Shown: one piece after another, positions 1-64,000 of the stretch
How the letters are laid out: each line of letters starts with the position of its first letter
Position numbering within the stretch: position 1 is the first letter of the stretch
Assembly: GCA_034520175.1 (NCBI GenBank)
Contig: JAXHNU010000028.1
Location: 74,252-138,251, forward strand
DNA: 64,000 nucleotides
Reading direction: 5' to 3'
From: Saprospiraceae bacterium
GTDB lineage: Bacteria > Bacteroidota > Bacteroidia > Chitinophagales > Saprospiraceae
Program-made: the position numbers and the translations under genes
The notes under the pieces: model-generated
What the model saw: only the letters and a program-made list of their open reading frames with translations
Databases searched by the model: none
What the model was told of the DNA's origin: nothing

Positions 1-437
1 TTTGTGCCGTATTGCACGGACATTGGACCTTCAATGAGTTCAATTCGTTCGATGTTTTGAACATTAAGTTGGCTCAAATCAATATTGCCGCCTTGCCGAC
101 CGATAACAGGCACGCCGTCCATTAAAATTTTCACATTTTCTCCCGAAATGCCTTGCATACTCAAACCAGTTCCTAAAATATTGTCTTGTTGCAAACGGAT
201 ATTGGCTTGGTATTTCAACACATCGCCCACATTTTGAACGCCGACCGATGCCAATTTGTCAATCACCAAATTGCGGGTGGCGATAACGGATTTGTCTAAA
301 CCTTGGGGTTTGTAATTGCCTGTTACAATCAATTCTTGCAGTTGACGCGCACTGTCAGACGGCGGTGCAACGGGAGTCGGTGGCGATAACAAGTTTTGGA
401 AAGCCACTATTTGAAAAAGCAATAATTTCGACAGCAT
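1..437 (-). CDS. TonB-dependent receptor, N-terminal part (signal peptide + plug domain); the rest lies beyond the window start
   Basis: Own minus-strand translation from the ATG at 437-435: MLSKLLLFQIVAFQ...ELIVTGNYKPQGLDKSVIATR...GISGENVKILMDGVPVIGRQGGNIDLSQLNVQNIERIELIEGPMSVQYGT. This is a typical plug-domain signature. The frame stays open to base 1; it is absent from the ORF track because it is edge-truncated. Confidence 0.7.
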   Translation of the reverse strand, partial: MLSKLLLFQIVAFQNLLSPPTPVAPPSDSARQLQELIVTGNYKPQGLDKSVIATRNLVIDKLASVGVQNVGDVLKYQANIRLQQDNILGTGLSMQGISGENVKILMDGVPVIGRQGGNIDLSQLNVQNIERIELIEGPMSVQYGT

Positions 438-619
438 CAGACAATAATATATTAGAATTATGTTAGGATTCATTATCTGGCACAAAGGTAGGGTAGAAAT
501 ATGGTGCGGAGAATATTTTGTATTTTTCTGACTTAAATATGACAAGCATTGTGATGACAATCTTGCCACACAGAAAAAAATAAGAATGGACTTCCGCCTT
601 ATGGATTAATATTATGGGT

Positions 620-803
620 TTTGAAACCATACATAAATTCAAAATACGCATTAAAAGGCACTTTTGCGCTCGCTTCGCTCGCGCAAAAGGAAGAGAGTGG
701 TTCATTTTTCGGGCAAAGCCCGAAAAATGAACCACATTCCCCCTCTCGCGCGAGCGAAGCGAGCGCGAGAACCAGCAGTTTAGATTTTATGTATGGTTTC
801 AAA
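620..803 (+). mobile_element. nested-palindrome MITE, type A, full length (184 bp)
   Basis: 18-nt termini TTTGAAACCATACATAAA / TTTATGTATGGTTTCAAA. Inner inverted repeat GCGCTCGCTTCGCTCGCGC / GCGCGAGCGAAGCGAGCGC. Central hairpin GGTTCATTTTTCGGGCAAAGCCCGAAAAATGAACC. Perfect 8-bp flanking duplication TTATGGGT at 612-619 and 804-811. Confidence 0.88.
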
Positions 804-964
804 TTATGGGTAAACAATGGTTGTTTGTAACAATGGAAGGTGAGGCGTCAAACAAAAAATAAAATACCCATTTTGATTGTTAACTGACATTATGCAGTCC
901 CTAAATTTTGAAATTAGATTTTCTTTAAAGATACAAAAAATGTCCATTATTTGATTAAAATTGG

Positions 965-1130
965 GTATTTACTTAGCCCATAGCTCGCTTCGCTCGCAAA
1001 AAAGGGGAATTTGGTTCGTTTTTCGGGTTTTGCCCGAAAAACGAACCAAATTCCCTTTTTGCGAGCGAAGCGAAGCGCGAAAAATAAACCACCTTTCCTC
1101 CTTTTGCACGAGCGAAGCGAGCGCAAAGGC
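965..1130. repeat. core element with GTATTTACTTAGCC arm plus an extra half core
   Basis: GCTCGCTTCGCTCGC ... GGTTCGTTTTTCGGGTTTTGCCCGAAAAACGAACC ... GCGAGCGAAGCGAAGCGC, followed by a second ...GAGCGAAGCGAGCGC half. Confidence 0.75.
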
Positions 1131-1195
1131 GTGTGCTGAAAAGTAGCGATTATTTATGAACAACTACTTGCAATGAAAATCAAGCATTCCCTTAG

Positions 1196-2173
1196 TCACG
1201 TAGGTATCACAACAGATTCTTTGAATGGCTTACGTGCTGTCAAGCCCAACATTTTGAACATATCCATATCCGTATCAAAATCTGGATTGGGCGTTGTCAA
1301 GAGTTTTTCTCCTGCAAAAATCGAATTTGCCCCCGCCATGAAGCACAAGGCTTGTTCTGCAATTGTCATATCGTTGCGACCCGCCGACAAGCGCACAACA
1401 CTTTTCGGCATAATCAACCGCGCTGTTGCAATCATGCGCAACATTTCGTCAATTTGTACTTTTGCGTTGTTCGCTAAAGGTGTTCCTGCTACGGGAACTA
1501 AGGCATTAATTGGCACGGAATCGGGGTGTTCGTCCATTGTTGAGAGCGTGTGCAGCATCTTAATACGGTCATCGTCGGTTTCGCCCAAGCCGATAATACC
1601 GCCACAACAAACCGACATTTTTGCCTTTTTTACGTTCTTCAACGTGTCCAAACGGTCATCAAAAGTGCGTGTTGTGATGATATTCCCGTAATTTTCTTCC
1701 GACGTATCAATATTGTGGTTGTAAGCAAAACAACCCGCCGCTTTCAGTTTTTCGGCTTGTTCGTAGGTCAACATGCCCAATGTGCAGCAAACTTCCATGC
1801 CCATATCGTTGACTTCCGACACCATTTCTAAAACGCGGTCAAAGTCCCGATTGTCGCGCACTTCACGCCAAGCTGCGCCCATGCACAAGCGCGATGCCCC
1901 ATTTGCTTTGGCAATTGCCGCCTGCGTTTTTACTTTTTCAACCGACATTAACGGCTGTACCTCAATATCGGTGTGGTAACGCGCCGCTTGTGGACAATAC
2001 GAACAGTCTTCTTTGCAGCCACCCGTTTTGATGGAAATTAAGCTGCTGACTTGCACCTCGCTGTACGCTTTATTTTGACGGTGAACTGTCGCGGCATCAA
2101 AAACTAAGTCCAATAAGGGACGGTTGTAGATGTTTTCGATTTCGGATAATGTCCAATTGTTTCTAATGACCAT
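1196..2173 (-). CDS. bioB: biotin synthase
   Basis: 325-aa ORF with the radical-SAM CxxxCxxC (GGCKEDCSYCPQ) and a full-length BioB-like layout (YNHNIDTS, GGIIGLGET). Confidence 0.93.
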   Translation of the reverse strand: MVIRNNWTLSEIENIYNRPLLDLVFDAATVHRQNKAYSEVQVSSLISIKTGGCKEDCSYCPQAARYHTDIEVQPLMSVEKVKTQAAIAKANGASRLCMGAAWREVRDNRDFDRVLEMVSEVNDMGMEVCCTLGMLTYEQAEKLKAAGCFAYNHNIDTSEENYGNIITTRTFDDRLDTLKNVKKAKMSVCCGGIIGLGETDDDRIKMLHTLSTMDEHPDSVPINALVPVAGTPLANNAKVQIDEMLRMIATARLIMPKSVVRLSAGRNDMTIAEQALCFMAGANSIFAGEKLLTTPNPDFDTDMDMFKMLGLTARKPFKESVVIPT

Positions 2174-2189
2174 TTTTTTTATTTTTTTT

Positions 2190-2316
2190 GTGATAACTTA
2201 GCCCGCGCTCGCTTCGCTTGCGTGGAAGGAGGAGAGTTGGTTCATTTTTCGAGCAAAGCCCGAAAAATGAACCAATCTTCTTTTGCGAGCGCAGAGAGTA
2301 ATAGGCTAAGTATTAC
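2190..2316. repeat. nested-palindrome element, type B (GTAATTACTTAGCC-type arms)
   Basis: GTGATAACTTAGCCCGCGCTCGCTTCGC ... central hairpin ... GGCTAAGTATTAC. It sits between the divergent bioB and tpiA genes. Confidence 0.8.
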
Positions 2317-2463
2317 ATTTTTTTTAAGTATTCGCAAATCGCTTAACTTTTGAAGCCGCAAAATTAGAAAAACTCACAAGAATCGGAAATAAAGAATTCA
2401 GAAAAGGCAAACACTTCTTGACACTAAAATTTCATTTTGATTTGGGAAACTCACGAGATAATG

Positions 2464-2471
2464 TATTTTTG
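2464..2471 (+). promoter_or_regulatory. candidate Bacteroidota -7 box (TAnnTTTG) upstream of tpiA
   Basis: TATTTTTG, 20 nt before the first ATG. Confidence 0.4.
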
Positions 2472-2490
2472 CGGCGAAATATGATACTTA

Positions 2491-3273
2491 ATGCTTTTAA
2501 AAGAAATCATGGCAAAATCTAAGAAACAAAAAATCGTTGCGGGCAACTGGAAAATGAATAAAACATTGCCCGATGCCCTTGCTTTAGCGCAACAAATTGC
2601 GGCAAAAGAATTGCCGAAAGACGTGATTACGGTCTTGTGTGTCCCCTCAGTATTTGCGGCAGAAATCGGCAAAATCATTGGGTCAAATCCTAATTTGAAA
2701 CTCGGCGCACAAAATTGTCATCACGAAGTAAGTGGTGCTTACACGGGCGAAACTTCGGTGGATATGTTGCAAAGTGTTGGTGTTGAATACGTTATCGTTG
2801 GTCACTCCGAGCGTCGTGAATATCAAAACGAAAGCAGCGATGTATTGGTTAAGAAAATAAATTTGCTTTTGTCGAAAGGTATGACGCCTATTTATTGTTG
2901 CGGTGAACCCCTCAGTATTCGGGAAAAAAACCGCCAAAACTCAGCCGTTGCAAAGCAAATCAAAAATGATTTGTATCATTTGGCTGCCGAGCAAATGGCG
3001 AAAATTGTTATCGCTTATGAGCCGATTTGGGCTATCGGTACGGGTTTGACGGCTTCGCCAGAACAGGCGCAAGAAATGCACAATTTTATCCGTCGGACGG
3101 TTAAAAAGCAATTTGGCAACGACATTGCAAAAAATACAACGATTCTTTACGGTGGTTCAGCAAATGCTGCCAATGCTAAAATATTGTTCGCTCAAAAAGA
3201 CGTGGACGGTGGGTTGATTGGTGGGGCATCGTTAAAAGCAGACGATTTTACTACAATTATTGGGTCATATTAA
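2491..3273 (+). CDS. tpiA: triosephosphate isomerase
   Basis: Motifs GNWKMN, GHSERR, AYEPIWAIGTG and GGASLK. The real start is probably the second ATG at 2509 (MAKSKKQKIVAGNWKMN). Confidence 0.95.
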   Translation: MLLKEIMAKSKKQKIVAGNWKMNKTLPDALALAQQIAAKELPKDVITVLCVPSVFAAEIGKIIGSNPNLKLGAQNCHHEVSGAYTGETSVDMLQSVGVEYVIVGHSERREYQNESSDVLVKKINLLLSKGMTPIYCCGEPLSIREKNRQNSAVAKQIKNDLYHLAAEQMAKIVIAYEPIWAIGTGLTASPEQAQEMHNFIRRTVKKQFGNDIAKNTTILYGGSANAANAKILFAQKDVDGGLIGGASLKADDFTTIIGSY

Positions 3274-3289
3274 TTGCTGATGTTACACA

Positions 3290-3336
3290 GAGCCGTAGGC
3301 TCGACCCATATGTATATACACCGAGCCTACGGCTCT
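3290..3336. repeat. palindromic CCTACGG-type hairpin pair downstream of tpiA
   Basis: AGAGCCGTAGGCTCG (3290-3304) and CGAGCCTACGGCTCT (3322-3336) are exact reverse complements. Related short hairpins appear at about 3360-3377, 3392-3404, 41660-41810 and 51650-51730. Confidence 0.6.
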
Positions 3337-3520
3337 TAAATAATTGGTTTTAAACTTTCGGCGGATTGAAATCCGCCGCTACAAAATTGGTCATGCCTAC
3401 GGCATTTTTGGCACATCTGCGTGACATAAGTCAATTAGTTCTACTTTGTTCTTTGAACTGGCTCTTTTTCGCTCGAAAATCGCCCGAAAGTAATTTTTAG
3501 AGGTGAGCGTGTTTTTAAAT

Positions 3521-3704
3521 TTTGAAACCATACATAAATTCAAAATACGCATTAAAAGGCATTTTTGCGCTCGCTTCGCTCGCGCAAAAGGAGGAGAGGT
3601 GGTTCATTTTTCGGGCAAAGCCCGAAAAATGAACCACATTCCCCCTTCGCGCGAGCGAAGCGAGCGCGAAAACCAGCAGTTTAGATTTTATGTATGGTTT
3701 CAAA
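3521..3704 (+). mobile_element. nested-palindrome MITE, type A, full length (184 bp)
   Basis: Same termini and core as 620-803. Perfect 8-bp duplication TTTTAAAT at 3513-3520 and 3705-3712. It is inserted in the middle of another palindrome (GAGCGTGTTTTTAAA at about 3505-3519 and TTTAAAAACACGCTC at about 3737-3751). Confidence 0.88.
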
Positions 3705-3813
3705 TTTTAAATCAGAAAAATCTTCGATTTTTTTGATTTAAAAACACGCTCGCCCCGTAGATTTCTTCCAACAGGCGATTTTTGAGCGAAGCGAAAAAAG
3801 CCAGTAAATATCT

Positions 3814-3821
3814 TACATTTG
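3814..3821 (+). promoter_or_regulatory. candidate -7 box (TAnnTTTG) upstream of the enoyl-CoA hydratase gene
   Basis: TACATTTG, 14 nt before the ATG at 3835. Confidence 0.4.
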
Positions 3822-3834
3822 AAATTAAAAAATA

Positions 3835-4617
3835 ATGGACTATCAAAATATTCTAATCGAAAATGACAACGGTATTGTCATTTTAACTTTCAATCGGGAA
3901 AAAGCGCTCAATGCTTTGAATCAAGTGACGATGACTGAAATCAAATATTTTTTTGACAAAGGATACAAAGATTTTGCTGATTTGAAAGGTGTTATCCTCA
4001 CAGGTACAGGGGTAAAAGCCTTTGTTGCGGGTGCAGACATTACGGAATTTACAAATTTGGCGATTAATGGCGAGCAAATGGCACAACGGGGGCAAGATAT
4101 TTTCTTCCTTATTGAGCAGTTTCACAAGCCCGTTATTGCCGCAGTGAACGGTTTTGCACTCGGTGGCGGTTGCGAATTGGCGATGGCTTGCCACATGCGT
4201 ATCGCTTCACCCAATGCAAAATTTGCGCAACCCGAAGTCAATTTGGGGATTATCCCCGGCTACGGTGGCACGCAACGCCTCGTACAATTGATTGGCAAAG
4301 GGCGGGCTTACGAATTGTTGATGACGGGCGATATGATTGATGCTGCCGAAGCCCACCGCACGGGTTTGGTGAATCATGTGGTGGAAGAAGGGCAAACAGT
4401 GGCAAAAGCAAAGGAAATTATCGCAAAAATTGCGACAAAAGCTCCGCTTGCGATTGCAAAAATTGTAGAAGCCGTCAACGCCCATTTTGACCCGGGTGGC
4501 GATGCTGGCTTTTTCCGCGAAGTTGTGGAGTTTGGTAAATGTGCCAAATCTAAAGACTTTAAAGAGGGAGCAGCCGCTTTTGTTGAGAAAAGAAAACCTG
4601 TTTTTACGGGAAAGTAA
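3835..4617 (+). CDS. enoyl-CoA hydratase/isomerase (crotonase) family protein
   Basis: 260 aa. Crotonase oxyanion-hole segments FVAGADI and GFALGGGCELAMACHMRIAS. Confidence 0.9.
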   Translation: MDYQNILIENDNGIVILTFNREKALNALNQVTMTEIKYFFDKGYKDFADLKGVILTGTGVKAFVAGADITEFTNLAINGEQMAQRGQDIFFLIEQFHKPVIAAVNGFALGGGCELAMACHMRIASPNAKFAQPEVNLGIIPGYGGTQRLVQLIGKGRAYELLMTGDMIDAAEAHRTGLVNHVVEEGQTVAKAKEIIAKIATKAPLAIAKIVEAVNAHFDPGGDAGFFREVVEFGKCAKSKDFKEGAAAFVEKRKPVFTGK

Positions 4618-4620
4618 TCT

Positions 4621-5484
4621 ATGAAAAATTATCTCTCGCTTATCAAATTTAGCCACACCATTTTTGCTTTGCCGTTTGCTTTGGTTGGTTTTTTTCTGGC
4701 TACTTATCAGACGGGTAAAAATATTGAATACATTACGCTCATTTTGATTGTGATGTGCATGGTGTTTGCGCGCTCGGCTGCAATGGCATTTAATCGGTAT
4801 TTGGATAGGGATATTGATGCCAAAAACCCGCGTACCATTATCCGCGAGATTCCTGCGGGTGTGGTGTCGCCGACGGCTGCTTTGGTTTTTGTCATTATTA
4901 ATGCTGTTTCATTTATCATTACGACCTATTTTATTAATCCTTTGTGTTTTTATTTATCACCCATTGCTTTACTCGTTGTTTTGGGATATAGCTACACAAA
5001 AAGGTTCACGTCTTTGTGCCATTTTGTACTGGGTTTGGGCTTGTCTTTAGCACCGATTGGCGCGTATTTAGCCGTTACAGGACAGTTTTCTTTACTACCT
5101 ATTTTGTATTCTATTGCCGTTTTACTTTGGGTATCGGGCTTTGATATTATGTACGCTTTGCAAGATGAAGACTTTGATAAGTCATTGAATCTCAATTCTA
5201 TTCCGGTGCGTCTGGGCAGAAAAAACGCTTTGAGACTGTCCGAAATTTTACATATTTTATGTGCTATCGTGATTGTAACTGCCGTTTTTCTCATAAATAC
5301 TGAGGGGGGGAATTTTAGCTATTTGCACCTAATTGGGACAGGTATTTTTATTGGCTTATTGACCTATCAGCACACACTGGTAAAACCCAATGATTTATCG
5401 AAAATAAATATGGCTTTTTTTACCACAAATGGCATTGCAAGTGTGGTGTATGGGAGTTTTTTTATTTTAGACTACTTTTTCTAA
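4621..5484 (+). CDS. UbiA family aromatic prenyltransferase (4-hydroxybenzoate polyprenyltransferase-like)
   Basis: 287-aa polytopic protein with NRYLDRDIDAKNPRT (NxxxDxxxD) and a second Asp-rich motif YALQDEDFD. Confidence 0.85.
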   Translation: MKNYLSLIKFSHTIFALPFALVGFFLATYQTGKNIEYITLILIVMCMVFARSAAMAFNRYLDRDIDAKNPRTIIREIPAGVVSPTAALVFVIINAVSFIITTYFINPLCFYLSPIALLVVLGYSYTKRFTSLCHFVLGLGLSLAPIGAYLAVTGQFSLLPILYSIAVLLWVSGFDIMYALQDEDFDKSLNLNSIPVRLGRKNALRLSEILHILCAIVIVTAVFLINTEGGNFSYLHLIGTGIFIGLLTYQHTLVKPNDLSKINMAFFTTNGIASVVYGSFFILDYFF

Positions 5485-5500
5485 AATATTGTAAATATTT

Positions 5501-5609
5501 GACGCGCTCGCTTCGCTCGCGGAAAGAGAGGAAGAGTGGTTCATTTTTCGGGCTTTGCCCGAAAAATGAACCACATTCCCCTTCCTCGCGCGAGCAAAGC
5601 GAGCGCGTC
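5501..5609. repeat. core-only element (109 bp)
   Basis: GACGCGCTCGCTTCGCTCGC ... GGTTCATTTTTCGGGCTTTGCCCGAAAAATGAACC ... GCGAGCAAAGCGAGCGCGTC. It lies between two convergent genes. Confidence 0.85.
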
Positions 5610-5970
5610 AAGTTAGAGCTTTCCGCGTTTGCCAGAATTGCCACAACAAAGCCACATCACACACCACTAAACCGCCAAATTCGCGGGTCAGTTCGATATA
5701 CGATTTTTCGGCTTTCATGGTTTCTACAATATTCGGCATACCCATTTTTATCCAAGCTATAAAATCGGGAATATACGTCAAAGTATAAACAGATAAGATG
5801 CTTAAACCAATCAAAATTAATGTTTTATTGTATTTTTGAACGGCTGCAAAGCCACATACTACGGCAACAAAACCGTAAATGGGTATCCAGAGATAAGGGT
5901 CGGGGTCGTTGTATTGAACGCCGAGAAATAAGAGAAAAATAATGCAGAGAATGACGTTTAAAATTTTCAT
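5608..5970 (-). CDS. small membrane protein, TMEM220-like
   Basis: 120 aa with 4 predicted TM helices and an N-terminal GVQYNDPDPYLWIPIYG motif. The stop codon lies in the end of the repeat at 5501-5609. Confidence 0.55.
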   Translation of the reverse strand: MKILNVILCIIFLLFLGVQYNDPDPYLWIPIYGFVAVVCGFAAVQKYNKTLILIGLSILSVYTLTYIPDFIAWIKMGMPNIVETMKAEKSYIELTREFGGLVVCDVALLWQFWQTRKALT

Positions 5971-6052
5971 TTCACTATGTTTTATTGATGATTCGGCAAT
6001 ATAAGCACCACTCGGTATATTGATGTAAAAGGCTCATAGTTTCAACAAAAAA

Positions 6053-6090
6053 TAAAAAAAGAGCCGTTCTGACAACTCAGAGCGGCTCTT
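6053..6090 (-). terminator. rho-independent terminator of rpoD
   Basis: Hairpin GAGCCGTTCTGACAACTCAGAGCGGCTC (6061-6088). On the minus strand it is followed by a T-run (the A-run at 6053-6060). Confidence 0.7.
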
Positions 6091-6115
6091 TTAGTATCCC
6101 CCAAAAAAATCTACT

Positions 6116-6979
6116 TTACAAATAGGATTTCATTTCTTCTGTATTATAAGATTTCCGCAAACGGCGAATGGCGCGTTCTTTGATTTGCCGCACACGTTCG
6201 CGGGTCAAGCCGTAGTAATCGCCAATTTCTTCGAGTGTCCAAGCGTTTGATTGATTTAATCCGTAGTAAGCCGAAATGACGTCCTTTTCACGTTCTGACA
6301 AGATAGACAAGCCTTGTTTGACTTCTTCGCACAATGATTCATCGAGTAAATTTTGGTCAGGCATGACTTCTCCTTTTACCATCATGAGGTCGAGCATTGT
6401 CGCATCGCTATCCTCCCCACCAATGTTAGCATCTACCGAAACGTGACGTGTGTTCGAGTGGAGCATATTCGCTACTTCGCGGGGTGTCATCTCTAACAAT
6501 TCGCCCAACTCCTCATTTGTTGGTTCGCGTTCATTCTCTTGAATGAACCCGATGTAGGCTTCATTGACCTTATTGTACGACCCCATTTTGTTTAAAGGCA
6601 TACGAACAAGGCGGCTATGTTCAACGATTGATTGCAAGATAGACTGGCGAATCCACCAAACGGCGTAAGAAATGAACTTAAAACCCTTTGTTTCATCGAA
6701 ACGGCGTGCGGCTTTCATCAAACCGACGTTGCCTTCGTTGATAAGGTCGCTCAGAGTCAAGCCTTGATTTTGGTATTGCTTCGCCACTGAGACCACAAAG
6801 CGCAAGTTGGCTTCGGTCAATTTTTCAAGCGCAGCCTCATCGCCCATGCGAATACGTCGCGCGAGTTCTGCTTCTTCTTCAATAGACACCAACGGAATTT
6901 TGCCGATGTCATTGAGATATTTATCAAGAGCAAGGCTTTCGCGGCTCGTGATTTTATTGGTTATTTTTAGTTGACGCAT
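6116..6979 (-). CDS. rpoD: RNA polymerase primary sigma factor (sigma-70 family, short Bacteroidota type)
   Basis: 287 aa. Region 2 FISYAVWWIRQSI, region 3, and region 4.2 LTRERVRQIKERAIRRLR. Confidence 0.93.
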   Translation of the reverse strand: MRQLKITNKITSRESLALDKYLNDIGKIPLVSIEEEAELARRIRMGDEAALEKLTEANLRFVVSVAKQYQNQGLTLSDLINEGNVGLMKAARRFDETKGFKFISYAVWWIRQSILQSIVEHSRLVRMPLNKMGSYNKVNEAYIGFIQENEREPTNEELGELLEMTPREVANMLHSNTRHVSVDANIGGEDSDATMLDLMMVKGEVMPDQNLLDESLCEEVKQGLSILSEREKDVISAYYGLNQSNAWTLEEIGDYYGLTRERVRQIKERAIRRLRKSYNTEEMKSYL

Positions 6980-7342
6980 AGCTAAGGTTTTAAAGATTCG
7001 ATATGTGATAGAACGTAATCACGTTGTTTTTAATGAAAAAGCACGATTGGTGGCGTAATATTATTGACAATGTAAGAAAAAGTCTTTAACTACTTCTATC
7101 TCTGACAATTTTACAAAATTATTGCCAGAAAAGTTCCATTTTTTTTGAATAAATTTTGAAATCTCGATAAAAGAGCTTAATTCAGTCCTTATTTCTTAAT
7201 TGACGATGAATAATATTTTTAAGCGACTGCTTTTCAAACTGTTAAGAATGTTAAATGTATTTAATGCAGAGGACTTTTTTGTGAAGAAATTGTTTGTTAG
7301 CCTATTTTTTCAAAAAAATGCTGTGACAGGGCATTTTTGAAT

Positions 7343-7466
7343 GGTAATTAGTTAGATGTAAACAATTGCTTGATGGTTCATTTTCGGCTTCGTCGAAAAA
7401 TGAACTACATTCTCTTTTTCTGGGCGAGCGAAGTCTGTTTACATTCCGAAAGTCTTCGGGAGAGCG
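7343..7466. repeat. degenerate element, type C (CGGGATGTAAACAG module)
   Basis: GTAATTAGTTAG arm, central GGTTCATTTTCGGCTTCGTCGAAAAATGAAC, GCGAGCGAAG, and CTGTTTACATTCCGAAAGTCTTCGGGAGAGC, as in 14048-14200 and 51304-51463. Confidence 0.6.
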
Positions 7467-7504
7467 TTTGGTGAATTGTTTTCGTAAAAATAGGGGGAAA
7501 ATGA

Positions 7505-7567
7505 CCCCTCAGTATTTTCTATCAAAATCGATGTTTTTCTACTTTTGATAGAAAATACTGAGGAGGT
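7505..7567. terminator. hairpin made of an inverted pair of the TACTGAGGGG motif, downstream of rtcB
   Basis: CCCCTCAGTATTTTCTATCAAAA ... TTTTGATAGAAAATACTGAGGAGG gives roughly 20 bp of pairing, with T/A runs on both sides. Confidence 0.65.
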
Positions 7568-7611
7568 TATTTTTTGCCCACTATCTTTACGAAAGTACCA
7601 AAATTTAAGAC

Positions 7612-9024
7612 TTATCCTTCCTCACTCGCCATTCTTACAATTTTCGGAAAAAATTTACCAATAACGTCCACCAGCGTTTTTTGTGCTGATATCACATCTT
7701 CGATGTTTTTGTAGGCGTGTGGTGCTTCATCAAGTCCACCACCGAGCAATGTTACGCCATTTTTTTCCAACACATCACGCAAAGCACGGTTTGTAAAACT
7801 GTTTTTGGCTTCGCTTCGGCTCATTTTTCGACCCGCGCCATGTGCCGCCGAATTGAGCGAGGCAGCATCACCTTTGCCGCGCACGATATATCCCGCCGCC
7901 GTCATATTGGCGGGAATAATGCCGAGTTCACCGAGTTTTGCGGGTGTTGCGCCTTTTCGGTGTACAATTGCGTCTGTACCGTCCGCTAATTGCTCTTTCC
8001 ACGCAAAATTGTGGTGATTTTCGACCCGAACAAAGGCATCTGCTTTCAGTTCTCGCGCAATTTTTCGATGAATCGTATCGTGGCAAGCGGCAGCGTAAGC
8101 ACCAGCCAAATTCATGGCTGCCCAATATTCTGCACCATCTGATTCGTCGAGTCGCAACCATGCCAAATGTTGAGCGAAATTGGGCAAACGCCGCCTTTTC
8201 ATCGCCAATTGTGTGTAATGCTTCGCAATATTTGCCCCCAAACCCCGTGAACCAGAGTGTGTCAACAAGGCAATGTACTGACCTGCTTTGATGCCCAAAT
8301 CAGCGTCATCGGTCGGAAAATCGGCAATGCCGAACTCTGCAAAATGATTGCTACTGCCCGAAGTTCCGAGTTGCAAAGCGGCTTTTTTCTGCAAATCACG
8401 CAGTAAAGGCAGTTCTTGAAACAAACGATGCTCAATCACCGCGTGGTCTTGCGGTTGTTTCCAAGCCCCGCCCATTCCAAAAATGGTATGCGTTAAAAGG
8501 GATTGTTCAAATGCTTTTTCATGCTTTTTAAACTCCGTTGCCGCAATTGGAAACACCGACAAACACATCCGACAACCAATATCAACACCAACGCCATACG
8601 GAATCACCGCATTGTCCGCCGCCAAAACGCCACCGATTGGTAAGCCATAGCCCGCATGTGCATCGGGCATCAAAGCTCCCGCAACGGTAATTGGCAATTT
8701 CATGGCAACTTTCATTTGTTCCCATGCCAATTTTTCAATATTTTCAGCACCAAAAACCGAAAAGGGGAGTGGTGTATCCAATAATTGTGGCTGCTCTTTC
8801 ACTGGTTCGGGTTCTGGCTTGAGGCGTTCGGCTATTTTGCCCCAAATTGGGTCACGCCAATAGTTTTCGGGTGTCGCCACAAGACCCCTCAGTATTGGCT
8901 CAACTTCTTGAAAAGTTGAATGTTTAAATTCTTTTTCTAAAACACCAATAGCCATGCTGATAGCAGGGGTTTGAGGAAAACCCAACGCCGTCAACTCTTT
9001 CGGCTTTATTTTTAACTTGCCCAT
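7612..9024 (-). CDS. rtcB: RtcB family RNA 3'-phosphate ligase
   Basis: 470 aa. Motifs MPDAHAGYGLPIGGV, HSGSRGLG, NHHNFAW and GGGLDEAPHAYK. Confidence 0.9.
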   Translation of the reverse strand: MGKLKIKPKELTALGFPQTPAISMAIGVLEKEFKHSTFQEVEPILRGLVATPENYWRDPIWGKIAERLKPEPEPVKEQPQLLDTPLPFSVFGAENIEKLAWEQMKVAMKLPITVAGALMPDAHAGYGLPIGGVLAADNAVIPYGVGVDIGCRMCLSVFPIAATEFKKHEKAFEQSLLTHTIFGMGGAWKQPQDHAVIEHRLFQELPLLRDLQKKAALQLGTSGSSNHFAEFGIADFPTDDADLGIKAGQYIALLTHSGSRGLGANIAKHYTQLAMKRRRLPNFAQHLAWLRLDESDGAEYWAAMNLAGAYAAACHDTIHRKIARELKADAFVRVENHHNFAWKEQLADGTDAIVHRKGATPAKLGELGIIPANMTAAGYIVRGKGDAASLNSAAHGAGRKMSRSEAKNSFTNRALRDVLEKNGVTLLGGGLDEAPHAYKNIEDVISAQKTLVDVIGKFFPKIVRMASEEG

Positions 9025-9042
9025 AAAAAATTTAATTTTGAA

Positions 9043-9175
9043 GGTAACTGTTTACCACACGCTCGCTTCGCTCGCGCAGAAAGGGGGAATGTGGTTCATT
9101 TTTCGGCTTTGCCGAAAAATGAACCAGCTCTTTTCTGTCGTTGTGCGAGCAATAGGCACGCAGCTAAATAGTTAC
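9043..9175. repeat. nested-palindrome element, type B variant
   Basis: GTAACTGTTTACC arm, GCTCGCTTCGCTCGCGC, central GGTTCATTTTTCGGCTTTGCCGAAAAATGAACC, and AAATAGTTAC arm. Confidence 0.75.
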
Positions 9176-9196
9176 TTTTGAAGAATAAAATGAAAA

Positions 9197-9224
9197 GCCC
9201 GAAGGCATATCACAACCTTCGGGC
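9197..9224. terminator. isolated stem-loop (possible terminator)
   Basis: GCCCGAAGG ... CCTTCGGGC, a 9-bp stem. T-rich on the minus-strand side. Confidence 0.4.
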
Positions 9225-9491
9225 TTTCGCTTACCAACGTATCACAGTGTACATCATGAAAGGGCGCGTCCGTCAATACGAAGGTCGTTTTTGGATTGCA
9301 CATAAATTGTACAAATTCTCGTTATTGAAAAGGCAGCGCATGACGTTGATAGTTTTAAGGGTGAAAAAATGGTTAAATAGTAATAGGTTAACGTGCGTTT
9401 TGAAAGTGAAATTGACTATAATTTTGTAATTTTCAGAACCATACTATTAACCGAAGATAATAAAAAAAGTTCATGCTTTTTGTATTTTTTT

Positions 9492-9660
9492 GTAATTACT
9501 TAGTGAGGGATGGGCATAACCCAAAAGCGTTTTTTGCATCTCGCGCTCGCTTCGCTCGCGCGAGGGGGGAGGATGTGGTTCATTTTTCGGGCAAAGCCCG
9601 AAAAATGAACCACCTTTTCTCTTTTTAGCGAGCGAAGCGAGCGCGTGACTAAGTAATTAC
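9492..9660. repeat. nested-palindrome element, type B with extra GGGCATAACC module
   Basis: GTAATTACTTAG...GATGGGCATAACCCAAAAGCGTTTTTTGCATCTCGCGCTCGCTTCGCTCGCGC ... central hairpin ... GTGACTAAGTAATTAC. Confidence 0.8.
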
Positions 9661-9694
9661 ACTTTTTTTACACATTTTCAAAGTCAGTATTTTT

Positions 9695-10183
9695 CTAAAA
9701 TTTCAACTCAAATTTTTGTTCAATAGCGACTTTCCCAAAAGTCATTGTTTCTTTTTCTTCAACAAGTTGAAACCCAAATTTTTTGTAGAGTGCAACTGCC
9801 TCAATTTGGTCGGCAGATGTCCACAAATAAGCAAATTTGAATTGCTTATCTCGGCAATGTTGCAGCCAAAAAGTCATCATTTGTTGACCCAATCCTTTGC
9901 CTCTAAACGCTTTATCTAAATAAAACAAGCGCAACTGAGCCGCATCATTAGGACGGTGCATGAGTGCTATAAAACCAACCATCTGACCCTCAGATTCACA
10001 TATCCAAACGCCATCTTTTTTATCGTCAAAATGCGCGTAAAACTCAGCCATGACTGTACATAAATAGCCTTCAAATGGCATAGGATAGCCATATTCTTCT
10101 TTGTAAAGCAGGGCTTGGGCTTGAATAATTTTACCCAAATCGCCTGTTTTTAGGTAGTTGCGGAACTGGATATTTTTTGTCAT
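9695..10183 (-). CDS. GNAT family N-acetyltransferase
   Basis: 162 aa. Acetyl-CoA binding motif A-like segment FRGKGLGQQMM. Confidence 0.8.
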   Translation of the reverse strand: MTKNIQFRNYLKTGDLGKIIQAQALLYKEEYGYPMPFEGYLCTVMAEFYAHFDDKKDGVWICESEGQMVGFIALMHRPNDAAQLRLFYLDKAFRGKGLGQQMMTFWLQHCRDKQFKFAYLWTSADQIEAVALYKKFGFQLVEEKETMTFGKVAIEQKFELKF

Positions 10184-10268
10184 AAAATTAATATTTCCTA
10201 TCTTATCAGCCGAAGTACAACTAAGTCTGGATTTGTTGCGTCAATAATTTTCATTTTTTGTTTTTTCA

Positions 10269-10413
10269 TTTGAAACCATACATAAATTCAAAATACGCAT
10301 TAAAAGGCACTTTTGCGCTCGCTTCGCTCGCGCAAAATGAACCACATTCCCCCTCTCGCGCGAGCGAAGCGAGCGCGAGAACCAGCAGTTTAGATTTTAT
10401 GTATGGTTTCAAA
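10269..10413 (+). mobile_element. nested-palindrome MITE, type A, internally deleted (145 bp)
   Basis: Both TTTGAAACCATACATAAA termini are present. The left half of the central hairpin is deleted. Perfect 8-bp duplication TTTTTTCA at 10261-10268 and 10414-10421. Confidence 0.85.
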
Positions 10414-10429
10414 TTTTTTCACACCAAAT

Positions 10430-11038
10430 TTACAAAATAATTGTTCTAAAAGTTAAATTTACTCTTGGTTTTGTAATCAATTTTGTTGGTGGTAATCTAT
10501 GTAGCCAATTGGTTTGGGTCTCATCTTTCATAATCAATAAACTCCCGTGTTCCAAAATCAAAGAAACAATTTCTTGCGTTTCTTTGTGTTTAAAGACAAA
10601 TTTTCGTTCAGCACCGAAACTCAATGAGGCAATTGCGCCATTGAGTTTTAATTCTTTTTCGGCGTCGCTGTGCCAACCCATGCCTTCATCTCCATTGTGA
10701 TACAGATTGAGTAAACAAGAATTAAAGGTTTCGCCCGTTGCGTGTTCAACTGCCGTTTTTAGTTCCAGTAATTCCTTTGTCCAAATTAATGCTTGTTTGG
10801 TTTTTTTGGAATAAGTGTAGTTGAAGTTACTGTCACCGTACCAAGCAACTTTTCGTTTGGTAACAATTGGCTTTCCGAACATAACCAGTTCATCATTTTT
10901 CCATTCTATGGAATTGAACAAATAGTCTAAATAATTATTGGCTTCCTTTTGTGTGAATAATTTGCCGTGATAATTTACTGTGCCATCATTGGGCAATAAG
11001 TTTTTTGTCACGTCTGTTTTCGTACTAAATAAATCCAT
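10430..11038 (-). CDS. alkB: alpha-ketoglutarate/Fe(II)-dependent dioxygenase AlkB
   Basis: 202 aa. Motifs NLYHNGDEGMGWHSDAE (HxD), SLSFGAERKF and WLHRLP. Confidence 0.85.
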   Translation of the reverse strand: MDLFSTKTDVTKNLLPNDGTVNYHGKLFTQKEANNYLDYLFNSIEWKNDELVMFGKPIVTKRKVAWYGDSNFNYTYSKKTKQALIWTKELLELKTAVEHATGETFNSCLLNLYHNGDEGMGWHSDAEKELKLNGAIASLSFGAERKFVFKHKETQEIVSLILEHGSLLIMKDETQTNWLHRLPPTKLITKPRVNLTFRTIIL

Positions 11039-11054
11039 TTTTCTATTTTATTTT

Positions 11055-11270
11055 GTAACTACTTACTTGAGAGATGGGCATAACCTAAAAGCGTTTTTTG
11101 CATCTCGCGCTCGCTTCGCGCGCGCGAGGGAGGGAATGTGGTTCGTTTTTCGGCTTCGCCGAAAAACGAACCACGTCTCCTCCCTTTTGCGCGAGCGAAG
11201 CGCGCGCAAAACATCTGTTTTTAATCAAAAAACGATGTTTTTAGGTTATGCCCACTCCTCAACTACTTAG
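11055..11270. repeat. composite type B element with GGGCATAACC / GGTTATGCCC outer module
   Basis: GTAACTACTTAC ... GATGGGCATAACCTAAAAGCG ... core with GGTTCGTTTTTCGGCTTCGCCGAAAAACGAACC ... TTAGGTTATGCCCAC ... AACTACTTAG. Confidence 0.75.
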
Positions 11271-11390
11271 TTTGTTGCTCGCTTCGCTCGCAAAAAAGGG
11301 GAAAGTGGTTCGTTTTTCGGGCTTTGCCCGAAAAACGAACCACATCTTCTCCCACGCGCGAGCGAAGCGAGCGCGTGGCTAAATAATTAC
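11271..11390. repeat. type B element in tandem with the previous one
   Basis: GCTCGCTTCGCTCGC ... GGTTCGTTTTTCGGGCTTTGCCCGAAAAACGAACC ... GCGAGCGAAGCGAGCGCGTGGCTAAATAATTAC. Confidence 0.8.
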
Positions 11391-11529
11391 TTTATTTTTA
11401 TACGATCAGCAAACTTAAAGACAATATTGTGAATGAGAAAACTAATCTTCTTTTAAATTCAAATGCTCTTGATTTTGAATCTTCTAAACTTTCCATCGCC
11501 CATTTTGTTCAAAGACAAAAAATAACATC

Positions 11530-12336
11530 ATGCCCGAATTACCAGAAGTAGAAACCTATCGCCGCTACGCCGAAGCCTCCTCCATGCACCAAACCATTGC
11601 CGATTTTACGTGTGAAGACCCGCGCAAACTTCTGCTCAATCCTTACGACGAGATGCTGGAAATACTGAGGGGGTCACATTTTAGCGAAACATATCGCGTG
11701 GGGAAGCACCTTTTTATCCGAATTAGTGAAACCCATTGGGTGTACATGCACTTTGGCATGACGGGCGATTTGCATTATTTTCATCAAGACGATGAGCCGC
11801 CCCGACACGCCCGCATGGTGTTTTATTTTACCAATGGTTTTCGCTTGGGTTTTTTATGCCCGCGCAAATTTGAACGCATTGGCATTGTCGAAAACCCCGA
11901 TGCGTTTTTGAAGAAAAAAGGTATCGCTCCCGACGTAATGATGATTGATAAAAACTTGTTTTTCAACAATTTAAGTCGAAAGAAGTCCGCCATAAAATCG
12001 GTATTGCTCGATCAATCCGTGGTGGCGGGTATTGGCAATTGGCTCGCCGATGATGTTCTGTTTAAAGCTAAAATTCACCCAGAGACCCCCTCAGTATTTT
12101 TGACTGAAAACGACAAAAATCGTATTTTTGATGCCATGCAAAACATCGTACAAACCACCATAGATGCCGAAGCTAACTACAATTTATTGCCCGACGATTT
12201 TATTTTACACGCGAGAGGGTGGGGTAAGCCGCATTTGAGCGGCAAATGTCCTTGTGGAAAAGAGACAATCACAATGATACGAGTTGGCGGACGGGCGACT
12301 TATTTTTGTGAAAATCTGCAAGTCTTAAAATTTTGA
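11530..12336 (+). CDS. Fpg/Nei family DNA glycosylase/AP lyase
   Basis: N-terminal MPELPEVE (catalytic Pro2/Glu3), H2TH segment LLDQSVVAGIGNWLADDVLF, and a Cys-containing zinc-finger-like C-terminus. Confidence 0.85.
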   Translation: MPELPEVETYRRYAEASSMHQTIADFTCEDPRKLLLNPYDEMLEILRGSHFSETYRVGKHLFIRISETHWVYMHFGMTGDLHYFHQDDEPPRHARMVFYFTNGFRLGFLCPRKFERIGIVENPDAFLKKKGIAPDVMMIDKNLFFNNLSRKKSAIKSVLLDQSVVAGIGNWLADDVLFKAKIHPETPSVFLTENDKNRIFDAMQNIVQTTIDAEANYNLLPDDFILHARGWGKPHLSGKCPCGKETITMIRVGGRATYFCENLQVLKF

Positions 12337-12367
12337 TTATATCTACTGGACATGGCGTTAAATCTAT

Positions 12368-12550
12368 TTTGAAACCATACATAAAATCCAAACGCTGCTT
12401 TTCACGCTCGCTTCGCTCGCGCGAGAAGGGGAATGTGGTTCATTTTTCGGGCTTTGCCCGAAAAATGAACCACCTCTCCTCCCTTTGCGCGAGCGAAGCG
12501 AGCGCAAAGGCGTACTTTTATGCACTTTAGGATTTTATGTCTGGTTTCAA
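12368..12550 (-). mobile_element. nested-palindrome MITE, type A (diverged right arm, no flanking duplication)
   Basis: Left terminus TTTGAAACCATACATAAA. The right terminus is diverged (TTTATGTCTGGTTTCAAG). Its terminal CTTGAAACC on the minus strand supplies the TGA stop of the photolyase gene. Confidence 0.75.
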
Positions 12551-14025
12551 GTTCTGGCTTCATTTGGAATAACGTGTTTTGCCAAAATACGCTTTCCAAG
12601 CGTTTTACTTTCATCGCTTTTTTTCGTTGCCCACAATTGATCGCTCGCTTTTCTGGCGGAGGTTTTCAAGTCAATTATGGGTTTTAGATAGTCTTTTTCA
12701 AGGTCAAAACTGTAAAAAAGGGCTTCTAAAGCGGGCGTTTTTGATGGTTCGTGAATCAAGTGTGCGGGTAAATTTTGCAATTCGGGTACCCATTTTTTGA
12801 TAAAAACGCCTTCTGGGTCGTGTTTTTCAGAATTGTGCGTGGGGTTGTAAATCCGAATCGTGTTTATGCCCGTTACGCCTGCTTGCATTTGAAATTGAGA
12901 ATAATGAATGCCGGGTTCGTAATCCAAAAACATTTGTGCCAGATAGCCCACACCCGCCTGCCACGGTTGCCAAAGTGTGTGGGTGAGAAATGAAACGACC
13001 ATTGCCCGCATCCGAAAATTTAAGTATCCTGTCGTTTTTACGCACCGCATACACGCATCAATAAGTGGAAAACCCGTTTTGCCCTCTTTCCACGCTTGTA
13101 GGAGGGCATCGTCTGTTTCAGCCCGCAGGTGGTCGTAGGCAGCATTGACGTTGTGAAATTCCATTTCTACTTCGCTTTCAAACTTTTGCATAAAATGATC
13201 GCGCCAACGCAGCCTGTCCAAGAAGTTTTCAAGATTTCGCTTGCCGATTGGATAGGAAGACGCCTGTGCGTATTGAAAAACCTGCCGACTCGACAGGCAA
13301 CCCCAAGCCAAATAAGGCGAAATACGCCCACAATGAAAGCGGGCTGCTTCGGGTTTTGAAATGTTCTTCATGTACTCCTTTCCTCTGTTTTCAAGGAAAG
13401 ATTTGAGGTATTTCCAAGCCGCAATTTCACCACCCTGTTGAAAATCAGAATTGCGTTTAGTGATGTCACTCGGCAAAAGTGACCCCCTCAGTAGGACGTT
13501 GAGTTCTTGTGAGATGAGTTGATTGGCTGCTTTAAATTGCGTTAAATCAGGGTTTTGCATGGGTTTTTCGGCTATTTCCAGCCAGTCATCTTTCCATGTT
13601 TTCCGATTTTTCAAGCCCCGATAAATACCACTCATTCGGCTTTCCTGCCATTGAACACCGTGTTTTTTAAACAGTTTTTTTAAGCGTTTATCTCGTGCGT
13701 AGGTGAAGTTTGTCCCAATTTCTTCGTATGAAAAAACGGTATTTATTGTATAATTTCTCATCAATTGTTCAAAGACAAAATCTGATTCGTTATGACAAAA
13801 TACGATTTCTAAATTATTGATTTTTAAACGATTATTCAAATCTACTAAAGATTCGTACACAAACCGCCAATGCCGTACATTGCTGTCATACTGCTGCATG
13901 AGTGAGGGTTCAAAGATGTATAAGAGCAGTGTTACCCCCTCAGTATTGGACGCATTTTTCAAAGGTTCGTGGTCATGTAAACGCAAGTCTCTTTTAAACC
14001 AGACGATATTTAAGGCTTGTTTCAT
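12547..14025 (-). CDS. cryptochrome/photolyase family protein (FAD-binding)
   Basis: 492 aa. N-terminal [16 protein letters not shown] and a FAD-binding region ...[10 protein letters not shown]...[12 protein letters not shown]...WRDHF...[11 protein letters not shown]. The stop codon lies in the terminal repeat of the element at 12368-12550. Confidence 0.85.
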
Positions 14026-14047
14026 AAATATGTTTTCTTCATTTTTC

Positions 14048-14200
14048 GTAATTATTTAGCCCATAGCTCTCCCGAAGGTATCGGGATGTAAACAGACTTC
14101 GCCTACAAAAAGGGGAATGTGGTTCATTTTTCGGGCTTTGCCGAAAAATGAACCACATTCTTCCGATGCGCGATGCAAGAGCGCGTGATTAAGTAATTAC
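14048..14200. repeat. type C element (GTAATTA arms, CGGGATGTAAACAG module)
   Basis: GTAATTATTTAGCCCATAGCTCTCCCGAAGGTATCGGGATGTAAACAGACTTCGC ... central hairpin ... GCGCGTGATTAAGTAATTAC. Confidence 0.78.
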
Positions 14201-14562
14201 CATTTTGCTTGATACACCACCCAACTCATGTACATAAACAAGAACTGAAACGGAATTCTGATAATTGCCGCCGTTTGGCTGCCCAAAACGGGACTGTCCC
14301 GAAAGACATCTATTACGTGCAGCACTAAAAAAGTTGATAGCAACATAACAGAAAACAAAGCTGCTTGTTTTCGATATTTTTTGAATAACAAAGCGATACC
14401 CAACGACAATTCGACCACCGCCGTCAAGCCATGAACGATGGATTTTGGTAAAAAATCGGGTATGAAACCATCTGACATTTTAGGGTTTAAAATATGCCCA
14501 ACCGACCCTGCAATGAGTAAAACGGCTAAGAAATAGGTACTGATTTTGATGAAATTTTTCAT
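14197..14562 (-). CDS. small hypothetical membrane protein (possibly DoxX-like)
   Basis: 121 aa with 4 hydrophobic helices. The stop codon comes from the GTAATTAC arm of the repeat at 14048-14200. Confidence 0.45.
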   Translation of the reverse strand: MKNFIKISTYFLAVLLIAGSVGHILNPKMSDGFIPDFLPKSIVHGLTAVVELSLGIALLFKKYRKQAALFSVMLLSTFLVLHVIDVFRDSPVLGSQTAAIIRIPFQFLFMYMSWVVYQAKW

Positions 14563-14577
14563 TTCTTCTATTTTTTT

Positions 14578-14709
14578 GTAATTACTTAGCCCGCGCTCGC
14601 TTCGCTCGAGCGGAAGGAGGAGGGGTGGTTCATTTTTCGGGCTTTGCCCGAAAAATGAACCATATTCCCCTCTTTTGCGAGAGAAGCGAGCAATAGGCTA
14701 AGTAATTAC
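14578..14709. repeat. nested-palindrome element, type B
   Basis: GTAATTACTTAGCCCGCGCTCGCTTCGCTCG ... GGTTCATTTTTCGGGCTTTGCCCGAAAAATGAACC ... GGCTAAGTAATTAC. Confidence 0.85.
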
Positions 14710-14954
14710 TTTTTTTTAACGAATTCACTTTGGAGTTGAAACCTATCATATTGATGTTCTTTTAATCTACTTTACCTCCCGTATTATTACGAAGATTGCG
14801 CTACAAAACTAAGCTTTTGTGGTTACATTTTATCTAAAGGGCTGATAACTTTTTCAATAGTGTATTTTAACCTTCTTTAATCCATCACGAAGACCCCCCT
14901 CAGTATTTTTCAACCTTTTTCGCCAAATGACTGTTTGAGTATAAAAATAATTTT

Positions 14955-15659
14955 ATGCTCAACAAAAACATTCTTATCGTTGGTGCGAGTTCTGGCATTG
15001 GTGCCGCACTTGCCGCGTCAATCCATTTGAAAGGCGCGAACGTCTATTCTGCTTCACGGCACGAAGGCGAGACCCCCTCAGTATCACACATCAATTTTGA
15101 CGCAAAAGCACCTGATTACACGGCTTTCGCGCAATTGCCCGATGTGATTCACGGCTTTGTATATGCTCCGGGAACAATTAACCTAAAGCCCTTCGGACGG
15201 CTGGCTCAAGCTGATTTTCAGAATGATTTTCAGATAAATGTCTTGGCAGCAGTGGGTATTTTACAAGCTATTTTGCCAAAATTGAAACGCGCAGAAGGGG
15301 CAAGTGTTGTCCTTTTTAGCACCGTTGCCGTGCAGACGGGTATGGGTTTTCACTCGTCGGTAGCTGTTTCAAAAGGTGCAATTGAAGGTTTGACGCGCTC
15401 TTTGGCGGCTGAGTTTGCCATACAAAAAATCCGCGTCAATTGTGTCGCTCCTTCGTTGACGGACACGCCTTTGGCTAAACAATTGTTGGCAACCGATGAG
15501 AAAAAAGAAGCAAGCAACCGCCGCCACCCAATGGGGCGTTATGGCACGCCGCAAGATGTGGCAAATGCCGCCGCGTTTCTTTTGGGTGATGAATCAAGTT
15601 GGGTAACAGGTCAGATTTTGGGGATTGATGGCGGTATGGGAAGTTTGAAAATGGTGTAA
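14955..15659 (+). CDS. SDR family oxidoreductase
   Basis: 234 aa. Rossmann motif VGASSGIGAALA and an SDR-length layout with NCVAPSLTDTPL. Confidence 0.88.
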   Translation: MLNKNILIVGASSGIGAALAASIHLKGANVYSASRHEGETPSVSHINFDAKAPDYTAFAQLPDVIHGFVYAPGTINLKPFGRLAQADFQNDFQINVLAAVGILQAILPKLKRAEGASVVLFSTVAVQTGMGFHSSVAVSKGAIEGLTRSLAAEFAIQKIRVNCVAPSLTDTPLAKQLLATDEKKEASNRRHPMGRYGTPQDVANAAAFLLGDESSWVTGQILGIDGGMGSLKMV

Positions 15660-15660
15660 T

Positions 15661-15897
15661 TTGTGGCTAACCAAAGTTTTTTATGCTGTTTTGATTATTA
15701 AGTAGTCAAAACTAAATAAATGCTGCTTTGCCTCGCCGCGATGAAATTTTAATGGAGCGAGCCGTTTTTTTTCTTAAAAATTTGGGCAAGAAGCCCAAAT
15801 TTTGACCAAAAAAAACGGCTCGCTCCCGAAAAATCCCCGCGCCGCCGAAGGCGGCGCTGCTTTTCGAGGCACTACCACAAAACTTAGGTTAATTACC
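15661..15897. repeat. second palindromic element family (GCGCCGCCGAAGGCGGCGC hairpin, CTACCACAAAA..TTAATTAC arm)
   Basis: Contains the inverted repeat GGAGCGAGCCGTTTTTTTT / AAAAAAAACGGCTCGCTCC, the hairpin GCGCCGCCGAAGGCGGCGC, and the arm CTACCACAAAACTTAGGTTAATTACC. It is related to 51859-51973. Confidence 0.55.
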
Positions 15898-15911
15898 TTA
15901 AATTAAGTAAA

Positions 15912-16454
15912 ATGACAAAATTAATGAAAGTAAGTTTTTCAATTTTAATCAGTATTTCTATAATTTTTTCTACTTTTGCAATTAACAATGCCATCAACTG
16001 GCAAATTAAACAAGGGTATAGCATTAAGTTTGCAGGTACGTCTGTCGTAGGAGTATTTGAAAAAATAAATGGAGATATTGCCTTTGATGCTAATAATTTA
16101 TCTACTTCAAAAATGACAATAAATGTAGAGGTGGCATCAATTGCAACTGGAAATTGGCTGATGAATCGGCACGCCAAAGGCGAAAATTGGTTTGATGCGG
16201 ATAAATTTCCAAAAATTAATTTTACGTCTTCTAATTTTTCAAAATCTGTAAGTGGATTTATTGTAAACGGAATTTTAGAAATGCACGGCGTAAAAAAAGA
16301 CATTGCTATCCCATTTACATTTCAAAACAACGCATTTAACGGCAATTTTAGTGTCAACAGAACAGATTATGGCGTGGGAGATTTGAATGGAATGTCTAAA
16401 AGGGTTTCTAATGAAATTAAAATAGTGATTTCTGTTCCCGTGGTAAAAAAATGA
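15912..16454 (+). CDS. YceI family protein
   Basis: 180 aa with a signal peptide. YceI-like pattern ...GTSVVGVFEKINGDIAFD...LEMHGVKKDIAIPF...DYGVG. It is a paralog (roughly 60 percent identity by eye) of 33113-33643. Confidence 0.85.
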   Translation: MTKLMKVSFSILISISIIFSTFAINNAINWQIKQGYSIKFAGTSVVGVFEKINGDIAFDANNLSTSKMTINVEVASIATGNWLMNRHAKGENWFDADKFPKINFTSSNFSKSVSGFIVNGILEMHGVKKDIAIPFTFQNNAFNGNFSVNRTDYGVGDLNGMSKRVSNEIKIVISVPVVKK

Positions 16455-16463
16455 AAGAAAATA

Positions 16464-16928
16464 TTGCGGAACAGTTACGGGCTTGCGAGGAAAAACAGAG
16501 CTAATTTTTCATTACCCAATTTAGGTATTTTAACGGCTTTTGCCTCTTCGCTTTGCTGCATAATGCCCGTTTTAGCTATTGTCGCAGGTACAAGCGGCTT
16601 GGCTTCTACTTTTTCGTGGCTCGAACCCGCAAGACCTTTTTTTATCGGGGCAACCGTTTTAGTATTGGGCTTTGCGTGGTATCAACAACTCAAACCGAAG
16701 CCGATTGATGACTGCGGTTGTCCCGTCGAGCAAAAAAAACCTTTTATGCAAACCAAGACTTTTTTAAGTGGCATCACAATCGTTTCAGCCTTGTTGCTGT
16801 CGTTTCCGAGTTACGCACACGTCTTTTTTCCAAAATCGGAAAGCCAAACCGTTGTGAATACATCAGCCGCCGTAGAAAAAGTTGAGTTCAAAATTGAGGG
16901 GCGTGTATTGCAGCTTCCAAAGTATTAG
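16464..16928 (+). pseudogene. truncated duplicate of merTP (membrane MerT-like part only; ATG start and HMA domain lost)
   Basis: 16503-16897 is collinear with 19519-19913 and nearly identical to it. The ATG of the intact copy is replaced, and the homology breaks exactly before the GMTCESC metal-binding motif (VEFKIEGRVLQLPKY* versus VEFKIDGMTCESCEHH). Confidence 0.7.
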
Positions 16929-17053
16929 GCAAAAAAATGGTGGATAGGCAATATCTCCGCTATTACAATGAGCGGATGCGTTTTGAAGTCAAAAGCTACG
17001 GTGAAGGGACGATTGTTCCGTTGGTGTTGGAGATTCCGCATAATTGAGGGATT

Positions 17054-17126
17054 CAAAAAGTCGTTTTGCAGAAGTCATTTTAAAAATACGGGGTCGTATT
17101 TTGGCACAATCCAAAATGCGACCCCT
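17054..17126 (+). repeat. about 73-bp direct repeat (left) flanking the Rpn gene; contains a terminator-like hairpin
   Basis: CAAAAAGTCGTTTTGCAGAAGTCATTTTAAAAATACGGGGTCGTATTTTGGCACAATCCAAAATGCGACCCCT. Confidence 0.8.
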
Positions 17127-17135
17127 TTGATTTTT
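17090..17135 (+). terminator. rho-independent terminator-like hairpin
   Basis: GGGGTCGTATTTTGG CACAAT CCAAAATGCGACCCC followed by TTTGATTTTT. Confidence 0.6.
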
Positions 17136-17172
17136 AAAAAGATACCTCAAAGAAGGTAAAATACTGAGGGGG

Positions 17173-18189
17173 TTAAAAATTGTGTTTTTCTTTAATTTGT
17201 AGAACAAAATCAACGGAAACGTCAAAATCTTCGGCAATTTCTTCTGTTGTCAATTTACCTCTTTTCAAGGCAATGATGATATTTTTAGTTTTTTCTTCAG
17301 TTTTACCTTTGATTATACCTTCTGTAAGACCTTCAATTTTGCCTTCAATTTTGCCTTTGATTATACCTTCTGTAAGACCTTCCAATTTACCATCACCAAA
17401 AGACGTATCAATCACATTTTTTAAATCGCGGTAGTATTTCAAGCTGTCTTCGTATTGGTCAAGCTCTTCTTTCGTAAATCGGGCTATTTCTGCCGCTTCA
17501 AAAAGTTTATCAAATATCTTTTCTTGCAACTTGCTCGGACGTTCTGTGAACGAAGATAAATGTTTCAGAACATACAACCATTTGTCATAGGTTGTTTCTA
17601 ATTCATCTTCTGTTTTCGTAAAATGAGGCATTTCTAAGTAGATAAATGTCAATTTATCATAAAAAACATGGCAATCTTGGTCTTTTAGCTGAACTTCATG
17701 CCGCACTTTTTTTGCCACAATGGGTTGTGTGGTGGTCACTTTGGCTGCCGATTTCTCCTTTTTTCCCTTTGTTTTCTTGTGCGTTTCACTGTCGTCGCTG
17801 AACGCAAAATCTAAAATTCCGACTGTGAAAACTTCGGATAACTTAAAATCCCAATCGCCCCGCTGTGCTTGCTCTTGTATCGGAAAAGAAGCGTAAAATA
17901 CACTTCTATCTTTAAAATAGTTCTGTTTTGCTTTTTGCATTTCTACAACAAAACGCTCGTTATTTGACCCGATGCAGTACAAGTCAAATATCGCTTTGCG
18001 GTCAACTTCTGTTGCACCTACGTGTTCATTTTTACGATAGGTCAAATCGGTAATTTTACGTTGCTTGGGTAAAATAGCTTCATTCAGAAAGTCAATCAGC
18101 AAGTCTTTATTCAGTTCTGTACCGAACAGTTTTTTGAATCCAAAATCCGTAAATGGATTGATATATTTATCTTTTAAAGCCATTATCAT
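17173..18189 (-). CDS. Rpn family recombination-promoting nuclease / PD-(D/E)XK putative transposase
   Basis: 338 aa. The N-terminal YINPFTDFGFKKLFGTE...LLIDFLN is typical of the Bacteroidota PD-(D/E)XK (YhgA/Rpn-like) family. The C-terminal region has an internal peptide repeat, EGLTEGIIKGKIEGKIEGLTEGIIKGK. Confidence 0.8.
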   Translation of the reverse strand: MIMALKDKYINPFTDFGFKKLFGTELNKDLLIDFLNEAILPKQRKITDLTYRKNEHVGATEVDRKAIFDLYCIGSNNERFVVEMQKAKQNYFKDRSVFYASFPIQEQAQRGDWDFKLSEVFTVGILDFAFSDDSETHKKTKGKKEKSAAKVTTTQPIVAKKVRHEVQLKDQDCHVFYDKLTFIYLEMPHFTKTEDELETTYDKWLYVLKHLSSFTERPSKLQEKIFDKLFEAAEIARFTKEELDQYEDSLKYYRDLKNVIDTSFGDGKLEGLTEGIIKGKIEGKIEGLTEGIIKGKTEEKTKNIIIALKRGKLTTEEIAEDFDVSVDFVLQIKEKHNF

Positions 18190-18201
18190 TGTTTTTTATT
18201 T

Positions 18202-18386
18202 TTTGAAACCATACATAAAATCTAAGCTGATGATTCTCTGCGCTCGCTTCGCTCGCGCGAGAGGGGAATGTGGTTCATTTTTCGGGCAAAGCCCGAAAAA
18301 TGAACCACCTCTCCTCCTTTTGCGCGAGCGAAGCGAGCGCAAAAGTGCCTTTTAATGCGTATTTTGAATTTATGTATGGTTTCAAA
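18202..18386 (-). mobile_element. nested-palindrome MITE, type A, full length (185 bp)
   Basis: Termini and core as in 620-803, in inverted orientation. Perfect 8-bp duplication TTTTATTT at 18194-18201 and 18387-18394. It sits 13 bp upstream of the Rpn gene start. Confidence 0.88.
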
Positions 18387-18491
18387 TTTTATTTCACAAA
18401 AATAACCCTTTTTTAGATTTTATTGTATTTTTTTACAATTATTACACATCTTTTAAGGACTAAAAGTAAAAACACCCAAAGGCGAAGCCGT

Positions 18492-18566
18492 CAAAAAGGT
18501 CGTTTTGCAGCAGTCATTTTAAAAAAAACGGGGTCGTATTTTGGCAAAATCCAAAATACGACCCCT
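18492..18566 (+). repeat. about 75-bp direct repeat (right) flanking the Rpn gene
   Basis: CAAAAAGGTCGTTTTGCAGCAGTCATTTTAAAAAAAACGGGGTCGTATTTTGGCAAAATCCAAAATACGACCCCT. Its 3' end merges into a CCCCTCAGTA motif copy. Confidence 0.8.
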
Positions 18567-19004
18567 CAGTAAAAATGTGATTTTTTTGTAAAAAGACTCT
18601 TTTTCAGCCTATTTTTGAAAAAAAGATTAAGTTTGTCGATATTTTTCATTAAACAAATGATAAAAATGGCGAATAGAACATTTGGGCAGTCTAAACCAGC
18701 CACCAACACCAGAACAAGGAGCTAAGATATTCACTGACCATGACATGAAAGTAGTTGGACGGCCATTACAATTTTAAAGTACTCGATGACAAAAAAAGCG
18801 GCGTACAACATGGGTTTGTGGCAAGTGGGGCGGACGGAAGATATTGAACATTAGGAATTCTTTTGTACTTTTGTTTCGTCGGACGGAAACCTACTGAACT
18901 TTTGTAAGTAATTGAACAGCACTAATTTATATCGGCGGACGTTCGGGCGGACGTGTTTCAAATTCCCCACCTGCAACACAAGCCCTATTCGTTCATTATA
19001 AATG

Positions 19005-19049
19005 AAAAATACTGAGGGGGTAGCCAAGCAACACGCTGGGCTGCCTTTT
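19005..19049 (+). repeat. 44-45-bp module: AAAATACTGAGGGGG + terminator-like hairpin + T-run (copy 1)
   Basis: AAAAATACTGAGGGGGTAGCCAAGCAACACGCTGGGCTGCCTTTT. The stem is AGCCAAGC/GCTGGGCT with one mismatch and the loop is AACAC. Confidence 0.85.
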
Positions 19050-19068
19050 ATTTTTTCTTGAAAAATAA

Positions 19069-19088
19069 ATTTAAGTATTTGCTTAAAT
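19069..19088. promoter_or_regulatory. candidate operator palindrome upstream of the mer-cassette arsR
   Basis: ATTTAAG-TATTTG-CTTAAAT (7-bp perfect inverted repeat, 6-bp spacer). Confidence 0.3.
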
Positions 19089-19101
19089 AAGAAAATAAAT
19101 A

Positions 19102-19109
19102 TACCTTTG
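19102..19109 (+). promoter_or_regulatory. candidate -7 box upstream of the mer-cassette arsR
   Basis: TACCTTTG, 27 nt before the ATG at 19136. Confidence 0.4.
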
Positions 19110-19135
19110 TGCCGTTCTCAATTAAAAAGAAAAAT

Positions 19136-19513
19136 ATGAATAGCGAACAAGACAACACGTGCATCAGATTACTCGCCGACCCCATACAAATACGGGCTTG
19201 TAAGGAAAAACTAAAAAATGCCGATGTGTCCTTTACAAACCTTGCCCAAGTATTGAGTTTGGCAGGCAACGAAGTGCGATTGAAGATTTTGTACCTACTT
19301 GACCAAGAGGGCGAATTGTGTCCTTGCGATTTGTCAGACATTTTAGGTATGACAATTCCCGCCGTTTCGCAACATTTACGCAAGTTGAAAGACGTAAATC
19401 TGATACAATTTCGCCGAGAAGGGCAAACGATTTTTTACGCGCCCAAAAGCACTCATTCAGACATCATTCAACCCTTATTTCATCACATTCAAGAGAAAGA
19501 ATTTGCCGTATGA
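19136..19513 (+). CDS. ArsR/SmtB family metalloregulator of the mer cassette
   Basis: Winged-HTH LAGNEVRLKILYLL...CPCDLSDILGMTIPAVSQHLRKLK. The ATG at 19136 is preferred over the GTG at 19109. Its stop overlaps the merTP start (ATGA). Confidence 0.85.
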   Translation: MNSEQDNTCIRLLADPIQIRACKEKLKNADVSFTNLAQVLSLAGNEVRLKILYLLDQEGELCPCDLSDILGMTIPAVSQHLRKLKDVNLIQFRREGQTIFYAPKSTHSDIIQPLFHHIQEKEFAV

Positions 19514-20109
19514 AACTGAATTTTTCATTACCCAATTTAGGCATTTTGACGGCTTTTGCCTCTTCGCTTTGCTGTATAATGCCCGTTTTAGCTATTGTCG
19601 CAGGGACAAGCGGCTTGGCTTCCACCTTTTCGTGGCTCGAACCCGCAAGACCTTTTTTTATCGGGGCAACAGTTTTGGTATTAGGTTTTGCGTGGTATCA
19701 ACAACTCAAACCGAAGCCGATTGATGACTGCGGTTGCCACATTGAGCAAAAAACGCCCTTTATGCAAACCAAGGCTTTTTTAAGCGGCATCACAATCGTT
19801 TCAGCCTTGTTGCTGTCGTTTCCGAGTTACGCGCACGTCTTTTTTCCAAAATCGGAAAGCCAAACCGTTGTGAATACATCAGCCGCCGTAGAAAAAGTGG
19901 AGTTCAAAATTGATGGCATGACCTGCGAAAGCTGCGAACACCACGTGGCAAGTGAAGTAACAAAATTGACGGGCATTTTTGGGGCAACGATTTCTTATCC
20001 CAATGGCAATGCCGTTATCACGTATGATAAAAACCAAACAAACCTCGATTCTATCACAACCGCTATTAATTCAACGGGTTACACAGTAACCAAAACCACA
20101 ATACAATGA
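19510..20109 (+). CDS. merTP: mercuric transport protein MerTP (MerT-like membrane domain fused to a MerP/HMA domain)
   Basis: 200 aa. TM1 has the vicinal cysteines SSLCCIMPV, and the C-terminal HMA domain has GMTCESCEHHV. The track ORF 19318-20109 is an artefactual 5' extension. Confidence 0.8.
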   Translation: MKLNFSLPNLGILTAFASSLCCIMPVLAIVAGTSGLASTFSWLEPARPFFIGATVLVLGFAWYQQLKPKPIDDCGCHIEQKTPFMQTKAFLSGITIVSALLLSFPSYAHVFFPKSESQTVVNTSAAVEKVEFKIDGMTCESCEHHVASEVTKLTGIFGATISYPNGNAVITYDKNQTNLDSITTAINSTGYTVTKTTIQ

Positions 20110-20324
20110 CATCATCTAAAATTATTTTACAATCAACAATCACCTGTCCGCATTGTGCTTTTAAAAAAGAGGAAACAATGCCAACCGATGCTTGCCAATA
20201 CTTTTATGAATGTGAAAACTGCAAGAAAGTATTGAAACCCCATCAAGGTGACTGCTGCGTTTATTGCAGTTTCGGAACGGTCAAATGTCCGCCCATACAG
20301 GAGAATAAATCGTGTTGTGCGTGA
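20106..20324 (+). CDS. GDCCVxC domain protein (Cys form)
   Basis: 72 aa, Cys-rich, with CPHC...CENC...QGDCCVYCSFG. It is translationally coupled to merTP (ATGA overlap). Confidence 0.75.
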   Translation: MTSSKIILQSTITCPHCAFKKEETMPTDACQYFYECENCKKVLKPHQGDCCVYCSFGTVKCPPIQENKSCCA

Positions 20325-20331
20325 GTAGCAC

Positions 20332-20375
20332 AAAATACTGAGGGGGTAGCCAAGCAACACGCTGGGCTGCCTTTT
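20332..20375 (+). repeat. same module (copy 2), identical over 44 bp to copy 1
   Basis: AAAATACTGAGGGGGTAGCCAAGCAACACGCTGGGCTGCCTTTT, 8 nt after the GDCCVxC stop. Confidence 0.85.
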
Positions 20376-20443
20376 CTTTTTTTACTCAAATTGGCTGTAA
20401 TTTAAAGGGTATTTGAAGTATTCAAAATCCAAAAGTAATGCTC

Positions 20444-20451
20444 TACATTTG
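20444..20451 (+). promoter_or_regulatory. candidate -7 box upstream of the AraC-family gene
   Basis: TACATTTG, 19 nt before the ATG at 20470. Confidence 0.4.
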
Positions 20452-20469
20452 TGGCAAATTCTATAAACA

Positions 20470-21213
20470 ATGACATATAAAGAAGTAAAAACAGAAGGCT
20501 ATTTATCGAATTTTGTAAAGTGTTTTTGGACTTCTGAGATATTAACTGAAAGTGCTGAACGTACAATTTTACCAGACGGTTATTTTGATTTGATTGTGGA
20601 GATTCGGGAGAAAAAAATTGATAAAATAAAATTGACAGGCATTTGGACTATTCCGATTGACATTCAAACAAGCACAAATGTCAAAGTTTTTGCAGTTAGA
20701 TTTAAACCACTTGCAACCGAATTATTAGAAAACGTCAATTTGAGATTACTTTTAAATTCCTCGGCAATTCTCCAAAATACTTTCATTGGCTTGGACACTT
20801 TATCTTATGACAATTTTGAAGATTTCTGCCAGCATATCGAACAGTATTTAAAAAGTAGAATTGAACAGTCTAAGACCATTACCAAGTCGAAAATTGTCTT
20901 ATTTGGCGAAATTTTTAAGAAAGAAACGTTTAATGTTAAAGAATTGTCTGAAAAATCTTTGTGGACAAGCCGCCAAATAAACAGATATTTTAATTTGTCT
21001 TACGGAATTTCATTAAAGACTTACCTAAATATCATTCGATGTAAGGCAAGTTATAAAGACATTTCAAAAAACAAACTTATTCCACAAGGTAAGCACTTTG
21101 ACCAGGCTCATTATATCAAAGAAGTAAAAAAAATTACGGGGAAAACACCACGAGCATTACAAAAAAATGAGAATGACCGATTTTTACAATTATTGACGCT
21201 CAAAAGAAAGTAA
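20470..21213 (+). CDS. AraC family transcriptional regulator
   Basis: 247 aa. C-terminal AraC-type HTH (...FDQAHYIKEVKKITGKTPRALQK). Confidence 0.8.
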   Translation: MTYKEVKTEGYLSNFVKCFWTSEILTESAERTILPDGYFDLIVEIREKKIDKIKLTGIWTIPIDIQTSTNVKVFAVRFKPLATELLENVNLRLLLNSSAILQNTFIGLDTLSYDNFEDFCQHIEQYLKSRIEQSKTITKSKIVLFGEIFKKETFNVKELSEKSLWTSRQINRYFNLSYGISLKTYLNIIRCKASYKDISKNKLIPQGKHFDQAHYIKEVKKITGKTPRALQKNENDRFLQLLTLKRK

Positions 21214-21252
21214 TTTTGCGCTTTCAAAATCAATAATTTAAAATTAAGCAAA

Positions 21253-21645
21253 ATGGTAAAATTAGGATACACAATTTTATACGTTTCAGACGTAACAAAG
21301 TCAATAGAATTTTATGAAGCCGCTTTTGGCTTTGAAAGAAAATTCATAACGCCCGAAAATGATTACGGCGAATTACTCACGGGAGAAACGACACTGTCAT
21401 TTGTTTCAAAAGAATTAGCAAGTTCCAATTTGAAAAATGGTTTCATAGAAAGCACTCAAGGAAACAAACCCTTTGGTATTGAATTGGCTTTAGTCACTGA
21501 AAATGTGGCAGGAATTATTGAGAAATCTGCCACTCTCGGAGCAATAATCGTTGAAAAACCAATACAAAAACCCTGGGGACAAACTGTTGGTTATATATGT
21601 GATATTGACGGCTTTTTACTTGAAATTTGTACGCCTATGAAATAA
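21253..21645 (+). CDS. VOC (glyoxalase/bleomycin-resistance/dioxygenase) family protein
   Basis: 130 aa. N-terminal LGYTILYVSDVTKSIEFYEAAFGF and C-terminal DIDGFLLEICTP. Confidence 0.85.
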   Translation: MVKLGYTILYVSDVTKSIEFYEAAFGFERKFITPENDYGELLTGETTLSFVSKELASSNLKNGFIESTQGNKPFGIELALVTENVAGIIEKSATLGAIIVEKPIQKPWGQTVGYICDIDGFLLEICTPMK

Positions 21646-21753
21646 TAAAATGCTAATTCAAGCATTTTCAAGCCACAATACTGAGGGGGTAGCACAACAC
21701 TATCCCTAAATGTTAAAGTGTAAAAAAAATCGAAGCCTTGTCATTTTTAATTC

Positions 21754-21770
21754 GTATGTTTGCGACATAC
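21754..21770. promoter_or_regulatory. candidate ArsR operator overlapping a TAnnTTTG box
   Basis: GTATGT-TTGCG-ACATAC (perfect 6-bp inverted repeat). TATGTTTG (21755-21762) matches the -7 consensus. It lies 19 nt upstream of arsR. Confidence 0.35.
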
Positions 21771-21788
21771 TAAATAAAACTATAAAAA

Positions 21789-22118
21789 ATGTACGCCAAA
21801 ACAATAGGATTTGATACCGATTTACAAGCACTTGCCGTAGCCGCAAAGTTGTTGGCGCACCCTGCTCGAATAGCGATTATCAAATTATTGGCAGAAAAAA
21901 AGACGTGCATTTCGGGCGATATTGCCAACGAATTGCCCCTCAGTAGGGCAACTGTTTGTCAGCATTTGCAAGAACTCAAAAACGCCGATTTGATACAAGG
22001 CGAAGTGAGTGGTTTGAATGTAAACTATTGCTTGAATGTAGAAAAATGGCAATCCGTAAAGGCTCAATTTGATAGCTTATTTGACATCACAACAAAGAAT
22101 ATTAATTGCAACTGTTAA
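21789..22118 (+). CDS. arsR: ArsR family transcriptional regulator
   Basis: 109 aa. LAHPARIAIIKLL...CISGDIANELPLSRATVCQHLQELK. Confidence 0.85.
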   Translation: MYAKTIGFDTDLQALAVAAKLLAHPARIAIIKLLAEKKTCISGDIANELPLSRATVCQHLQELKNADLIQGEVSGLNVNYCLNVEKWQSVKAQFDSLFDITTKNINCNC

Positions 22119-22130
22119 AATTTTAAAATT

Positions 22131-22898
22131 ATGAAAATTGCACTTTTTAGCGACATTCACGCCAATTTACCCGCTTTACAAGCCGTTTTAGCCGATATTG
22201 ACCGCCGAAATCCCGACTTGATTTATTGTTTGGGCGATTTGGTCGGCTATGCACCCTATCCAAACGAGGTAGTTAACGAAATTCGGAAACGTAAAATTCC
22301 GACAATTGCGGGCAATTACGATGAAGGCATTGGTCTGAAATCTGATGAATGTGGCTGCGCCTACAAAGCACCCGAAGAAAAAAGCAATGGTGCTATTTCA
22401 ATTGCTTACACCAATAATCTTGTGTTGCCCGAAGAACGCGCCTATTTGAAAAACCTGCCCCGACATTTTGCCCTTGATTTTGAGCATAATGCCGAGAAAT
22501 TTAAGTTTCTAATGGTGCATGGCAGCCCGCGCAAAATCAACGAATATCTGTTTGAAGACCGTGACGAAAAAAGCCTCATGCGCATTATGGAGTTCGGCAA
22601 CGCGGATATTATGGCTTTTGGGCATACGCACAAACCGTATCACCGAATTTTGAAAAATACTGAGGGGGGTACTTTTCGCCACGCCATCAATATTGGTTCG
22701 GTAGGCAAACCCAAAGACGGTGATAATCGGGCGTGTTATGTTATTTTGGACATCAATCCTGAAACTTCTATGAAAAATCCCGACAGCCTAAAAGTGGAAT
22801 TTGTGCGCGTTGCTTACGATTTTGAAAGCATTGCAAAGGCAATTGAGGAAAGCCCTTTACCCAATGATTTTGCGGATATGCTGCGAAAAGCGTATTGA
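22131..22898 (+). CDS. metallophosphoesterase family protein
   Basis: 255 aa. Motifs FSDIHAN, GDLVGY, GNYD, VHGSP and FGHTH. Confidence 0.85.
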   Translation: MKIALFSDIHANLPALQAVLADIDRRNPDLIYCLGDLVGYAPYPNEVVNEIRKRKIPTIAGNYDEGIGLKSDECGCAYKAPEEKSNGAISIAYTNNLVLPEERAYLKNLPRHFALDFEHNAEKFKFLMVHGSPRKINEYLFEDRDEKSLMRIMEFGNADIMAFGHTHKPYHRILKNTEGGTFRHAINIGSVGKPKDGDNRACYVILDINPETSMKNPDSLKVEFVRVAYDFESIAKAIEESPLPNDFADMLRKAY

Positions 22899-22941
22899 TA
22901 AATCACCTAACATCGGTAATTTATCATTTCATCGTTCCTAA

Positions 22942-23676
22942 ATGCTACATCAAATCATGTTAAATAAAAAACTCACAATTCTGTTGGCATTTCAATTGGC
23001 GATAAGCATCGCAGGCAATGCCCAAAACGTCAATTATTTCGGTTGGTTTCCTACGCTCGACCTCAGCGGGAAAATTGCCAATCGTTGGTCATACAATGTT
23101 TATTTGTTTGATGCCGTAAAGCCGTACAACAGTACCGAAAATGCACAAACAGACAAAGCGAGGTCATTTTATGTGTATGGCGAAACGGGATTGTCGTATC
23201 AACTTACCGACAATTTGAGCGTCACCGCCGCTTATGTGCATGAACGCCAAAACCCGTTTTTGGACAATTATCGGACTGAAAACCGCCTATTTCAGCAAAT
23301 GACGCTAAAACTGCCCGTTGGAAAGTCGGAATTGAAACAACGGCTGCGGTTCGATGAGCGGTTTGTTCAAAACAGAGCAACGGGCGCAACACCTTTCACG
23401 CACCGATTGCGCTATTTATTGGGTATCAAAAAACCGTTTGCCGACAATAAAATGTATCTGATGGCTTACAGCGAAGCATTTTTCAACTCGTCAAAATCAT
23501 TCAAATTTGATGAAAATTGGTCAGCCCTTCAACTTGGTTTTCGGCTCAACGACAAAAACAGCATCGAAGCGGGTTTGCTGTTCGTCGGTTGGATAAACAA
23601 TGCGGCAAACGATTGGCTCAACCAATATTATCTGCAAACCACTTGGGTTGCTCAACTTGATTTTCCTAAAAAATAG
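22942..23676 (+). CDS. DUF2490-like outer-membrane protein
   Basis: 244 aa with a signal peptide and alternating beta-strand-like repeats (LRFDERF..., RLRYLLG...). The family call is from memory of DUF2490 features. Confidence 0.5.
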   Translation: MLHQIMLNKKLTILLAFQLAISIAGNAQNVNYFGWFPTLDLSGKIANRWSYNVYLFDAVKPYNSTENAQTDKARSFYVYGETGLSYQLTDNLSVTAAYVHERQNPFLDNYRTENRLFQQMTLKLPVGKSELKQRLRFDERFVQNRATGATPFTHRLRYLLGIKKPFADNKMYLMAYSEAFFNSSKSFKFDENWSALQLGFRLNDKNSIEAGLLFVGWINNAANDWLNQYYLQTTWVAQLDFPKK

Positions 23677-23767
23677 ACCAACCACTGATAAAGTGTAAAA
23701 TATGATGCCTTTGGCTTCATCAAGCTGAAAGCATGACTGAGGGGGGTGAAAAAATAAAAATTCAAAA

Positions 23768-24556
23768 ATGACAAAAAGAATCATCGGAAAAGACCTAATT
23801 AGGTACTTTATCCTCATTTATTGGGTGCTTTTTTGGCTACTCAACATCATTGATAAAATGATTGGGAGCGCACACTTCCTATTTGTAGGTAAAGACAGAT
23901 TTGCTCAAATTGAACGTTTTTTTGATTCGATTGGGCTGGGTAATCCCATCGTGGCGAATATTGCCTTAATCATCACGGCGGGTTTAGAAACCTTTGCTTT
24001 TGTGTTTTTTAGCGGTGCTTTGTATCATTTTAGGAAGAAAAATACGGACGCTACCCGCTCTTGGTTTTTTGCGGGTATCGCTTTAACGCTTATCACCTAC
24101 ACCTATTTTTCGGTTGGCGACCAAGTATTTGGTGACCATTTTGAGCTTTTAGAACACGGTTTATTTTGGTTTATCGCTTTATTATCTTGGATTATTTTTA
24201 TTCGAGTGGACAAAATTCAGCTATTCGACAATTTTTCAATTGGTAAAAAACAGTTTGGGCTTGCCGCCATTTTTGTCGTTGCGCTAACGGCGGTAACAAG
24301 TTTTTCAATTTTTCAGCACAACAATACAGCGTTTGTTGAAAGAACCCAAGCCGTCAATGCCCAAAAAATAACGGAAAACAAGTATAAAATTCAGTTTCCA
24401 TTTCTGGCGGGCAGCAAGGCATTTGAAAACTCCATCGCCAAATTCAAAACGGACAATCCGACCGAAAATATCACCTATATATACACCGCACCAACGCCAT
24501 TGAGATTGGGAGAATCGGACGGACTCATTATTTACATTCAAACCGAAAAAAAATGA
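23768..24556 (+). CDS. hypothetical multi-pass membrane protein (paralog A)
   Basis: 262 aa. It shares the motifs IDKMI, VGDQVFGDHFELLEHGLFW and a C-terminal YKIQFPFL... domain with the next ORF. Confidence 0.7.
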   Translation: MTKRIIGKDLIRYFILIYWVLFWLLNIIDKMIGSAHFLFVGKDRFAQIERFFDSIGLGNPIVANIALIITAGLETFAFVFFSGALYHFRKKNTDATRSWFFAGIALTLITYTYFSVGDQVFGDHFELLEHGLFWFIALLSWIIFIRVDKIQLFDNFSIGKKQFGLAAIFVVALTAVTSFSIFQHNNTAFVERTQAVNAQKITENKYKIQFPFLAGSKAFENSIAKFKTDNPTENITYIYTAPTPLRLGESDGLIIYIQTEKK

Positions 24557-25338
24557 AAGAGAAAAAATTAATTCAATATTTAATCCTTATTCATTGGACA
24601 TTGTTTTCGGCAACGACCGTCATTGACAAAATTGTTCCAGACGTTTATCCATTGTGGGTTGGGGCGGATTTTTATACACTATTCGTAAAATTCTTTGCCT
24701 CGTTGGGGGTGACAGACCCCATTTTTGCGACGATAGCCTTAGCGGGCGTTTCATTTTTAGAAATAGTAGCATTTGTTTGTTTCGCATTTTCTTTATTCAA
24801 TCTGTACAAAAGCAAAGACAACATTGCGGAACAATGGTTTTATCGGGGTATTTCATTTTCGATACTCACATTCAGTTTGTTTTCAATCGGCGACCAAGTG
24901 TTTGGCGACCGATTTACGCTCCTCGAACACACCATATTTTGGATAATATTGGTCGTTTCTTGGGTGGTTTACAAATACAATACGCTCACCGAAGAAAGGC
25001 AGGTACAATTTTCATTGACCAATGACCTAAAAATGGGTTTGTTGGTCGGCACAATATTAACAGCCCTTACGTCTTATTCTATCGTGGATTTTTCCAAAAG
25101 CACTTTTGCCAATAAAACAAAACCCGTGCAGGGCGATGAGGTCGTTGAAGGCGTTTATAAGTTTGACCTTCCATTTTTGGGCGATAAGTTTACAATGGAG
25201 AATACGATTAAATCGTTTGAAGAAAAGCACCCAAACTTAAAAATAAAGTATGTTTATACGGGACCCGATGAGCTGAACTCTAAAAAGAAAACACATATTT
25301 TACTTTATGTTTTTACGGAAAGAAGTACTGAAAAATAA
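24553..25338 (+). CDS. hypothetical multi-pass membrane protein (paralog B)
   Basis: 261 aa. ATGA overlap with paralog A. Motifs IDKIV, IGDQVFGDRFTLLEHTIFW and YKFDLPFL. Confidence 0.7.
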   Translation: MKEKKLIQYLILIHWTLFSATTVIDKIVPDVYPLWVGADFYTLFVKFFASLGVTDPIFATIALAGVSFLEIVAFVCFAFSLFNLYKSKDNIAEQWFYRGISFSILTFSLFSIGDQVFGDRFTLLEHTIFWIILVVSWVVYKYNTLTEERQVQFSLTNDLKMGLLVGTILTALTSYSIVDFSKSTFANKTKPVQGDEVVEGVYKFDLPFLGDKFTMENTIKSFEEKHPNLKIKYVYTGPDELNSKKKTHILLYVFTERSTEK

Positions 25339-25406
25339 TGCTTTAACCTTATACTTACCTCAACTATAAGTAAGATACTGAGGGGGTACTAATTCATAAA
25401 AAAAAC

Positions 25407-26621
25407 ATGACAGCCACCGTATTGATATCCATTTGTGCCTTATTGCTTTTTGCGTATATCTTCGATATTACGTCCGCAAAAACAAAAGTGCCTTCGGTCA
25501 TCCTCCTACTTTTGTTGGGTTGGACAGCCAAACTTGCTACCCAATTTTCTGGATTGACAGTGCCAAATCTTCAATCTATATTGCCGATATTGGGCACTAC
25601 TGGCTTGATACTGATTGTATTAGAAGGCTCTTTGGAGCTGGATTTGGATAAATCCAAATTCAAACTCATAGCAAAAGCAACCGTAGTTGCTGTCGTTCCT
25701 ATGGTACTATTAGCGGTAGGAATGGCTTTTTTATTTCAATATATCGAACAAACGTCTTTCAAAATAGCTTTGGGCAATGCGCTGCCCTTAGCCATTATCA
25801 GCAGTGCTATTGCCATACCAAGCGCGCGCCATTTGCCGAAAAAAGACAAGGAATTTATCACTTATGAAAGCAGTTTGTCGGATATAGTCGGCATTATTTT
25901 ATTCAATTTCGTGACGCTAAATGACAATATAGAGGCAAATTCGGTCGGGCATTTTTTCCTCGAATTGTTTTTGATGCTTGTGGTATCGTTTGTAGCAACA
26001 TTGGGTTTGGCACTTTTGCTGAGTAAAATAAAACATCACGTCAAATTTACGCCCATTATCATTTTAATCATCTTGATTTATGCCATATCAAAACTATATC
26101 ATTTACCCGCTTTAATATTTATTCTCTTATTTGGTTTGTTTTTAGGCAATTTGGATAGGCTAAGGCATATAGAATTGATAAATGTCCTGCACCCCGAAGT
26201 TTTAGAAAGAGAAGTACACAAATTTAAAGAATTGACCGCCGAAATGACATTTTTGATACGGGCATTGTTTTTCCTTTTGTTTGGCTTTTTGATAGAAAGT
26301 GCTGAATTATTCAACGCCCAAACCATTTCATGGGCAATTTTGATAACAGTGGCTATTTTTATACTTCGATTTATCAGTTTAAAATTGATGAAATTACCAA
26401 TGCCGTTGCTCTATATTGCGCCACGCGGTTTGATAACAATTTTACTGTTTTTGAGTATTCCAGAAGCGCAACAAATGCTTTTGGTGAATAAATCGCTTAT
26501 TCTTCAAATCATTATTTTGACCGCCTTTGTCATGATGTTTGGGCTGATGAAAGGTAAAAAAGAAGTGAAAGAAACAACACAAGAGGACGATGAAACGCCT
26601 AAACCAAGCGCAATATACTGA
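25407..26621 (+). CDS. cation:proton antiporter (Na+/H+ exchanger family)
   Basis: 404 aa with about 11-12 TM helices and a CPA-like layout. Its TGA stop is inside a TACTGAGGGGG motif copy. Confidence 0.7.
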   Translation: MTATVLISICALLLFAYIFDITSAKTKVPSVILLLLLGWTAKLATQFSGLTVPNLQSILPILGTTGLILIVLEGSLELDLDKSKFKLIAKATVVAVVPMVLLAVGMAFLFQYIEQTSFKIALGNALPLAIISSAIAIPSARHLPKKDKEFITYESSLSDIVGIILFNFVTLNDNIEANSVGHFFLELFLMLVVSFVATLGLALLLSKIKHHVKFTPIIILIILIYAISKLYHLPALIFILLFGLFLGNLDRLRHIELINVLHPEVLEREVHKFKELTAEMTFLIRALFFLLFGFLIESAELFNAQTISWAILITVAIFILRFISLKLMKLPMPLLYIAPRGLITILLFLSIPEAQQMLLVNKSLILQIIILTAFVMMFGLMKGKKEVKETTQEDDETPKPSAIY

Positions 26622-26666
26622 GGGGGTAATTTTCGATTAACAATCCATTTTTATTGACAAATTTTA
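26616..26666 (+). repeat. about 52-bp direct repeat preceding the PAP2 gene
   Basis: TACTGAGGGGGTAATTTTCGATTAACAATCCATTTTTATTGACAAATTTTA. Confidence 0.85.
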
Positions 26667-26677
26667 GACATATTCGT

Positions 26678-27565
26678 ATGAAAAAGTTTAATTTTCTTTT
26701 TGTTTTAGCGAGTTTTTTCTCGTTTAATGCTTTTAGTCAAAAGGCAGCATTGCCAAAACTAAGCCCCATTAGTGGGCATTACAAGGCGTTGGCAAAGTTA
26801 AGTGGTCAGCCTAAACCCGATGCGACTGATAGAAACCAATTTCCATTGGAAATTTTATCGCCTAAAAATGCTTTAAAATTGAAATTAACCCCGCAATATT
26901 TAATATTGCCCGTGAGTGATTTCAAAATTCCTAATTTCCCTGCCAACAGTTCCGAACAAACGAAGGCAGAAATTGAGTTTTTACTGAAATTGCAAGCCGA
27001 AGTACGGACGGAAGAAAAAGTAAAAGAATCACTTGAATTTGCCAACGTCTATTACAATGTTTTTGTAGTGCCGACGGATTCTTCTTACGCCAAAATGCGG
27101 AAAAATCTGTTTCACATGGGTCGTCAATTGCCTTGGTTTTCACCCGACAAACTGCCCGTAACCGCCGCTTTTATGACCAAAGTTTGGTCAGATTGTACCT
27201 ATTATTTTTGGGCTTTGAAATTTCAATACAACCGTACTCGTCCTTATATGATTGACAGTCGTATAAAGAATTTAGAGGATACAAAATTTCAAGCCTATCC
27301 TTCGGGACACGCTTCGGCTTCTTACGTTGCTGCCTACGTTTATCAAGAGTTACTGCCCGAATCAAAGGATTTATTCCTCAAAAATGCTTTTGACATGGCG
27401 TATTCGAGAGAAATTTTAGGCGTTCATTTTCCATCGGATTCAGAAGCGGGGCGTATTTTTGCACGGCAATTTGTCAATGAATTGCTCAAAACAGAACAAT
27501 TTAGAAAAGACTTAGCGGAAGCGAAAAAAGAAATATTAAGCGTGAAAAATGCCAACAATCAGTAA
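26678..27565 (+). CDS. PAP2 superfamily phosphatase / haloperoxidase-like protein
   Basis: Signal peptide, then the PAP2 motifs YPSGHAS and SREILGVHFPSD. The ATG at 26678 (MKKFNFLF) is preferred to the upstream TTG. Confidence 0.8.
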   Translation: MKKFNFLFVLASFFSFNAFSQKAALPKLSPISGHYKALAKLSGQPKPDATDRNQFPLEILSPKNALKLKLTPQYLILPVSDFKIPNFPANSSEQTKAEIEFLLKLQAEVRTEEKVKESLEFANVYYNVFVVPTDSSYAKMRKNLFHMGRQLPWFSPDKLPVTAAFMTKVWSDCTYYFWALKFQYNRTRPYMIDSRIKNLEDTKFQAYPSGHASASYVAAYVYQELLPESKDLFLKNAFDMAYSREILGVHFPSDSEAGRIFARQFVNELLKTEQFRKDLAEAKKEILSVKNANNQ

Positions 27566-27568
27566 AAA

Positions 27569-27621
27569 TACTGAGGGGGGTAATTTTCGATTAACTATCC
27601 ATTTTTTATTAACAAATTTTA
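27569..27621 (+). repeat. about 52-bp direct repeat preceding the DUF2911 gene
   Basis: TACTGAGGGGGGTAATTTTCGATTAACTATCCATTTTTTATTAACAAATTTTA. It differs from the 26616 copy by two homopolymer indels and two substitutions. Confidence 0.85.
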
Positions 27622-27632
27622 AAATTAATTTT

Positions 27633-28472
27633 ATGAAAAAGGTTTTTCAATTCCTTGTTAGTTGTGCTTTTTTAGTACAGAGTTTTCAAACCCAAGCGCA
27701 AATCAACACACCCGTTGAAAGTCCGAGTGCCTCGTTCACACAAAAATTTGGCTTAACCGAAATCAAAATGGAATACAGCCGTCCGAGTGTAAAAAACCGT
27801 AAAATATTTGGGAATGTCGTCATTTTTGATAAAATTTGGCGCATTGGGGCAAATAGTTCAACCAAATTTTCAACGACGGATAGCCTTACCATTGCTGGAA
27901 AAGGGCTTTCAAAAGGCAACTACATCATGTTGGCTATTCCGAACAAGGACGAGTGGACAATCATTTTCAACAAAAACCTTGAGGTGAGTTACGAAAATTA
28001 CAAGCCTGAATTTAACGTTTTAGAGGTGAAAATCAAACCTAAAAAAACGGCGCAATTCGTAGAAACATTTGGTATTCAAACCAATAACCTCACAAAAACG
28101 TCTTGCGATTTGGAATTGGCTTGGGAAAATACGCTTATCCAAATTCCTTTGCAAAATGAACCCCATTCAAAAATAATGGCTGAAATCAAGCAAAAATTGG
28201 GCGGTCCTACCAAAGCCGATTTTCAGACAATTGCGGGTTATTATTACGAACACAATATTGACCTAAAATCTGCCCTTGAATACATTGACAAAGGCATCGC
28301 ACAAGGCGAAGGCTACGGTAATTTGCGCATGAAGTCTCTTATTTTAGCCAAAATGGGTAATAAAAAAGAGGCTATTGTGTGGGCTGAAAAGTCATTGGCA
28401 CGGGCAAAAATGTTTAGTAATGCTGATTATATCCGCATGAACGAGGAAGCGATTGCGGAGTGGAAAAAATAA
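27633..28472 (+). CDS. DUF2911 domain protein with TPR-like C-terminus
   Basis: Signal peptide MKKVFQFLVSCAFLVQSFQTQAQ, then SPSASFTQKFGLTEIKMEYSRPSVKNRKIFG...WRIGANSSTKF..., which is characteristic of DUF2911. Confidence 0.7.
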   Translation: MKKVFQFLVSCAFLVQSFQTQAQINTPVESPSASFTQKFGLTEIKMEYSRPSVKNRKIFGNVVIFDKIWRIGANSSTKFSTTDSLTIAGKGLSKGNYIMLAIPNKDEWTIIFNKNLEVSYENYKPEFNVLEVKIKPKKTAQFVETFGIQTNNLTKTSCDLELAWENTLIQIPLQNEPHSKIMAEIKQKLGGPTKADFQTIAGYYYEHNIDLKSALEYIDKGIAQGEGYGNLRMKSLILAKMGNKKEAIVWAEKSLARAKMFSNADYIRMNEEAIAEWKK

Positions 28473-28614
28473 AATTTCAAGGGGGTGCAACCTCGTTAAA
28501 AAGTTGTACCCTCTTAACTAAGTAGTCACTCATAAAGTCGGGTTAGCATTTCAAGTGCTAACCCGACTCCATTAACTTGAAGTACTACTAAGGAATGAAC
28601 TAAAATCAAAATCA

Positions 28615-30108
28615 ATGACAGAACTTGCACCAACACAACAAAATTTAGAAGATTATTTTGTCCCTTTCCGCCAACATATCATTGGGCAAGACCAACATTT
28701 TGACAGTCCTTTTGGTCGAAAACGCATAATTTATGCCGATTGGACTGCAAGCGGACGGATGTATCAACCTATTGAAGACAAATTGGGACAAGTTTTCGCA
28801 CCTTTCGTTGCCAATACGCATACTGAAACCAATATCTGTGGTACGTCAATGACCTTAGCCTATCACCAAGCCCGTGACATTATCAAACGGCATGTCAATG
28901 CTGCGCCAACGGATTGTTTGATTAGTTATGGCTCTGGTATGACGGGGGTTATCAATAAATTTCAACGAATTTTGGGTTTAAAAATCCCCGAAAAACAACG
29001 ACCTAATATACGGATTTCTAATCAAGAACGACCCATTGTGTTTGTTACACACATGGAACATCATTCCAATCAAACCTCATGGCTCGAGACCATCTGCGAT
29101 TTGGAGGTTATAGCTCCCACTACTGAGGGGTTGGTTGACTTGTCGGATTTTCAAAACCTAATTGATAAATATGCCGACAGACCGCTTAAAATTGCAGCAA
29201 TCACCGCTTGTTCCAATGTCACAGGTATCGAAACACCTTATTATGACATGGCGGAAATGATACACGCAGCAGGAGGCTTGTGTTTTGTGGATTTTGCTTG
29301 TTCTGCACCTTATGTTTCCATTGATATGCACCCCAACGACCGTCCACAAGGCTATTTAGATGCGATTTATTTTTCACCACATAAGTTTTTAGGCGGCCCG
29401 GGTTCATCAGGTATTTTGATTTTTAACTCCAAACTATACACCAATCGTGTTCCCGATAACCCAGGAGGCGGAACCGTAAAATGGACAAATCCATGGAAAG
29501 AACATGCGTTTATTGACGACATTGAAGACCGTGAAGACGGCGGCACACCGCCATTTTTACAAACAATACGCACGGCTTTATGCATCAAATTGAAAAATGA
29601 AATGGGTATTGAACGTATGTTATGCCGAGAAAAAGAATTAATAAAATTGATTTTCAATAGGTTAAGTAGTATTAAAGGGTTACATATTTTGGCATCTGAA
29701 CATCAGCATCGGTTAGGGGTTGTCTCTTTTTATATCGAAAATTTGCATTTCAACTTGGCAGTTAAGCTCCTCAATGACCGTTTTGGGATTCAAGTGCGGG
29801 GTGGCTGTTCGTGTGCAGGGACTTATGGCCATTTTCTGTTGGAGGTAGATAAAAAAGTTTCAGACGTTTTGACGCATCAAATCACCACAGGCGATTTGTC
29901 GAACAAACCGGGTTGGGTACGCATGAGTATTCACCCCACTATGACCAATGCGGAGGTGGAAATGATATGTAAAGCGATAGCCGAGCTAACACGCATGCAC
30001 ACTTGTTGGCGCACAGACTATGACTATAACATAAAGACCAATGAATTTACGCACCGTCATTTTATTGATAAAACCAAAGAAGCAGTAAGCACTTGGTTTG
30101 AATTTTAA
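28615..30108 (+). CDS. aminotransferase class V-fold PLP-dependent enzyme (cysteine desulfurase/selenocysteine lyase-like)
   Basis: 497 aa. PLP-lysine context YFSPHKFLGGPGSSG; HMEHHSN. Confidence 0.8.
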   Translation: MTELAPTQQNLEDYFVPFRQHIIGQDQHFDSPFGRKRIIYADWTASGRMYQPIEDKLGQVFAPFVANTHTETNICGTSMTLAYHQARDIIKRHVNAAPTDCLISYGSGMTGVINKFQRILGLKIPEKQRPNIRISNQERPIVFVTHMEHHSNQTSWLETICDLEVIAPTTEGLVDLSDFQNLIDKYADRPLKIAAITACSNVTGIETPYYDMAEMIHAAGGLCFVDFACSAPYVSIDMHPNDRPQGYLDAIYFSPHKFLGGPGSSGILIFNSKLYTNRVPDNPGGGTVKWTNPWKEHAFIDDIEDREDGGTPPFLQTIRTALCIKLKNEMGIERMLCREKELIKLIFNRLSSIKGLHILASEHQHRLGVVSFYIENLHFNLAVKLLNDRFGIQVRGGCSCAGTYGHFLLEVDKKVSDVLTHQITTGDLSNKPGWVRMSIHPTMTNAEVEMICKAIAELTRMHTCWRTDYDYNIKTNEFTHRHFIDKTKEAVSTWFEF

Positions 30109-30293
30109 GGAATTAAGTAGTCAGTTAGTTTAAAAGTCGGTTAGTCAGTCAGTCTAAAGCATTGACAATCAGCTTTTTATAAAATTTCAGAACAGCGATT
30201 ATTTATGACAACATAGTTAAAAGAACCTCAAAGTGAATACCTAATCTTAAACAAATATTAAAGATGCTCTTACACTTTTAAAATAATATAAAA

Positions 30294-30764
30294 ATGAAAA
30301 TTTCAGAATTAAAATCACATCTCAACGACCTCAATACGGTCAGTTTTCAATTGCCAAACGGTCAGTTTGTGCCTGCTCATTTTCACATTACAGAAGTGGG
30401 TTTATTGACCAAACATTTCATTGATTGTGGTGGTGATGTTCACGAAGAACGCATGGCAAATCTTCAAATTTGGGTCGCCGATGATTTTGACCACCGTTTA
30501 GCCCCTCAAAATTTCTTGAATATTTTAGACTTGTCTAAAAAAATTCTGAATGGTAATGATGTGGATATTGAGGTGGAATACCAAACCGAAACCATCGGAA
30601 AATACGGTCTCGATTTTTCAAATAATGCGTTCCAACTCGTGGCAAAAGAAACGGATTGCCTTGCAAAAGTGAAGTGTAATATTCCACAAAGCAAACCGAA
30701 AATTCGTTTTTCTGAATTGACGCTTGCTGGTTCGGGTTGTACGCCCGGTGGCGGTTGTTGTTAA
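30294..30764 (+). CDS. DUF6428 family protein (ars-operon associated)
   Basis: 156 aa. N-terminal ...FQLPNGQFVPAHFHITEVG and a C-terminal Cys-rich tail GSGCTPGGGCC. Confidence 0.7.
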   Translation: MKISELKSHLNDLNTVSFQLPNGQFVPAHFHITEVGLLTKHFIDCGGDVHEERMANLQIWVADDFDHRLAPQNFLNILDLSKKILNGNDVDIEVEYQTETIGKYGLDFSNNAFQLVAKETDCLAKVKCNIPQSKPKIRFSELTLAGSGCTPGGGCC

Positions 30765-30792
30765 TTTTTTTTCAAAAAAGACAGTTTAATAT

Positions 30793-31215
30793 ATGAAAAA
30801 CATTCTTGTTCTCTGCACAGGCAACAGTTGCCGCAGCCAAATAGCGCACGGCTATTTTGAACATTTTACGGACGGACGCAGCGTGAAAGTATATAGCGCG
30901 GGCGTTGAAACCCACGGCGTTAATCCGAAAGCGATTAAAACCATGAAAGAAGATGGTATTGATATTTCGGGCTACACATCAAATAATGTTGAAGAATATT
31001 TCGACATTGATTTCGATTTTGTGATAACCGTTTGCGACAATGCCAAAGAGCGTTGTCCGTATTTTCCAACCAAAGCGGCTAAATTTCATTATAATTTTCC
31101 CGACCCTGCCAAAGCCGTTGGCACGGAGGAAGAAATTATGCAACAATTCAGAGACGTAAGAGCCATTATAAAATCTTACGTCCAAGAATTTGTAAAAACC
31201 CATAATTTGCCATGA
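30793..31215 (+). CDS. arsC: arsenate reductase, LMW-PTPase type
   Basis: 140 aa. P-loop LCTGNSCRSQ (CX5R) with downstream Cys residues (VCDNAKERCPYFP). Confidence 0.88.
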   Translation: MKNILVLCTGNSCRSQIAHGYFEHFTDGRSVKVYSAGVETHGVNPKAIKTMKEDGIDISGYTSNNVEEYFDIDFDFVITVCDNAKERCPYFPTKAAKFHYNFPDPAKAVGTEEEIMQQFRDVRAIIKSYVQEFVKTHNLP

Positions 31216-31847
31216 AAAAATACATAGCGGAATTTATCGGCACATTCGCGCTCGTTTTTTGCGGAACGGGCGCAATTGTCATCAATCAGGAAACAAACGG
31301 GGCGGTTTCGCACGTTGGCGTTGCGATAACTTTTGGTTTAATCGTGATGTGTATGATTTACACGTTTGGCGAAATATCGGGCGCACAATTCAACCCTGCC
31401 GTCACATTAGGCTTTGCTTTGGCGGGCAGATTTGACAAAAAAGAAGTATTGCCCTACATCGGCAGTCAAATAGCGGGCGCATTTTTAGCCAGTTTGATAT
31501 TGAAATTTTTATTTCCAAATAACGCAAATTTGGGGGCAACCTTACCCGCAGGTTCGCAAATGCAGTCCTTCGTTTTGGAGATAATCTTGACGTTTTTATT
31601 GATGCTTGTCATTTTGAATGTATCGCAAGGCTCAAAAGAAACGGGTCTTTTTGCGGGCATTGCCATTGGCGGCACGGTACTTTTAGAAGCCATGTTTGCG
31701 GGTCCGATTTGTGGCGCGTCTATGAATCCTGTCCGTAGTTTGTCCCCTGCCATAGTATCGGGTAATATGACAGATTTGTGGGTTTATATTGCTGCACCCA
31801 TTTTAGGGGCATTTTTGGCGGTTTTTACTTGGAAAATATTGAAATAA
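31212..31847 (+). CDS. MIP/aquaporin family channel (AqpS-like, likely As(III) channel)
   Basis: 211 aa, 6 TM. Motifs FNPAVTLG and MNPVRSL (NPA/NPV). ATGA overlap with arsC. Confidence 0.85.
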   Translation: MKKYIAEFIGTFALVFCGTGAIVINQETNGAVSHVGVAITFGLIVMCMIYTFGEISGAQFNPAVTLGFALAGRFDKKEVLPYIGSQIAGAFLASLILKFLFPNNANLGATLPAGSQMQSFVLEIILTFLLMLVILNVSQGSKETGLFAGIAIGGTVLLEAMFAGPICGASMNPVRSLSPAIVSGNMTDLWVYIAAPILGAFLAVFTWKILK

Positions 31848-31849
31848 AG

Positions 31850-32003
31850 GTAATTACTTAGTCACGCGCTCACTTCGCTCGCGCGAGGGAGGGAAATGTG
31901 GTTCGTTTTTCGGCGAAGCCGAAAAACGAACCACGTCTCCTGCCTTTTGCGCGAGCGAAGCGAGCGCAAAAGTGCCTTTTAATGCGTATTTTGAATTTAT
32001 GTA
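31850..32003. repeat. hybrid element: type B left arm + type A right arm (truncated terminus)
   Basis: GTAATTACTTAGTCACGCGCTCAC ... GGTTCGTTTTTCGGCGAAGCCGAAAAACGAACC ... GCGCAAAAGTGCCTTTTAATGCGTATTTTGAATTTATGTA. The final TGGTTTCAAA is missing. Confidence 0.75.
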
Positions 32004-32038
32004 AAGGATCGGGGGGAAATGAGGTCAAAATAGTTTCA

Positions 32039-32413
32039 TTAGGATTTTATCATAGGCATATATTGGTCTTTGCTATCGATTATCGCCCATATCACAACTA
32101 TAAAAAAGAGCAAACTTGGCCCTTTTAATAGCTCTCCCATGTGTAAGTTATGAGCTACGATACCTATCACAATCGGTAACAGAACAATTGCTCCCAAAGC
32201 TCTTGTTTTTGGCAAGGCAAGTAGTAAACCTCCTACGATTTCTGCTATCGCCACCAAAGGTATCAGCCATCCTATTGCCGTAAAGTGACCCATCATATCT
32301 TTTGCTGCCTGAGGCATATCCAAAGGGATAAAATTAAGAAATTTGTTGAGACCGAAAACTACCATTGCTAGACCGACAAGCCCGCATAAACCCATTAGAA
32401 TTTTGTCTTTCAT
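32039..32413 (-). CDS. DoxX family membrane protein
   Basis: 124 aa, 4 TM. DoxX-like GLNKFLNF...EIVGGLLLALPKTR. Confidence 0.65.
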   Translation of the reverse strand: MKDKILMGLCGLVGLAMVVFGLNKFLNFIPLDMPQAAKDMMGHFTAIGWLIPLVAIAEIVGGLLLALPKTRALGAIVLLPIVIGIVAHNLHMGELLKGPSLLFFIVVIWAIIDSKDQYMPMIKS

Positions 32414-32444
32414 TTTTTTATGTTTTAATTATTGTGATAAATAT

Positions 32445-32629
32445 TTTGAAACCATACATAAAATCTAAACTGCTGGTTCTCGCGCTCGCTTCGCTCGCGC
32501 GAGAGGGGGAATGTGGTTCATTTTTCGGGCAAAGCCCGAAAAATGAACCACCTCTCTTCCTTTTGCGCGAGCAAAGCGAGCGCAAAAGTGCCTTTTAATG
32601 CGTATTTTGAATTTATGTATGGTTTCAAA
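32445..32629 (-). mobile_element. nested-palindrome MITE, type A, full length (no flanking duplication seen)
   Basis: Both termini and the core are intact. The flanks ATAAATAT and TTCGTGAA do not match. Confidence 0.8.
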
Positions 32630-32680
32630 TTCGTGAAAATGTACTTTAAAGTGAGTGATTAATATTTATGCGAAATTGCT

Positions 32681-33076
32681 TTAAGCCACGTCGCCTTTTT
32701 TAAACAAAGGCTTTGTCGCCAACCAAAACAAGATTGGGAACAAGTGCATCGGTACAGAAAGTCCTGCAAATAGTTCGGGTGATTCAATATCAGTCGGCAA
32801 ATTTGCAGCAAATGAACCGACAAGGCTGGCAAAAGTCAATCCAAGGAAAATAATGTTGAACCAAATATCTGCATGGGTTTTGACCATTTTTGAAAAAAAA
32901 TGATAACCCAAAGCGGCTAAAACAGTCCCAAAAATGGACGACCCAAAAATGGAAACGGTATTGATAGCTTTTGAAAAGTCTGTAATGAATGCCATATTGT
33001 AGGCATAATTGAAAACCGAAGAAGCCAAACCAGCCAGTCCCCCTGATAGAAGACCGTGTAACAAAGTATTTTTCAT
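32681..33076 (-). CDS. hypothetical membrane protein
   Basis: 131 aa, 4 TM helices. I recognise no motif. Confidence 0.5.
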   Translation of the reverse strand: MKNTLLHGLLSGGLAGLASSVFNYAYNMAFITDFSKAINTVSIFGSSIFGTVLAALGYHFFSKMVKTHADIWFNIIFLGLTFASLVGSFAANLPTDIESPELFAGLSVPMHLFPILFWLATKPLFKKGDVA

Positions 33077-33112
33077 TTTTCTGAAATATTAGGCATTTTT
33101 AAAAATGGGAAA

Positions 33113-33643
33113 CTACTTTGTTACAGGCACTGAAATATCCAATTTGATTTCGTTTGATACTTTTTTGGACATACCTTGCATGGTGCCAACACCGTAATCC
33201 ATGCGGTTGACACTGAAACTGCCTTTAAAGGTGTTGTTGGAGAAAGTGAAAGGAATCGAAACCGCTTTTTTCACGCCGTGCAATTCCAAAGTCCCTTCAA
33301 CAGTGTAACCAGATGCCGTTTTTGAGAACTTTTCAGACATGAAATTGATGCTAGAAAATTGTTTGGCATCAAACCATTTGTCACTTTTGGCGTGTTTGTT
33401 TTTCATACCATTGCCCGTGTTGATAGAACTGACATCTAACGAAACATTGAATTTTGAGGTGGTCAAATTGCTTTCATCGAAAGTAAGGTCGCCAGTCATC
33501 TTCTCAAAACTGCCTTCGGCATCTGTTCCAGCAAATTTGATGGCGTAACCATCAGCAATTTTCCAATTGACTGCCGTGAATGTGGTGAAAGCCGAAGCCA
33601 ATAAAGTAACGGCGATGAGTGCGGGAAATACTAACTTTTTCAT
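33113..33643 (-). CDS. YceI family protein
   Basis: 176 aa with a signal peptide. It is a paralog of 15912-16454 (...LELHGVKKAVSIPF...DYGVG...). Confidence 0.85.
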   Translation of the reverse strand: MKKLVFPALIAVTLLASAFTTFTAVNWKIADGYAIKFAGTDAEGSFEKMTGDLTFDESNLTTSKFNVSLDVSSINTGNGMKNKHAKSDKWFDAKQFSSINFMSEKFSKTASGYTVEGTLELHGVKKAVSIPFTFSNNTFKGSFSVNRMDYGVGTMQGMSKKVSNEIKLDISVPVTK

Positions 33644-33858
33644 TGTTGTTATCTATATTTTAATGCGTTAAAAAATTGATTTGAAAGTACCAAACCTTAG
33701 ATTTGATGATACAAAGGTGAGCCTTTCTTCAAACCTGCGCATTAATGTAGATTAAGAAACGAAAAAGATGAAAAAAAAGGTAATTACAAAAAAATATAAA
33801 CTGACGAGTAGAATCGTAGAAAGATTTGAAATTTTCCTACGATTGAGTACTCAGTATT

Positions 33859-34485
33859 TTACTTCTTTTGTTTCAATTTTGTGTTATCACTGCGTAATTT
33901 ACTCAAGGCTTCGGGCGTAATACCCAGATAAGAAGCAATCATACGCTGTGGCACACGTTGCACAATACTGGGGTAGGTTTCCATAAAATGTTGATAACGC
34001 TCCCAAGCCGTTGCACTCATCAACATAATGATGCGTTTTTGAAGCACGGCAATGCGTTTTATAAATTTTTCAGTCGTCATGTTATTGATTTGAGGGGAAA
34101 TCGCTCTAATGAGTTCAGATAAACGACGGTCAAAAACTTCTACTTGGCTATCTTCTAAGGCATCAATAAATAAATCGGAAGGTGCATCCGTCATTTGGGT
34201 TGATATATCCGAGATTATCCAACCTTCTGGTGCGAACATAAAAATATGCTCTTTGCCCTTGTCGTCAATCGTATAACTACGCAAACAGCCTATTCTGACA
34301 AAATAAGCTTTAGTTGCCACTTCTCCTTTTCGTAAAATGATGTCTCCTTTTTTGATATTTTTTATCGTAATAAAGGCATCAACCAGTGCAAGTTGTTGCG
34401 CTGACAAAAGTTGTAATGGTCTATAACTATCTTTTATAGAAGGGCTATTACTATGGGCATTATTGTGTAATAATGAATTTTCCAT
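33859..34485 (-). CDS. Crp/Fnr family transcriptional regulator
   Basis: 208 aa. cNMP-binding fold plus C-terminal HTH (VPQRMIASYLGITPEALSKLR). Confidence 0.85.
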   Translation of the reverse strand: MENSLLHNNAHSNSPSIKDSYRPLQLLSAQQLALVDAFITIKNIKKGDIILRKGEVATKAYFVRIGCLRSYTIDDKGKEHIFMFAPEGWIISDISTQMTDAPSDLFIDALEDSQVEVFDRRLSELIRAISPQINNMTTEKFIKRIAVLQKRIIMLMSATAWERYQHFMETYPSIVQRVPQRMIASYLGITPEALSKLRSDNTKLKQKK

Positions 34486-34670
34486 TCGTTTTTTTATGGC
34501 AAACTTACAATTCGTATTGGCTTTATGAAAGATTTTACCTACTTTTTAAGGTTTGCTTTCTTTGCAGAAAGGGCAATTGTTCTTTTTATACACCTAATGG
34601 AGCTACAGAATTACAAATATTTTGGGCAGATTTCGTCGAATACCCCCCTCAGTATTTCGGCTTAAAAAGA

Positions 34671-37600
34671 CTAAATTTGACCACCTACCCCTTTAAACTT
34701 CTCCACAAAAGAAGCAATTCTTTGAAAAACGCTTTGTTTTTTTGTCAAATACTGCGGGTTTAAAGGACTCATCTTGGGCAAAATGGCGTTGAGTTCTGTG
34801 CCGTTTTCACTCGCGTATTCCCGCTTCAAGGAAGCCTTTATGTACCGCTTTGCGGCTACCTCATTTAAGTTTTCATCGGCAATGAGTTCTGCGGCTTCTA
34901 TTTTTTGTTTGCCTTGTGCGTAAGTGAAGAAAGCGTCTATGATGCTTGCTTTGTCAGGTATGGCATCAAGCTCGGTTGCATTGATAAAATCAACGACCAA
35001 ACTTTCTTTGGCTCTATTGCCTACACTCGCCCGAATAATGCGCCGTGTTTCTTCTATCAAAGTCGCTTTGTCTTTGGTCTTTTTGTTGTGGTCAAAAATC
35101 AATTCGAGAATGTAATCCAAGTTTATTTCTTGCGATTTCAATAAATCTACTTCAAACACCACATCGTCCCAATCAATTTTTGAGGCTTCGGCTGCTGCCC
35201 CGCTTTTCTCCCGTCTTATCCAATCCCGAATATCGTTGTACGTGGAGCGATAATCTTGAATGGTTCGCTCTTTTAGCAATTGAACGCCTTTCATGTCCTC
35301 AACTTCGGCATCGGTTAAAAAATGCGCTTCTTTGAAGGATTCAACCGCCGCAGCGTCGTTGAGGTCTATGGTTTGAAGGGCTTTTAAATGGGTAAACTCA
35401 TCGTAATTTTGGAGGATATTTTCTACCCGCAGGTACTCGCCAAAGAGTTTTGCGAACTCTTTTTTATCTTTCTCTTTGACTATTTCATCAGGATTTGGGA
35501 ACTTTTCGTTCAATTCTTTGACCACTTCTATAAAACCTCTCCGCGCTTCACCCGTTGCCACGTCCGTAAAACCGCCTAAATATTCTTTGTAGCTCTTTTC
35601 AAGCACGACGTTTTTCGTATTCTTATCTCCAAAAAGCGTAATGGCATCAATAGTAGCCTGTTCTAAATTTCTAAACGTGACAATATTGCCAAAAGACTTA
35701 TTAGGATAAATACGGTTTGTGCGGGAAAAGGCTTGCATCAAACCATGATACCGCAGGTTTTTATCCACAAACAAGGTGTTGAGCGTCGGTGCATCAAAAC
35801 CCGTTAGAAACATACCGACCACAATCAGTAAGTCTATTTCCTTGCTTTTTACCCGTTTGGCAAGGTCACGGTAGTAGTTCTGAAATTCGTTGCTGTCCAC
35901 GCCATAACTGGTTTTGAACATTGCATTGTAGTCATTGATGGCTTTTGCTAAAAATTCTTTCGCGCTGATGTCCATTACTGAGGGGTCAAAAGTCTCGTCC
36001 ACTATTTCACCGACGGCACTTTGTTCTTCATTGGCGGCGTAGGAAAAAATGGTCGCTATGCGTAAGGGCTTATCACTATCCTTTTGCAAACAGTTCAAGG
36101 CTTCGTAATAGCATTTGGCAGCATCAACGCTGCTGACCGCAAACATCGCATTGAAGCCTTTGTTTGTGCCTTGTGTTCGGTTGGTTTTAAACCTGAAATT
36201 CTTTAAAATGTATTCCGAAATTTCTTCAATCCGTTTGGGGTGCAACAAAGCGGTTTTGTTTTCGGCGGCACTGAGTTTCTTTTCGTCTATTTCGGTTTCA
36301 ATCCCTTTAAACATGGGGCGAACATCGTTGTAATCCACTTTAAATTTCAACACCTTATCATCTCTAATCGCATCGGTAATGACGTAAGAATGTAACTCAC
36401 GACCAAATACGCTTGCCGTCGTTTCCGAACCCAAAGCATTTTGAGGAAATATGGGCGTTCCCGTAAAACCAAATTGATAATACTTTTTAAACTTCTTGCT
36501 CAGGTTTTTTTGGGCTTCGCCAAATTGAGAGCGGTGACACTCATCAAATATGAAAATGACTTGCTTTTTGTAAATCGCTAAATCAGCCTCAGTTTTCATT
36601 AAGTGATTCAACTTCTGAATAGTTGTCACGATGATTTTATTGTCTTCTTTTTCGATATTGCGCTTCAATCCTGCGGTGCTGTCCGAGCCGTTCACGCTAT
36701 CGGGCGAGAAATCGTTGGTATTCTTTCATGGTTTGAAAGTCCAAATCTTTGCGGTCCACCACGAAGAATACTTTATCTATAAAATCCAATTGCGTGGCTA
36801 ATCGGGCGGCTTTGAAACTCGTGAGGGTTTTGCCCGAACCCGTCGTGTGCCAAATATAACCACCCCCCTCAGTATCTGACCATTTTTTAGCTTCAAATGA
36901 ACTTTTAATTTTCCACATCATGCGTTCGGTAGCGGCTATCTGATAAGGGCGCATGATGAGCAGCGTATCACTCGCATCAAATACCGAATACGTCAGCAGC
37001 ACATTCAAAAGCGTGTGTTTTTGAAAAAACGTCGCCGTGAAATCTTTGAGGTCTTTGATGAGCGTATTATCCGATTTTGCCCAGTTCATCGTAAAATCAA
37101 AACTGTTTTTATTGCGCTCGACGGTGTTGGCAAAATAGCGGCTATCGGTGCCGTTGGAGATGACAAATATCTGTATGTACTTGAAAAGCGAGTTTTCACT
37201 ATTGAAACTCTCTTTGGTGTAGCGATGCACTTGATTGAAGGCTTCTTGGATAGCAACGCCCCGTTTTTTTAATTCGACTTGTATCAAAGGCAATCCATTC
37301 ACCAAAATCGTCACATCATAGCGGTTGGCGTGCTTGCCTTTTTGCTCAAATTGGGCAATGACTTGTACTTTATTGCGGGCAATCTGCTTTTTATCCACTA
37401 AATAGATGTTTTGGATATGCCCATCGTCAAAGACAAAATCGTGGATATAATTGTCGTGGATTTTCCTTGTTTTCTCCACCAAATTATCGCTGGGTTTGGC
37501 CAAATATTCCGCCACAAAACGCCGCCATTCCGCATCTGAAAACGCCATCGCGTTGAGCGTTTGTAGCTGTTCGCGGACATTCGCCAATAGAGCATCGGGC

Positions 37601-37773
37601 GTCGTCAGTTTGAGGTATTCGTAGCCTTGTTGGATAAGGTCTTGGATAAATTCTTTCTCCAAAGCCGCTTCGCTTTGATGGATAGCAGACGGTTCGTTCG
37701 CCTCCGCGTACTTGAAGTAGCTATCCAGGACGATGAAATTATTGGATTCTGCGATGGTGTTATATGGTGTCAT
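34671..37773 (-). pseudogene. hsdR: type I restriction enzyme R subunit (type IC, EcoR124I-like) split by one frameshift
   Basis: Two abutting ORFs, 36697-37773 (358 aa, HTTGSGKT Walker A) and 34671-36695 (674 aa, DECHRSQ). On the minus strand ...GAA TAC CAA CGA TTT CTC GCC CGA TAG reads EYQRFLAR*. Dropping one base near 36706-36709 gives [19 protein letters not shown], continuous with the second ORF. Confidence 0.85.
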
Positions 37774-37798
37774 TTTTATTTATTTTTATTATCTTGTT

Positions 37799-37875
37799 GG
37801 GGCGACCGTTCGCGCGACCGTTGGGGCGACCCTTGTGGTTGCCCTTTATTTTGGGGCGACCACGAGGGTCGCCCC
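37799..37875. repeat. GC-rich GGGGCGACC repeat cluster with strong hairpin between hsdS and hsdR
   Basis: GGGGCGACC-like units at 37799, about 37813 (GCGCGACC), 37823 and 37853. GGGGCGACCACGAGGGTCGCCCC (37853-37875) is a 9-10-bp GC stem. Confidence 0.7.
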
Positions 37876-39155
37876 TACGGTCGTCCAGGGAAATTCAACA
37901 ACATATCCCGATAATACCCATACTGCGCTTTCCGCTGCGCTATCTCTTGCGGCAACCCCTCAGTAAGCGACGTCGTCAGCGTGTCGAATTGGTCGAGGAT
38001 GGACACGATGCGGGATTGTTCTTCGAGGTGATGGATATGGAATTGAAAATTTACCTTTAATTGTTCTACAGTTCAGATTTGGTTGTGCTGAACCTTATCA
38101 TATTTAATTCTATGTACTTAGTCATGTAAATGTGACTTTCAGCAAAGTAAAATATATACTTTATATTAACATCATCATTTCAATCTAATTATTGCTAACG
38201 CTTGGTTTGTATTTGCAGGTAAAATTTCCCTTCGAAACAATCCGCACATTTTCCATATGTTGCTACCTGCGATTGTTATTAATATATCATTATGCTTTAA
38301 AATTGACCTTTTCAACTCTTTACATGTGTATCTTCATCAATGAATGATAATTTTTTAGAATTAATATTTGAACCATCAAACGCTTATGTTTGATAATAAG
38401 GCTATCTCCTGTTTCAGTATATTTTTTGCGGCATTGTACCTTTTGTTATCACTGATCCCACCTCCCCCAACGCCCTCCAAACCACACCTTTCGTGTTTTT
38501 CGTGTCTTTCGTGGTATCAAAAGAAAGCAACCGCTCCCGATAATACCCATACTGCTGTTTCCGCGCTGTAAGCTCTGCTGTAAGCTCTGCTGTAAGCTCT
38601 GCTGTAAGCTCCGTAAACGTGTCGAGAATACGGACAATTTCTTTTTGTACGGTGAGGGGGGGGATGGGGATGGGGAATTTTTTACATCTCGTCATTGAAA
38701 TCATTAAAGCGAGTTACACCACTTCCAGCTTTAGCTATATTCATTACGCATACAACTTATTAACGGAATAGTAATATACAAACTTGATATTTATGTTTTC
38801 ATCTTTTGAATGATAAGACCACATTTTAACTTTTTATGTGAAAAGTGTGTCTTGCTAAATTTGCGTAACGATGAAACATTCCATTACTCCGTCTGTCGTC
38901 CAGATGTATTACTGAATAATTGAAAGCATCACCATATTTAACTATTCTTTTTCAGTATTTAGCAAACGCTTAACGGAATCAACAGTCTTGACACCTGCCA
39001 ACGTCTTTAAGAGAGGATATTCTTTGTGAATTATCCTAGCATTGCCGCTTCAAAATCATGCTTATCCCTTTTGTACGAACATAGATTTCGCTGATTTCCC
39101 CCAGCGGTTTCCACTCCACCGCCACGCCGTCCAATAATTTATCTAAATAGTTCAT
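37875..39155 (-). pseudogene. hsdS: type I restriction enzyme S subunit remnant (both target-recognition domains broken)
   Basis: The start is coupled to the hsdM stop (ATGA at 39152-39155) and reads [20 protein letters not shown]... The central conserved region is [51 protein letters not shown]. The distal conserved region is [49 protein letters not shown]. In my own translation, both variable regions between them need several frame changes and contain stops. Confidence 0.8.
38565..38612 (-). repeat. 4 x 12-bp tandem repeat encoding (ELTA)4 / TAEL repeats in the hsdS central conserved region
   Basis: GCTGTAAGCTCT x3 followed by GCTGTAAGCTCC on the plus strand. It is read on the minus strand as [18 protein letters not shown]. 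Confidence 0.9.
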
Positions 39156-40699
39156 GCTTCAATTTCGTTTATAATGTTATCAATACTTGCCCGCAGCGCG
39201 TTAATCTTCTCTACGGTTGCCGCAATGTCCGTATTTAGCTGCCCAATATCCACCTTTTCAGTTTTATCCTTGGCTTCGATGTAGGAACTGACGGAAAGGT
39301 TATAATCGTTGTCGGCAATAGCGGTATTAGCGACTGATTTTGCGATATATGGCACATCTTCTTTTTTATCAAAAATGTCCATAATGCGGTCAATGTGTTT
39401 ATCTTCCAACACATTGTTATTGGTCACTTTCTTGAAGAAATCTTCGCCACTTACGTCAATAAACTGCGTGGTGTTCTCGGTTTTGTGTTTAGACAACACG
39501 AGGATATACACCGCTATCGAAGTGCCAAAGAACAGATTGGGCGCGAGCGAAATGACGGTTTCCACAAAATTATTGTCCACCAAGTATTTTCTAATTTTCT
39601 GCTCCGCGCCGCCCCGATAAAAAATACCCGGGAAACAGACCAATGCCGCCCTGCCCGTAGGCGAAAGATAGCTGAGGGCGTGCAACACAAAGGCAAAATC
39701 GGCTTTTGACTTGGGCGCAAGCACGCCCGCAGGTGCAAAACGGTCATCGTTAATCAAAGTCGGGTCGCCGTCGCCAATCCAATTGACCGAGTAAGGCGGA
39801 TTAGAAACAATGGCATCGAAGGGTTTTTCGTCGCCATACTGAGGGGTCAAAAGCGTATCGCCCAATGCCATATAAAACTTATCGTAATTGACATTGTGCA
39901 AAAACATATTCATACGGGCAAGATTGTAGGTCGTGTGGTTGATTTCCTGCCCATAAAAACCCTCTTCAATCACGTGGTTATCAAAATGTTTTTTGGCTTG
40001 CAGCAGCAACGAACCCGAACCCGCCGCAGGGTCATATATCTTGTTCACTTTGTCTTGTTTGTGCATCGCCAACTGCGCAATGAGCTTGGATACGCTTTGG
40101 GGCGTAAAAAACTCACCGCCCGACTTGCCTGCATTGGCAGCATAATTAGAAATCAAAAACTCGTAGGCATCGCCAAAGAGGTCAATCTCATTGTCTTCAA
40201 AATTGCCAAAATTCAGTTCTTCCACGCCTTTCAAAACGGCAGCCAAACGGCTGTTTTTGTTTTCCACGGTATTGCCCAATCGGGTACTCGTGGTGTCAAA
40301 ATCGGCAAACAAGCCCTTTATGTCTTGTTCCGAAGGATAGCCATTGGCGGAACTTTCGATGGCATCAAAAATGGCTTTTAAGTCCGTATTCAAGTTTGTG
40401 TTGGTGTTCGCTGCTTTGGCAACGTTCACAAAAAGCTGACTCGGATAGATAAAATACCCTTTTGTTTTGATGGCATCGTCTTTTATGTCAGGCGTGAGGG
40501 CATTGTCGGGCAGATTGGCGTAGTTGACACTTTCATCGCCGCCTTCGATGTAAACCGTAAAATTTTCACTGATAAACCGATAGAACAGCGCACCCAAAAC
40601 GAAATGTTTAAAGTCCCAACCGTCCACCGAGCCACGCACGTCGTTGGCTATTTTCCATATTTTGGCTTGCAGTTCAGCCCTTTGCGTTGCACTTGTCAT
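39152..40699 (-). CDS. hsdM: type I restriction-modification system M subunit (N6-adenine methyltransferase)
   Basis: 515-aa intact ORF. SAM motif [10 protein letters not shown] and catalytic VSNPPYS. Confidence 0.92.
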
Positions 40700-40828
40700 A
40701 TTTTATTTTTTTTAAAATCATGTAATTACTTAGTTCTCAACTTCCAAAACGCACAATAGAGGGGAATAGTTACGTTTTTTTATTGTTGCCAATAGCCCTG
40801 CAAAGATTACACTTTTTTATATTTTTTC

Positions 40829-40961
40829 GTAACTATTTGCCTCACGCTCGTTTCGCTCGCGCAGAAAGGGGGAAGGTGGTTCATTTTTCGGGCTTTGCCC
40901 GAAAAACGAACCACCTCTCCTCACTCGCGCAAGCGAAGCGAGCGCGTGACTAAACAATTAA
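40829..40961. repeat. nested-palindrome element, type B variant
   Basis: GTAACTATTTGCCTCACGCTCGTTTCGCTCGCGC ... GGTTCATTTTTCGGGCTTTGCCCGAAAAACGAACC ... GCGCGTGACTAAACAATTAA. Confidence 0.78.
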
Positions 40962-40994
40962 ATTTTTTCTAAGAATAGTTGTTCTTTACTGATA

Positions 40995-41035
40995 TACTGA
41001 GGGGGGGAGTCAAGCAACACGCTGGGCTACCTTTT
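40995..41035 (+). repeat. same module (copy 3, diverged)
   Basis: TACTGAGGGGGGGAGTCAAGCAACACGCTGGGCTACCTTTT. Confidence 0.8.
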
Positions 41036-41088
41036 GTTTTTCATGCGAAAAGGGAGTGTTTTAAACCCGTAAAATCTGAAAAGAGGCT

Positions 41089-41096
41089 TACATTTG
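41089..41096 (+). promoter_or_regulatory. candidate -7 box upstream of the NUDIX gene
   Basis: TACATTTG, about 60 nt before the ATG at 41159. Confidence 0.35.
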
Positions 41097-41158
41097 CGGC
41101 AAGAATCAGTAGAAATTCTCTAAACGACATTTTTCGTCAACAAAAAAATCACCCGTAA

Positions 41159-41653
41159 ATGAAAGTTGTAAATATTCACAATATTCTTTTAGAAGAACCA
41201 AGCAGAAAAGACCGAGAGGTTGTTATCGTTTACCCTTTTAATACCGAAACCAAAGAAATATTTATCATTCAGGAGTATATTCACGGTTATGATAGAAAAT
41301 TTTGGAAATTTGTAAGTGGTGGCATTGACAAGGTAGGTAAAGATATAATAACCCACGCAATCGAGGAACTTGCGGAAGAAGTAGGCATGGAGTCTAACCA
41401 AGTATATCATCTGTACTCATCGGAGCGTATTTTTGGCAACCGACCTATACATTGTTTTATTGCCGAAAACCCTATTGTGATGGATAATCCACCAGAAAAT
41501 CCAGACGATGATTACATAACTGCTACTAAATGGGTGAATCAGACTGAATTTCAAAAAATGTTAGACAGCCAAGAATTAATTTGGGACCAAGGCACGATTT
41601 GCGCTTTACAAGCATTTAGAAAGTATATACTGGTAACTTCGGAAATCTCTTGA
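41159..41653 (+). CDS. NUDIX hydrolase family protein
   Basis: 164 aa. Nudix-box-like GGIDKVGKDIITHAIEELAEEVGM. The last 10 codons run into the 26-bp terminal inverted repeat of the element at 41624-41841. Confidence 0.65.
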   Translation: MKVVNIHNILLEEPSRKDREVVIVYPFNTETKEIFIIQEYIHGYDRKFWKFVSGGIDKVGKDIITHAIEELAEEVGMESNQVYHLYSSERIFGNRPIHCFIAENPIVMDNPPENPDDDYITATKWVNQTEFQKMLDSQELIWDQGTICALQAFRKYILVTSEIS

Positions 41654-41841
41654 ATCCATCGGATTCATACGTTTGTAGAATAAAAATCAAGTAACTGTCC
41701 CCCGAATCCGTAGGATTCGCACGTTTTTTAACCCTTACAAACGTATGAATCCTACGGATTCAATGTGCGTTTTGCTTTATATTTTCTACAAACATGTAAA
41801 TCCTAACGGATTTATGAGATTTCCGAAGTTACCAGTATATA
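41624..41841. repeat. 218-bp palindromic element with perfect 26-bp terminal inverted repeats
   Basis: TATATACTGGTAACTTCGGAAATCTC (41624-41649) and GAGATTTCCGAAGTTACCAGTATATA (41816-41841). Internal GAATCC(N)GGATTC hairpins. The left terminus forms the 3' end of the NUDIX ORF. Confidence 0.75.
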
Positions 41842-41850
41842 TAAAATAGC

Positions 41851-41918
41851 GTAATTACTTAGTCACGCGCTCGCTTCGCGCGCGATGGAGGAACGTGGTT
41901 CGTTTTTCGGCGAAGCCG
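41851..41918. repeat. left half of a type B element, truncated in the central hairpin loop
   Basis: GTAATTACTTAGTCACGCGCTCGCTTCGCGCGCG ... GGTTCGTTTTTCGGCGAAGCCG. It then changes abruptly to the TAACTGAGGAGG... module at 41919. Confidence 0.75.
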
Positions 41919-41958
41919 TAACTGAGGAGGTGCCAAGTAACACGCTGGGCTGCCTTTT
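41919..41958 (+). repeat. same module (copy 4, diverged), abutting a truncated repeat element
   Basis: TAACTGAGGAGGTGCCAAGTAACACGCTGGGCTGCCTTTT. Confidence 0.8.
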
Positions 41959-41977
41959 CTTTTTTCTAAAAAAAGAC

Positions 41978-41985
41978 TACATTTG
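41978..41985 (+). promoter_or_regulatory. candidate -7 box upstream of sulP
   Basis: TACATTTG, about 105 nt before the ATG at 42091. Confidence 0.3.
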
Positions 41986-42090
41986 CGTTTTTTTTTTAAC
42001 ACACATCTTTCAACTACTGTTCTAATACACGTATCAGCATAAAACAGTAACAAAAACGCAAATGTAAATTTTGCCTTTCCCTTTTTATTT

Positions 42091-43626
42091 ATGAAAAAAT
42101 ACATCAATTTATTTGACTTCAAACAAGAAGTAGATTACAAAACAGAGATTTTGTCGGGCTTGACGGTCGCCTTAGCCTTAGTGCCAGAAGCCATTGCTTT
42201 TGCGCTGATTGCAGGTTTATCACCTCTAACGGGTTTGTATGCAGCTTTTATGATGGGCTTGATTACGGCTGTTTTTGGTGGTCGCCCTGGCATGATTTCC
42301 GGTGCAACGGGTGCGGTAGCGGTTGTGATTGTGGCATTGGCAAAAACGCACGGAGTTGAATATATCTTCGCAACTGTTGTTTTGGCGGGTATCATACAGA
42401 TAATTGCGGGCGTTTTGCGCTTGGGCAAATTCATTCGTTTAGTGCCGCACCCTGTTATGTTTGGTTTTGTGAATGGCTTGGCGATTGTGATTTTTATGTC
42501 TCAATTAGACCAATTCAAAACCAAAAATACGGACGGGGTGCTTCAATGGATGACAGGGACGCCTTTGATGATAATGTTGGGTTTGGTCGGCTTGACGATG
42601 CTCATTATTTGGGGTTTGCCCAAATTGACAAAAGTAGTACCTGCCTCTTTGGTGGCTATTTTGACCATTTTTGGCTTAGTCACGGCGTTTAACATTGACA
42701 CCACAACCGTTGGCGATATTGCTTCCATACAAGGTGGTTTTCCACCGTTTCACATTCCAAACATTCCGTTTACGATTGAAACTTTGCAAATTATACTGCC
42801 TTATGCTTTGATTGTGGCAGCCGTTGGTTTGATTGAAAGCCTTTTGACTTTAAACTTGATAGACGAAATAACAGAATCTCGTGGGCGTGGCAACAAAGAA
42901 GCCGTAGCGCAAGGCGTGGCAAATTTCCTATCGGGCTTGTTTTCGGGCATGGGCGGTTGTGCCATGATTGGGCAAAGTTTAATCAATATATCGAGTGGCG
43001 CGAGGGCAAGATTATCGGGTATTGTTGCCGCCGTGATGCTCTTGGTTTTTGTGATGTTTGGAGCCAATTTAATTGAAAAAATGCCGATGGCAGCCTTGAC
43101 GGGTCTGATGATAATGGTGGCAATCGGTACGTTTGAATGGGCAAGTTTTCGTGTGATTAACAAAATGCCGAAACACGATATTTTTGTCGGTATGTTGGTC
43201 GCTCTCATTACCGTTTTACTCCACAATTTAGCCTTAGCTGTCTTGATTGGTGTCGTTATTTCTGCCTTAGTTTTTGCTTGGGAAAGTGCCAAACGCATCC
43301 GTGCAAGAAAATTTGTTGATGGCGAAGGCGTAAAACATTACGAGATTTATGGACCTTTATTCTTCGCTTCAACGGCTGCTTTTACCGAAAAATTTGACGT
43401 TTTGAATGACCCCAACGAAGTCATCATTGATTTCAAAGAAAGCCGTATCAATGATATGAGTGCCATTGAATGTGTCAATAGACTCACCGAACGCTATTTG
43501 AAGGCAGGAAAACTAGTACATTTGAGGCATTTGAGCGCGGATTGTCGGCAATTGTTGCAAAATGCGGATAAGGTGATTGATGTAAATATTATGGAAGACC
43601 CGACTTATAAAGTCATGGTTGATTAA
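42091..43626 (+). CDS. SulP family inorganic anion transporter with C-terminal STAS domain
   Basis: 511 aa, polytopic. N-terminal ...EILSGLTVALALVPEAIAFALIAG and a STAS-like C-terminus (YEIYGPLFFAST...). Confidence 0.9.
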   Translation: MKKYINLFDFKQEVDYKTEILSGLTVALALVPEAIAFALIAGLSPLTGLYAAFMMGLITAVFGGRPGMISGATGAVAVVIVALAKTHGVEYIFATVVLAGIIQIIAGVLRLGKFIRLVPHPVMFGFVNGLAIVIFMSQLDQFKTKNTDGVLQWMTGTPLMIMLGLVGLTMLIIWGLPKLTKVVPASLVAILTIFGLVTAFNIDTTTVGDIASIQGGFPPFHIPNIPFTIETLQIILPYALIVAAVGLIESLLTLNLIDEITESRGRGNKEAVAQGVANFLSGLFSGMGGCAMIGQSLINISSGARARLSGIVAAVMLLVFVMFGANLIEKMPMAALTGLMIMVAIGTFEWASFRVINKMPKHDIFVGMLVALITVLLHNLALAVLIGVVISALVFAWESAKRIRARKFVDGEGVKHYEIYGPLFFASTAAFTEKFDVLNDPNEVIIDFKESRINDMSAIECVNRLTERYLKAGKLVHLRHLSADCRQLLQNADKVIDVNIMEDPTYKVMVD

Positions 43627-43629
43627 CAG

Positions 43630-43678
43630 GTTTTAGAAGTAAAAAAGGCGAAAAGTCAAACGATTTTAAACCCAAATG
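43630..43678 (+). repeat. 49-bp direct repeat, left boundary of the low-GC AbiL-like islet
   Basis: GTTTTAGAAGTAAAAAAGGCGAAAAGTCAAACGATTTTAAACCCAAATG. It matches 45982-46030 at 42 of 49 positions by my alignment. Confidence 0.75.
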
Positions 43679-43793
43679 TTCTAATTTTACAAAAATAGGA
43701 CATTTATGACCCGAATTCATAAAATTACGAGGGGACTATTTTGAAGCATTTAGCGACAAAATAGACCCCTCAGTAAACAAGTTAGGAAATATT

Positions 43794-44524
43794 TTAAGAC
43801 TCAAGCGGGCTTATTAATTCTTTTACCAACAGATGTACTTTTGCACATGGACAATGCTGATGCAGAGGTTTAGGAGAACCTGCAAAATGGAACGCTTCTA
43901 ATTTTTCGGCTCTGTCAATGGCAATATCAAGGCTTCCTTTCATTAATTTATAGGTATATGTAAGGAAGTTCTTTTTTGACTTCATTGTCGTATAATAATC
44001 AAATCTCTGGTGTTGAAACTTTGTTTCGTGCAGGCAGACTTTGCTTTCAAAATTTCAGTTAAGCAACTCATAATACTTTCTCTCTGCTCAAATAATCAGG
44101 ATTATTAGGGTCAACGTCTTCAAAATGAAGCAAAATCCATAATTCAAAATCATCATTACTCCAAGCGGTCTTAATACCTTTGGCGTTTGCGGTTCTTATA
44201 GAATCGTTAAATGCTGTGTCTTTTCCATCGTTTGGTTCTCTATCTCGGTCAAATACGCACCAAACTTGCGCCCCGTCATCAAATTTCAATACTTCTCTAA
44301 TAACCCCATTGATTTCATCTACTTCAAGCTAACCCTTCTTTTTCCTGAAAAATTCGGTTGCATAAGTCCACTTGGGCGTGGTGTTGCTTTTTGTTGCCGT
44401 GTGTAGACATCATGGACATCTTTCGCATGAACATGTTTCAAAAATTAGGCAGGCTCTACAGCCCCTATCTTCATAAAAAATGATGAACACCTTTTTTGAA
44501 TCTTCTTTTCTACTATCGTCTATT
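43794..44524 (-). pseudogene. RloB/AbiLii-like protein, disrupted (several frameshifts and stops)
   Basis: Recognisable pieces sit in different frames. They are: ...KKVFIIFYE... (N-terminal CEG-like segment), VDEINGVIREVLKFDDGAQVWCVFDRD...AWSNDDFELWILLHFE (44068-44289), and a C-terminal piece ...IDRAEKL...KVHLLVKEL (43794-43985). In-frame TAA, TAG and TGA stops separate them. Confidence 0.65.
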
Positions 44525-45817
44525 TTAATATCCCAAGGTTCCATTATGCTCTAAGTTTTTATCAGACAAAAATTCTGAAAGCGTCGGTACGCCGCCATAG
44601 AACCCTGCTAAATATTGTTTTGCAAAATCTGCATCATTTCTAATGCCTTTCAATTCAGCTAAAGAATACAATCTTGTTCCATCATTTGTCTCTTTCTCAG
44701 CAAAGTAAAATTGGTCTCTTCTCATCAAAGAAGGACTCATAAGATTGGTGTCATGACTTGTGAACAATAATTGTGCATTAGATTTGTTAATTTCTGGGTC
44801 GTTAAAAAGACCAATTAACTTAATCAACAACGAAGGATGAAAATTACTATCTATCTCATCTAAAACTATTAGTCCACTGATTTGGATATTGAACGCATGA
44901 AGAAGTAGCCCTGCAATATCAAATAGCTTCTTGGTGCCGTCTGATTCGTTCTCCTGCATATTCAAGGTAATATTTATTTTTTCGTCATGACAAGATTTTT
45001 TGGTCAAGAAAATTTTTTCTAACGAAAGGTGATTATTTGCGCCATTACTTCCTTCTTTTTTAAAATAAATATCATCGTAATTTAGTCCAAATGCCCTTAA
45101 AAAGTCTAAAAATTTAGGTTTTAACTCAGCATCTTCTATATGTTTTATTGAATGAAACCGATGAGAATCACTACGTACACTTAATTCATAAGTAACCAAT
45201 CCTCTTATAAAATTTCGGATTTGAGCGCAAATACCCTTATTGTAAGAAGCGGCATGAGTCAAAAATAATGTGTGTTCGTACTCTAATTGAGCGATATTTT
45301 CATTGCTTGGTAAATTTGTTTTATCAATTTCTAAATTTTTCCGCGTAAAATATTTTCCTTGATTTGTATTTTTAAGACCAAATAACCACTCACTTGTGAT
45401 GATTTCTCTGCTAATATTTGAATCATTATCTGCTTCGGTTTTTCTTTTCACAGTAAATCCGTATCTGTATTTTTTCCCTTCAATCATCAATACAATCTGA
45501 AAAAATGATTCCGTATTTTCTGAATCATCTTGATATAAAAAAGGTTGCGCCACTTTAGAAAGTCTTGATTCTGGGCTTGGTAAGTTAGAAATTGCTTCAC
45601 AAAAAAATTCAAGTGCTTTGATGATATTACTTTTTCCACTTGCATTTGCACCGTATATTCCTATTGTCTTCAATAGCTTCACGCCATTGTCGGAAACAAT
45701 GTTATTTGAATCTACAATTTTGTTCTCCTCAGAACTTTTTAAGTTCGTTGAGGCAAAGCTTATTGTTTGCAAACTATGGATTGACCTGAAATTTTTTACG
45801 CTGAATTCGACTATCAT
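44525..45817 (-). CDS. AAA family ATPase (AbiLi / AAA_21-like, ABC-type fold)
   Basis: 430 aa. N-terminal FSVKNFRSI, Walker A GANASGKSN and Walker B LIVLDEIDSNFHP. Markedly AT-rich. Confidence 0.8.
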   Translation of the reverse strand: MIVEFSVKNFRSIHSLQTISFASTNLKSSEENKIVDSNNIVSDNGVKLLKTIGIYGANASGKSNIIKALEFFCEAISNLPSPESRLSKVAQPFLYQDDSENTESFFQIVLMIEGKKYRYGFTVKRKTEADNDSNISREIITSEWLFGLKNTNQGKYFTRKNLEIDKTNLPSNENIAQLEYEHTLFLTHAASYNKGICAQIRNFIRGLVTYELSVRSDSHRFHSIKHIEDAELKPKFLDFLRAFGLNYDDIYFKKEGSNGANNHLSLEKIFLTKKSCHDEKINITLNMQENESDGTKKLFDIAGLLLHAFNIQISGLIVLDEIDSNFHPSLLIKLIGLFNDPEINKSNAQLLFTSHDTNLMSPSLMRRDQFYFAEKETNDGTRLYSLAELKGIRNDADFAKQYLAGFYGGVPTLSEFLSDKNLEHNGTLGY

Positions 45818-45949
45818 TTTTTTAAATTTGAATTATTTGTGCAAAAATAGAAATTTATAAATAAAAATAAAAATTTTTTTGACTCGATTTGCAGAAAATC
45901 GACAAATTTGTGAAAAGACAATATGTATTATTTAACTAAGCTCTCAGAC

Positions 45950-47071
45950 TCAAAACGGCTGTCCGTGCGTCAAATCAATAAGTTTTTGCAGCAAAAAAGG
46001 CGAAAAGTCCAGCGATTTCAAACTCAAATGAGTCATCGTATTGTTTCCAAAAACGTGTTGAATATAGTAGCCCGCCTTGATGCGATTGGCAAATTGTCCC
46101 CGCCAAAGTTCATCATATTGCTTTGTTAATTGCGTTTTTAACATTTTTTCATTTAAAAAATCGCTAATTAGAGGCGTTAAAAGGTAAGAGGCGCGCATTG
46201 CCAAACTCATGCCGTTGCCACAAAGCGGTGCGATTGCACCCGCCGCGTCACCCAACAAAATCACATCGTTTGCGAAGGTCGTTTTGGCGTTGAAAGTGAC
46301 GTTGCTGATGACTTCGGGTTTGTCAAAAAGAAAAGTGCTTTCCTTAAAAATACGTTTTAAAAAAGGGTTGCGCATCAACACCGATTGCTCCATTTGCGCG
46401 ATGTCTTTGCCGTGATTTTTGAGATTGTCGGCGGTCGTCAAATAGCACAGACAGTATTGATTTTTGTCAATTTTTGAAATGCCGCAATAGCCGTCTTTGA
46501 AGTTGTGCAATTCGATTCGGTCGTCTGGAAAATCGGTTTCGATGTGGTATTTTACACCAATGTAGTTCTTTTTAGGCGCGTCTTGTTTGTCCATAAACGA
46601 CGGGCTGATTTTACCATAACTACCCGCCATGATTCGGGCTTCAAAAATGCCTTTATTTGTTTTAATTATTTGATTATCAATATCTTGAACTTTACAATTA
46701 TCAAAAATAGTTACCCCATTTTCACGCGCCAATTGGACCAAAAAATTATCCAAAGTATAGCGACTTACGCCAAAACCACCCAGTTTTAAATCCGCGTTCA
46801 ACATAAAACCTTGCGTTGAACTCACGCCCAATCGGTTGATTTTGGGCAATGACCAATCGGACAAAGGCACGCCCAATCGTTCTAAAAAAGCCCAACTTTC
46901 CATCGAAATATACTCGCCGCAAACCTTGTGGAAAGGGTACGCGTTTTTTTCAAACAGAACAACTTGATGCCCATGTTTTGCCAGTTGAACCGACAAACAA
47001 AGCCCCGCTAAACCACCGCCAATGATGGCACAGTCGTAAGAAATGTTGCTCAATTTTTCTTCTTGTTTCAT
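45950..47071 (-). CDS. FAD-dependent oxidoreductase (flavoprotein monooxygenase / geranylgeranyl-reductase-like)
   Basis: 373 aa. Dinucleotide-binding YDCAIIGGGLAGL, plus GDAAGAIAPLCGNG. Confidence 0.85.
   Translation of the reverse strand: MKQEEKLSNISYDCAIIGGGLAGLCLSVQLAKHGHQVVLFEKNAYPFHKVCGEYISMESWAFLERLGVPLSDWSLPKINRLGVSSTQGFMLNADLKLGGFGVSRYTLDNFLVQLARENGVTIFDNCKVQDIDNQIIKTNKGIFEARIMAGSYGKISPSFMDKQDAPKKNYIGVKYHIETDFPDDRIELHNFKDGYCGISKIDKNQYCLCYLTTADNLKNHGKDIAQMEQSVLMRNPFLKRIFKESTFLFDKPEVISNVTFNAKTTFANDVILLGDAAGAIAPLCGNGMSLAMRASYLLTPLISDFLNEKMLKTQLTKQYDELWRGQFANRIKAGYYIQHVFGNNTMTHLSLKSLDFSPFLLQKLIDLTHGQPF
45982..46030 (+). repeat. 49-bp direct repeat, right boundary (inside the 3' end of the FAD-oxidoreductase gene)
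   Basis: GTTTTTGCAGCAAAAAAGGCGAAAAGTCCAGCGATTTCAAACTCAAATG. On the minus strand it encodes ...HLSLKSLDFSPFLLQK... Confidence 0.75.
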
Positions 47072-47156
47072 ATTAGAAAAATGAATTTATGGTTCAATTA
47101 TTTAAAAAAAGCATAAAACGCTAAATTATAGTATCTTTTTAATGATTCAAGGTCAT

Positions 47157-47248
47157 CCGCTCGTTTCGCTCGCGCAAAGAGGTGAATGTGGTTCATTTTT
47201 CGGCGAAGCCGAAAAATGAACCACCTCTGCTCCTGCCGTTGTGCGAGC
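47157..47248. repeat. degenerate core element
   Basis: CCGCTCGTTTCGCTCGCGC ... GGTTCATTTTTCGGCGAAGCCGAAAAATGAACC ... GTGCGAGC. Confidence 0.65.
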
Positions 47249-47343
47249 AAAATACACGGAAGCTCAATATTTACCTTGATTCATTAAAAAGGTACAAATT
47301 ATTTTTGTTTTTTCTAAAAATCGCTTATTTTTGTAAAAATAAT

Positions 47344-47528
47344 TTTGAAACCATACATAAATTCAAAATACGCATTAAAAGGCACTTTTGCGCTCGCTTC
47401 GCTCGCGCAAAAGGAAGAGAGGTTGTTCATTTTTCGGGCAAAGCCCGAAAAATGAACCACATTCCCCCTCTCGCGCGAGCGAAGCGAGCGCGAGAACCAG
47501 CAGTTTAGATTTTATGTATGGTTTCAAA
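47344..47528 (+). mobile_element. nested-palindrome MITE, type A, full length (185 bp)
   Basis: Termini and core intact. Perfect 8-bp duplication AAAATAAT at 47336-47343 and 47529-47536. Confidence 0.88.
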
Positions 47529-47572
47529 AAAATAATCGTATCTGACTTATCAGAATCATATTTTTTGAGAAA

Positions 47573-47965
47573 ATGCACAAACAAGACCATATTGATTATT
47601 GGCGAAAAACTGCCGATTCAGATTGGATAGCATCTGAACATCTTTTTGAGAAAAAAGATTATTTACAAAGTTTATTCTTTGCACATTTAGTGCTTGAAAA
47701 ATTGCTAAAAGCGCATTGGGTAAAGGATAATACAGGGGATTATCCACCGCGTATTCATAGACTAATATCTTTAAAAGATAGAATTGATTTGACTTTATCA
47801 GAAGACGAAATTAACATTTTAGACGATATGGAAATTTTTCAAATGGAAGGTCGTTACCCAGATTATCACTTTAGAATTGCTCAACTATGCACGCTACAAT
47901 TCACGCAAATACTGCTGGAACGAGTCAAGGAACTCAAAAACAGCTTAATCAGCAATCTGCTATAG
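47573..47965 (+). CDS. HEPN domain protein (toxin-like partner of a HEPN/MNT pair)
   Basis: 130 aa. RX4H motif in EGRYPDYHF. Confidence 0.72.
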   Translation: MHKQDHIDYWRKTADSDWIASEHLFEKKDYLQSLFFAHLVLEKLLKAHWVKDNTGDYPPRIHRLISLKDRIDLTLSEDEINILDDMEIFQMEGRYPDYHFRIAQLCTLQFTQILLERVKELKNSLISNLL

Positions 47966-48264
47966 CACTTGCAAAACGCTTCATTGCGGAGGTTCAAGCG
48001 AAGGGTTTACACGTTCGTCATGCCATCTTGTTTGGTTCGTATGCCAGAAATGAACAAACTGAATGGTCTGATATTGACCTTGCTTTGTCCGTTGATGAAT
48101 TTGAAGGTATCCGTTTTTTCGACAATCGCCTTATTCAAAATATTAAAACAAAGAGAATATATTGCGATATTGAAACGCATACTTATAGCATCGCTGATTT
48201 TGAAGGTAAAGATAATGGCTTTGTTGAACAAGAAATTAAAGCGAAAGGGATTATAATTTTATAA
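47887..48264 (+). CDS. nucleotidyltransferase (MNT) domain protein
   Basis: Motif GSYARNEQTEWSDIDLAL (GSxxR...DxD). The only in-frame canonical start is the ATG at 47887, which gives a 79-nt overlap with the HEPN gene, so the start is uncertain. Confidence 0.65.
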   Translation: MHATIHANTAGTSQGTQKQLNQQSAIALAKRFIAEVQAKGLHVRHAILFGSYARNEQTEWSDIDLALSVDEFEGIRFFDNRLIQNIKTKRIYCDIETHTYSIADFEGKDNGFVEQEIKAKGIIIL

Positions 48265-48948
48265 CGGATATACGACTATTTGATGCCTAAATGCCCATCG
48301 CCAACGCACCTCAAAACGGCTCACTCCAGACTGTCCCAAAAGCTCTAACCATTCCTTTTTTTTGAACCCCCTCAGTACCGAAAGTGGGGCGTCGTTTTTG
48401 ACCAAATACGATTTTGAAAACAACTGCGTTAAAAATTTTATGGCGTAATAAGCAATCGAATTTCTTTCCAAATCATTGACAATCAACGTTATTTTTTGTT
48501 TTTGAGCGTACTGAATCAAGTCCAAAATTTGTTCTTCCGTGAGGTGATGACAGAATAAACAAGCATGTAGAATGTCTATCTTTTCTAAGTGCAGATGCAC
48601 ATTTCGATAGTCATCGGTGATGAATTTTATGGACTGATTGGGTTTGTTTGTTTCGGCATAAACCGTGCAATCGCGCTTCAAGTCCACGCCGATTAAGTCC
48701 AAATCGAAGCCCTGTTTTTTGTTCCAATGGGCGATGTATTTCAACGTATCGCCGCCGCCACAACCGATGTCCACCAAGACCGTTTTCCTGTTTCGGGGCA
48801 ACACGCGTTTCAAGACATTGAGCGAAATAGCGTAGCCACCAAGCCATGTGTTGATGAAGTCCAATTCTTTCAAATTTTGGTACAAATCAAGCGGTGGAAT
48901 GTCGTTGTTGTCCAACAATTCTTTGGTATAATGGCGATTTTTAAACAT
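48259..48948 (-). CDS. class I SAM-dependent methyltransferase
   Basis: 229 aa. Motif I VLVDIGCGGGD. Confidence 0.85.
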   Translation of the reverse strand: MFKNRHYTKELLDNNDIPPLDLYQNLKELDFINTWLGGYAISLNVLKRVLPRNRKTVLVDIGCGGGDTLKYIAHWNKKQGFDLDLIGVDLKRDCTVYAETNKPNQSIKFITDDYRNVHLHLEKIDILHACLFCHHLTEEQILDLIQYAQKQKITLIVNDLERNSIAYYAIKFLTQLFSKSYLVKNDAPLSVLRGFKKKEWLELLGQSGVSRFEVRWRWAFRHQIVVYPL

Positions 48949-50092
48949 AAGTCAATACGGCAGTTTCGATGTTTAGACCCGGTCCAAAGGCGGCAGTTAT
49001 AATGTCTTCCCCCCTCAGTATGTCGGTGTTTTCCAATAAGTTTTTCAGAACAAAAAGGATTGTAGGTGATGACATATTGCCGAAGTTTCGGAGCGTTTCG
49101 TAAGACGCTTTCAATGCTAATGGGTTGATATTGATTGTTTTACAAAAATCGTCCAATATCTTTTTGCCACCTGGGTGTACCGCCCAATGCGTCGTTTTTT
49201 CGGCGTTGAGTTCCATACCTTCCAACAAAATCGGCATGTATTTATTGATGAGTGGCGAGACATAACTCGTCAAATTCATCTTAAAACCTTCTTCCGAAAG
49301 TTGCCACGCCATTTCGTCGCGCCCTTCGTGAATGACCAAAGACTTGAAGGATTTTATGGCTACGGATTTGAAAGATTTTGAAACTTTTGAACTTGGAGAA
49401 ACTTTCAAACTTTCCCCAATTTGTTCAAACGCTTGTTCAGAAGCGGGTTTTGAACCAACTAAAACTGCCGCCGCACCGTCCGCAAAGATTTGATTTGAAA
49501 TCAAATAATCGTCGTCAAACGCACCTTGAAAATGAAGCGTACACAACTCAACGCAGACGATTAAAACCAAGGAATTGTCTTCGCTTCGACAAATTTGATG
49601 CGCTTGTTTCAACGCCAACATTGCCGCATTACAACCCATGAAATTAATGCTACTGCGTTGCGTAGTTGGTTTTAAATCAAGGACTTGCATTAATTCAATA
49701 TCCAACCCTGGTGCAAAAAGCCCCGTGCAAGTGACGGTGACGATGTGCGTAATCTCGTTTTTTAGCGTCTCAAAACTTTTGATTTTGCGAACGCTTTTTT
49801 CTGCCAAATATAGGGCTTCTTTTTTGTAAATCTGCATCCGTTGCGTCAAAGAAGGGGCGGGAGTGAGCAAAGGATTTTGTGGAAAAAACGAAAAATACTG
49901 AGGGGGTAGCGAAAAATCTTTGATGACGGAATAGCGCGTGTCAATGCCGCTTTTGTGGGCAACTGCACGGATTTTGCGTTTTGTGCGCTCCGCCTCGCCT
50001 GCGGCATTGCAGTAAAATTCGGTGAAATTTTCTCTTGTGTGACAAAATTCAGGATTAGCCGTTTCGATGCACCAGATATGACTCATTGCCAC
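48941..50092 (-). CDS. type III polyketide synthase (chalcone/stilbene synthase family)
   Basis: 383 aa. The Cys-His-Asn triad contexts are VTCTGLFAPG, WAVHPGGKKIL and FGNMSSPTILF. Confidence 0.9.
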   Translation of the reverse strand: MAMSHIWCIETANPEFCHTRENFTEFYCNAAGEAERTKRKIRAVAHKSGIDTRYSVIKDFSLPPQYFSFFPQNPLLTPAPSLTQRMQIYKKEALYLAEKSVRKIKSFETLKNEITHIVTVTCTGLFAPGLDIELMQVLDLKPTTQRSSINFMGCNAAMLALKQAHQICRSEDNSLVLIVCVELCTLHFQGAFDDDYLISNQIFADGAAAVLVGSKPASEQAFEQIGESLKVSPSSKVSKSFKSVAIKSFKSLVIHEGRDEMAWQLSEEGFKMNLTSYVSPLINKYMPILLEGMELNAEKTTHWAVHPGGKKILDDFCKTININPLALKASYETLRNFGNMSSPTILFVLKNLLENTDILRGEDIITAAFGPGLNIETAVLTYV

Positions 50093-50105
50093 ATTAATAT
50101 TTTAA

Positions 50106-50237
50106 GTAGTTACTTAGCCTATTGCTCGCTTCGCTCGCAAAAGAGGGGAATGTGGTTCATTTTTCGGGCAAAGCCCGAAAAATGAAACACCTCTCCGCTT
50201 CTCCGCGAGCGAAGCGAGCGCGTGACTAAATATTTAC
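50106..50237. repeat. nested-palindrome element, type B
   Basis: GTAGTTACTTAGCCTATTGCTCGCTTCGCTCGC ... central hairpin ... GCGAGCGAAGCGAGCGCGTGACTAAATATTTAC. Confidence 0.8.
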
Positions 50238-50254
50238 TATTTTAAAAAAAGAAT

Positions 50255-50439
50255 TTTGAAACCATACATAAAACCTAAACTGCTGCTTCTCGCGCTCGCT
50301 TCGCTCGCGCGAGAAGGGGGAATGTGGTTCATTTTTCGGGCAAAGCCCGAAAAATGAAACACCTCTCCCCCTTTGCGCGAGCGAAGCGAGCGCAAAGGGG
50401 TACTTTTATGCGTTTTAGAATTTTATGTATGGTTTTAAA
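50255..50439 (-). mobile_element. nested-palindrome MITE, type A, full length (185 bp)
   Basis: Termini TTTGAAACCATACATAAA / TTTATGTATGGTTTTAAA. Perfect 8-bp duplication AAAAGAAT at 50247-50254 and 50440-50447. It is inserted in the last codons of the UbiA gene. Confidence 0.88.
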
Positions 50440-51287
50440 AAAAGAATTAAAAAACACAAACTCATACACACCGACGCTATCAAATTCATCAGCATGGTGT
50501 TTCTAAAATTGGCATTTTGCGTGTTTTTAAAAACCTGCAAAAACCACCAAATAAAGAACAAAGTTGGCGGTAAAAAACAGGCTTGCAAAATAAAGAATGA
50601 GGACAGTTGCCCCGTTGCATTAAAATACAAAAAATAGGACAACATGCACAATCCGAACATCAGAGCCGAAAAAAAAAACGTACCTCTGTAACCCAATTTA
50701 TAGCTAATTGTTGTAACGCCGTCCCGAAGGTCTTCTTGGTGTTGATAGATTTGGGTCAAAGGATAAACCCCCGCAATCTGAAAAGAGGCAGCGAGTAGAA
50801 CACACATATATGTTGTATTCCATTGAAAATCATCGTTATTGACCGCTACACTTGTCATAAAATAAGTAAAAGCACCTTGAAAAATGGCGACAACTAAAAA
50901 GCCTCCGTAAGCGTATTTTTTCAAACGAATTTGTCGCGCACTGTAAGCCCGCGACATTGTGACGCACACACATAGGCACAATGCGAACAACGGTTTCACA
51001 AAAACGAAAGCTAAAATGATGGCGAGCATGTCCATAAAAAGCGTTGCATAAAACAATTGCTCAGTCGGCATCGGCGGTTTTTCTAAGCCGCCAATGGGTG
51101 TTTCGTCGCGGTCAACGTAACTATTGTAACCATTACTGGCGGGGTAAATCAGCAAATGAATGATAAAAAAAGCCCACCATGCCTTCACCGTATTCAGCGA
51201 TTCGGCTTGACTGAGTGCCAACAAAAATACGGGCATAAGGAAAAAAGAAAACGGAATTCTAAGAAGTTTTATCGTGTCACGCCACAT
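50415..51287 (-). CDS. UbiA family prenyltransferase
   Basis: 290-aa polytopic protein with an Asp-rich NGYNSYVDRDETP motif. The last codons (..KPYIKF*) lie inside the element at 50255-50439. Confidence 0.78.
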   Translation of the reverse strand: MWRDTIKLLRIPFSFFLMPVFLLALSQAESLNTVKAWWAFFIIHLLIYPASNGYNSYVDRDETPIGGLEKPPMPTEQLFYATLFMDMLAIILAFVFVKPLFALCLCVCVTMSRAYSARQIRLKKYAYGGFLVVAIFQGAFTYFMTSVAVNNDDFQWNTTYMCVLLAASFQIAGVYPLTQIYQHQEDLRDGVTTISYKLGYRGTFFFSALMFGLCMLSYFLYFNATGQLSSFFILQACFLPPTLFFIWWFLQVFKNTQNANFRNTMLMNLIASVCMSLCFLILFLKPYIKF

Positions 51288-51303
51288 AGGTGATTGTTTG
51301 ATT

Positions 51304-51463
51304 GTAATTACTTAGCCCATAGATCTCCCTAAGGCTTTCGGGATGTAAACAGATTTCGCGCGCAAAAAAAAGGAATGTGGTTCGTTTTTCGGGCAAAGCC
51401 CGAAAAACGAACCACATTCCCTTTTTTTGCGCGAGCGAAGCGAGCGCGTGACTAAGTAATTAC
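51304..51463. repeat. type C element
   Basis: GTAATTACTTAGCCCATAGATCTCCCTAAGGCTTTCGGGATGTAAACAGATTTCGC ... GGTTCGTTTTTCGGGCAAAGCCCGAAAAACGAACC ... GCGCGTGACTAAGTAATTAC. Confidence 0.8.
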
Positions 51464-51734
51464 GTTTAATTTATGATTTTTACCGATGCAAAATAGCAGT
51501 TTAGTCATTACAAAAGTATCACAATGTATCTTGAAAATACTAAAATGCGCCAAGATTCAGAAATTTATTTTGACACCCTACATAAAATTCCTTTCTGTAA
51601 ATGATTTGTGCATTTACCACATGTTGACACGCTGTGTCAAGGGGAACACTTGGTTTTAGTACTTGTTATAAACATTTTGAGCCTAACGGCTCAATAAACG
51701 CACGAACTTGATGAGCCGTTAGGCTCAAAATATT

Positions 51735-51866
51735 GTAATTACTTAGCCCGTAGCTCGCTTCGCTCGCAGGAGAGAGGAGGGGTGGTTCGTTTTTCGGGCT
51801 TTGCCCGAAAAACGAACCACATTTCCCTTTTTTGCGAGCGAAGCGAGCTATGGGCTCAGTAATTAA
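51735..51866. repeat. nested-palindrome element, type B
   Basis: GTAATTACTTAGCCCGTAGCTCGCTTCGCTCGC ... GGTTCGTTTTTCGGGCTTTGCCCGAAAAACGAACC ... GCGAGCTATGGGCTCAGTAATTAA. Confidence 0.8.
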
Positions 51867-51973
51867 TCTAAGTTTTGTGGTATAAAAACGCGGAACCTCG
51901 CTCCGAAAAAAACTCCCCGCGCCGCCGAAGGCGGCGCGTTTTGAGTGACTACCACAAAATTTAGATTAATTAC
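51859..51973. repeat. second palindromic element family, compact copy (115 bp)
   Basis: 24-nt inverted termini GTAATTAATCTAAGTTTTGTGGTA / TACCACAAAATTTAGATTAATTAC (1 mismatch) around the hairpin GCGCCGCCGAAGGCGGCGC. Confidence 0.7.
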
Positions 51974-52116
51974 GTATTTTCGTCGTTTTTTTTAGGTAGT
52001 TGGTAAAATTTTTAAAGGATTAAAGAGCGATAAAGTGCATTTTTGCAAGTGTTTTGAAACATTACGCCGTAAATATTTGACTTGATGCAAGTTGACAATC
52101 CATGCTTTATTGTTTA

Positions 52117-52167
52117 CACCTTTTCTTCCCTCCGCGCGAGCGAAGCGAGCGCGGGCTAAGTCATTAC
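52117..52167. repeat. right half of a type B element
   Basis: ...CTTCCCTCCGCGCGAGCGAAGCGAGCGCGGGCTAAGTCATTAC with no central hairpin or left half. Confidence 0.65.
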
Positions 52168-52182
52168 TTAAAATTAACTATT

Positions 52183-52767
52183 ATGCAAGAAACCGCGCCT
52201 TTTTTAAACCAAGTATTCAATTCTAAAAGTTTTAAAAGAGAAGACTTAGAGACCATTTTCAAGCAATACAAAAGAGTAGAATTTCGTAAAAACGATTATT
52301 TTATCCAACAGGGTAACGTTGCTGGCTACTATTATTTTATGGAAAGCGGTTTTGCGCGGTCTTACGCGATTGATTTGGAGGGCAACGACATTACCACCAA
52401 ATTTTTTAGTCCTATGGATATTGTGATTGACTGGTACTCCTACTTTCTGAAAAAACCTTGTCGAGAAGACATTCAAGCCATTACGCCTTGCGTGGCGTGG
52501 AAAATCCATTTTGAAGATTTTATGAAATTATTTCACATCGAAGCCTTTCGAGAAGTGGGGCGTACCCGCTTGGTCAACAACTTTTTTGAGTTGAAAAATC
52601 ATTCCGTCTCTGTGATTGTTGACCCCGCAAAAGACCGCTATTTGCAACTCGTAAAAGACAAACCTGATTTGTTGCAAAATGTTCCTTTGAAACAAATTGC
52701 CACGTATTTGGGCATCACAGACACCTCTTTAAGCCGTATTAGAAAAGAAATTGCTGAAAAAAAATGA
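52183..52767 (+). CDS. Crp/Fnr family transcriptional regulator
   Basis: cNMP-binding domain plus HTH (LKQIATYLGITDTSLSRIRKE). The ATG at 52183 is preferred, because the upstream part of the track ORF is read out of a half repeat element. Confidence 0.85.
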   Translation: MQETAPFLNQVFNSKSFKREDLETIFKQYKRVEFRKNDYFIQQGNVAGYYYFMESGFARSYAIDLEGNDITTKFFSPMDIVIDWYSYFLKKPCREDIQAITPCVAWKIHFEDFMKLFHIEAFREVGRTRLVNNFFELKNHSVSVIVDPAKDRYLQLVKDKPDLLQNVPLKQIATYLGITDTSLSRIRKEIAEKK

Positions 52768-53465
52768 ATCCAACTTTCACTTCTGCTGTGCCTTTTGGCA
52801 TCTCTCTTTTGTTCTTAATTCTTATCCCAATTCCTGTCTTTTTGATAGCTTTATTGGGCAAAAAAGGTGCGCCGACCCCTCAGTATAATAGCGTATTTTG
52901 GACTATTTTGGGCTTCTACGGCGTGTATTTTACCTACGTAGCCGTGGCTTGTTTCAAAGGCGTATTTGCCGAAGAGAGTCTGCCGCCCAAGATTTTGCAA
53001 GTTTCTACCTTGCCCTTGCTGCTGTTTTTGACTCTTGTGGTTTTCAATTTGCCGATTTGCAAAAAGATTGTGGCGAATATCCAAACGGCTGATTTGGTGC
53101 GGCTGCATGGCTTTCGGCTTATCGGTGGCTTTTTCATTATCTTGGCATTTTACGGCGCAATACCACTAACATTTGCATTGATTGCGGGTTTAGGTGATAT
53201 TTTGACAGCAATTACGAGTGTTTTTGTCGCAAACGCCATTGAAACCAATAAACCTTACGCCCGAAAGTTGACCCTTGTGTGGAACACTTTTGGTTTTTTG
53301 GACATCATTTGCATTGCGGTCATGGCTTTTGTTTTGACAAAAATTGCGATAGAAACGGGCGCACAAGGTGTTGATACTTTGGGGCAATTCCCGTTTTGTT
53401 TCATTCCTGCTTTTGCACCGCCGACCATTCTTTTTTTACACCTTATCATATATCTAAAAATTTGA
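52764..53465 (+). CDS. hypothetical polytopic membrane protein
   Basis: 233 aa, about 6 TM. ATGA coupling to the Crp gene. The TGA stop is supplied by the TTTGAAACC terminus of the element at 53461. Confidence 0.65.
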   Translation: MNPTFTSAVPFGISLLFLILIPIPVFLIALLGKKGAPTPQYNSVFWTILGFYGVYFTYVAVACFKGVFAEESLPPKILQVSTLPLLLFLTLVVFNLPICKKIVANIQTADLVRLHGFRLIGGFFIILAFYGAIPLTFALIAGLGDILTAITSVFVANAIETNKPYARKLTLVWNTFGFLDIICIAVMAFVLTKIAIETGAQGVDTLGQFPFCFIPAFAPPTILFLHLIIYLKI

Positions 53466-53644
53466 AACCATACATAAAATCTAAACTGCTGGGTTTCGCG
53501 CTCGCTTCGCTCGCGCGAAGGGGAATGTGGTTCATTTTTCGGGCAAAGCCCGAAAAATGAACCACCTTCTCCTCCTTTTACGCGAGCGAAGCGAGCGCAA
53601 AAATGCCTTTTAATGCGTATTTTGAATTTATGTATGGTTTCAAA
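53461..53644 (-). mobile_element. nested-palindrome MITE, type A, full length (184 bp)
   Basis: Termini and core intact. The flanks are ATCTAAAAA (53452-53460) and ATCGAAAAA (53645-53653), which match at 8 of 9 positions. Confidence 0.82.
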
Positions 53645-53744
53645 ATCGAAAAATACTGAGGGGGTAATAAATTGTCTTTAAAAAATATTTTTTCCATTTT
53701 TCGCTTTCTTGTCCTATGACAAGAATCACCTTTTGACACCCTCT

Positions 53745-53752
53745 TACCTTTG
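53745..53752 (+). promoter_or_regulatory. candidate -7 box upstream of the DUF1569 gene
   Basis: TACCTTTG, 74 nt before the ATG at 53826. Confidence 0.3.
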
Positions 53753-53825
53753 TGTCATAATCAAGGCAAGAAGACAAGCTGTAACAAACAATCAATATTT
53801 TACTAATTATAAAAAATAAAAAACA

Positions 53826-54284
53826 ATGGCATTACCAAATATTTTCACGGCACCCGTTTCTGATGCAGTTGTAGCACGTATCAACAATGTGTCGAAAGCT
53901 ACTCAGCCACAATGGGGCAAAATGAACGCCACGCAAATGTTGGCACATTTAAATGTCACCTTTGAATTTGCTTTCGAGGAAAAGCACAGCAAGCCCAATT
54001 TTTTCATGGGATTCATTTTGAGAAACCTTGTAAAAGGCAGCTTGGTAAACGAAAAACCTTACAAAAAAAATGCTTCAACCGCACCCGAATTTATCATCAA
54101 AGATGACAGAAATTTTGATGTGGAAAAAAAACGCTTAATCGGGTACATCAACAAAACGGTGCAGTTGGGCGAGAAACATTTTGACGGTCGGGTATCAATG
54201 ATTTTTGGCGAAATGACGTCAACAGAGTGGAATAACTTGTTTTATAAGCATATTGACCACCATTTGACCCAATTTGGGGTGTAA
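53826..54284 (+). CDS. DUF1569 (DinB-like) domain protein
   Basis: 152 aa. ...WGKMNATQMLAHL... and a C-terminal HIDHHLTQFGV. Confidence 0.7.
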   Translation: MALPNIFTAPVSDAVVARINNVSKATQPQWGKMNATQMLAHLNVTFEFAFEEKHSKPNFFMGFILRNLVKGSLVNEKPYKKNASTAPEFIIKDDRNFDVEKKRLIGYINKTVQLGEKHFDGRVSMIFGEMTSTEWNNLFYKHIDHHLTQFGV

Positions 54285-54286
54285 AT

Positions 54287-54497
54287 GGTAGCACGGACTT
54301 TAGTCCGTGATTCATACACGTTCACGCACATTGATGCACGGACTAAAGTCCGTGCTACCTTCACGTTCACGCACATTCATGCACGGACTAAAGTCCGTGC
54401 TACCTTCACGTTCATACATATTCAATGCACGGACTAAAGTCCGTGCTACCTTCACATTCATACATATTCAATGCACGGACTAAAGTCCGTGCTACCT
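54287..54497. repeat. tandem array of a 25-bp hairpin unit (period 45-46 bp)
   Basis: GCACGGACTAAAGTCCGTGCTACCT at 54336, 54381, 54427 and 54473, plus one inverted copy at 54287-54310. The 20-21-bp intervening segments are near-identical to each other. A solitary related copy lies at about 56517-56550. Confidence 0.85.
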
Positions 54498-54530
54498 TTA
54501 TTATCTTAAATATATTAAAATATAAACATT

Positions 54531-55067
54531 ATGAAAAAAATCATCATCAGCATTGTAGCGGCACTTATTGCCTTCATCGGATTTGGTTTGTACAAATCCT
54601 CTGATTTGAAAACTATCCAAATCGTCAAAACAGTCACCGTGAAAGGCGCGATTAACGAAACATTTGACATGGTGCGCTATCTCAAAAATTTCCCGAAATG
54701 GTCGCCTTTCTTGGCACAAGACCCTGCTCAAAAATATGAGGTTAAAGGTACAGATGGCTTGGTGGGCGCACAGTACCATTGGAACGGAAATGGTGGCGAA
54801 GACCTTGGTTTTCAAGAGATTGTAAAAATTGATACCTTTCGTTTTGTGGGTATGAAATGCGACATTCAAAAGCCATTTGTTGCCAAACCGACATTCAACT
54901 ATACGTTTAAAGAAACGCCCAATGGCATCGAAGTAACGCAAGATTTCAAGGTGGAATCAGCAGCAGTTGATGCGTTTTTCATGTGGCTTTTTGGTGCAAA
55001 AAAAGGCATGGAAGACACCAATGAGCAAGGTATGCAGTTGCTCAAAAAGGCGGTGGAGCAAGGATAA
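54531..55067 (+). CDS. SRPBCC (START/polyketide-cyclase-like) family protein
   Basis: 178 aa. N-terminal anchor, then a ...FDMVRYLKNFPKWSPF... layout typical of SRPBCC proteins. Confidence 0.6.
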   Translation: MKKIIISIVAALIAFIGFGLYKSSDLKTIQIVKTVTVKGAINETFDMVRYLKNFPKWSPFLAQDPAQKYEVKGTDGLVGAQYHWNGNGGEDLGFQEIVKIDTFRFVGMKCDIQKPFVAKPTFNYTFKETPNGIEVTQDFKVESAAVDAFFMWLFGAKKGMEDTNEQGMQLLKKAVEQG

Positions 55068-55091
55068 GAATTTGTGTTGTCGTAGCGAAAT

Positions 55092-55135
55092 AACTTGCGC
55101 CAAGTTTTAAACTTGGCGCAAGTTGCCTTTGTTTT
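55092..55135 (+). terminator. rho-independent terminator after the SRPBCC gene
   Basis: AACTTGCGCCAAGTT TTA AACTTGGCGCAAGTT (15-bp perfect stem) followed by GCCTTTGTTTT. Confidence 0.75.
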
Positions 55136-55273
55136 ACCCCCTCAGTATTTTCGACACTTCACTCCTCAAAAAGTGCAGTTCAGTTAGTTCTTTTTGTCGT
55201 GATTTGAAACGCGGTGCATCTTTGAGCCATCAAAAGAAATTAATTTAATCAATTATTAAACAATTTTTGGCTT

Positions 55274-55585
55274 ATGAAAACGCACTTGATTCTCGCACTT
55301 CTCTTTTTAAGTTTTTTGGCAACTGCTCAACCTTACGCCGTTAAAAATGGCAATACCCGCCACCGCTTTGCTCAATTAGAAGTGGGCGTTACGCAGTACT
55401 ACACGCACAATAGTGGATCAACCCAAGTTTTGCAAGATGGAAAAATTAATGATTACAAACTCGGTGGCAGCGGCGCGACTGCTTTTATTTCGGCTTATGG
55501 TTACGCCGAAAACACCAAACGTAGTGCCATCACTTTTGAGGCATTTAAGTTTTTGGGTGACTATCACGGCTTCAAAGAGAGATAG
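55274..55585 (+). CDS. hypothetical secreted protein
   Basis: 103 aa. Signal peptide MKTHLILALLFLSFLATAQP. No recognised motif. Confidence 0.4.
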   Translation: MKTHLILALLFLSFLATAQPYAVKNGNTRHRFAQLEVGVTQYYTHNSGSTQVLQDGKINDYKLGGSGATAFISAYGYAENTKRSAITFEAFKFLGDYHGFKER

Positions 55586-55690
55586 GGGGAGGAAGGTTTT
55601 AAGATGTCAATTCAGAAAGGGCAAGTCATTTTAACCCCCTCAGTATTTTTAGTATTTTTGGTATTTTCAATCACTTAACAAACATTTTCG

Positions 55691-56515
55691 ATGAAGAAAA
55701 TTGCATTATTACTATTTTGTCAACTTGTTTTTGCTGTCGGTCTTTTCGCGCAGTCAAAAGACACAAGCATTTCTGCTAAACGACAAGCGAGAATAGACCG
55801 CCGCGCCGAACGCTTGGCAAACACCCACGTTTTTAACGCCAAATCTTTCGGCTTCGTCTATCAAAATGAGCAACATACGGTTGTGTCGCCTTTGGTTTAT
55901 TCGGGTGTCGGTTTGGCATTGTCAAACGAACGGCAACGCTTTCTGTACAGCACGATGACGCGTAATTATGGTAGCGCATCTTACAACCTGTTGAAAGCTG
56001 CCGAAAGCACCTCTTTGGGACACTCGGTGACAGCGCAATTTGGCTACGATTACTTGAAAAAAGCCTTTTTTGAGAACTTCCACATCGGCGGCATGGTGCA
56101 AATGAACGCTAATGTTACAATAAAACCCGAACTCAGCAACAATATCCTCACATCTGAAGTCTTCGCAAATTTGGGCGTTTCAAGCCACTACAAACGCGAT
56201 TTTAAGCTCTTCAATCGTCCGCTTCAACTGGAAGTTTCGGCGCGATTGCCTTTGCTGGGCGTGGTGAATTTGCTGCCCGATTACAGCTATTCGTTTGATA
56301 AAGTGCCTAATTTCAGTTTTTTTTCGCTCCATAATTCATTCTTGCCACAAACCCAAGTTTGGCTCAATTTGCCCACCTCCAAACGCTATCCGATGCGTCA
56401 ATACCGCGTTGGTTATGAGTGGCGGCTCAATCGTTTTGCCAGTGGCAATGACCACCACGTAACGACTGGAACGCATACACTACACGTCTTAGCAACCTTA
56501 GATAAATGGCGATAA
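55691..56515 (+). CDS. hypothetical outer-membrane-type protein
   Basis: 274 aa with a signal peptide and a beta-rich sequence ending in an aromatic residue. Confidence 0.55.
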   Translation: MKKIALLLFCQLVFAVGLFAQSKDTSISAKRQARIDRRAERLANTHVFNAKSFGFVYQNEQHTVVSPLVYSGVGLALSNERQRFLYSTMTRNYGSASYNLLKAAESTSLGHSVTAQFGYDYLKKAFFENFHIGGMVQMNANVTIKPELSNNILTSEVFANLGVSSHYKRDFKLFNRPLQLEVSARLPLLGVVNLLPDYSYSFDKVPNFSFFSLHNSFLPQTQVWLNLPTSKRYPMRQYRVGYEWRLNRFASGNDHHVTTGTHTLHVLATLDKWR

Positions 56516-56583
56516 AAGGTAGCACGAAGGTAGCACGGACTTCAGTCCGTGAAATAAATTTTCCAACTAAATTCAATCAAAAA

Positions 56584-57597
56584 ATGAAAAAATTAATCAT
56601 ATTCAGCCTTTTTTCCGCCCTAACCTTTATGATGTCTTCTTGCGAAAAAGCATGGATGACAACAGAACCTAACACTTCCAAACAAGCCGTTTTTGAGCAA
56701 ATCTGGAAATTTGCGGACGAAAAATATTCCTTTTTCGACTACAAAAAAATAGATTGGAACGCCTTAAAAACCCAGTACAAATCGCGCGTTAGTGAAAGCA
56801 TGAGCGACGAAGATTTTTTGAAAGTGTGCGACGAAATGCTCGACAACCTCAAAGACGGTCATGTTAACATCAAAACGACATTTGACAGGACGCGCACTTG
56901 GGATTGGTTTCTCAATGCGCCGCCAAATTTTGACAAAAACATCATTTTGCGGAATTACTACAAAGACAAACAACAGTTTATCGGTGGGTTTGAGTACATG
57001 GATTTTGGCGATGTGGCTTACGTTTATTATGGCTCATTTTCCGATGATTTTAGCAAAGCCAATTTGGACTACATCATGGAAAAAGCCAAAGGTAAGAAAG
57101 GTTTTATCATTGATATTCGAGACAACGGCGGCGGTTCAAAAGCCAACGTGAGTGCGATTGCCGAACGTTTTTGCAGAGAAAAAACCAAAATTGGGCAAGA
57201 ATGGAACAAAAACGGCAAGGCACACAACGCGTTCAGCAAAGCCGATGCCTATTTGACCCCAACGGCGGGCATTACAAAATTTTTGGATAAACCCGTCGTC
57301 GTTCTCATTAATCAGAGAAGTTACAGTGCCGCCAATTTTTTCCCTTTTACCATGAAAGCATTGCCCAACGTCACGCTCATGGGTGACAGTTCGGGTGGTG
57401 GCGGTGGTATTCCTACTTATACGGAACTTTCTAATGGTTGGACATTGCGGGTTTCGTCCAGTCAAACCTTTGACAATCAAGGTTTTAATATCGAAAACGG
57501 TGTTCCGCCGACAATTAAAATTGATATGACTAAAGCCGATATGGACAAAGGTGTTGATACAATTTTGGAAGCGGCATTGAAAAAAATTAGGGGTTAA
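56584..57597 (+). CDS. S41 family peptidase
   Basis: Lipoprotein-like signal (..MMSSCEK), DIRDNGGG, and VVLINQRSYSAANFF (catalytic Ser context). The ATG at 56584 is preferred. Confidence 0.8.
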   Translation: MKKLIIFSLFSALTFMMSSCEKAWMTTEPNTSKQAVFEQIWKFADEKYSFFDYKKIDWNALKTQYKSRVSESMSDEDFLKVCDEMLDNLKDGHVNIKTTFDRTRTWDWFLNAPPNFDKNIILRNYYKDKQQFIGGFEYMDFGDVAYVYYGSFSDDFSKANLDYIMEKAKGKKGFIIDIRDNGGGSKANVSAIAERFCREKTKIGQEWNKNGKAHNAFSKADAYLTPTAGITKFLDKPVVVLINQRSYSAANFFPFTMKALPNVTLMGDSSGGGGGIPTYTELSNGWTLRVSSSQTFDNQGFNIENGVPPTIKIDMTKADMDKGVDTILEAALKKIRG

Positions 57598-57695
57598 TTG
57601 CGTCCTAAGTGAGCAACGGTAAATAATCGCAAACAACTTGCGTCAAGTTTTGAATTCTGTCCGTTAGTTATACGTCTTAAAACGCTGAAAGCGTT

Positions 57696-57856
57696 GAACA
57701 TGAATAGCCCCGAATGACAATTCGGGGAGTGAGAGATGAGAGATATTCTCACAACCCCGAAGGAGTTGAACTTATGACTTTTGTTCAACTCCTTCGGAGT
57801 TGTGAAAAAAACAGTCACACTATTCCCCGAATTGTTATTCGGGGCTATTCATGTTT
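57696..57856. repeat. 160-bp nested palindromic element
   Basis: GAACATGAATAGCCCCGAATGACAATTCGGGGA versus TCCCCGAATTGTTATTCGGGGCTATTCATGTTT, with an inner hairpin CCCCGAAGGAGTTGAAC...GTTCAACTCCTTCGG. Confidence 0.7.
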
Positions 57857-58008
57857 AAACCTTTCAGGTTTCACCGATTCCCCCTCAGTATTCAGCCGTT
57901 TTTTCTTCGTGTTCGTCCGTTTTTTTCTTGTTTTAGTCAAATTTTTTTTGCTGATAGAGTCATAAAGTGCTTAATTGCAGACATATTATCATCTTTAAAA
58001 ATGACAAA

Positions 58009-58500
58009 ATGAATACACTTTATGGAGACAATATCGGTCTCACGCACTTCATTGCGGGTATCGCAGCCGTCCTATTTGGCGGAGCAGTTTTGTTGATGAA
58101 AAAAGGAACGCCTATCCACCGCAAAGTAGGTTATCTCTACGTGGCGAGCATGGTTGTTTTGGTTGTTTCGTCTTTTGGTATTTACCGTCTATTTGGCAAA
58201 TTTGGGCTTTTTCACGGTTTTTCGTTGGTGGCGGTTTTTTCACTTGTAATGGGTATGTTTCCTATGCTAAAAAAACAGCGCACACCGCAGGATTACGAAA
58301 CCCACTTTACCCGAATGTATTGGTCGGTAGCGGGTTTATACGCGGCTTTTGCGGCTGAAAGTTTTATTCGAGTGCCAAAATTGGGTACATTTTGGCAAAT
58401 CGTGGCGTGGAGTTTTGTGCTGATTGTGGGCGTTTGTTTTGTGGTTTTTATCAAGAAGAAAGCGGTTTGGTCGGCGCAGTTTGGGAAGAATAGGGTGTGA
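58009..58500 (+). CDS. hypothetical membrane protein
   Basis: About 163 aa from MNTLYGD, with 5 hydrophobic helices. Confidence 0.5.
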   Translation: MNTLYGDNIGLTHFIAGIAAVLFGGAVLLMKKGTPIHRKVGYLYVASMVVLVVSSFGIYRLFGKFGLFHGFSLVAVFSLVMGMFPMLKKQRTPQDYETHFTRMYWSVAGLYAAFAAESFIRVPKLGTFWQIVAWSFVLIVGVCFVVFIKKKAVWSAQFGKNRV

Positions 58501-58616
58501 TAGATACCACTCAGTATCGTGATAGCGACGTTTATAAATGCTATACAGATTTAGGAAATCTAAACCGTTGAAAATCAATAAACCAAATAAAAAATTCAAA
58601 TAAAAAAAATCAGTCT

Positions 58617-59903
58617 ATGAAAAATGCTTTGCTTCTTTTAGTTTTTTTGACTCAAACAGCTTTTGCCCAAGAAGTCACCGTTTCTATCAGCGATGTCGTT
58701 AACTTTTGGGAAGCCTACGACAGTGTTCAAACCACGAAAGATACCGCCCGACAACTCCATTTTATCAAAACGCTTTACGAAGACCGAGGGTCGGTGGGGT
58801 TGAAAGAAATGCAAGAACTGCGCGGGGGAACGCCCGAAAAATGGCTTAAAATGATGATTCAAAACAAGGCGAGTTTGGAGGTGAAACGTCCCCAAATGCT
58901 TTCCGTTATGAAACAAAAGCCGATTTTGGATAAAAAACTGGCGCGTTTACGTGAACTCTACGACGATTTTAAAGGTGGCGCGATTTATTATGTCGTCGGC
59001 ATTGGCAATTCGGGCGGTACGCTCAAAGGCAATCACGCGCTGATTGGCACGGAGGTCGCGGCGAATGAAACAGACGATTGGGCTATCGAAATAGTGTCGC
59101 ATGAGTTTATTCATACGCTCCAAAAAATCGAAGGCAGTACTTTGTTAGCGGCGGTGATTCAAGAAGGCATGGCTGATTTTGGGGCAGAACTGGTTTACAA
59201 TGAACGGACTTTGGCGGAACTCTTTCCAACGAATCACACTGCCTTTGGTCTGAAAAACGAAGCGGCGATTTGGGCGGATTTTAAAAAATATATGCACCTC
59301 ATCGAAGGGCGTGAAAACTATTACGGTTGGCTCTACGCAGCACGGACGGTCAACGGCACGACGATTAACGATTTGGGCTATTTTGTGGGCTATCAAATCT
59401 GTAAAAGTTATTATAACAAAGCCGTAGATAAGAAAAAAGCGTTCAAAGATATGCTTGAATGGGATTTTGCCGACCAAGAAAAAACGCGTCAATTTCTCTT
59501 GGAATCGGGTTATTTGAATAAAAAAGACGAAAAATATGCCCGAAAAATGGTCTTTTCCAACGTGCCACCCAATGCCAAAGTCGGCAAATTGAAAGTGATT
59601 GGTTATAAAGTGAAAGATAATAATATTGTGTTTGATTACCAGTTGACAGGCGTTCAAAAGGAAGCAAAAACGGTTTCAATTGCGGGTAGTTTTAACAGTT
59701 GGAAAGCCAATGAAACGGGTTATATGTTGCAAAATATTGGGGCGGATAAATTTGAATTGACGCTGCCCGTTTCTCAATTTGAGAAAGGAAAAACCTACCA
59801 ATTTAAGTTTGTAGTGGGCGAAAATGATTGGCAAAATCCGCCGCCTAACGCTAAAAATACGGCAAAGGAAGGCAATTATACGAATTTGGCGTTTACGTTG
59901 TGA
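58617..59903 (+). CDS. putative Zn-dependent protease (DUF2268-like) with C-terminal CBM48/AMPK-beta-like sugar-binding domain
   Basis: 428 aa with a signal peptide. Metalloprotease motif SHEFIHTLQ. The C-terminal VSIAGSFNSWKANE...YQFKFVVGENDW resembles glycogen-binding modules. Confidence 0.6.
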   Translation: MKNALLLLVFLTQTAFAQEVTVSISDVVNFWEAYDSVQTTKDTARQLHFIKTLYEDRGSVGLKEMQELRGGTPEKWLKMMIQNKASLEVKRPQMLSVMKQKPILDKKLARLRELYDDFKGGAIYYVVGIGNSGGTLKGNHALIGTEVAANETDDWAIEIVSHEFIHTLQKIEGSTLLAAVIQEGMADFGAELVYNERTLAELFPTNHTAFGLKNEAAIWADFKKYMHLIEGRENYYGWLYAARTVNGTTINDLGYFVGYQICKSYYNKAVDKKKAFKDMLEWDFADQEKTRQFLLESGYLNKKDEKYARKMVFSNVPPNAKVGKLKVIGYKVKDNNIVFDYQLTGVQKEAKTVSIAGSFNSWKANETGYMLQNIGADKFELTLPVSQFEKGKTYQFKFVVGENDWQNPPPNAKNTAKEGNYTNLAFTL

Positions 59904-60006
59904 ATTCGACCCCCTCAGTATTTTTATCAAAAAATGTCCTTGTAACAAAACTACAACCAACACAGTCAACCTCTTGAATACTTTCTAAAAATTTAATAAA
60001 AACGTT

Positions 60007-62436
60007 ATGAAAAAGCTACTATTCTTATTTTTACTATTAAGCCAACTCATAAATGCCCAAACGAACGGTACGATTAAAGGTCGCGCCGTTGACAGTACGT
60101 CTCAAAAACCCGTCGAATTTGCGAGTGTCGCTCTGTTGTTGGCGGAGGATTCTTCGCTTGTGAAGGGAGCGATTACCGATTCTTTGGGCTTGTTTTCCCT
60201 CAATAATTTGGCGGAAGGCAGCTATATTATTATGGTATCGAGCGTCGAGTACCGCAAGATTTCTAAAGGACCGTTGGTGATTACGGTCAATCAAAATGAG
60301 TTGGATTTAAAAGATTTGGCTTTAACAACCGATGATAAAGCCTTGTCAGAATTTGTAGTACTGGGCAATAAACCCGTTTTTCAACAAAAAATGGGCAATA
60401 TTATCGTGAATGTTGATGCCAAAATGTTTAAAACGTCGGTCAATGCGCTTGAAATTATGCGCCGTTCACCAGGCTTGTTGGTCAATACGAATGGCGATAT
60501 TTCTTTTCGAGGAACGAGTCCGAAAATATTGATTGACGGTCGAGATTTGCGGATGTCGCCAGAACAAGAAAAAAACTATTTGCGCTCGCTCGCCCCCGAA
60601 CAAATAGAGAGCATCGAACTCATGCCCAATCCGCCCGCGAAGTACGAATCGTCGTTTGCGACGGTGATTAACATCAAGCTGAAACGCGACCCAAACTTGG
60701 GCTTCAAAGGCAGTGTTTACGGTTCGATTCAACAACACCGCTTCACAAATGGCGAATTTGGGGGCAATTTGACCTACAAAACACCAAAAATGGCGTACTC
60801 GCTCAACGTGGGTTTGTCGAAAAGTGATTCTTACCAAGAATTGACCGACCGCCGTGTGTTAGGAGCGACGACCGAAAAAGATATTTTTGAGTCATTTTCG
60901 TACATAAAAAACCCGTATCGAGGGCTGAATGTGGTGGCGGGTGCGGAATTCACCATCAACCCCAAACACTCGATTGACTTCAAATTGACGGGCGATATCA
61001 ATAACTCAAACAGTTGAACGTATGCCCAAAATAAATCAAATATCGGGCGGGTTGAACAACCTTTTTTGGTGAGTACAAATCAAATGACCGATGAAGGTAA
61101 AAGTTTGACGGGGTTATTGGGCTATCGTTTTAAAACGGACAAGCAAGAGTTTATCGTTGAATTGGCGGCTGCCGACAACCAAAAACCGGGTTCGCAAGAC
61201 TTGATTTCGGAATATCTCCGCAATAATGTTCCCGTTCGTGGCATCACAAGACAGCGCAATCAACAAGGGGTTAGTTCCAATTTTAAAACGCTCAATGTGA
61301 CTTACAGCGATTTATTGGCTAAAAATTGGCAATTTGAGACGGGTTTTAAGATAAATTACGTGCAGAACCTATCCACTATTCGGTTTGATACGTTGCTCAA
61401 AACCAACGCAACAAGAGAAACGCCTTTGACCGATGCCGATTTTGGCAAAGATGCGCGGCGTAGTAACGTCTTCAATTTTGATGAAAATGTCAATATGTTT
61501 TTTGTTCAATTGGGTCGTCAATACAACAAACTTAGCGTTTTGGCGGGCGTTCGAGCGGAAAATACGGTTACGGAAGGGCGTTCTGAAGCCGTTAATTCGG
61601 CGGTCAATCGCAACTATTGGAACGTTTTACCGACATTGACGATGCAATATAAAGTCGGCGAAAGTAGCAATTTGGTATGGGCAACTTCGCGTAAAATCTC
61701 GCGCCCCAGTGTTTGGCAACTCAACCCATTCCCATTCTTTTTAGACCCTTTTACGGTCGCTCTGGGCGACCCGTTTTTGTTTCCACAGATACGCACAGCG
61801 AGCGAATTGACGTATTCTTATAAAAATTTGATGCTCATTGGTGGGTACAATCATTATAAAAATCAAACGACTCAACTCCCTTTGTACAATGACAAAACGA
61901 ACCTAACAACGTGGCAACAAATCAATATCAAAGGGCAACGGTTCTTTTTTGACGTGAGTCATTCTGCTCCAATTTTGCCTAAATGGAACTATCAAGTTTA
62001 CATAAGCACGGCTTACGCGGGTGAGCAAGCGGACATCAACAACCGCGAAAATAAAAGCAGTGGTTTCACGGCTTCGGCTTGGTTGACCAATATGTTTAAT
62101 TTGCCGAAAGGCTACAATTTGGAGGTTTCGGGGTGGTACAATGTGCCAAACCAAGCGGGTTTGTTTAGGTCAAAAGGCATGGGCGCGGTCAATTTGGCTT
62201 TGCAAAAAAGTTTTTTGGACAATAGATGGAACGTTCAACTTAACGCAAATGACATCTTTTGGACAAGTATTTTCAGAGGGGCAATTTTGGTGGACAATTC
62301 AGATATAAATTTCACGAATCGGCAACCGAACCGTAATGCCTCGCTGCGGGTAACGTACAATTTTGGCAAATCTAAGTTTCAGTCCCAAGGACGGAAGTCG
62401 GGTGTGGGTGAAGATGCAGCGCGGATTAAAAGATAA
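60007..62436 (+). pseudogene. TonB-dependent receptor / outer-membrane beta-barrel (CarboxypepD_reg-like N-terminus) interrupted by one in-frame TGA
   Basis: ORFs 60007-61017 and 61066-62436 are in the same frame (61066-60007 = 1059 = 3 x 353). They are separated only by the TGA at 61015-61017, and the 16 codons between them are open (TYAQNKSNIGRVEQPF). Confidence 0.75.
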
Positions 62437-62470
62437 CCCCTCAGTATTTTTACTAAAATTCACATAAAAT

Positions 62471-63349
62471 ATGACCAAAACAATCTTTTTTCTACTCTTT
62501 TCAATCTTTTTAATCGGCTGCAAAGAGACCCCAAAAGACGAATCAACGGCTCTAACGCATTTTGAAACAATGGATTATGTCAAAGTTGGGCAGTTATTTG
62601 ATTCCATAAAAACGCCTTATATCATTGATATTTCAAATGGTAAAAAGCGGCTTGTTTTTGTGGGTTGCGACCACCAAGTGCCTGCAACGCATCCACAATT
62701 TGCGGCGATTCAACGCTTGTTTTGGGATTTGAAACCGCAAATGACGTTCAATGAAGGTGGGCAATATACTGATTCTTTGCGCTATGAAAATTACCAAAAA
62801 GCCATTGGAAAAGACGGAGAAAGCGGTGCGTTGAAGTATTGGTCGGACAGTTTGCACGTCAAAATGATGAATGGTGATTTGAGTGCCAAAGAGGAGTTTG
62901 CGCTCACGAGCCGCTATCACACGCAAGAAGAATGGTATTTGTATTATATTATGGAGCGTTGCATTGTGCCTTTTATCTATAATAATAAAGGCGGAAAACT
63001 GCCTTTTGATTCGGTTTTTAACCAAAATATGAATCGTTATTTTTTGAAAAATGGCTTAAAAATAACGGACGAACAACGCTCTTTTGCCCATTTCAAAACG
63101 GTGTATCAAAAAAACATGGCCAAGCCTTTTGACCTTAAAAATGTGGACATCGAAGCCTTTGATTATGTCAATCCTGATTGTCGGTTTTGTGCCGTCGGGC
63201 GGATTTCCAAAATGGTGCGTGACAGTGTTTTATTGACCAAAATTGACGATGCTTTGACTAATTTTGATAGAGTTATGGTGACTTTTGGGCATGGTCACGC
63301 TTTGGCGATTGAACCTGCGTTGCGGCAAATTGTGAATAAGAAGCGGTAA
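62471..63349 (+). CDS. hypothetical lipoprotein
   Basis: 292 aa. Lipobox FLIGC near the N-terminus. Confidence 0.6.
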   Translation: MTKTIFFLLFSIFLIGCKETPKDESTALTHFETMDYVKVGQLFDSIKTPYIIDISNGKKRLVFVGCDHQVPATHPQFAAIQRLFWDLKPQMTFNEGGQYTDSLRYENYQKAIGKDGESGALKYWSDSLHVKMMNGDLSAKEEFALTSRYHTQEEWYLYYIMERCIVPFIYNNKGGKLPFDSVFNQNMNRYFLKNGLKITDEQRSFAHFKTVYQKNMAKPFDLKNVDIEAFDYVNPDCRFCAVGRISKMVRDSVLLTKIDDALTNFDRVMVTFGHGHALAIEPALRQIVNKKR

Positions 63350-63398
63350 TAGCCCCCTCAGTATTTGGATTAAATTTTAAAAATTTTACATAAAAAGT

Positions 63399-64000
63399 AT
63401 GGATTTCTACGAGAACACACACAACCCAGAAGAAATTAAGGCTAAAACAAAGACCCGCAGTGCCGAATGGCTCAAAGAATTGGAGGTACAAAGTTGGCAA
63501 GCCGAGTTGGTTATGTCGGGACTCATCATTACAGGCTTGTTTCAGATGCCCGACCTGTTCATCAAATGGGTAAGCTCTTCGATTATTCAATCGGGTGAAA
63601 TCGAATTTTCGTTTTTGAATATGGCGAGTCTTTTTTTTTTGGTGGGCATTGATTGCTTGATTATTTTTTTTGGCATTCATCTCCTTTTTCGAGGTATTTG
63701 GATTGCCTTGTTGGGGCTAAATTCGGTTTATCCAAACGGTATTGACGTACAATCTAAAAAAGGGTTGGGCGAAAAATACTGGGAAAAAGCGAAAGAAAAG
63801 TACCCTGATTTGACGGCGTACAATGTGGAATTAGATGCCAATTGCAGTTTGTTTTTTTCGATGGCGACGCTCATTATTATTATGGCTAGTTCTATCTCGC
63901 TCATCATTTTAGCGTTTTATCAATTTTTCCGATTCTTAATGTCTTATTTTCCGATTCTCAGCGATTATATATTACCAATTGGTGCTGGTGCATACCTGAT
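63399..64000 (+). CDS. hypothetical membrane protein (partial; continues beyond window end)
   Basis: Own translation from the ATG at 63399: MDFYENTHNPEEIKAKTKTRSAEWLKELEVQSWQAELVMSGLIITGLFQ... It is open to base 64000 and has several hydrophobic helices. Confidence 0.55.
   Translation, partial: MDFYENTHNPEEIKAKTKTRSAEWLKELEVQSWQAELVMSGLIITGLFQMPDLFIKWVSSSIIQSGEIEFSFLNMASLFFLVGIDCLIIFFGIHLLFRGIWIALLGLNSVYPNGIDVQSKKGLGEKYWEKAKEKYPDLTAYNVELDANCSLFFSMATLIIIMASSISLIILAFYQFFRFLMSYFPILSDYILPIGAGAYL

What the first reader, a model, noticed from the sequence alone, without database searches (positions are those of the whole stretch)
620..53644. MITE family with 18-nt termini, a three-layer nested palindrome and 8-bp target-site duplications
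Nine copies carry the termini TTTGAAACCATACATAAA / TTTATGTATGGTTTCAAA around GCGCTCGCTTCGCTCGCGC - purine-rich spacer - GTGGTTCATTTTTCGGGC(AAA/TTT)GCCCGAAAAATGAACCAC - spacer - GCGCGAGCGAAGCGAGCGC. The copies are about 184 bp and the two arms differ, which gives each copy an orientation.

Six copies have perfect 8-bp flanking duplications:
- TTATGGGT at 612/804
- TTTTAAAT at 3513/3705
- TTTTTTCA at 10261/10414
- TTTTATTT at 18194/18387
- AAAATAAT at 47336/47529
- AAAAGAAT at 50247/50440
One more copy has an 8-of-9 match (53452/53645). Two have none (12368, 32445).

This is direct evidence of transposition into AT-rich targets. No transposase that could mobilise them is in the window. Counting the arm variants, I found about 27 copies totalling roughly 4 kb, about 6 percent of the window. 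One copy (3521-3704) is inserted in the centre of a different palindrome. One (10269-10413) has an internal deletion.
Basis: seen in the sequence. Interest (0 to 1): 0.72.

Follow-up and report, generated by a model that had tools for sequence, protein, structure and literature searches.

The report
Hairpin-core MITE families in Saprospiraceae
This stretch of a Saprospiraceae bacterial genome carries two families of tiny non-coding "hitch-hiker" transposons (MITEs) that share one hairpin-forming core; the finding is real and well supported, but it is an ordinary kind of element and its transposase was not found.

Summary
There are nine ~184-bp copies with perfect 18-nt inverted termini (TTTGAAACCATACATAAA). 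Six have perfect 8-bp AT-rich target-site duplications (P about 1e-17 against an AT-rich null). One copy has a 39-bp internal deletion and one is nested in a host palindrome.

They are a second, older MITE family (type B, termini GTAATTACTTAGYC...GRCTAAGTAATTAC). Nine of its ten complete copies have a flank match of at least 7 of 8 bases. Type B carries the same ~100-bp hairpin core as type A.

The type A terminus also bounds MITEs in other Saprospiraceae genomes and in one metagenome contig. Seven of the eight copies from two genomes have perfect 8-bp duplications, and their palindromic interiors are unrelated to this one. The core and the type B terminus were found only in this lineage.

All 27 loci (4.0 kb, 6.3% of the window) lie between genes or clip gene ends. 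No DDE transposase is in the window, and no full-length parent element turned up in any collection searched.

Verdict: genuine non-autonomous DNA transposons, a new member of a known kind. The modular sharing of the core and its near-invariant inner stem are of modest extra interest.

The parts
620..803 (+). Type A MITE, 184 bp. TSD TTATGGGT at 612-619 and 804-811.
3521..3704 (+). Type A MITE, 184 bp, TSD TTTTAAAT. Nested in the left arm of a host palindrome (about 3459-3810). Excising it restores the arm.
10269..10413 (+). Type A MITE, 145 bp, with a 39-bp internal deletion between AAAA microhomologies. TSD TTTTTTCA.
12368..12551 (-). Type A MITE, the oldest copy (86-90% identical to the others), right terminus mutated, no TSD. 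Its terminus supplies the TGA stop of the photolyase ORF (12547-14025).
18202..18386 (-). Type A MITE, 185 bp, TSD TTTTATTT. Lies 12 nt upstream of the Rpn-family gene.
32445..32629 (-). Type A MITE, 185 bp, 97% identical to copy 620, no TSD.
47344..47528 (+). Type A MITE, 185 bp, TSD AAAATAAT.
50255..50439 (-). Type A MITE, 185 bp, TSD AAAAGAAT. The last 25 nt of the UbiA-family ORF (50415-51287), including its stop codon, lie inside the element.
53461..53644 (-). Type A MITE, 184 bp. Flanks match 8 of 9 (ATCTAAAAA / ATCGAAAAA). Its terminus supplies the TGA stop of ORF 52764-53465.
2190..2316 (.). Type B MITE (termini GTGATAACTTAGCC / GGCTAAGTATTAC). Flanks match 7/8, T-run target.
9044..9175 (.). 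Type B MITE with diverged termini. Perfect 8-bp TSD TTTTGAAG.
9492..9660 (.). Type B MITE with an extra ~36-bp module (GGGCATAACCCAAAAGCGTTTTTTGCATCTC). Flanks match 7/8.
11055..11390 (.). Type B composite with two cores and extra modules, 336 bp. Perfect 8-bp TSD TTTATTTT.
14048..14200 (.). Type B MITE with a hairpin module replacing part of the outer stem. Flanks match 7/8.
14578..14709 (.). Type B MITE, 132 bp, perfect termini GTAATTACTTAGCC. Flanks match 7/8.
40829..40961 (.). Type B MITE, 133 bp. Perfect 8-bp TSD ATTTTTTC.
50106..50237 (.). Type B MITE, 132 bp. Perfect 8-bp TSD TATTTTAA. Lies 17 nt from type A copy 50255.
51304..51463 (.). Type B MITE, 160 bp. Flanks match 7/8 (GTTTGATT / GTTTAATT).
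51735..51866 (.). Type B MITE, 132 bp, no TSD (3/8).
965..1150 (.). B/A chimera: type B left terminus, a full core, then a second half-core with a fragment of the type A arm.
31850..32003 (.). B/A chimera: type B terminus on one side, type A arm with a truncated terminus (TTTATGTA only) on the other.
5491..5619 (.). Type B-like copy between convergent genes, with a degenerate right terminus.
47135..47292 (.). Core-bearing copy with only one type B-like terminus, sitting in the centre of another host palindrome (TTTTTAATGAWTCAAGG arms).
41851..41925 (.). Truncated type B copy: left terminus and half of the core.
52124..52167 (.). Type B right-half remnant, at the start of the longest-ORF call 52102-52767.
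7372..7440 (.). Degenerate core fragment.
40722..40776 (.). 55-bp mini element with type B-like termini and no core.
17173..18189 (-). Rpn-family PD-(D/E)XK nuclease / 'putative transposase' gene. It is the only transposase-annotated gene in the window. It lies outside the MITE's TSD and probably plays no part.

Best explanation
The window comes from a metagenome-assembled Saprospiraceae (Bacteroidota) genome. [quoted passage not shown]

Type B has about 10 complete copies of 127-336 bp plus remnants, with termini GTAATTACTTAGYC...GRCTAAGTAATTAC.

Both families are non-coding. Both insert into AT-rich, often T-run, intergenic DNA and duplicate 8 bp of target. That is the signature of a DDE-type transposase making cuts staggered by 8 bp (inferred). 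The enzyme must act in trans from elsewhere in the genome, because none is encoded in the window (shown for the window only).

The two families share a homologous ~100-bp quasi-palindromic core: outer 19-bp GC-rich stems, purine/pyrimidine spacers, and an 18-bp inner hairpin whose 16-pair stem is the part that is near-invariant. Two B/A chimeras suggest that the interior has been exchanged between the two shells, probably by recombination within the shared core (inferred).

Type A is young: most copies are 94-99% identical and have perfect duplications. Type B is older: its termini have diverged and many of its duplications match only 7 of 8.

The type A terminus is the conserved, transposase-recognised part. 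In other Saprospiraceae genomes the same terminus bounds quite different palindromic interiors.

Several effects on the host are likely but untested. A transcript crossing an element would contain a very stable hairpin. Three copies supply stop codons that replace the last few native codons of a gene. Many copies sit 12-31 nt upstream of predicted start codons.
For: Type A termini and duplications:
- Terminus enrichment of 19 hits against 0.28 expected.
- Six of nine perfect, all-different, 90% AT 8-bp duplications, P about 8e-18.

Type B:
- Terminus found 30 times against 8.6 expected.
- Flank matches are 8/8 in 4 copies and 7/8 in 5 of 10 complete copies. Against a null built by cross-pairing flanks of different copies, which allows for T-runs, P is 2e-4 for the perfect matches and 2e-8 for at least 7/8.

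Other genomes:
- The same 18-mer bounds MITEs of 103, 217, 227 and 249 bp in two other Saprospiraceae genomes. Seven of those eight have perfect 8-bp duplications.
- It also bounds a 205-bp element in one metagenome contig.
- All of these have unrelated interiors.

Empty sites:
- Within the window, excising copy 3521 restores the arm of the host palindrome.
- The element is absent between fpg and the photolyase gene in the relative with 86% protein identity. There the photolyase keeps about five more native C-terminal residues.

Non-coding and intergenic:
- All 27 loci lie outside Pfam-supported genes or clip at most 25 nt of a gene end. One remnant, 52124-52167, overlaps the 5' end of a longest-ORF call.
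- About 50 ORFs were annotated and none is a DDE transposase.

Structure:
- z = -15.9 for RNA and -15.0 for DNA.
- 33 conserved pairs, with compensatory AU to GC changes in 6 copies and GC to UA in 2.

Lineage restriction:
- The core and the type B terminus are absent from all 86 other loci fetched, including about 31 kb from the nearest relatives, and from viral contigs.
Against: No autonomous parent element with either terminus was found in any search:
- The metagenome scan returned 52 loci and was complete.
- The viral contig scan gave only chance matches, and the plasmid search gave none.
- None of these contained an element longer than 249 bp.
The transposase family and the cut-and-paste or copy-out chemistry are therefore inferred from the duplication length alone.

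Two type A copies (12368, 32445) and one type B copy (51735) have no duplication.

No same-species strain was available, so no clean orthologous empty site was seen.

The inner 16-bp stem is far more conserved than neutral decay of dead copies would predict. Among non-A copies it is 94% identical pairwise, against about 48% for the spacers. This hints at something beyond passive selfish DNA. Part of the contrast may be an alignment artefact in the low-complexity spacers.
Confidence: 0.9

Rival explanations
1. The elements are mobile, but the shared hairpin core is a functional module that the host or the transposon keeps under selection. It could be a bidirectional terminator or RNA-stability element, or a protein-binding site. 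The two transposon shells would then be vehicles spreading one cis-acting module. This adds to the MITE explanation rather than replacing it.
For: - The inner stem arms are 94% identical among diverged non-A copies, while the adjacent spacers are about 48% and the outer stems 67-82%.
- 16 inner pairs are essentially invariant, and the changes that occur are compensatory.
- The hairpin is followed by a pyrimidine-rich tract on both strands, and several copies score as terminator-like.
- About 10 loci lie within 51 nt of a stop codon, several of them between convergent genes.
- The same core sits in two shells with unrelated termini.
Against: - The tract after the stem is C/T-mixed rather than a clean U-run.
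- About nine copies lie just upstream of start codons, where a terminator would do harm.
- Descent from a few master copies, plus poor alignment of the low-complexity spacers, could produce the conservation contrast.
- The compensatory changes may be one or two inherited events.
- No Rfam family matches.
- There are no expression data.
Confidence: 0.15
2. These are REP/REPIN- or BIME-like palindromic units spread by a RAYT (HUH tyrosine transposase) or by recombination, not by a DDE transposase. The flanking repeats would be incidental.
For: - The core is a pair of inverted GC-rich 19-mers forming a long hairpin.
- The loci are intergenic, mosaic and modular, including a dimer and extra modules. 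This resembles BIMEs and REPINs (own knowledge of those families).
Against: - Every complete core sits inside a shell with terminal inverted repeats and an 8-bp duplication that differs from copy to copy. REP/REPIN insertion does not create such duplications (own knowledge).
- The duplication statistics are overwhelming.
- No Y1/HUH transposase gene was found among the roughly 50 annotated ORFs.
- The type A terminus moves with unrelated interiors in other genomes.
Confidence: 0.03
3. The elements are mobilised by the Rpn-family PD-(D/E)XK nuclease ('putative transposase') encoded 12 nt from copy 18202, rather than by a DDE enzyme.
For: - It is the only transposase-annotated gene in the window (PF12784 at 2.4e-71, TIGR01784 at 6.8e-23).
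- It directly abuts a young copy.
- No DDE parent was found anywhere.
Against: - The gene lies outside the copy's perfect duplication and has no terminus on its far side.
- One adjacency among 27 loci is what chance would give.
- Rpn proteins are not known to produce inverted-repeat-bounded insertions with fixed-length duplications (own knowledge).
- The ORFs next to MITEs in the other genomes share no multicopy protein.
Confidence: 0.03
4. The flanking 8-mers are chance matches in AT-rich DNA, and the copies spread by duplication or recombination rather than transposition.
For: The targets are low-complexity A/T runs, where short matches are commoner. Cross-pairing of type B flanks gives 3% perfect matches.
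Against: - Six of nine perfect for type A, against a 6.8e-4 background and 0 of 72 cross-pairs.
- Nine of ten at 7/8 or better for type B, P = 2e-8 against the cross-pair null.
- Seven of eight perfect in other genomes.
- The host palindrome arm is restored on excision.
Confidence: 0.01

Closest known systems
Prokaryotic MITEs in general. [quoted passage not shown]
   Same: Size of 127-336 bp, 14-18-bp inverted termini, 8-bp duplications, no coding capacity, many copies, intergenic, strongly folding.
   Different: No parent insertion sequence was identified. These specific sequences are not in any searchable paper. Whether they appear in the bulk Bacteroidota MITE catalogue of PMC11602168 (81,380 different MITEs) was not checked.
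Porphyromonas gingivalis BrickBuilt, MITEPgRS/MITE464, MITE239 and MITE700 (PMC4596501)
   Same: These are also Bacteroidota MITEs. Different families share nearly identical termini while their interiors are unrelated. An interior repeat was 'trapped' and spread by the MITE. Locations are intergenic.
   Different: The P. gingivalis elements match IS5-family insertion sequences (ISPg1, 3, 4, 9) and carry tandem direct repeats. The elements here have a nested palindrome interior and an 8-bp duplication. They also show the converse pattern: one interior shared by two sets of unrelated termini.
MITECca01 of the Cardinium endosymbiont (PMC9769881)
   Same: A Bacteroidota MITE of about 240 bp, lineage-restricted, found in a repeat-rich genome.
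   Different: MITECca01 is demonstrably derived from an IS982-family parent (ISCca4) in the same genome. No parent was found here.
IS66-family insertion sequences, as a candidate parent for type B
   Same: IS66 members have terminal inverted repeats that start GTAAGCG, make 8-bp direct repeats, and occur in Bacteroidetes (PMC11946415). Type B termini start GTAA and make 8-bp duplications.
   Different: Only the first four bases match the family consensus. No IS66 genes (tnpA, tnpB, tnpC) are in the window. The type A terminus (TTTG...) does not fit. This is a lead only.
Neisseria Correia elements and enterobacterial ERIC, REP, BIME and REPIN repeats (own knowledge)
   Same: Abundant intergenic hairpin-forming repeats with modular or mosaic variants. 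Correia elements are known to affect transcription and RNA processing.
   Different: Correia elements duplicate TA. REP, BIME and REPIN elements have no terminal inverted repeats or duplications and depend on RAYTs. There is no sequence similarity.

Membership tests
MITE (non-autonomous DNA transposon) | Short (about 50-800 bp) with no transposase coding capacity | tested here: met
   Sizes run from 127 to 336 bp. The ORFs that cross the elements appear to be artefacts of the repeats. No transposase domain was found in the flanking ORFs.
MITE (non-autonomous DNA transposon) | Terminal inverted repeats of at least 10-15 bp | tested here: met
   Type A has 18/18 perfect termini in 6 of 9 copies. 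Type B has 14-nt termini, found 30 times against 8.6 expected.
MITE (non-autonomous DNA transposon) | Target-site duplications of fixed length whose sequence differs between copies | tested here: met
   The length is 8 bp. Type A: 6 of 9 perfect (P about 8e-18). Type B: 4 perfect and 5 at 7/8 out of 10 (P = 2e-8). Other genomes: 7 of 8 perfect.
MITE (non-autonomous DNA transposon) | Multiple dispersed copies | tested here: met
   27 loci in 64 kb, making up 6.3% of the window.
MITE (non-autonomous DNA transposon) | An autonomous insertion sequence with matching termini that supplies the transposase | tested here: inconclusive
   None is in the window. None is among the 26 genome loci, 52 metagenome loci or 4 viral loci, and the plasmid search found nothing.
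MITE (non-autonomous DNA transposon) | Empty sites carrying a single copy of the duplicated target | tested here: inconclusive
   A within-window empty site is met: excising copy 3521 restores the palindrome arm. The orthologous test is only approximate. The relative at 86% protein identity lacks copy 12368, but its intergenic DNA cannot be aligned.
REP / REPIN (mobilised by a RAYT) | Insertion without target duplication, and association with a RAYT gene | tested here: not met
   8-bp duplications are present. No Y1/HUH gene was found among the annotated ORFs.
IS66-family derivative (type B only) | Termini starting GTAAGCG, 8-bp direct repeats, tnpA/tnpB/tnpC in the parent (PMC11946415) | tested here: inconclusive
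   The 8-bp repeats are met. Only GTAA of the terminus consensus is met. No parent genes are available to test.
Rfam RNA families | A match at or above the family gathering score | tested here: not met
   There are no hits at gathering threshold across the whole window. Below threshold there are mainly generic hairpin (microRNA-precursor) matches and a few other chance hits.
Intrinsic terminator | A GC-rich stem directly followed by a U-run | tested here: inconclusive
   Some inner hairpins pass a loose consensus scan, which found 30 sites against 18.3 expected in 15 kb. The tails are C/U-mixed, and many copies lie upstream of genes.

The most novel reading that the evidence does not exclude
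The ~100-bp hairpin core, and above all its near-invariant 16-bp inner stem GTGGTTCATTTTTCGG/CCGAAAAATGAACCAC, may not be passive cargo. It could be a selected cis-acting module, such as a bidirectional terminator or RNA-processing site, or the binding site of a host or transposition factor. On this reading it has been captured by two transposon shells with unrelated termini and spread across the intergenic regions of one Saprospiraceae lineage. MITEs would then be acting as interchangeable delivery vehicles for a regulatory hairpin.
Probability: 0.15. Interest if true: 0.55.

Novelty: new member of a known kind. Interest (0 to 1): 0.33.

Why it matters
Practical value:
- These MITEs make up about 6% of the DNA here. 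They sit within a few bases of start and stop codons and rewrite three gene ends.
- They therefore matter for annotating Saprospiraceae genomes. They create spurious ORFs, alter C-termini and break assemblies: in the other genomes several copies sit at contig ends.
- They also matter for any study of gene regulation in this group, which is common in activated sludge and aquatic habitats.

Conceptual value:
- The same terminus carries different interiors in different lineages, and the same interior sits in two different shells within one genome.
- This is a tidy natural example of modular MITE evolution.
- The 18-bp terminus could serve as a probe for a still unidentified transposase that makes 8-bp duplications.

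Tried and rejected
Search for a parent insertion sequence:
The only real elements were MITEs of 249 bp or less in two Saprospiraceae genomes. The other hits were chance coding matches encoding F-E-T-I-H-K.
- A metagenome scan used the type A left arm followed by a base that is not G, to exclude MITEs. It found nothing.
- A metagenome scan with the 18-mer returned 52 loci and was complete. Only one real element was found, a 205-bp MITE in L084.
- Viral contigs gave four chance hits. Plasmids gave none.
- All-against-all BLAST of ORFs from the MAG loci found no multicopy protein.

Orthologous empty sites:
- Exact look-up of window proteins failed because the source genome is not indexed.
- The nearest relatives are 78-86% identical at the protein level, and their intergenic DNA cannot be aligned.

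Literature: searching papers for the terminus and core sequences gave only chance primer matches.

Rfam: no family matched.

Other readings considered and dropped:
- Integron attC sites. The surrounding genes are housekeeping genes in mixed orientation, and duplications are present.
- CRISPR. There is no regular spacing.
- Site-specific recombination. The duplications differ from copy to copy.

Copies without a duplication: I looked for a partner that would indicate recombination between copies 12368 and 32445. Their flanks do not complement each other in either orientation (by eye, from the flank sequences).

Inner-hairpin loop: seven of eight type A copies have AAA on the window's + strand. 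This is not significant (two-sided binomial P about 0.07).

Full report
**Source and setting**

The window has 41% G+C and is 75% coding. It carries ordinary bacterial housekeeping genes: bioB, tpiA, rtcB, fpg, a photolyase gene, a type I restriction-modification system, a type III polyketide synthase and others. Its Fpg protein is 100% identical to an NCBI protein from a 'MAG: Saprospiraceae bacterium' on a 147,254-bp contig. The next relatives are only 78-86% identical. There are no tRNA genes and no Rfam families at gathering threshold.

**Checking the observation**

The 18-mer TTTGAAACCATACATAAA occurs 19 times at up to 3 mismatches, against 0.28 expected.

All six claimed perfect 8-bp flanking duplications are present. 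So are the 8-of-9 match at copy 53461 and the two copies with no duplication.

For AT-rich 8-mers spaced 184 bp apart in this window, the chance of an 8/8 match is 6.8e-4. That gives P of about 8e-18 for six or more of nine. Pairing the left flank of one copy with the right flank of another never gives 8/8 in 72 pairs. The duplicated 8-mers all differ and are 90% A+T.

Copy 10269 lacks 39 bp between short AAAA repeats.

The element folds into one nearly perfect hairpin. As RNA it reaches -109.5 kcal/mol (z = -15.9), and as DNA -69.8 kcal/mol (z = -15.0).

Counting every locus with the inner hairpin gives 27 loci, 4,020 bp and 6.3% of the window.

BLAST and repeat analysis show the ~100-bp core at 18 more loci that lack the 18-nt termini. 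The core runs from GCGCTCGCTTCGCTCGCGC to GCGCGAGCGAAGCGAGCGC.

Aligning all 27 loci with their flanks shows that most of these carry different termini: GTAATTACTTAGYC on the left and GRCTAAGTAATTAC on the right. That pattern occurs 30 times against 8.6 expected.

These 'type B' elements have their own 8-bp duplications:
- Perfect at 9044-9175 (TTTTGAAG), 11055-11390 (TTTATTTT), 40829-40961 (ATTTTTTC) and 50106-50237 (TATTTTAA).
- 7 of 8 at five more copies.
- Absent at one copy.

Type B targets are T-runs, so I used a strict null built by cross-pairing flanks of different type B copies. That null gives 3.3% perfect matches and 11% at 7/8 or better. The observed counts give P = 2e-4 and P = 2e-8.

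Type B is therefore an independent and older MITE family. It also has variants:
- a copy with an extra ~36-bp module (9492-9660);
- a two-core composite of 336 bp that carries a single perfect duplication (11055-11390);
- copies in which a small hairpin module replaces part of the outer stem (14048-14200, 51304-51463);
- truncated copies;
- a 55-bp mini element with no core (40722-40776).

Two loci, 965-1150 and 31850-32003, are B/A chimeras.

**Evidence from elsewhere**

The genuine hits were all in two other Saprospiraceae MAGs.

In those MAGs the same terminus bounds elements of 103, 217, 227 and 249 bp. Their interiors are unrelated to the one here and are themselves modular palindromes. 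Seven of the eight complete copies have perfect 8-bp duplications.

The remaining genome hits, all four viral hits, and 51 of the 52 metagenome hits are chance matches, many of them coding for F-E-T-I-H-K. The single real metagenome hit, L084, is a 205-bp element with yet another interior.

The core and the type B terminus are absent from all 86 fetched loci. That includes about 31 kb from the closest relatives, where roughly 13 copies would be expected at this window's density. They are also absent from viral contigs.

So the type A terminus is the conserved part across lineages. The interior is specific to each lineage, and the expansion seen here is recent.

**Empty sites**

A clean orthologous comparison was not possible. 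Two partial tests support insertion.

1. Copy 3521 lies in the left arm of a host palindrome. Removing the element plus one TTTTAAAT rebuilds GAGCGTGTTTTTAAATCA, the exact reverse complement of the intact right arm at 3734-3751. It also restores a 55-nt near-perfect hairpin.

2. In the relative with 86% protein identity (L030), no element lies between fpg and the photolyase gene. There the photolyase ends ...HVIPNERREVS. In the window it ends ...HVIPNEART, with the last codon and the TGA stop supplied by the MITE terminus.

**Genomic context**

All 27 loci lie between genes or clip a gene end.
- Three type A copies supply the stop codon of the adjacent ORF (ORF ends at 12547, 50415 and 53465).
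- About ten loci lie within 51 nt downstream of a stop codon, several of them between convergent genes.
- About nine lie only 12-31 nt upstream of a predicted start codon. These distances rest on longest-ORF start predictions.
- This pattern fits a preference for A/T runs, which in this genome flank both ends of genes.

**The missing transposase**

Pfam and NCBIfam scans of about 50 ORFs found no DDE transposase.

The only transposase-annotated gene is an Rpn-family PD-(D/E)XK nuclease at 17173-18189, 12 nt from copy 18202. It lies outside that copy's perfect duplication and has no terminus on its other side, so I regard the adjacency as coincidental.

No element longer than 249 bp with these termini was found in any collection. 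ORFs near the MITEs in the other MAGs share no multicopy protein.

Mobilisation in trans by a DDE enzyme that makes 8-bp staggered cuts is therefore inferred, not shown. From my own knowledge, insertion-sequence families that make 8-bp duplications include IS66, IS1595, ISL3 and IS256.

For type B, the GTAA start of the terminus plus the 8-bp duplication fits the published IS66 description: terminus starting GTAAGCG, 8-bp direct repeats, present in Bacteroidetes (PMC11946415). This is only a lead.

**The core**

I aligned 23 complete cores and derived a consensus structure.
- There are 33 conserved pairs.
- The 16-bp inner stem is nearly invariant.
- Compensatory changes occur at two pairs: AU to GC in six copies and GC to UA in two.

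Among the 15 non-A copies, pairwise identity is 94% for the inner stem arms, about 48% for the spacers and 67-82% for the outer stems.

This unevenness is the most intriguing feature. It could reflect selection on the hairpin as a terminator, a processing site or a protein-binding site. It could also reflect descent from a few master copies combined with poor alignment of the low-complexity purine/pyrimidine spacers.

The hairpin loop (AAA or TTT) is inverted relative to the arms in four of eight type A copies. The perfect palindrome therefore flips.

**Comparison with what is known**

The elements meet the published MITE definition (PMC11602168).

The closest precedents in Bacteroidota are:
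- the P. gingivalis MITEs, in which families share termini but not interiors and an interior repeat has been trapped (PMC4596501);
- the Cardinium MITECca01, derived from an IS982-family element (PMC9769881).

REP, REPIN and BIME elements share the mosaic, hairpin-forming and intergenic character. They lack terminal inverted repeats and duplications, so membership fails.

The specific sequences occur in no paper in the searchable library. A census of 46,051 Bacteroidota genomes has already catalogued 81,380 different MITEs (PMC11602168), so MITEs as such are commonplace in this phylum.

**Verdict**

This is a new member (in fact two linked members) of a known kind.

Interest is modest. It rests on the exchange of one core between two shells, on a terminus that is kept across lineages while the interior changes, on the very well conserved inner stem, and on the unidentified transposase.

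Noticed in passing
window 34671-37773 (- strand): The type I restriction enzyme R subunit is split into two adjacent ORFs: 358 aa (N-terminal part, 36697-37773) and 674 aa (34671-36695). Homologues are a single protein of about 1,035 aa. This is probably a frameshift or nonsense pseudogene, or a sequencing error.
   Followed up: partly
window 54291-54498: A tandem array of a 45-46-nt unit, about 4.6 copies, 92% matching. Each unit starts with the hairpin GCACGGACTAAAGTCCGTGC. It lies just downstream of the DUF1569 gene and is unrelated to the MITEs.
   Followed up: no
window 16503-16802 and 19519-19818: A 300-nt direct repeat, 94% identical, lying within two MerT-like genes (16464-16928 and 19318-20109). 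This looks like a local gene duplication.
   Followed up: no
L003, L006, L012, L016, L026 compared with L022 (other Saprospiraceae MAGs): A 22-nt palindromic module (CCTGTCTGCCGACAAAGGCAGG, or its flipped form) is inserted exactly between GAA and TTC of GAATTC sites. It occurs at different positions inside MITEs that are otherwise alike, and it makes no duplication. This may be a tiny hairpin insertion process acting within MITE interiors.
   Followed up: partly
window, inner hairpin loops of type A copies (e.g. 714-716, 18287-18289): The loop (AAA or TTT) is inverted relative to the element's arms in 4 of 8 type A copies. As a result, 7 of 8 read AAA on the window's + strand whatever the element's orientation. 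The palindrome centre flips. The strand bias is not significant (P about 0.07).
   Followed up: partly
window 3290-3336 and 51680-51728: A different small hairpin repeat pair, GAGCC(T)ACGGCTC ... GAGCCGT(T)AGGCTC, is present in intergenic DNA. It may be a separate short palindromic repeat family.
   Followed up: no
window 3459-3810 and 47135-47292: Two MITE copies sit inside larger host palindromes whose arms contain motifs such as TTCGCTTCGCTC or TTTTTAATGAWTCAAGG. Palindromic or terminator-like DNA may be a preferred target, or these may be further unrecognised shells.
   Followed up: partly
window 17295-17391 and 38565-38611: The Rpn-family gene contains an internal 24/48-nt tandem repeat. 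A perfect 12-nt repeat (GCTGTAAGCTCT, 3.9 copies) lies at 38565-38611.
   Followed up: no
L030 about 3300: The photolyase gene of the relative with 86% protein identity has an in-frame TAA about 23 codons before the conserved C-terminus (...[30 protein letters not shown]). This is either a sequencing error or a recent nonsense mutation.
   Followed up: no

Follow-up and report, generated by a model that had tools for sequence, protein, structure and literature searches.

The 64-kb stretch of DNA analysed here (the window), which comes from a Saprospiraceae MAG, raises the question of what makes one asymmetric word, TACTGAGGGG (complement CCCCTCAGTA), so abundant within and between its genes. 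The window contains exactly 40 exact copies, 16 on the plus strand and 24 on the minus strand (Table 1), against a chance expectation of 0.03 in dinucleotide shuffles of the window and of 0.02-0.08 under Markov models of order 1-5, which were trained on the window with the word masked. The hyper-abundance claimed in the earlier note is thus real, with at most 0.08 copies expected, and within the window holds against a higher-order Markov expectation, a check proposed there for the whole genome. That note had placed 24 of the 40 copies exactly; the other 16 positions were corrected, 15 of them by 1-2 nt. Three of its four near-copies differ from the word by one mismatch, and the fourth (41920) by two. 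No earlier description of the word was found in the literature.

Table 1. Copies of the word in the window (exact unless stated; for exact copies the third column gives the earlier coordinate where it was corrected).
Coordinates	Strand	Earlier	Location and reading
2643..2652	-		tpiA (2491-3273 +), antisense; V-P-S-V, TpiA site 1
2908..2917	-		tpiA, antisense; E-P-L-S-I, TpiA site 2
5298..5307	+		UbiA-family gene (4621-5484 +), sense; NTEGG
7505..7514	-		intergenic; 97 nt downstream of rtcB stop
7556..7565	+		one mismatch, TACTGAGGAG
8885..8894	-		rtcB (7612-9024 -), sense; ILRG
11663..11672	+		fpg (11530-12336 +), sense; ILRG, clade-specific peptide
12087..12096	-	12086	fpg, antisense; TPSVF in variable segment, closest relatives only
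13484..13493	-	13483	photolyase gene (12547-14025 -), sense; LLRG
13936..13945	-	13935	photolyase gene, sense; NTEG
14896..14905	-	14894	intergenic, between divergent genes; 49 nt upstream of SDR gene
15074..15083	-	15073	SDR gene (14955-15659 +), antisense; TPSV
17162..17171	+		intergenic; 1 nt from stop of PD-(D/E)XK gene (17173-18189 -)
18562..18571	-		intergenic
19010..19019	+		intergenic; opens repeated word+hairpin module
20336..20345	+		intergenic (only doubtful 75-aa ORF overlaps); word+hairpin module
21679..21688	+		intergenic; 33 nt past stop of 21253-21645
21936..21945	-		ORF 21789-22118 (+), antisense; PLS
22658..22667	+	22668	metallophosphoesterase gene (22131-22898 +), sense; NTEGG
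23735..23744	+		one mismatch, GACTGAGGGG
25376..25385	+		intergenic; 37 nt past stop of 24553-25338
26616..26625	+		over gene end; TGA in word is stop codon of 25407-26621
27569..27578	+		3 nt past stop of 26654-27565, within start region of 27549-28472
29121..29130	+		class-V aminotransferase gene (28615-30108 +), sense; TTEGL
34645..34654	-	34643	intergenic; 16 nt past stop of hsdR C-terminal ORF
35976..35985	+		hsdR ORF (34671-36695 -), antisense; DPSV
36865..36874	-	36863	hsdR N-terminal ORF (36697-37773 -), sense; DTEGG
37956..37965	-		between hsdR and hsdM (only doubtful 98-aa ORF overlaps)
39837..39846	+	39836	hsdM (39152-40699 -), antisense; TPQY
40995..41004	+		intergenic, between divergent genes; word+hairpin module
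41920..41929	+		two mismatches, AACTGAGGAG; heads diverged word+hairpin module
43766..43775	-		intergenic; 139 nt past SulP gene stop; last before 4.6-kb gap (low-GC islet)
48368..48377	-	48367	methyltransferase gene (48259-48948 -), sense; VLRG
49011..49020	-	49009	type III PKS gene (48941-50092 -), sense; ILRG
49896..49905	+		type III PKS gene, antisense; PPQY
52876..52885	-		ORF 52764-53465 (+), antisense; TPQY
53654..53663	+		intergenic; 9 nt past palindromic element 53461-53645
55138..55147	-	55137	intergenic; 70 nt past stop of 54531-55067
55636..55645	-	55635	intergenic; 50 nt past stop of 55274-55585
57881..57890	-	57880	between 56506-57597 and 57967-58500 (only doubtful 83-aa ORF overlaps)
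58507..58516	-		one mismatch, TACTGAGTGG
59911..59920	-	59910	intergenic; 7 nt past stop of 58617-59903
62437..62446	-		intergenic; directly past stop of 61066-62436
63354..63363	-	63353	intergenic; 4 nt past stop of 62471-63349

Exactness, flanks and placement of the word

In this genome (phylum Bacteroidota) and its relatives there is about one copy of the word per 1.6 kb. Its length is 10-14 bases, its extended consensus is aaATACTGAGGGGgt, and the flank consensus (a)aATACTGAGGGG(g)t proposed before is borne out. One-mismatch copies are far fewer than exact ones (3 against 40 in the window, 79 against 532 in relatives), and sub-words are scarce outside the full word (CTGAGGGG was counted 41 times and TACTGAG 44 times, with 40 full words). 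Copies are spaced more evenly than expected at random (CV of the gaps 0.72 vs 0.96, P=0.02). Sequence conservation ends at about 15 bp around the word; A/T content oscillates for about 50 bp on each side with a period of about 10.4 bp (10.25-10.5 bp), in genic and intergenic copies alike, and no such phasing was found around control words.

In the window, which is about 79% coding, 20-23 of the 40 copies are genic (the range reflects three doubtful small ORFs), in agreement with the half-and-half division described earlier, and the assignment of two copies each to tpiA, fpg and the photolyase gene, and of one each to rtcB and hsdM, was confirmed with Pfam. In the pooled set 65% of the copies are intragenic, while non-coding DNA, comprising 17% of the sequence, holds 35% of them, a 2.6-fold intergenic enrichment. 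The distance of a few to 70 nt from stop codons, suggested for all intergenic copies, applies to roughly half of them; the rest are either 97-820 nt distant or situated in divergent promoter regions. In agreement with the earlier note, the orientation of genic copies does not follow that of the gene (196 sense, 204 antisense). The low-GC islet is free of the word, with zero copies between 43766 and 48368, and within the window the word is likewise absent from the other likely recent acquisitions, namely the ars region and the 23 spans of a palindromic repeat family. Three copies (19010, 20336 and 40995) head a conserved module of hairpin plus T-run, and terminator-like hairpins sit between some direct word pairs; the copies do not belong to a single longer mobile repeat.

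The block-wise orientation described in the window was weakly upheld, by a CUSUM test (P=0.028) and not by a runs test (P=0.41). Pooled 8-kb blocks are over-dispersed in orientation (P=4e-5, fitted local skew q about 0.67), corresponding to a weak local co-orientation of about 2:1. The two strands are used 297:324 overall. Within the window orientation changes about four times; its correlation with GC skew is weak (rho 0.31).

Spread among relatives, substitution and a one-base dialect

The word is not confined to the window: at least 20 further species-level MAGs of Saprospiraceae also have it in hyper-abundance, with 0.3-0.9 copies per kb. In three of four test loci picked via TpiA, without reference to the word, it ranks first among 10-mers, each locus having 14-16 copies in 16-21 kb; the fourth (L214) has 4 copies in 14.4 kb. 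A few phage-like contigs that encode terminase and virion proteins have it at host density, the inside of the terminase gene included; word-dense IMG/VR contigs amount to a handful.

Genic copies arose by substitution in segments of normal length, as previously suggested, since TpiA and Fpg alignments are gap-free at the word sites. The word encodes clade-specific peptides (PSV in TpiA, ILRG in Fpg): TpiA site 1 reads PSVF in about 40 relatives versus PF(I/V)HL elsewhere, and TpiA site 2 and both Fpg sites coincide with variable residues. That the conserved unit is a DNA word rather than a peptide is supported by the codons at TpiA site 1, which are CCC TCA GTA in all word-bearing lineages, and by a word-less lineage in which the peptide EPLSIRE is encoded by other codons. 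Word positions are conserved at 68-85% identity, and between syntenic loci (73.5% identity) turnover by point mutation was observed.

In a neighbouring lineage the word differs by one base. L216 carries 18 copies of TACTGGGGGG and no copy of TACTGAGGGG in 20.8 kb, while none of the 532 copies from genomes of the window's clade is of the G type. At TpiA site 1 of L219 the G word yields PPV, replacing PSV at the same codons. The A and G dialects are each monophyletic in a TpiA tree, and copies of the G dialect have their A/T flanks in the same register.

Explanations for the word

The genomic hallmarks of DNA uptake sequences, including a one-base dialect, are present. The likeness to DUS and USS noted earlier is strengthened by lineage-wide conservation, the dialect, phased AT flanks, the excess of exact copies, even spacing, point-mutation turnover and accumulation in (pro)phages. 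We give an even chance to the reading that the word is an uptake signal of DUS/USS type in this clade of uncultured Saprospiraceae, spread by molecular drive, with the DUS of Neisseriaceae and the USS of Pasteurellaceae as working model. aaATACTGAGGGGgt with its helically phased A/T tracts would be what a DNA-import machinery preferentially recognises: word-carrying fragments from relatives would be preferentially bound and imported, and would recombine with the chromosome, so that mutations creating or perfecting the word would be over-transmitted and those destroying it replaced. Permissive sites (intergenic DNA, variable protein parts) would fill with exact copies in either orientation and at fairly even spacing, and the A/T tracts, phased at about 10.4 bp, may offer a bent or rigid face aiding duplex binding or kinking. 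In one lineage a receptor change may have replaced the preference for TACTGAGGGG by one for TACTGGGGGG, after which old copies would have decayed at synonymous sites. From these patterns we infer that the word-bearing clade may be competent, with a receptor and biased uptake. Against this reading, gene annotation of the 64-kb window revealed no competence genes, and a crude regular expression found no class-III (type IV pilin) signal motif in ORFs of about 1.1 Mb from word-bearing lineages.

The long two-sided phasing could equally reflect DNA wrapping by a cytoplasmic protein. The word may be the binding site of an abundant, sequence-specific DNA-wrapping or architectural protein, such as a nucleoid-associated or chromosome-organising factor; selection on chromosome structure, and not transfer bias, would then maintain it. 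The A/T phasing, which spans about 100 bp with the word in the middle and fits bent or wrapped DNA, the fairly even spacing, the local co-orientation correlated with GC skew and the word in resident (pro)phages agree with this. We nevertheless consider it unlikely, since it needs per-site selection altering amino acids of housekeeping enzymes at thousands of sites, the marked preponderance of exact copies over those with one mismatch and the clean change of dialect bear the signature of drive, and likely recent acquisitions lack the word. Known nucleoid-protein sites are degenerate, or number tens to hundreds.

Transfer might also be biased elsewhere than at uptake, for instance by a pac-like packaging signal of a gene-transfer agent or phage-like particle; donor-side packaging bias with recombination would produce the same molecular drive, so the genomic signatures fit equally. 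Phased A-tracts occur in some pac sites of terminase small subunits, and the phage-like contigs carry the word, terminase gene included. We hold this improbable: gene-transfer-agent and terminase genes are absent from the window, word-dense IMG/VR contigs are few, and we know of no gene-transfer agent that packages DNA with sequence specificity. Temperate phages of USS-bearing hosts gain USS passively (PMC6776037), which makes a packaging role unnecessary for the phage copies.

Equally small is the probability of a HIP1-like product of sequence-biased repair or gene conversion in the cell, in which a bias of mutation or repair makes the copies and DNA transfer has no part. Such a process would agree with spread by substitution in genic and intergenic DNA, with the lineage-specific distribution and with the word in (pro)phages replicating in the same cells. 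HIP1, however, is a short palindrome tied to methyltransferases, whereas this word is non-palindromic; the phased flanks would be left without explanation, and we are aware of no repair system that would recognise 10-14 bp of asymmetric sequence together with phased flanks of about 100 bp.

A polar architecture motif read on a single strand relative to replication, such as Chi (RecBCD/AddAB) or KOPS/SRS (FtsK/SpoIIIE), is very improbable, although the earlier note had likened the block-wise polarity to Chi or KOPS-type motifs. The word is asymmetric, rich in G, co-oriented locally above chance and weakly tracks GC skew, but its balanced strand use, its flips within the window and the negative runs test speak against such a role, as do a dialect with amino-acid imprint and phased flanks, both foreign to Chi or KOPS. 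Known polar motifs are 5-8 nt long with 75-95% skew; this word is much longer.

A transcription or RNA-level signal (terminator, promoter element, RNA motif) or a remnant of a small mobile repeat (MITE/REP) is scarcely credible: intergenic enrichment, many copies 0-40 nt past stop codons and the hairpins with some copies and direct pairs point that way, but this reading is largely refuted by orientation symmetry and in-gene substitutions without indels, most pooled copies being genic, the word not palindromic, its conservation short, decayed copies far fewer than exact ones, and the window's true palindromic repeat family never including it.

Returning to the uptake signal, DNA uptake sequences are, to our knowledge, known only from relatives of Neisseria and Haemophilus; their hallmarks in Saprospiraceae imply that sequence-specific DNA exchange may occur in a new phylum, the Bacteroidota. 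Several features speak against an uptake signal. The Haemophilus USS has two one-sided AT tracts, whereas the phasing here is more extensive, covering 4-5 helical turns on both sides. We know of no comparable co-orientation in classical USS. Close inverted pairs acting as terminators are typical of DUS and USS but rare for this word (6 of 621 copies). Published work in line with the model treats molecular drive as well as AT tracts and even spacing (PMC7811141), and dialects (PMC3630211). The phage-like contigs with the word at host density resemble temperate Pasteurellaceae phages, which accumulate USS passively (PMC6776037).

Abundance, placement and phased flanks of the word

The 10-mer TACTGAGGGG, here called the word, is present, directly or as its complement, in 40 exact copies in the window (16 on the plus and 24 on the minus strand), with expectations of 0.03 copies from dinucleotide-preserving shuffles of the window and of 0.02-0.08 copies from Markov models of order 1 to 5 trained on the word-masked window. 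The count of 40 in the earlier note stands, and 16 of its coordinates were corrected (15 were shifted by 1-2 nt, and 22668 became 22658); among its near-copies, those at 7556, 23735 and 58507 carry one mismatch, and that at 41920 carries two. The extension of the core into its flanks was confirmed and gives the consensus aaATACTGAGGGGgt. Since the sub-words CTGAGGGG and TACTGAG occur only 41 and 44 times in the window, they are almost never found outside the full word, which behaves as a discrete unit. The window contains 40 exact, three one-mismatch and 16 two-mismatch copies, and the ratio of exact to one-mismatch copies in relatives is 532:79; this great excess of exact over mismatched copies is read as ongoing drive, not decay.

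About half of the copies in the window are intergenic, as had been estimated, though a rough gene model leaves just some 21% of the window non-coding; among 614 pooled copies, 35% fall within the 17% of the DNA that is non-coding. The pooled genic copies are divided between sense (196) and antisense (204), and all five stop-free frames are occupied (ILRG/LLRG, NTEGG/DTEGG, PLS, PSV and PQY), while the sixth frame reads TAC TGA, its TGA at 26619-26621 being a real stop codon. Copies are spaced more evenly than at random (CV of the gaps 0.72 versus 0.96, P=0.02), and close pairs are rare, with 13 of 621 copies less than 100 bp apart (6 inverted and 7 direct). The direct pairs often lie on either side of terminator-like hairpins; in such word-hairpin-word arrangements the words are 66-78 bp apart and the hairpin sequences are mutually unrelated. 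A further, conserved module consists of the word, GTAGCCAAGCAACACGCTGGGCTGCC (a hairpin) and a T-run, followed about 45 nt on by TACATTTGTGGCAA, which resembles the Bacteroidota -7 promoter element.

The genes of the window comprise housekeeping, repair, type I restriction-modification and resistance functions, and no competence gene was found among them. Two genes appear split into adjacent ORFs: a TonB-dependent-receptor-like gene, and hsdR, each part of which contains one word and whose interruption may come from a frameshift or a sequencing error or mark a pseudogene. A repeat of about 30 nt, GTAATTTTCGATTAAC(A/T)ATCCATTTTT, follows two of the words just before two consecutive genes. The low-GC islet, correctly described as free of the word, is situated within the second of the two longest word-free stretches and has an AAA_21 (AbiEii-type) gene. 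No copy was found in this islet, in the ars region or in 23 palindromic repeat spans, and because this sample is small, a depletion of the word in probable recent acquisitions is only suggestive.

A periodicity of 10.25-10.5 bp is seen in the A/T content around 565-614 pooled copies. Its upstream peaks are located at -2, -12, -21, -32 and -43, with A/T between 0.43 and 0.86, and weaker downstream peaks at +16, +27, +36, +47 and +57; the amplitude is alike in 400 genic and 214 intergenic copies. The genome at large does not show this phasing, since controls anchored on AATAC, AAATA and GAGGGG were flat at 0.58-0.69. A and T are about equally frequent at the phased peaks, a pattern better explained by a need for structure (DNA that is curved or rigid on one face) than by shared ancestry.

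Coordinates of word copies and neighbouring features in the window and in loci (L) fetched from relatives' DNA or other records
Feature	Record	Coordinates	Remarks
TpiA site 1	window	2643..2652	
TpiA site 2	window	2908..2917	
Fpg copies	window	11663..11672, 12087..12096	
Longest word-free stretches	window	29.1-34.6 kb, 43.8-48.4 kb	first is the longest
Arsenic-resistance-like cluster	window	30294-31847	DUF6428, LMW phosphatase/ArsC-type, MIP channel; inside 29.1-34.6 kb
Palindromic spans	window	620-804, 3521-3705, 10269-10414, 12368-12506, 18202-18387, 32445-32630, 47344-47529, 50124-50394, 53461-53645	plus shorter fragments
Word and hairpin module	window	19008-19055, 20334-20381, 40993-41040; diverged 41920-41960	upstream of MerT-HMA, DUF6597, NUDIX genes
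Split hsdR	window	34671-36695 / 36697-37773 (-)	HSDR_N and helicase start, then rest
Split TonB-dependent-receptor-like gene	window	60007-61017 / 61066-62436 (+)	CarboxypepD_reg and Plug, then OMP beta-barrel
Repeat of ~30 nt	window	26626-26655, 27579-27610	after words 26616 and 27569
Direct word pairs	L003	2623/2693	
Direct word pairs	L017	776/851	
Direct word pairs	L078	129/207	
Direct word pairs	L091	543/609	
Direct word pairs	L009	1655/1721	
Inverted G-word pair	L216	12171-12204	between convergent genes
Tandem repeat	L217	12619-12690	TATCACAA, ~8 times
DNA polymerase III alpha gene with intein	L223	1209-6023	LAGLIDADG domain (precomputed Pfam)

Distribution, protein imprint and dialects in Saprospiraceae

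A one-genome-per-species scan with AATACTGAGGGGGT returned at least 115 stretches. Among the 115 listed, 105 belong to 20 different Saprospiraceae MAGs at species level and one to a MAG named no more precisely than Bacteroidota, and the other nine, from other taxa, held a single copy each, which is chance level. The word-bearing MAGs are, judged by their record names, mostly of glacier-fed and alpine stream origin, and their stretches contain 0.27-0.93 core copies per kb after subtraction of the seeding match. Three loci reached via TpiA homologues, and so picked independently of the word, contain 16 copies (20.7 kb), 14 copies (20.8 kb) and 15 copies (16.2 kb), the word being the top 10-mer in each; a fourth such locus, L214, from a glacier-fed-stream metagenome, has four copies in 14.4 kb. 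Five other Saprospiraceae-like lineages have neither this word nor its one-base variant described below. Given the relatives' loci, and an information content that is at background beyond about 15 bp, the copies are neither confined to the window nor part of one longer repeat.

The imprint of the word on proteins was followed in TpiA and Fpg. At TpiA site 1 it encodes (T/P/V)PSVF in the window and in about 40 closest homologues, and the canonical (T/P)PF(I/V)HL is found in Saprospiraceae further away and in other Bacteroidota; the codons CCC TCA GTA TTT are shared by the window and three sampled relatives with an intact word, and L214 has one mismatch to the word. At TpiA site 2, EPLSIRE arises by a Ser (AGT) where other sequences have K/R/E/D/P/A, and a word-free lineage with EPLSIRE encodes it otherwise, by CCG CTC TCA ATA. 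With the same codons in word-bearers and other codons in that word-free lineage, what is conserved is a DNA word and not a peptide, as the earlier note maintained. In Fpg, ILRG is clade-specific and TPSVF takes the place of a variable segment in the four closest relatives only; the Fpg of the window itself has 100% identity to MDZ7878775.1, a protein annotated from a Saprospiraceae MAG. The substituted TpiA and Fpg sites fall at variable residues, and all alignments run through them without a gap, so the genic copies arose by substitution and not by insertion, in line with what had been proposed from tpiA. The TpiA ORF of the window comprises 260 aa versus 254 aa in homologues, likely by an upstream start.

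Comparison of L214 with its relative L215 (syntenic, 73.5% identity) places seven L215 words within the aligned region, which in L214 are represented by two exact, two one-mismatch and one three-mismatch version, two being without counterpart. One-mismatch versions stand in L214 at positions of exact L215 words, and the L214 lineage may be losing the word by decay. Positions of the word are conserved in other orthologous pairs with 68-85% DNA identity, and in one pair it occupies the same intergenic spot in opposite orientations. In these alignments the word turns over by point substitution and is retained above neutral expectation.

Locus L216 (GCA_046051005.1), whose TpiA is 64% identical to that of the window, contains no TACTGAGGGG and 18 copies of the one-base variant TACTGGGGGG (the G word, as opposed to the A word of the window) in 20.8 kb, 13 of them intergenic; shuffles give 0.00. 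The flanks of the G word are phased in the register of the A word, A/T being 0.10 at -7, 1.00 at -12 and 1.00 at +16/+17. One inverted pair of G words in L216 forms a perfect stem of about 15 bp (CCCCCCCAGTATTTC ... GAAATACTGGGGGGG), like DUS-pair terminators. In L219, a second G-dialect lineage, TpiA site 1 reads TGC CCC CCC CCA GTA TAT, so that the G word stands at the same codons and yields PPV where the A dialect yields PSV. L216 itself retains PPSVY at this site with the codons CCA TCG GTT, as could be left by the erosion of an old word at synonymous sites. In a TpiA neighbour-joining tree the A lineages form one clade and the G lineages another, and the A-dialect genomes, with 532 exact copies of the A type and 79 variants of one mismatch, have no G-type copy among these; on the sampled sequences the two dialects are mutually exclusive. 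No further dialect was found in the TpiA clades L217, L220, L221, L222 and L223, and a C dialect, TACTGCGGGG, predicted behind 'PAV' variants of TpiA, was not present. The top k-mers of L217 belong to a tandem repeat, and those of L218 (10-mers) to an AACTCAT-type heptamer array, both unrelated to the word. In a metagenome scan the G-dialect 14-mer matched 120 rows, all of them singletons at chance level, and no contig was dense in it.

In IMG/VR the A-dialect 14-mer matched 97 stretches, 83 of which have a single, chance-level core copy. Nine have at least three copies, with a maximum of 11 in 14.4 kb, and two word-dense stretches encode terminase, virion protein and a ParB-methyltransferase. 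The G-dialect 14-mer, serving as control, gave 64 matches in the viral scan, singletons only.

Candidate mechanisms

The word is real, lineage-wide and previously undescribed; it has its own dialects, stands outside the DUS and USS sequence families and occurs in a phylum new for such a word. The likeness to the uptake sequences of Neisseria and Haemophilus noted earlier has held up, as most of the genomic hallmarks of DUS and USS (PMC7811141, PMC3630211, bioRxiv 10.1101/2025.10.24.684340) are present. The word shares their density and exactness, an orientation symmetric to transcription, enrichment between genes alongside permissive sites inside them, flanking AT tracts, evenly spaced copies, a conserved presence with dialects and, from a few phage-like contigs, a probable accumulation in phages. 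A hallmark that is new here is the residue of a housekeeping enzyme, TpiA, that tracks the dialect. We give about even chances to the word being a DUS/USS-type uptake signal, in which case biased uptake of conspecific DNA followed by recombination, i.e. molecular drive, would be the most economical mechanism.

The word could instead stem from an architectural protein that wraps DNA, from a packaging bias on the donor side or from a conversion bias within the cell. These rivals stay alive because the word differs from the classical systems: its phasing extends over about 100 bp on both sides, inverted pairs are few, local co-orientation is weak, and a crude regular expression found no type IV pilin signal in about 1.1 Mb of sampled loci of word-bearing lineages, a result that is uninformative. 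A bolder proposal, which we consider rather unlikely, sees in the word no uptake signal but the centre of a novel kind of self-mark set across the genome: an asymmetric site of 10-14 bp in the middle of about 100 bp of curved DNA. A DNA-wrapping protein would read it in self/non-self recognition, packaging or chromosome organisation, and it would spread by an undescribed conversion-type drive, strong enough to alter housekeeping proteins and to change the dialect from lineage to lineage.

A polar motif of the Chi or KOPS type, suggested by the blockwise orientation in the earlier note, fares worse. The blocks are weakly real: a runs test gave P=0.41, a CUSUM test on the window P=0.028, and 82 blocks of about 8 kb are over-dispersed in orientation (chi-square 142, P=4e-5), with a fitted local skew of 0.67. 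Between orientation and GC skew there is a weak correlation (rho 0.31, P=0.005), and with gene strand there is none. The runs test, the pooled strand use of 297:324 and the weak local skew, together with the 16:24 distribution and several flips in the window, led to the rejection of such polarity.

A MITE- or REP-type mobile repeat is rejected by the lack of conservation beyond about 15 bp, the genic copies without indels and the few decayed copies, and an iterated palindrome of the HIP1 type by the word differing from its own reverse complement. Neither does the word belong to the DUS or USS families, being unrelated to GCCGTCTGAA and AAGTGCGGT and hosted by a Saprospiraceae MAG. A link to the second repeat family is dismissed, no word being inside any of its 23 spans. 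This family is a palindromic intergenic element of about 185 bp (TATGTATGGTTTCAAA ... GCGCGAGCGAAGCGAGCGC ... GGCAAAGCCCGAAAAATGAACCAC and its mirror image; 23 spans including fragments), whose 10-16-mers are as frequent as the word and which matches contig ends of MAG GFS_12016 (L042, L073) with 84-90% identity.

Literature searches on the word itself returned primer noise only, and those on uptake sequences in Bacteroidota, Bacteroidetes or Saprospiraceae found no description of the word or of any uptake sequence. The receptor of uptake marks is established in one of the two families that have them and predicted in the other, and the A/G dialect pair offers a direct comparative handle on it. 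Sequence-specific DNA uptake marks have been described for two proteobacterial families only (bioRxiv 10.1101/2025.10.24.684340); the DUS/USS reading, if true, would make this the first such system outside Proteobacteria, new at the phylum level. Natural competence exists in Bacteroidota, where Riemerella columbina prefers its own DNA and only A-rich k-mers were found (PMC7965970). An independent Bacteroidota system with two dialects would be a third natural replicate, serving the questions of the co-evolution between uptake specificity and genomes, of whether proteomes can be reshaped by molecular drive alone, and of what reads such words in a phylum with competence and no uptake sequence found. 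If not an uptake signal, the word represents an unexplained genome-wide drive. It is also of use as a marker, in binning and host assignment, of these stream Saprospiraceae and of their phages.

Comparison with known systems

Like Chi and KOPS, the word is asymmetric and G-rich and shows some strand clustering; those motifs are 5-8-mers with strong replichore polarity and a far lower density. HIP1 (GCGATCGC) of cyanobacteria is likewise a hyper-abundant, lineage-specific short word, genic and intergenic, spread by substitution. HIP1 is an 8-bp palindrome linked to methyltransferase sites; the word has no such symmetry, spans 10-14 bp, lies amid phased flanks of about 100 bp and has a dialect one base apart.

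We know of no phased AT flanks for the DUS of Neisseriaceae (GCCGTCTGAA and dialects; receptor ComP), to which the word is similar in other respects: thousands of exact 10-12-mers per genome, dialects that are one or a few bases apart and map onto phylogeny, nearly exclusive use of one dialect per genome, and enrichment between genes and near gene ends (DUS features from PMC3630211). CTG, the invariant DUS core, is found in both dialects, a curiosity only, there being no other sequence similarity. About half of the DUS are located in predicted terminators, many as inverted repeats (bioRxiv 10.1101/2025.10.24.684340), whereas single copies dominate here.

The USS of Pasteurellaceae (Hin-USS AAGTGCGGT, Apl-USS ACAAGCGGT) is unrelated in sequence, and the word belongs to another phylum, Bacteroidota. 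The Haemophilus USS has two AT tracts on one side, unlike the word with its phasing over 4-5 turns on both sides. Overlapping inverted pairs, which serve as terminators in DUS and USS systems, are rare here (6 within 100 bp among 621 copies, and one pair in L216), and the weak local co-orientation of the word is a further difference. Temperate Pasteurellaceae phages accumulate USS up to host level and large lytic phages do not (PMC6776037), and the word may be alike in this, being dense in a few phage-like contigs. The two systems further share a density of about one per 1-1.6 kb, an asymmetric core in both orientations, many genic copies in frames that allow them, AT tracts beside the core set on the helical repeat, relatively even spacing, distinct dialects in related clades and perhaps fewer copies in newly acquired DNA (here a small sample) (USS features from PMC7811141 and PMC6776037).

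What the first reader, a model, noticed from the sequence alone, without database searches (positions are those of the whole stretch)
19005..28472. Accessory genes are laid out as cassettes punctuated by same-orientation motif copies, several embedded in longer direct repeats
Between 19.0 and 27.6 kb every transcription-unit boundary carries one plus-orientation motif copy. The layout is: 19010 | arsR-merTP-GDCCVxC | 20336 | AraC-VOC | 21679 | arsR-phosphoesterase-DUF2490 | 23736 (variant) | two paralogs | 25376 | antiporter | 26616 | PAP2 | 27569 | DUF2911.

Three cassettes are bracketed by longer direct repeats that start with the motif:
- The mer cassette is bracketed by a 44-bp module that is identical at 19005-19049 and 20332-20375.
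- The NUDIX gene is bracketed by diverged copies of the same module at 40995-41035 and 41919-41958.
- PAP2 is bracketed by about 52-bp repeats at 26616 and 27569.

The module at 40995 does not follow any plus-strand gene, so it is not simply that gene's terminator.

In 55-64 kb the same punctuation occurs in the opposite orientation, although the genes are also on the plus strand: 55137, 55635, 57880, 59910, 62437, 63353, the last three within 1-7 nt of the stop.

This looks like a cassette-boundary or recombination-site system, loosely analogous to integron attC punctuation. No integrase is in the window.
Basis: partly seen in the sequence, partly recalled or inferred. Interest (0 to 1): 0.72.

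Follow-up and report, generated by a model that had tools for sequence, protein, structure and literature searches.

The report
Genome-wide DNA word, not cassette sites
The motif that seems to separate gene cassettes is a 10-base word (TACTGAGGGG) found about once per 1.6 kb in this Saprospiraceae genome and its relatives, inside housekeeping genes as well as between genes, and it most resembles the DNA-uptake signals so far known only from Neisseria and Haemophilus relatives.

Summary
The coordinates, the identical 44-bp module pair and the two other bracketing repeats are real. The motif is not a boundary-specific site. Its core TACTGAGGGG occurs 40 times in 64 kb (0.03 expected). Nineteen copies lie inside genes such as tpi, fpg, photolyase, rtcB, hsdM and hsdR, in all five stop-free frames and equally often sense and antisense. 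Relatives carry it at about 1 per kb in core operons. A more distant relative has the variant TACTGGGGGG instead, and 1.3 Mb from other Bacteroidota has none. At one tpi site the same Pro-Ser-Val uses other codons where the word is absent, so the signal acts on DNA. Copies are 3.5-fold enriched in spacers, and some form terminator hairpins, including the 44-bp module. Close inverted pairs always have a bidirectional-terminator shape. Overall orientation is near random.

One relative (L209) lacks a 4.7-kb block (22899-27609), so gene-unit variation exists. Of three breakpoints, two have no motif and one lies about 30 nt from one. No recombinase is in the window.

Best reading: an uptake-signal-like genomic word sitting in permissive spacers of a variable metal-resistance region, with the long repeats being local spacer duplications. 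Function is untested.

The parts
19006..19049 (+). 44-bp module, copy 1: A-run, motif, hairpin, T-run. It lies upstream of the arsR-merTP operon.
   Evidence: Exact match. Folds at -22.7 kcal/mol, z -4.5.
20332..20375 (+). 44-bp module, copy 2, identical to copy 1. It starts 8 nt after the stop of the 72-aa Cys-rich ORF and looks like a terminator.
   Evidence: -23.0 kcal/mol, z -4.3.
21679..21712 (+). Decayed module-like copy (TACTGAGGGGGTAGC...) after the VOC gene.
   Evidence: Alignment. Weak hairpin of -12 kcal/mol.
21935..21945 (-). Motif copy inside arsR, antisense, encoding P-L-S. It is conserved in relative L209.
22658..22668 (+). Motif copy inside the metallophosphoesterase gene, sense, encoding T-E-G. 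It is conserved in L209.
22899..27609 (+). 4.7-kb block absent from relative L209: DUF2490, two paralogs, antiporter, PAP2.
   Evidence: blastn of L209 against the window: 1009-2117 matches 21789-22899 and 2122-2979 matches 27610-28476.
23735..23746 (+). Variant copy GACTGAGGGGGG. It abuts and overwrites the start codon that homologues use, so the gene now starts 7 codons downstream.
   Evidence: Alignment with L081 and L082.
25376..25386 (+). Spacer copy, 37 nt after the paralog stop and 20 nt before the antiporter ATG.
26616..26686 (+). Spacer repeat, copy 1, running from the motif to ATGAAAAAG of PAP2. The TGA within the motif is the antiporter's stop codon.
27569..27641 (+). Spacer repeat, copy 2, running from the motif to ATGAAAAAG of DUF2911. 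Its right-hand part matches the native DUF2911 leader of L209.
   Evidence: (start codon confirmed by P0241).
40995..41035 (+). Diverged module copy upstream of the NUDIX gene.
   Evidence: Weak fold.
41919..41958 (+). Diverged module copy downstream of the NUDIX gene, fused to a half copy of the large palindromic repeat (41872-41921).
2643..2652 (-). Copy inside tpi (P-S-V). It is conserved in L083 and L085 and is one mismatch off in L089. The same amino acids use other codons in L206.
2908..2917 (-). Second copy inside tpi (P-L-S). Relatives without the word encode P-L-K/R/E here, three substitutions away.
7505..7566 (.). Close inverted pair CCCCTCAGTA ... TACTGAGGAGG.
18510..18571 (-). Motif whose G-run starts a 15-bp hairpin followed by a T-run.
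   Evidence: (-26.9 kcal/mol, z -5.5).
43716..43775 (-). Motif forming the 5' arm of a long hairpin.
   Evidence: -27 kcal/mol, z -7.1.
55137..63363 (-). Six minus-strand copies (55137, 55635, 57880, 59910, 62436, 63353) between plus-strand genes. The last three lie 0-6 nt from a stop codon.

Best explanation
The motif is a lineage-specific genomic word, aaA-TACTGAGGGG(G)-t. It is spread through the whole genome of this Saprospiraceae bacterium and its relatives, and something that reads double-stranded DNA maintains it at the DNA level.

The most likely reader is a DNA-uptake or transformation machinery that prefers fragments carrying the word. That would make the motif an uptake signal of the DUS/USS type. 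Under this reading copies accumulate by biased uptake plus recombination. They persist best where they cost least: in spacers, where some are built into terminator hairpins, and in tolerant codons.

The 19-28 kb 'cassettes' are ordinary transcription units (terminator, promoter, gene) in a variable metal-resistance region. Each sizeable spacer holds one copy of the word. The 44-70-bp bracketing repeats are recent local duplications of whole spacers or modules. These probably arose by homologous, Campbell-type recombination between short spacer repeats.

Shown: the distribution, the DNA-level constraint, the variant in a relative, the terminator shapes, and the block insertion relative to L209.
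Inferred: uptake as the function, and the duplication mechanism.
For: Abundance and sharpness:
- 40 exact copies in 64 kb against 0.03 expected. Only 3 one-mismatch copies, and two-mismatch copies are at the chance level.
- For comparison, allowing one mismatch adds 21% to kingDUS counts in Kingella oralis (PMC3630211).

Distribution in the window:
- 19 copies lie in genes and 21 in spacers: 0.39 against 1.37 per kb, p=9e-5.
- Coding copies use all 5 stop-free frames, 11 sense and 11 antisense.
- They occur in tpi, ubiA, rtcB, fpg (2 copies), photolyase (2), hsdR (2), hsdM and a type III PKS (2).

DNA-level constraint:
- At tpi site 1, Pro-Ser-Val is CCC TCA GTA in lineages with the word and CCA TCG GTT in L206.
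- Site 2 arose by three substitutions with no indel.

Relatives:
- L085 has 15 copies in 16 kb of core genes.
- L209 has 5 copies in 9 kb.
- About 25 metagenome loci carry roughly 1 copy per kb.
- L206 has 18 copies of TACTGGGGGG and none of TACTGAGGGG. 13 of these lie in spacers of core genes.
- There is no 11-mer copy in 80 loci (about 1.3 Mb) of other Bacteroidota.

Terminator shapes:
- Hairpin folds.
- 11 of 11 close inverted pairs are CCCCTCAGTA-loop-TACTGAGGGG with an A-run and a T-run outside.

These traits match published DUS/USS features: about 1 per kb, both in genes and in spacers, about half in terminators, inverted pairs in terminators, dialects, and a bias to genome-maintenance genes (bioRxiv 10.1101/2025.10.24.684340; PMC3630211).
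Against: - No uptake, competence gene or receptor could be examined. DUS/USS-type signals are known only from two proteobacterial families.
- L085 has 14 of 15 copies on one strand, and neighbouring copies share orientation slightly more often than not (103:78, p=0.07). That would fit a replication-oriented signal better than an uptake signal.
- A phage- or mobile-element-like IMG/VR contig carries the word at host-like density.
- Most spacer copies in the window are not in convincing hairpins.
- All three bracketing repeat families start exactly at the word. Plain spacer duplication does not require that.
Confidence: 0.42

Rival explanations
1. Cassette-boundary or recombination-site system. 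A site-specific recombinase or HUH enzyme recognises the motif and inserts or excises gene units there, as an integron does at attC.
For: - Gene-unit variation exists against L209, L210 and L213.
- Three gene sets are bracketed by direct repeats that begin at the motif.
- Module copies form two bracketing pairs, P=0.006.
- Every spacer of at least 56 nt in the 4.7-kb extra block carries a copy, while its 4.3 kb of coding DNA carries none.
- The copy at 23735 abuts the 5' edge of homology with L081.
Against: - About half of all copies are inside genes, where they were made by substitution.
- The density is the same in core operons of relatives.
- Orientation is unrelated to gene direction.
- Two of three breakpoints against L209 have no motif, and the third is about 30 nt away from one.
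- The ECH-ubiA spacer differs between the window (3 nt) and L089 (about 305 nt, with a copy) although the flanking genes are the same.
- There is no recombinase in the window.
- The bracketing repeats are 44-70 bp, which is too long for a core-site duplication.
Confidence: 0.07
2. A Chi-like, KOPS-like or 'self'-marking site, or a nucleoid-protein site. A host protein such as a nuclease/helicase, a translocase or a nucleoid protein reads the word, and selection keeps it frequent and possibly oriented.
For: - Strand bias in L085 (14 of 15) and a weak tendency for neighbours to share orientation.
- Host-like density on a mobile-element-like contig.
- The G-rich core loosely recalls KOPS (GGGNAGGG) and SRS. 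This is from my own knowledge.
- Very sharp conservation.
Against: - Known Chi and KOPS sites are 5-8 nt, are not enriched in spacers and do not form terminator pairs (own knowledge).
- In the window the orientation is 19 plus to 23 minus, with 21 runs against 21.8 expected (hand count).
- The mix of coding and spacer copies with 3.5-fold spacer enrichment fits a costly, drive-maintained word better.
Confidence: 0.22
3. A transcript-level signal, such as a terminator half, an RNA processing site or a leader element.
For: - The module and several copies form hairpins followed by a U-run.
- In L206 most spacer copies point in the direction of transcription and are followed by a T-run.
Against: - Sense and antisense copies are equal in genes.
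- Orientation is opposite to transcription throughout 55-64 kb, and in the ATP synthase operon of L085.
- Most window spacer copies lack a hairpin.
- No Rfam family matches.
Confidence: 0.1
4. Remnants or ends of a small mobile repeat (REP/BIME, MITE, or an insertion footprint).
For: - The genome is full of dispersed repeats.
- Some copies sit in longer repeated units.
- The copy in the L089 spacer lies among other inserted repeats.
Against: - No conservation beyond about 14 nt.
- In-frame coding copies without indels.
- The word is not palindromic.
- No RAYT or transposase is linked to it in the window.
Confidence: 0.06

Closest known systems
DNA uptake sequences (DUS of Neisseriaceae, USS of Pasteurellaceae; together DUES)
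   Same: - A 9-12-nt word at about 1 per kb.
- Both strands, inside genes in all stop-free frames and in spacers.
- Enriched in spacers and terminators, with inverted pairs shaped as terminators.
- Lineage-specific variants ('dialects').
- Few degenerate copies.
- Copies in DNA-repair and restriction genes.
(compared with the papers read.)
   Different: - A different phylum (Bacteroidota) and an unrelated sequence.
- No receptor, competence genes or uptake bias are known for it.
- Possible local strand bias.
- Fewer copies lie in clear terminators than the roughly 50% reported for DUES.
Minimal mobile elements of Neisseria (gene units exchanged by transformation between conserved flanking genes; from my own knowledge, not checked in a paper here)
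   Same: Accessory gene units differ between relatives at a fixed place between conserved neighbours (phosphoesterase ... DUF2911), and uptake-signal-like words lie nearby.
   Different: Only one relative could be compared. Exchange by transformation is not shown.
Integron attC sites and gene cassettes
   Same: Short gene units follow one another, with a recurring sequence close to the stop codons.
   Different: - There is no IntI.
- The motif is not an imperfect palindrome and has no R''/L''/L'/R' boxes.
- The motif also occurs inside genes and in both orientations.
- The units carry their own promoters and regulators.
- The bracketing repeats are 44-70 bp.
REP/BIME elements with RAYT transposases
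   Same: Abundant short spacer repeats, some of them in hairpins.
   Different: REPs are extragenic palindromes of 20-40 nt. This word is a non-palindromic 10-mer, and half of its copies are in genes.
Chi and KOPS/SRS oriented motifs; HIP1 of cyanobacteria
   Same: Over-represented words that a DNA-handling protein reads (Chi, KOPS), or whose function is unknown (HIP1). The core is G-rich.
   Different: Those are 5-8 nt long, are not enriched in spacers, and are strongly skewed with replication (Chi, KOPS) or palindromic (HIP1).

Membership tests
Integron cassette array (attC) | A tyrosine recombinase IntI with an attI site next to the array. | tested here: not met
   Pfam scans of 60 window ORFs found no integrase or recombinase. 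This covers only the 64-kb window.
Integron cassette array (attC) | The boundary site is a 55-140-nt imperfect palindrome with conserved core and inverse-core sites. | tested here: not met
   Conservation is limited to about 14 nt of a non-palindromic word. Most spacer copies do not fold.
Integron cassette array (attC) | Sites occur only at cassette boundaries and in one orientation relative to the ORFs. | tested here: not met
   19 of 40 copies are inside genes. Spacer copies occur in both orientations among plus-strand genes.
Integron cassette array (attC) | Presence/absence polymorphisms break at the sites. | tested here: not met
   Breakpoints against L209 lie at 22899 (no copy), about 27610 (30 nt from a copy) and 28476 (no copy). 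This is a single comparison.
DNA uptake sequences (DUS/USS) | One 9-12-nt word at hundreds to thousands of copies (about 1 per kb), on both strands and genome-wide. | tested here: met
   40 copies in 64 kb. About 1 per kb in L085, L209 and about 25 metagenome loci. Whole-genome counts were not available.
DNA uptake sequences (DUS/USS) | Copies inside genes avoid stop frames and arise by substitution. The constraint is on DNA, not on protein. | tested here: met
DNA uptake sequences (DUS/USS) | Enrichment in spacers and terminators, with inverted pairs forming terminators. | tested here: met
   3.5-fold spacer enrichment. Hairpin plus U-run at 19006, 20332, 18561 and 43765. 11 of 11 close inverted pairs have terminator shape. 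Only a minority of window copies fold well.
DNA uptake sequences (DUS/USS) | Related lineages carry variant words (dialects). | tested here: met
   L206 has 18 copies of TACTGGGGGG and none of TACTGAGGGG. L207 has neither.
DNA uptake sequences (DUS/USS) | Competent cells take up DNA carrying the word preferentially, and a receptor (a minor pilin such as ComP) binds it. | not testable with these tools
   This needs a cultured relative or recombinant pilins.
DNA uptake sequences (DUS/USS) | The genome encodes the competence machinery (comEC, comEA, dprA, type IV pilus). | not tested
   The rest of the source MAG could not be fetched. None of these genes is in the window.
REP/BIME | An extragenic imperfect palindrome associated with a RAYT transposase. 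| tested here: not met
   No RAYT in the window.
Chi / KOPS-type oriented motif | Strong co-orientation with the direction of replication. | tested here: inconclusive
   L085 has 14 of 15 copies on one strand. The window is mixed. Neighbouring copies share orientation 103 times against 78, p=0.07. Replichores are unknown on contigs.
Intrinsic terminator (for the 44-bp module only) | A G+C-rich hairpin followed by a U-run, downstream of a gene. | tested here: met
   Folds at -23 kcal/mol, z -4.3. Copy 20332 lies 8 nt after a stop codon. Copies 19006 and 40995 follow no plus-strand gene.

The most novel reading that the evidence does not exclude
A clade of Saprospiraceae-related Bacteroidota carries a DNA-uptake signal of the DUS/USS type, with at least two dialects (TACTGAGGGG and TACTGGGGGG). 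This would be the first such system outside Proteobacteria. Accessory resistance genes would then spread within the clade by transformation as units that each carry their own copy of the signal, which would explain the 'punctuated cassette' look.
Probability: 0.35. Interest if true: 0.85.

Novelty: new variant of a known kind. Interest (0 to 1): 0.6.

Why it matters
Sequence-specific DNA uptake has been documented in only two proteobacterial families for some thirty years. An independent case in environmental Bacteroidota, with its own dialects, would show that self-preferring transformation evolved more than once. It would give a handle for finding a new receptor. It would also give a simple sequence marker for tracing gene flow and for binning in metagenomes.

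Even if the word does something else, it is a very sharp, lineage-defining signal that constrains codon choice in housekeeping genes. For annotation, it warns against reading such words as mobile-element or integron boundaries.

Tried and rejected
Searches that led nowhere:
- Exact-protein look-ups of window genes found nothing, so the rest of the source MAG could not be read.
- The one genome-contig scan, with the antiporter, returned only relatives at 66% identity or less, none carrying the word.
- BLAST of 15-34 kb against plasmids gave no match.
- Rfam gave no family in the window.
- The papers library has no paper on the word, and no report of uptake sequences in Bacteroidota or Saprospiraceae.
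- No metagenome locus is syntenic with 19-28 kb.

Results needing caution:
- The metagenome scan for two copies 250-280 nt apart returned many unrelated tandem satellites (4-14 copies per kb, one strand, G+C of 0.42-0.61). I set these aside.

Ideas rejected:
- An extended motif or longer element: there is no information beyond about 14 nt.
- A protein motif: five frames are used.
- General orientation coherence: not significant.
- General preference for sitting right after stop codons: observed placement equals random placement in a crude 300-kb test. The window has several such cases, and that test missed some of them.
- Homology with L081 as proof of a cassette edge at 23735: the match covers only the coding region at 80% identity, so it cannot place an edge.


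Full report
**What is at the coordinates**

The motif is TACTGAGGGGG. All sites named in the finding exist. The 44-bp module AAAATACTGAGGGGGTAGCCAAGCAACACGCTGGGCTGCCTTTT is identical at 19006 and 20332. Diverged copies lie at 40995 and 41919, and these four are the only copies in the window. The repeat around PAP2 runs from the motif to the first three codons of the next gene, about 70 nt.

The source is a Saprospiraceae MAG: P0001 and P0241 are 100% identical to window proteins.

**The motif is a genome-wide word**

An unbiased k-mer count gives a sharp core, TACTGAGGGG, with 40 copies in 64 kb. First-order Markov simulations of the window predict 0.03. There are only 3 one-mismatch copies, and two-mismatch copies are at the chance level. 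Information content falls to background outside about 14 nt, leaving a weak A-run before the core, a G or T after it, and a G-run of 4-7.

With a cleaned gene list, 19 copies lie in genes and 21 in spacers. That is 0.39 against 1.37 per kb (p=9e-5). Only 20 of 51 spacers carry a copy. The genes that contain copies are real and include housekeeping genes:
- tpi (2 copies), ubiA, rtcB, fpg (2), photolyase (2), an SDR
- arsR, the phosphoesterase, an aminotransferase
- hsdR (2), hsdM, a methyltransferase, a type III PKS (2)

All five stop-free frames are used, 11 copies sense and 11 antisense.

**The constraint is on DNA**

In tpi the first site encodes Pro-Ser-Val. Lineages with the word use CCC TCA GTA. 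L206, which lacks this word, encodes the same residues as CCA TCG GTT. The second site differs from L085 by three substitutions (Lys to Ser) and has no indel. So coding copies are made by point changes, not by insertion.

**Relatives**

- Eighty loci (about 1.3 Mb) of other Bacteroidota have no copy of the 11-mer, and the first 82 loci fetched have only two of the 9-mer core.
- L083 and L089 (TPI 87-89% identical) keep the tpi sites.
- L085 (72%) has 15 exact copies in 16 kb of core genes: glgC, a Mur ligase, accC and the ATP synthase operon.
- L209 has 5 copies in 9 kb, including the arsR and phosphoesterase sites of the window.
- A metagenome scan gave about 25 further loci with roughly 1 copy per kb.
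- L206 (64%) has none of this word but 18 copies of TACTGGGGGG in 20.8 kb. Thirteen of them are in spacers between ribosomal-protein, tpi, clpB and other core genes.
- L207 (62%) has neither word.

'One copy per spacer' is therefore a property of these genomes in general, not of accessory cassettes. The word also has lineage variants.

**Structure and orientation**

The 44-bp module folds as a hairpin that uses the G-run and is followed by a U-run (-23 kcal/mol, z about -4.4). The copies at 18561 and 43765 start long hairpins. Those at 26616 and 27569 do not fold. Close inverted pairs are always CCCCTCAGTA-loop-TACTGAGGGG with an A-run and a T-run outside. This holds for 11 of 11 pairs, plus one pair of the variant word, and it is the shape of a bidirectional terminator.

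Orientation in the window is 19 plus to 23 minus, with 21 runs against 21.8 expected (hand count). A run of at least 7 among 22 spacer copies has P=0.13, and two runs of at least 6 have P=0.018, judged post hoc. Across all loci, neighbouring copies share orientation 103 times against 78 (p=0.07). L085 is an outlier, with 14 of 15 copies on one strand. Several copies in the 19-28 kb run are duplicates of each other (19006 = 20332, with 21679 a decayed copy; 26616 and 27569 are near-identical), so there are fewer independent events than copies.

**Test of the cassette idea**

L209 aligns to the window at 21789-22899 and again at 27610-28476. The window therefore has 4.7 kb more between the phosphoesterase and DUF2911. 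The breakpoints are:
- Left: at the stop codon, with no copy.
- Right: about 30 nt downstream of the copy at 27569.
- Downstream, at 28476: no copy.

L210-L213 show PAP2-DUF6428-DUF2911(-arsC) without the word. Gene order in this ars-like cluster therefore does vary.

The right-hand part of the PAP2/DUF2911 repeat matches the native DUF2911 leader of L209, so that repeat is a local duplication of a spacer. The ECH-ubiA spacer is 3 nt in the window and about 305 nt in L089, where it holds repeats and one copy of the word, although the flanking genes are the same. The two-paralog operon is 80% identical in DNA to a contig that lacks the word. The match is confined to the coding region, so it cannot place an edge. 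No recombinase is present among the scanned ORFs.

The four module copies form two bracketing pairs (P=0.006). All three bracketing repeat families begin at the word.

**Interpretation**

The traits match what is published for DUS and USS: density, presence in genes and spacers, about half in terminators, inverted pairs in terminators, dialects, few degenerate copies, and copies in genome-maintenance genes. Those signals are reported only from Neisseriaceae and Pasteurellaceae, and the library holds nothing on this word or on uptake signals in Bacteroidota.

I therefore rank an uptake-signal-like word first (0.42). A Chi-like, KOPS-like or other protein-binding word comes second (0.22). That reading is supported by the L085 strand bias and by host-like density on a mobile-element-like IMG/VR contig. 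A transcript-level signal (0.10), a recombination site (0.07) and a mobile micro-repeat (0.06) follow. Function is inferred throughout; nothing here measures uptake or binding.

**Verdict**

The integron-like mechanism is not supported. What underlies the pattern is a striking, apparently undescribed genomic word with lineage variants.

Noticed in passing
window, e.g. 12394-12554, 18229-18389, 32472-32632, 40835-40967, 50282-50442: A nested palindromic repeat of about 130 nt (CGCGCTCGCTTCGCTCGCGC ... GTGGTTCATTTTTCGGGCAAAGCCCGAAAAATGAACCAC ... GCGCGAGCGAAGCGAGCGC) with at least 23 copies. It fills many spacers, especially in 1-16 kb, where the 10-mer is rare. A half copy is fused to the module at 41872-41921.
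   Followed up: partly
window, nine sites such as 18188-18221, 32431-32464, 53447-53480: A 20-nt word, TTTGAAACCATACATAAAAT, repeated 9 times and usually next to the large palindromic repeat.
   Followed up: no
window 34671-37773 and 37774-39151: The type I restriction gene hsdR is split into two ORFs (N-terminal part 36697-37773, C-terminal part 34671-36599). No intact hsdS lies between hsdR and hsdM, so the system looks degraded.
   Followed up: no
window 60007-62436: A TonB-dependent-receptor-like gene appears split into a CarboxypepD_reg/Plug part (60007-61017) and a beta-barrel part (61084-62436).
   Followed up: no
window 16503-16897 vs 19519-19913: A 395-bp fragment of merT is duplicated at 95% identity. 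It lacks a start and the HMA domain, so it is a recent partial duplication or pseudogene.
   Followed up: partly
window 17053-17126 and 18491-18566: A PD-(D/E)XK 'transposase' (Rpn-like) gene at 17173-18189 is flanked by direct 76-nt repeats (92% identical). Each holds a 15-bp hairpin, GGGGTCGTATTTTGG...CCAAAATRCGACCCC. One of the repeats overlaps a motif copy.
   Followed up: partly
window 41648-41812; L199 176-340, 782-946, 1118-1277: The sequence downstream of the NUDIX gene is a dispersed repeat. It is present three times at 78% identity in one metagenome contig of a relative.
   Followed up: no
window 43775-48367: A 4.6-kb stretch without any motif copy. It includes a low-G+C segment (0.333 at 44-46 kb) that encodes an AAA_21/AbiEii-like ATPase, and it is possibly recently acquired DNA.
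   Followed up: no
L085 1-16156: 14 of 15 motif copies are on one strand, across genes of both orientations. This hints at a possible replication-linked skew.
   Followed up: partly
L214 and L217 (IMG/VR UViG_3300046336_000213): A predicted viral or mobile contig (Ant-like anti-repressor, primase/helicase) carries the 10-mer at host-like density, 16 copies in 21 kb.
   Followed up: partly
L090, L092, L102, L144, L148 and others: Unrelated metagenome contigs, many of them in the Ga0131853 and Ga0123354 series, hold tandem satellites that contain TACTGAGGGG at 4-14 copies per kb on one strand.
   Followed up: no
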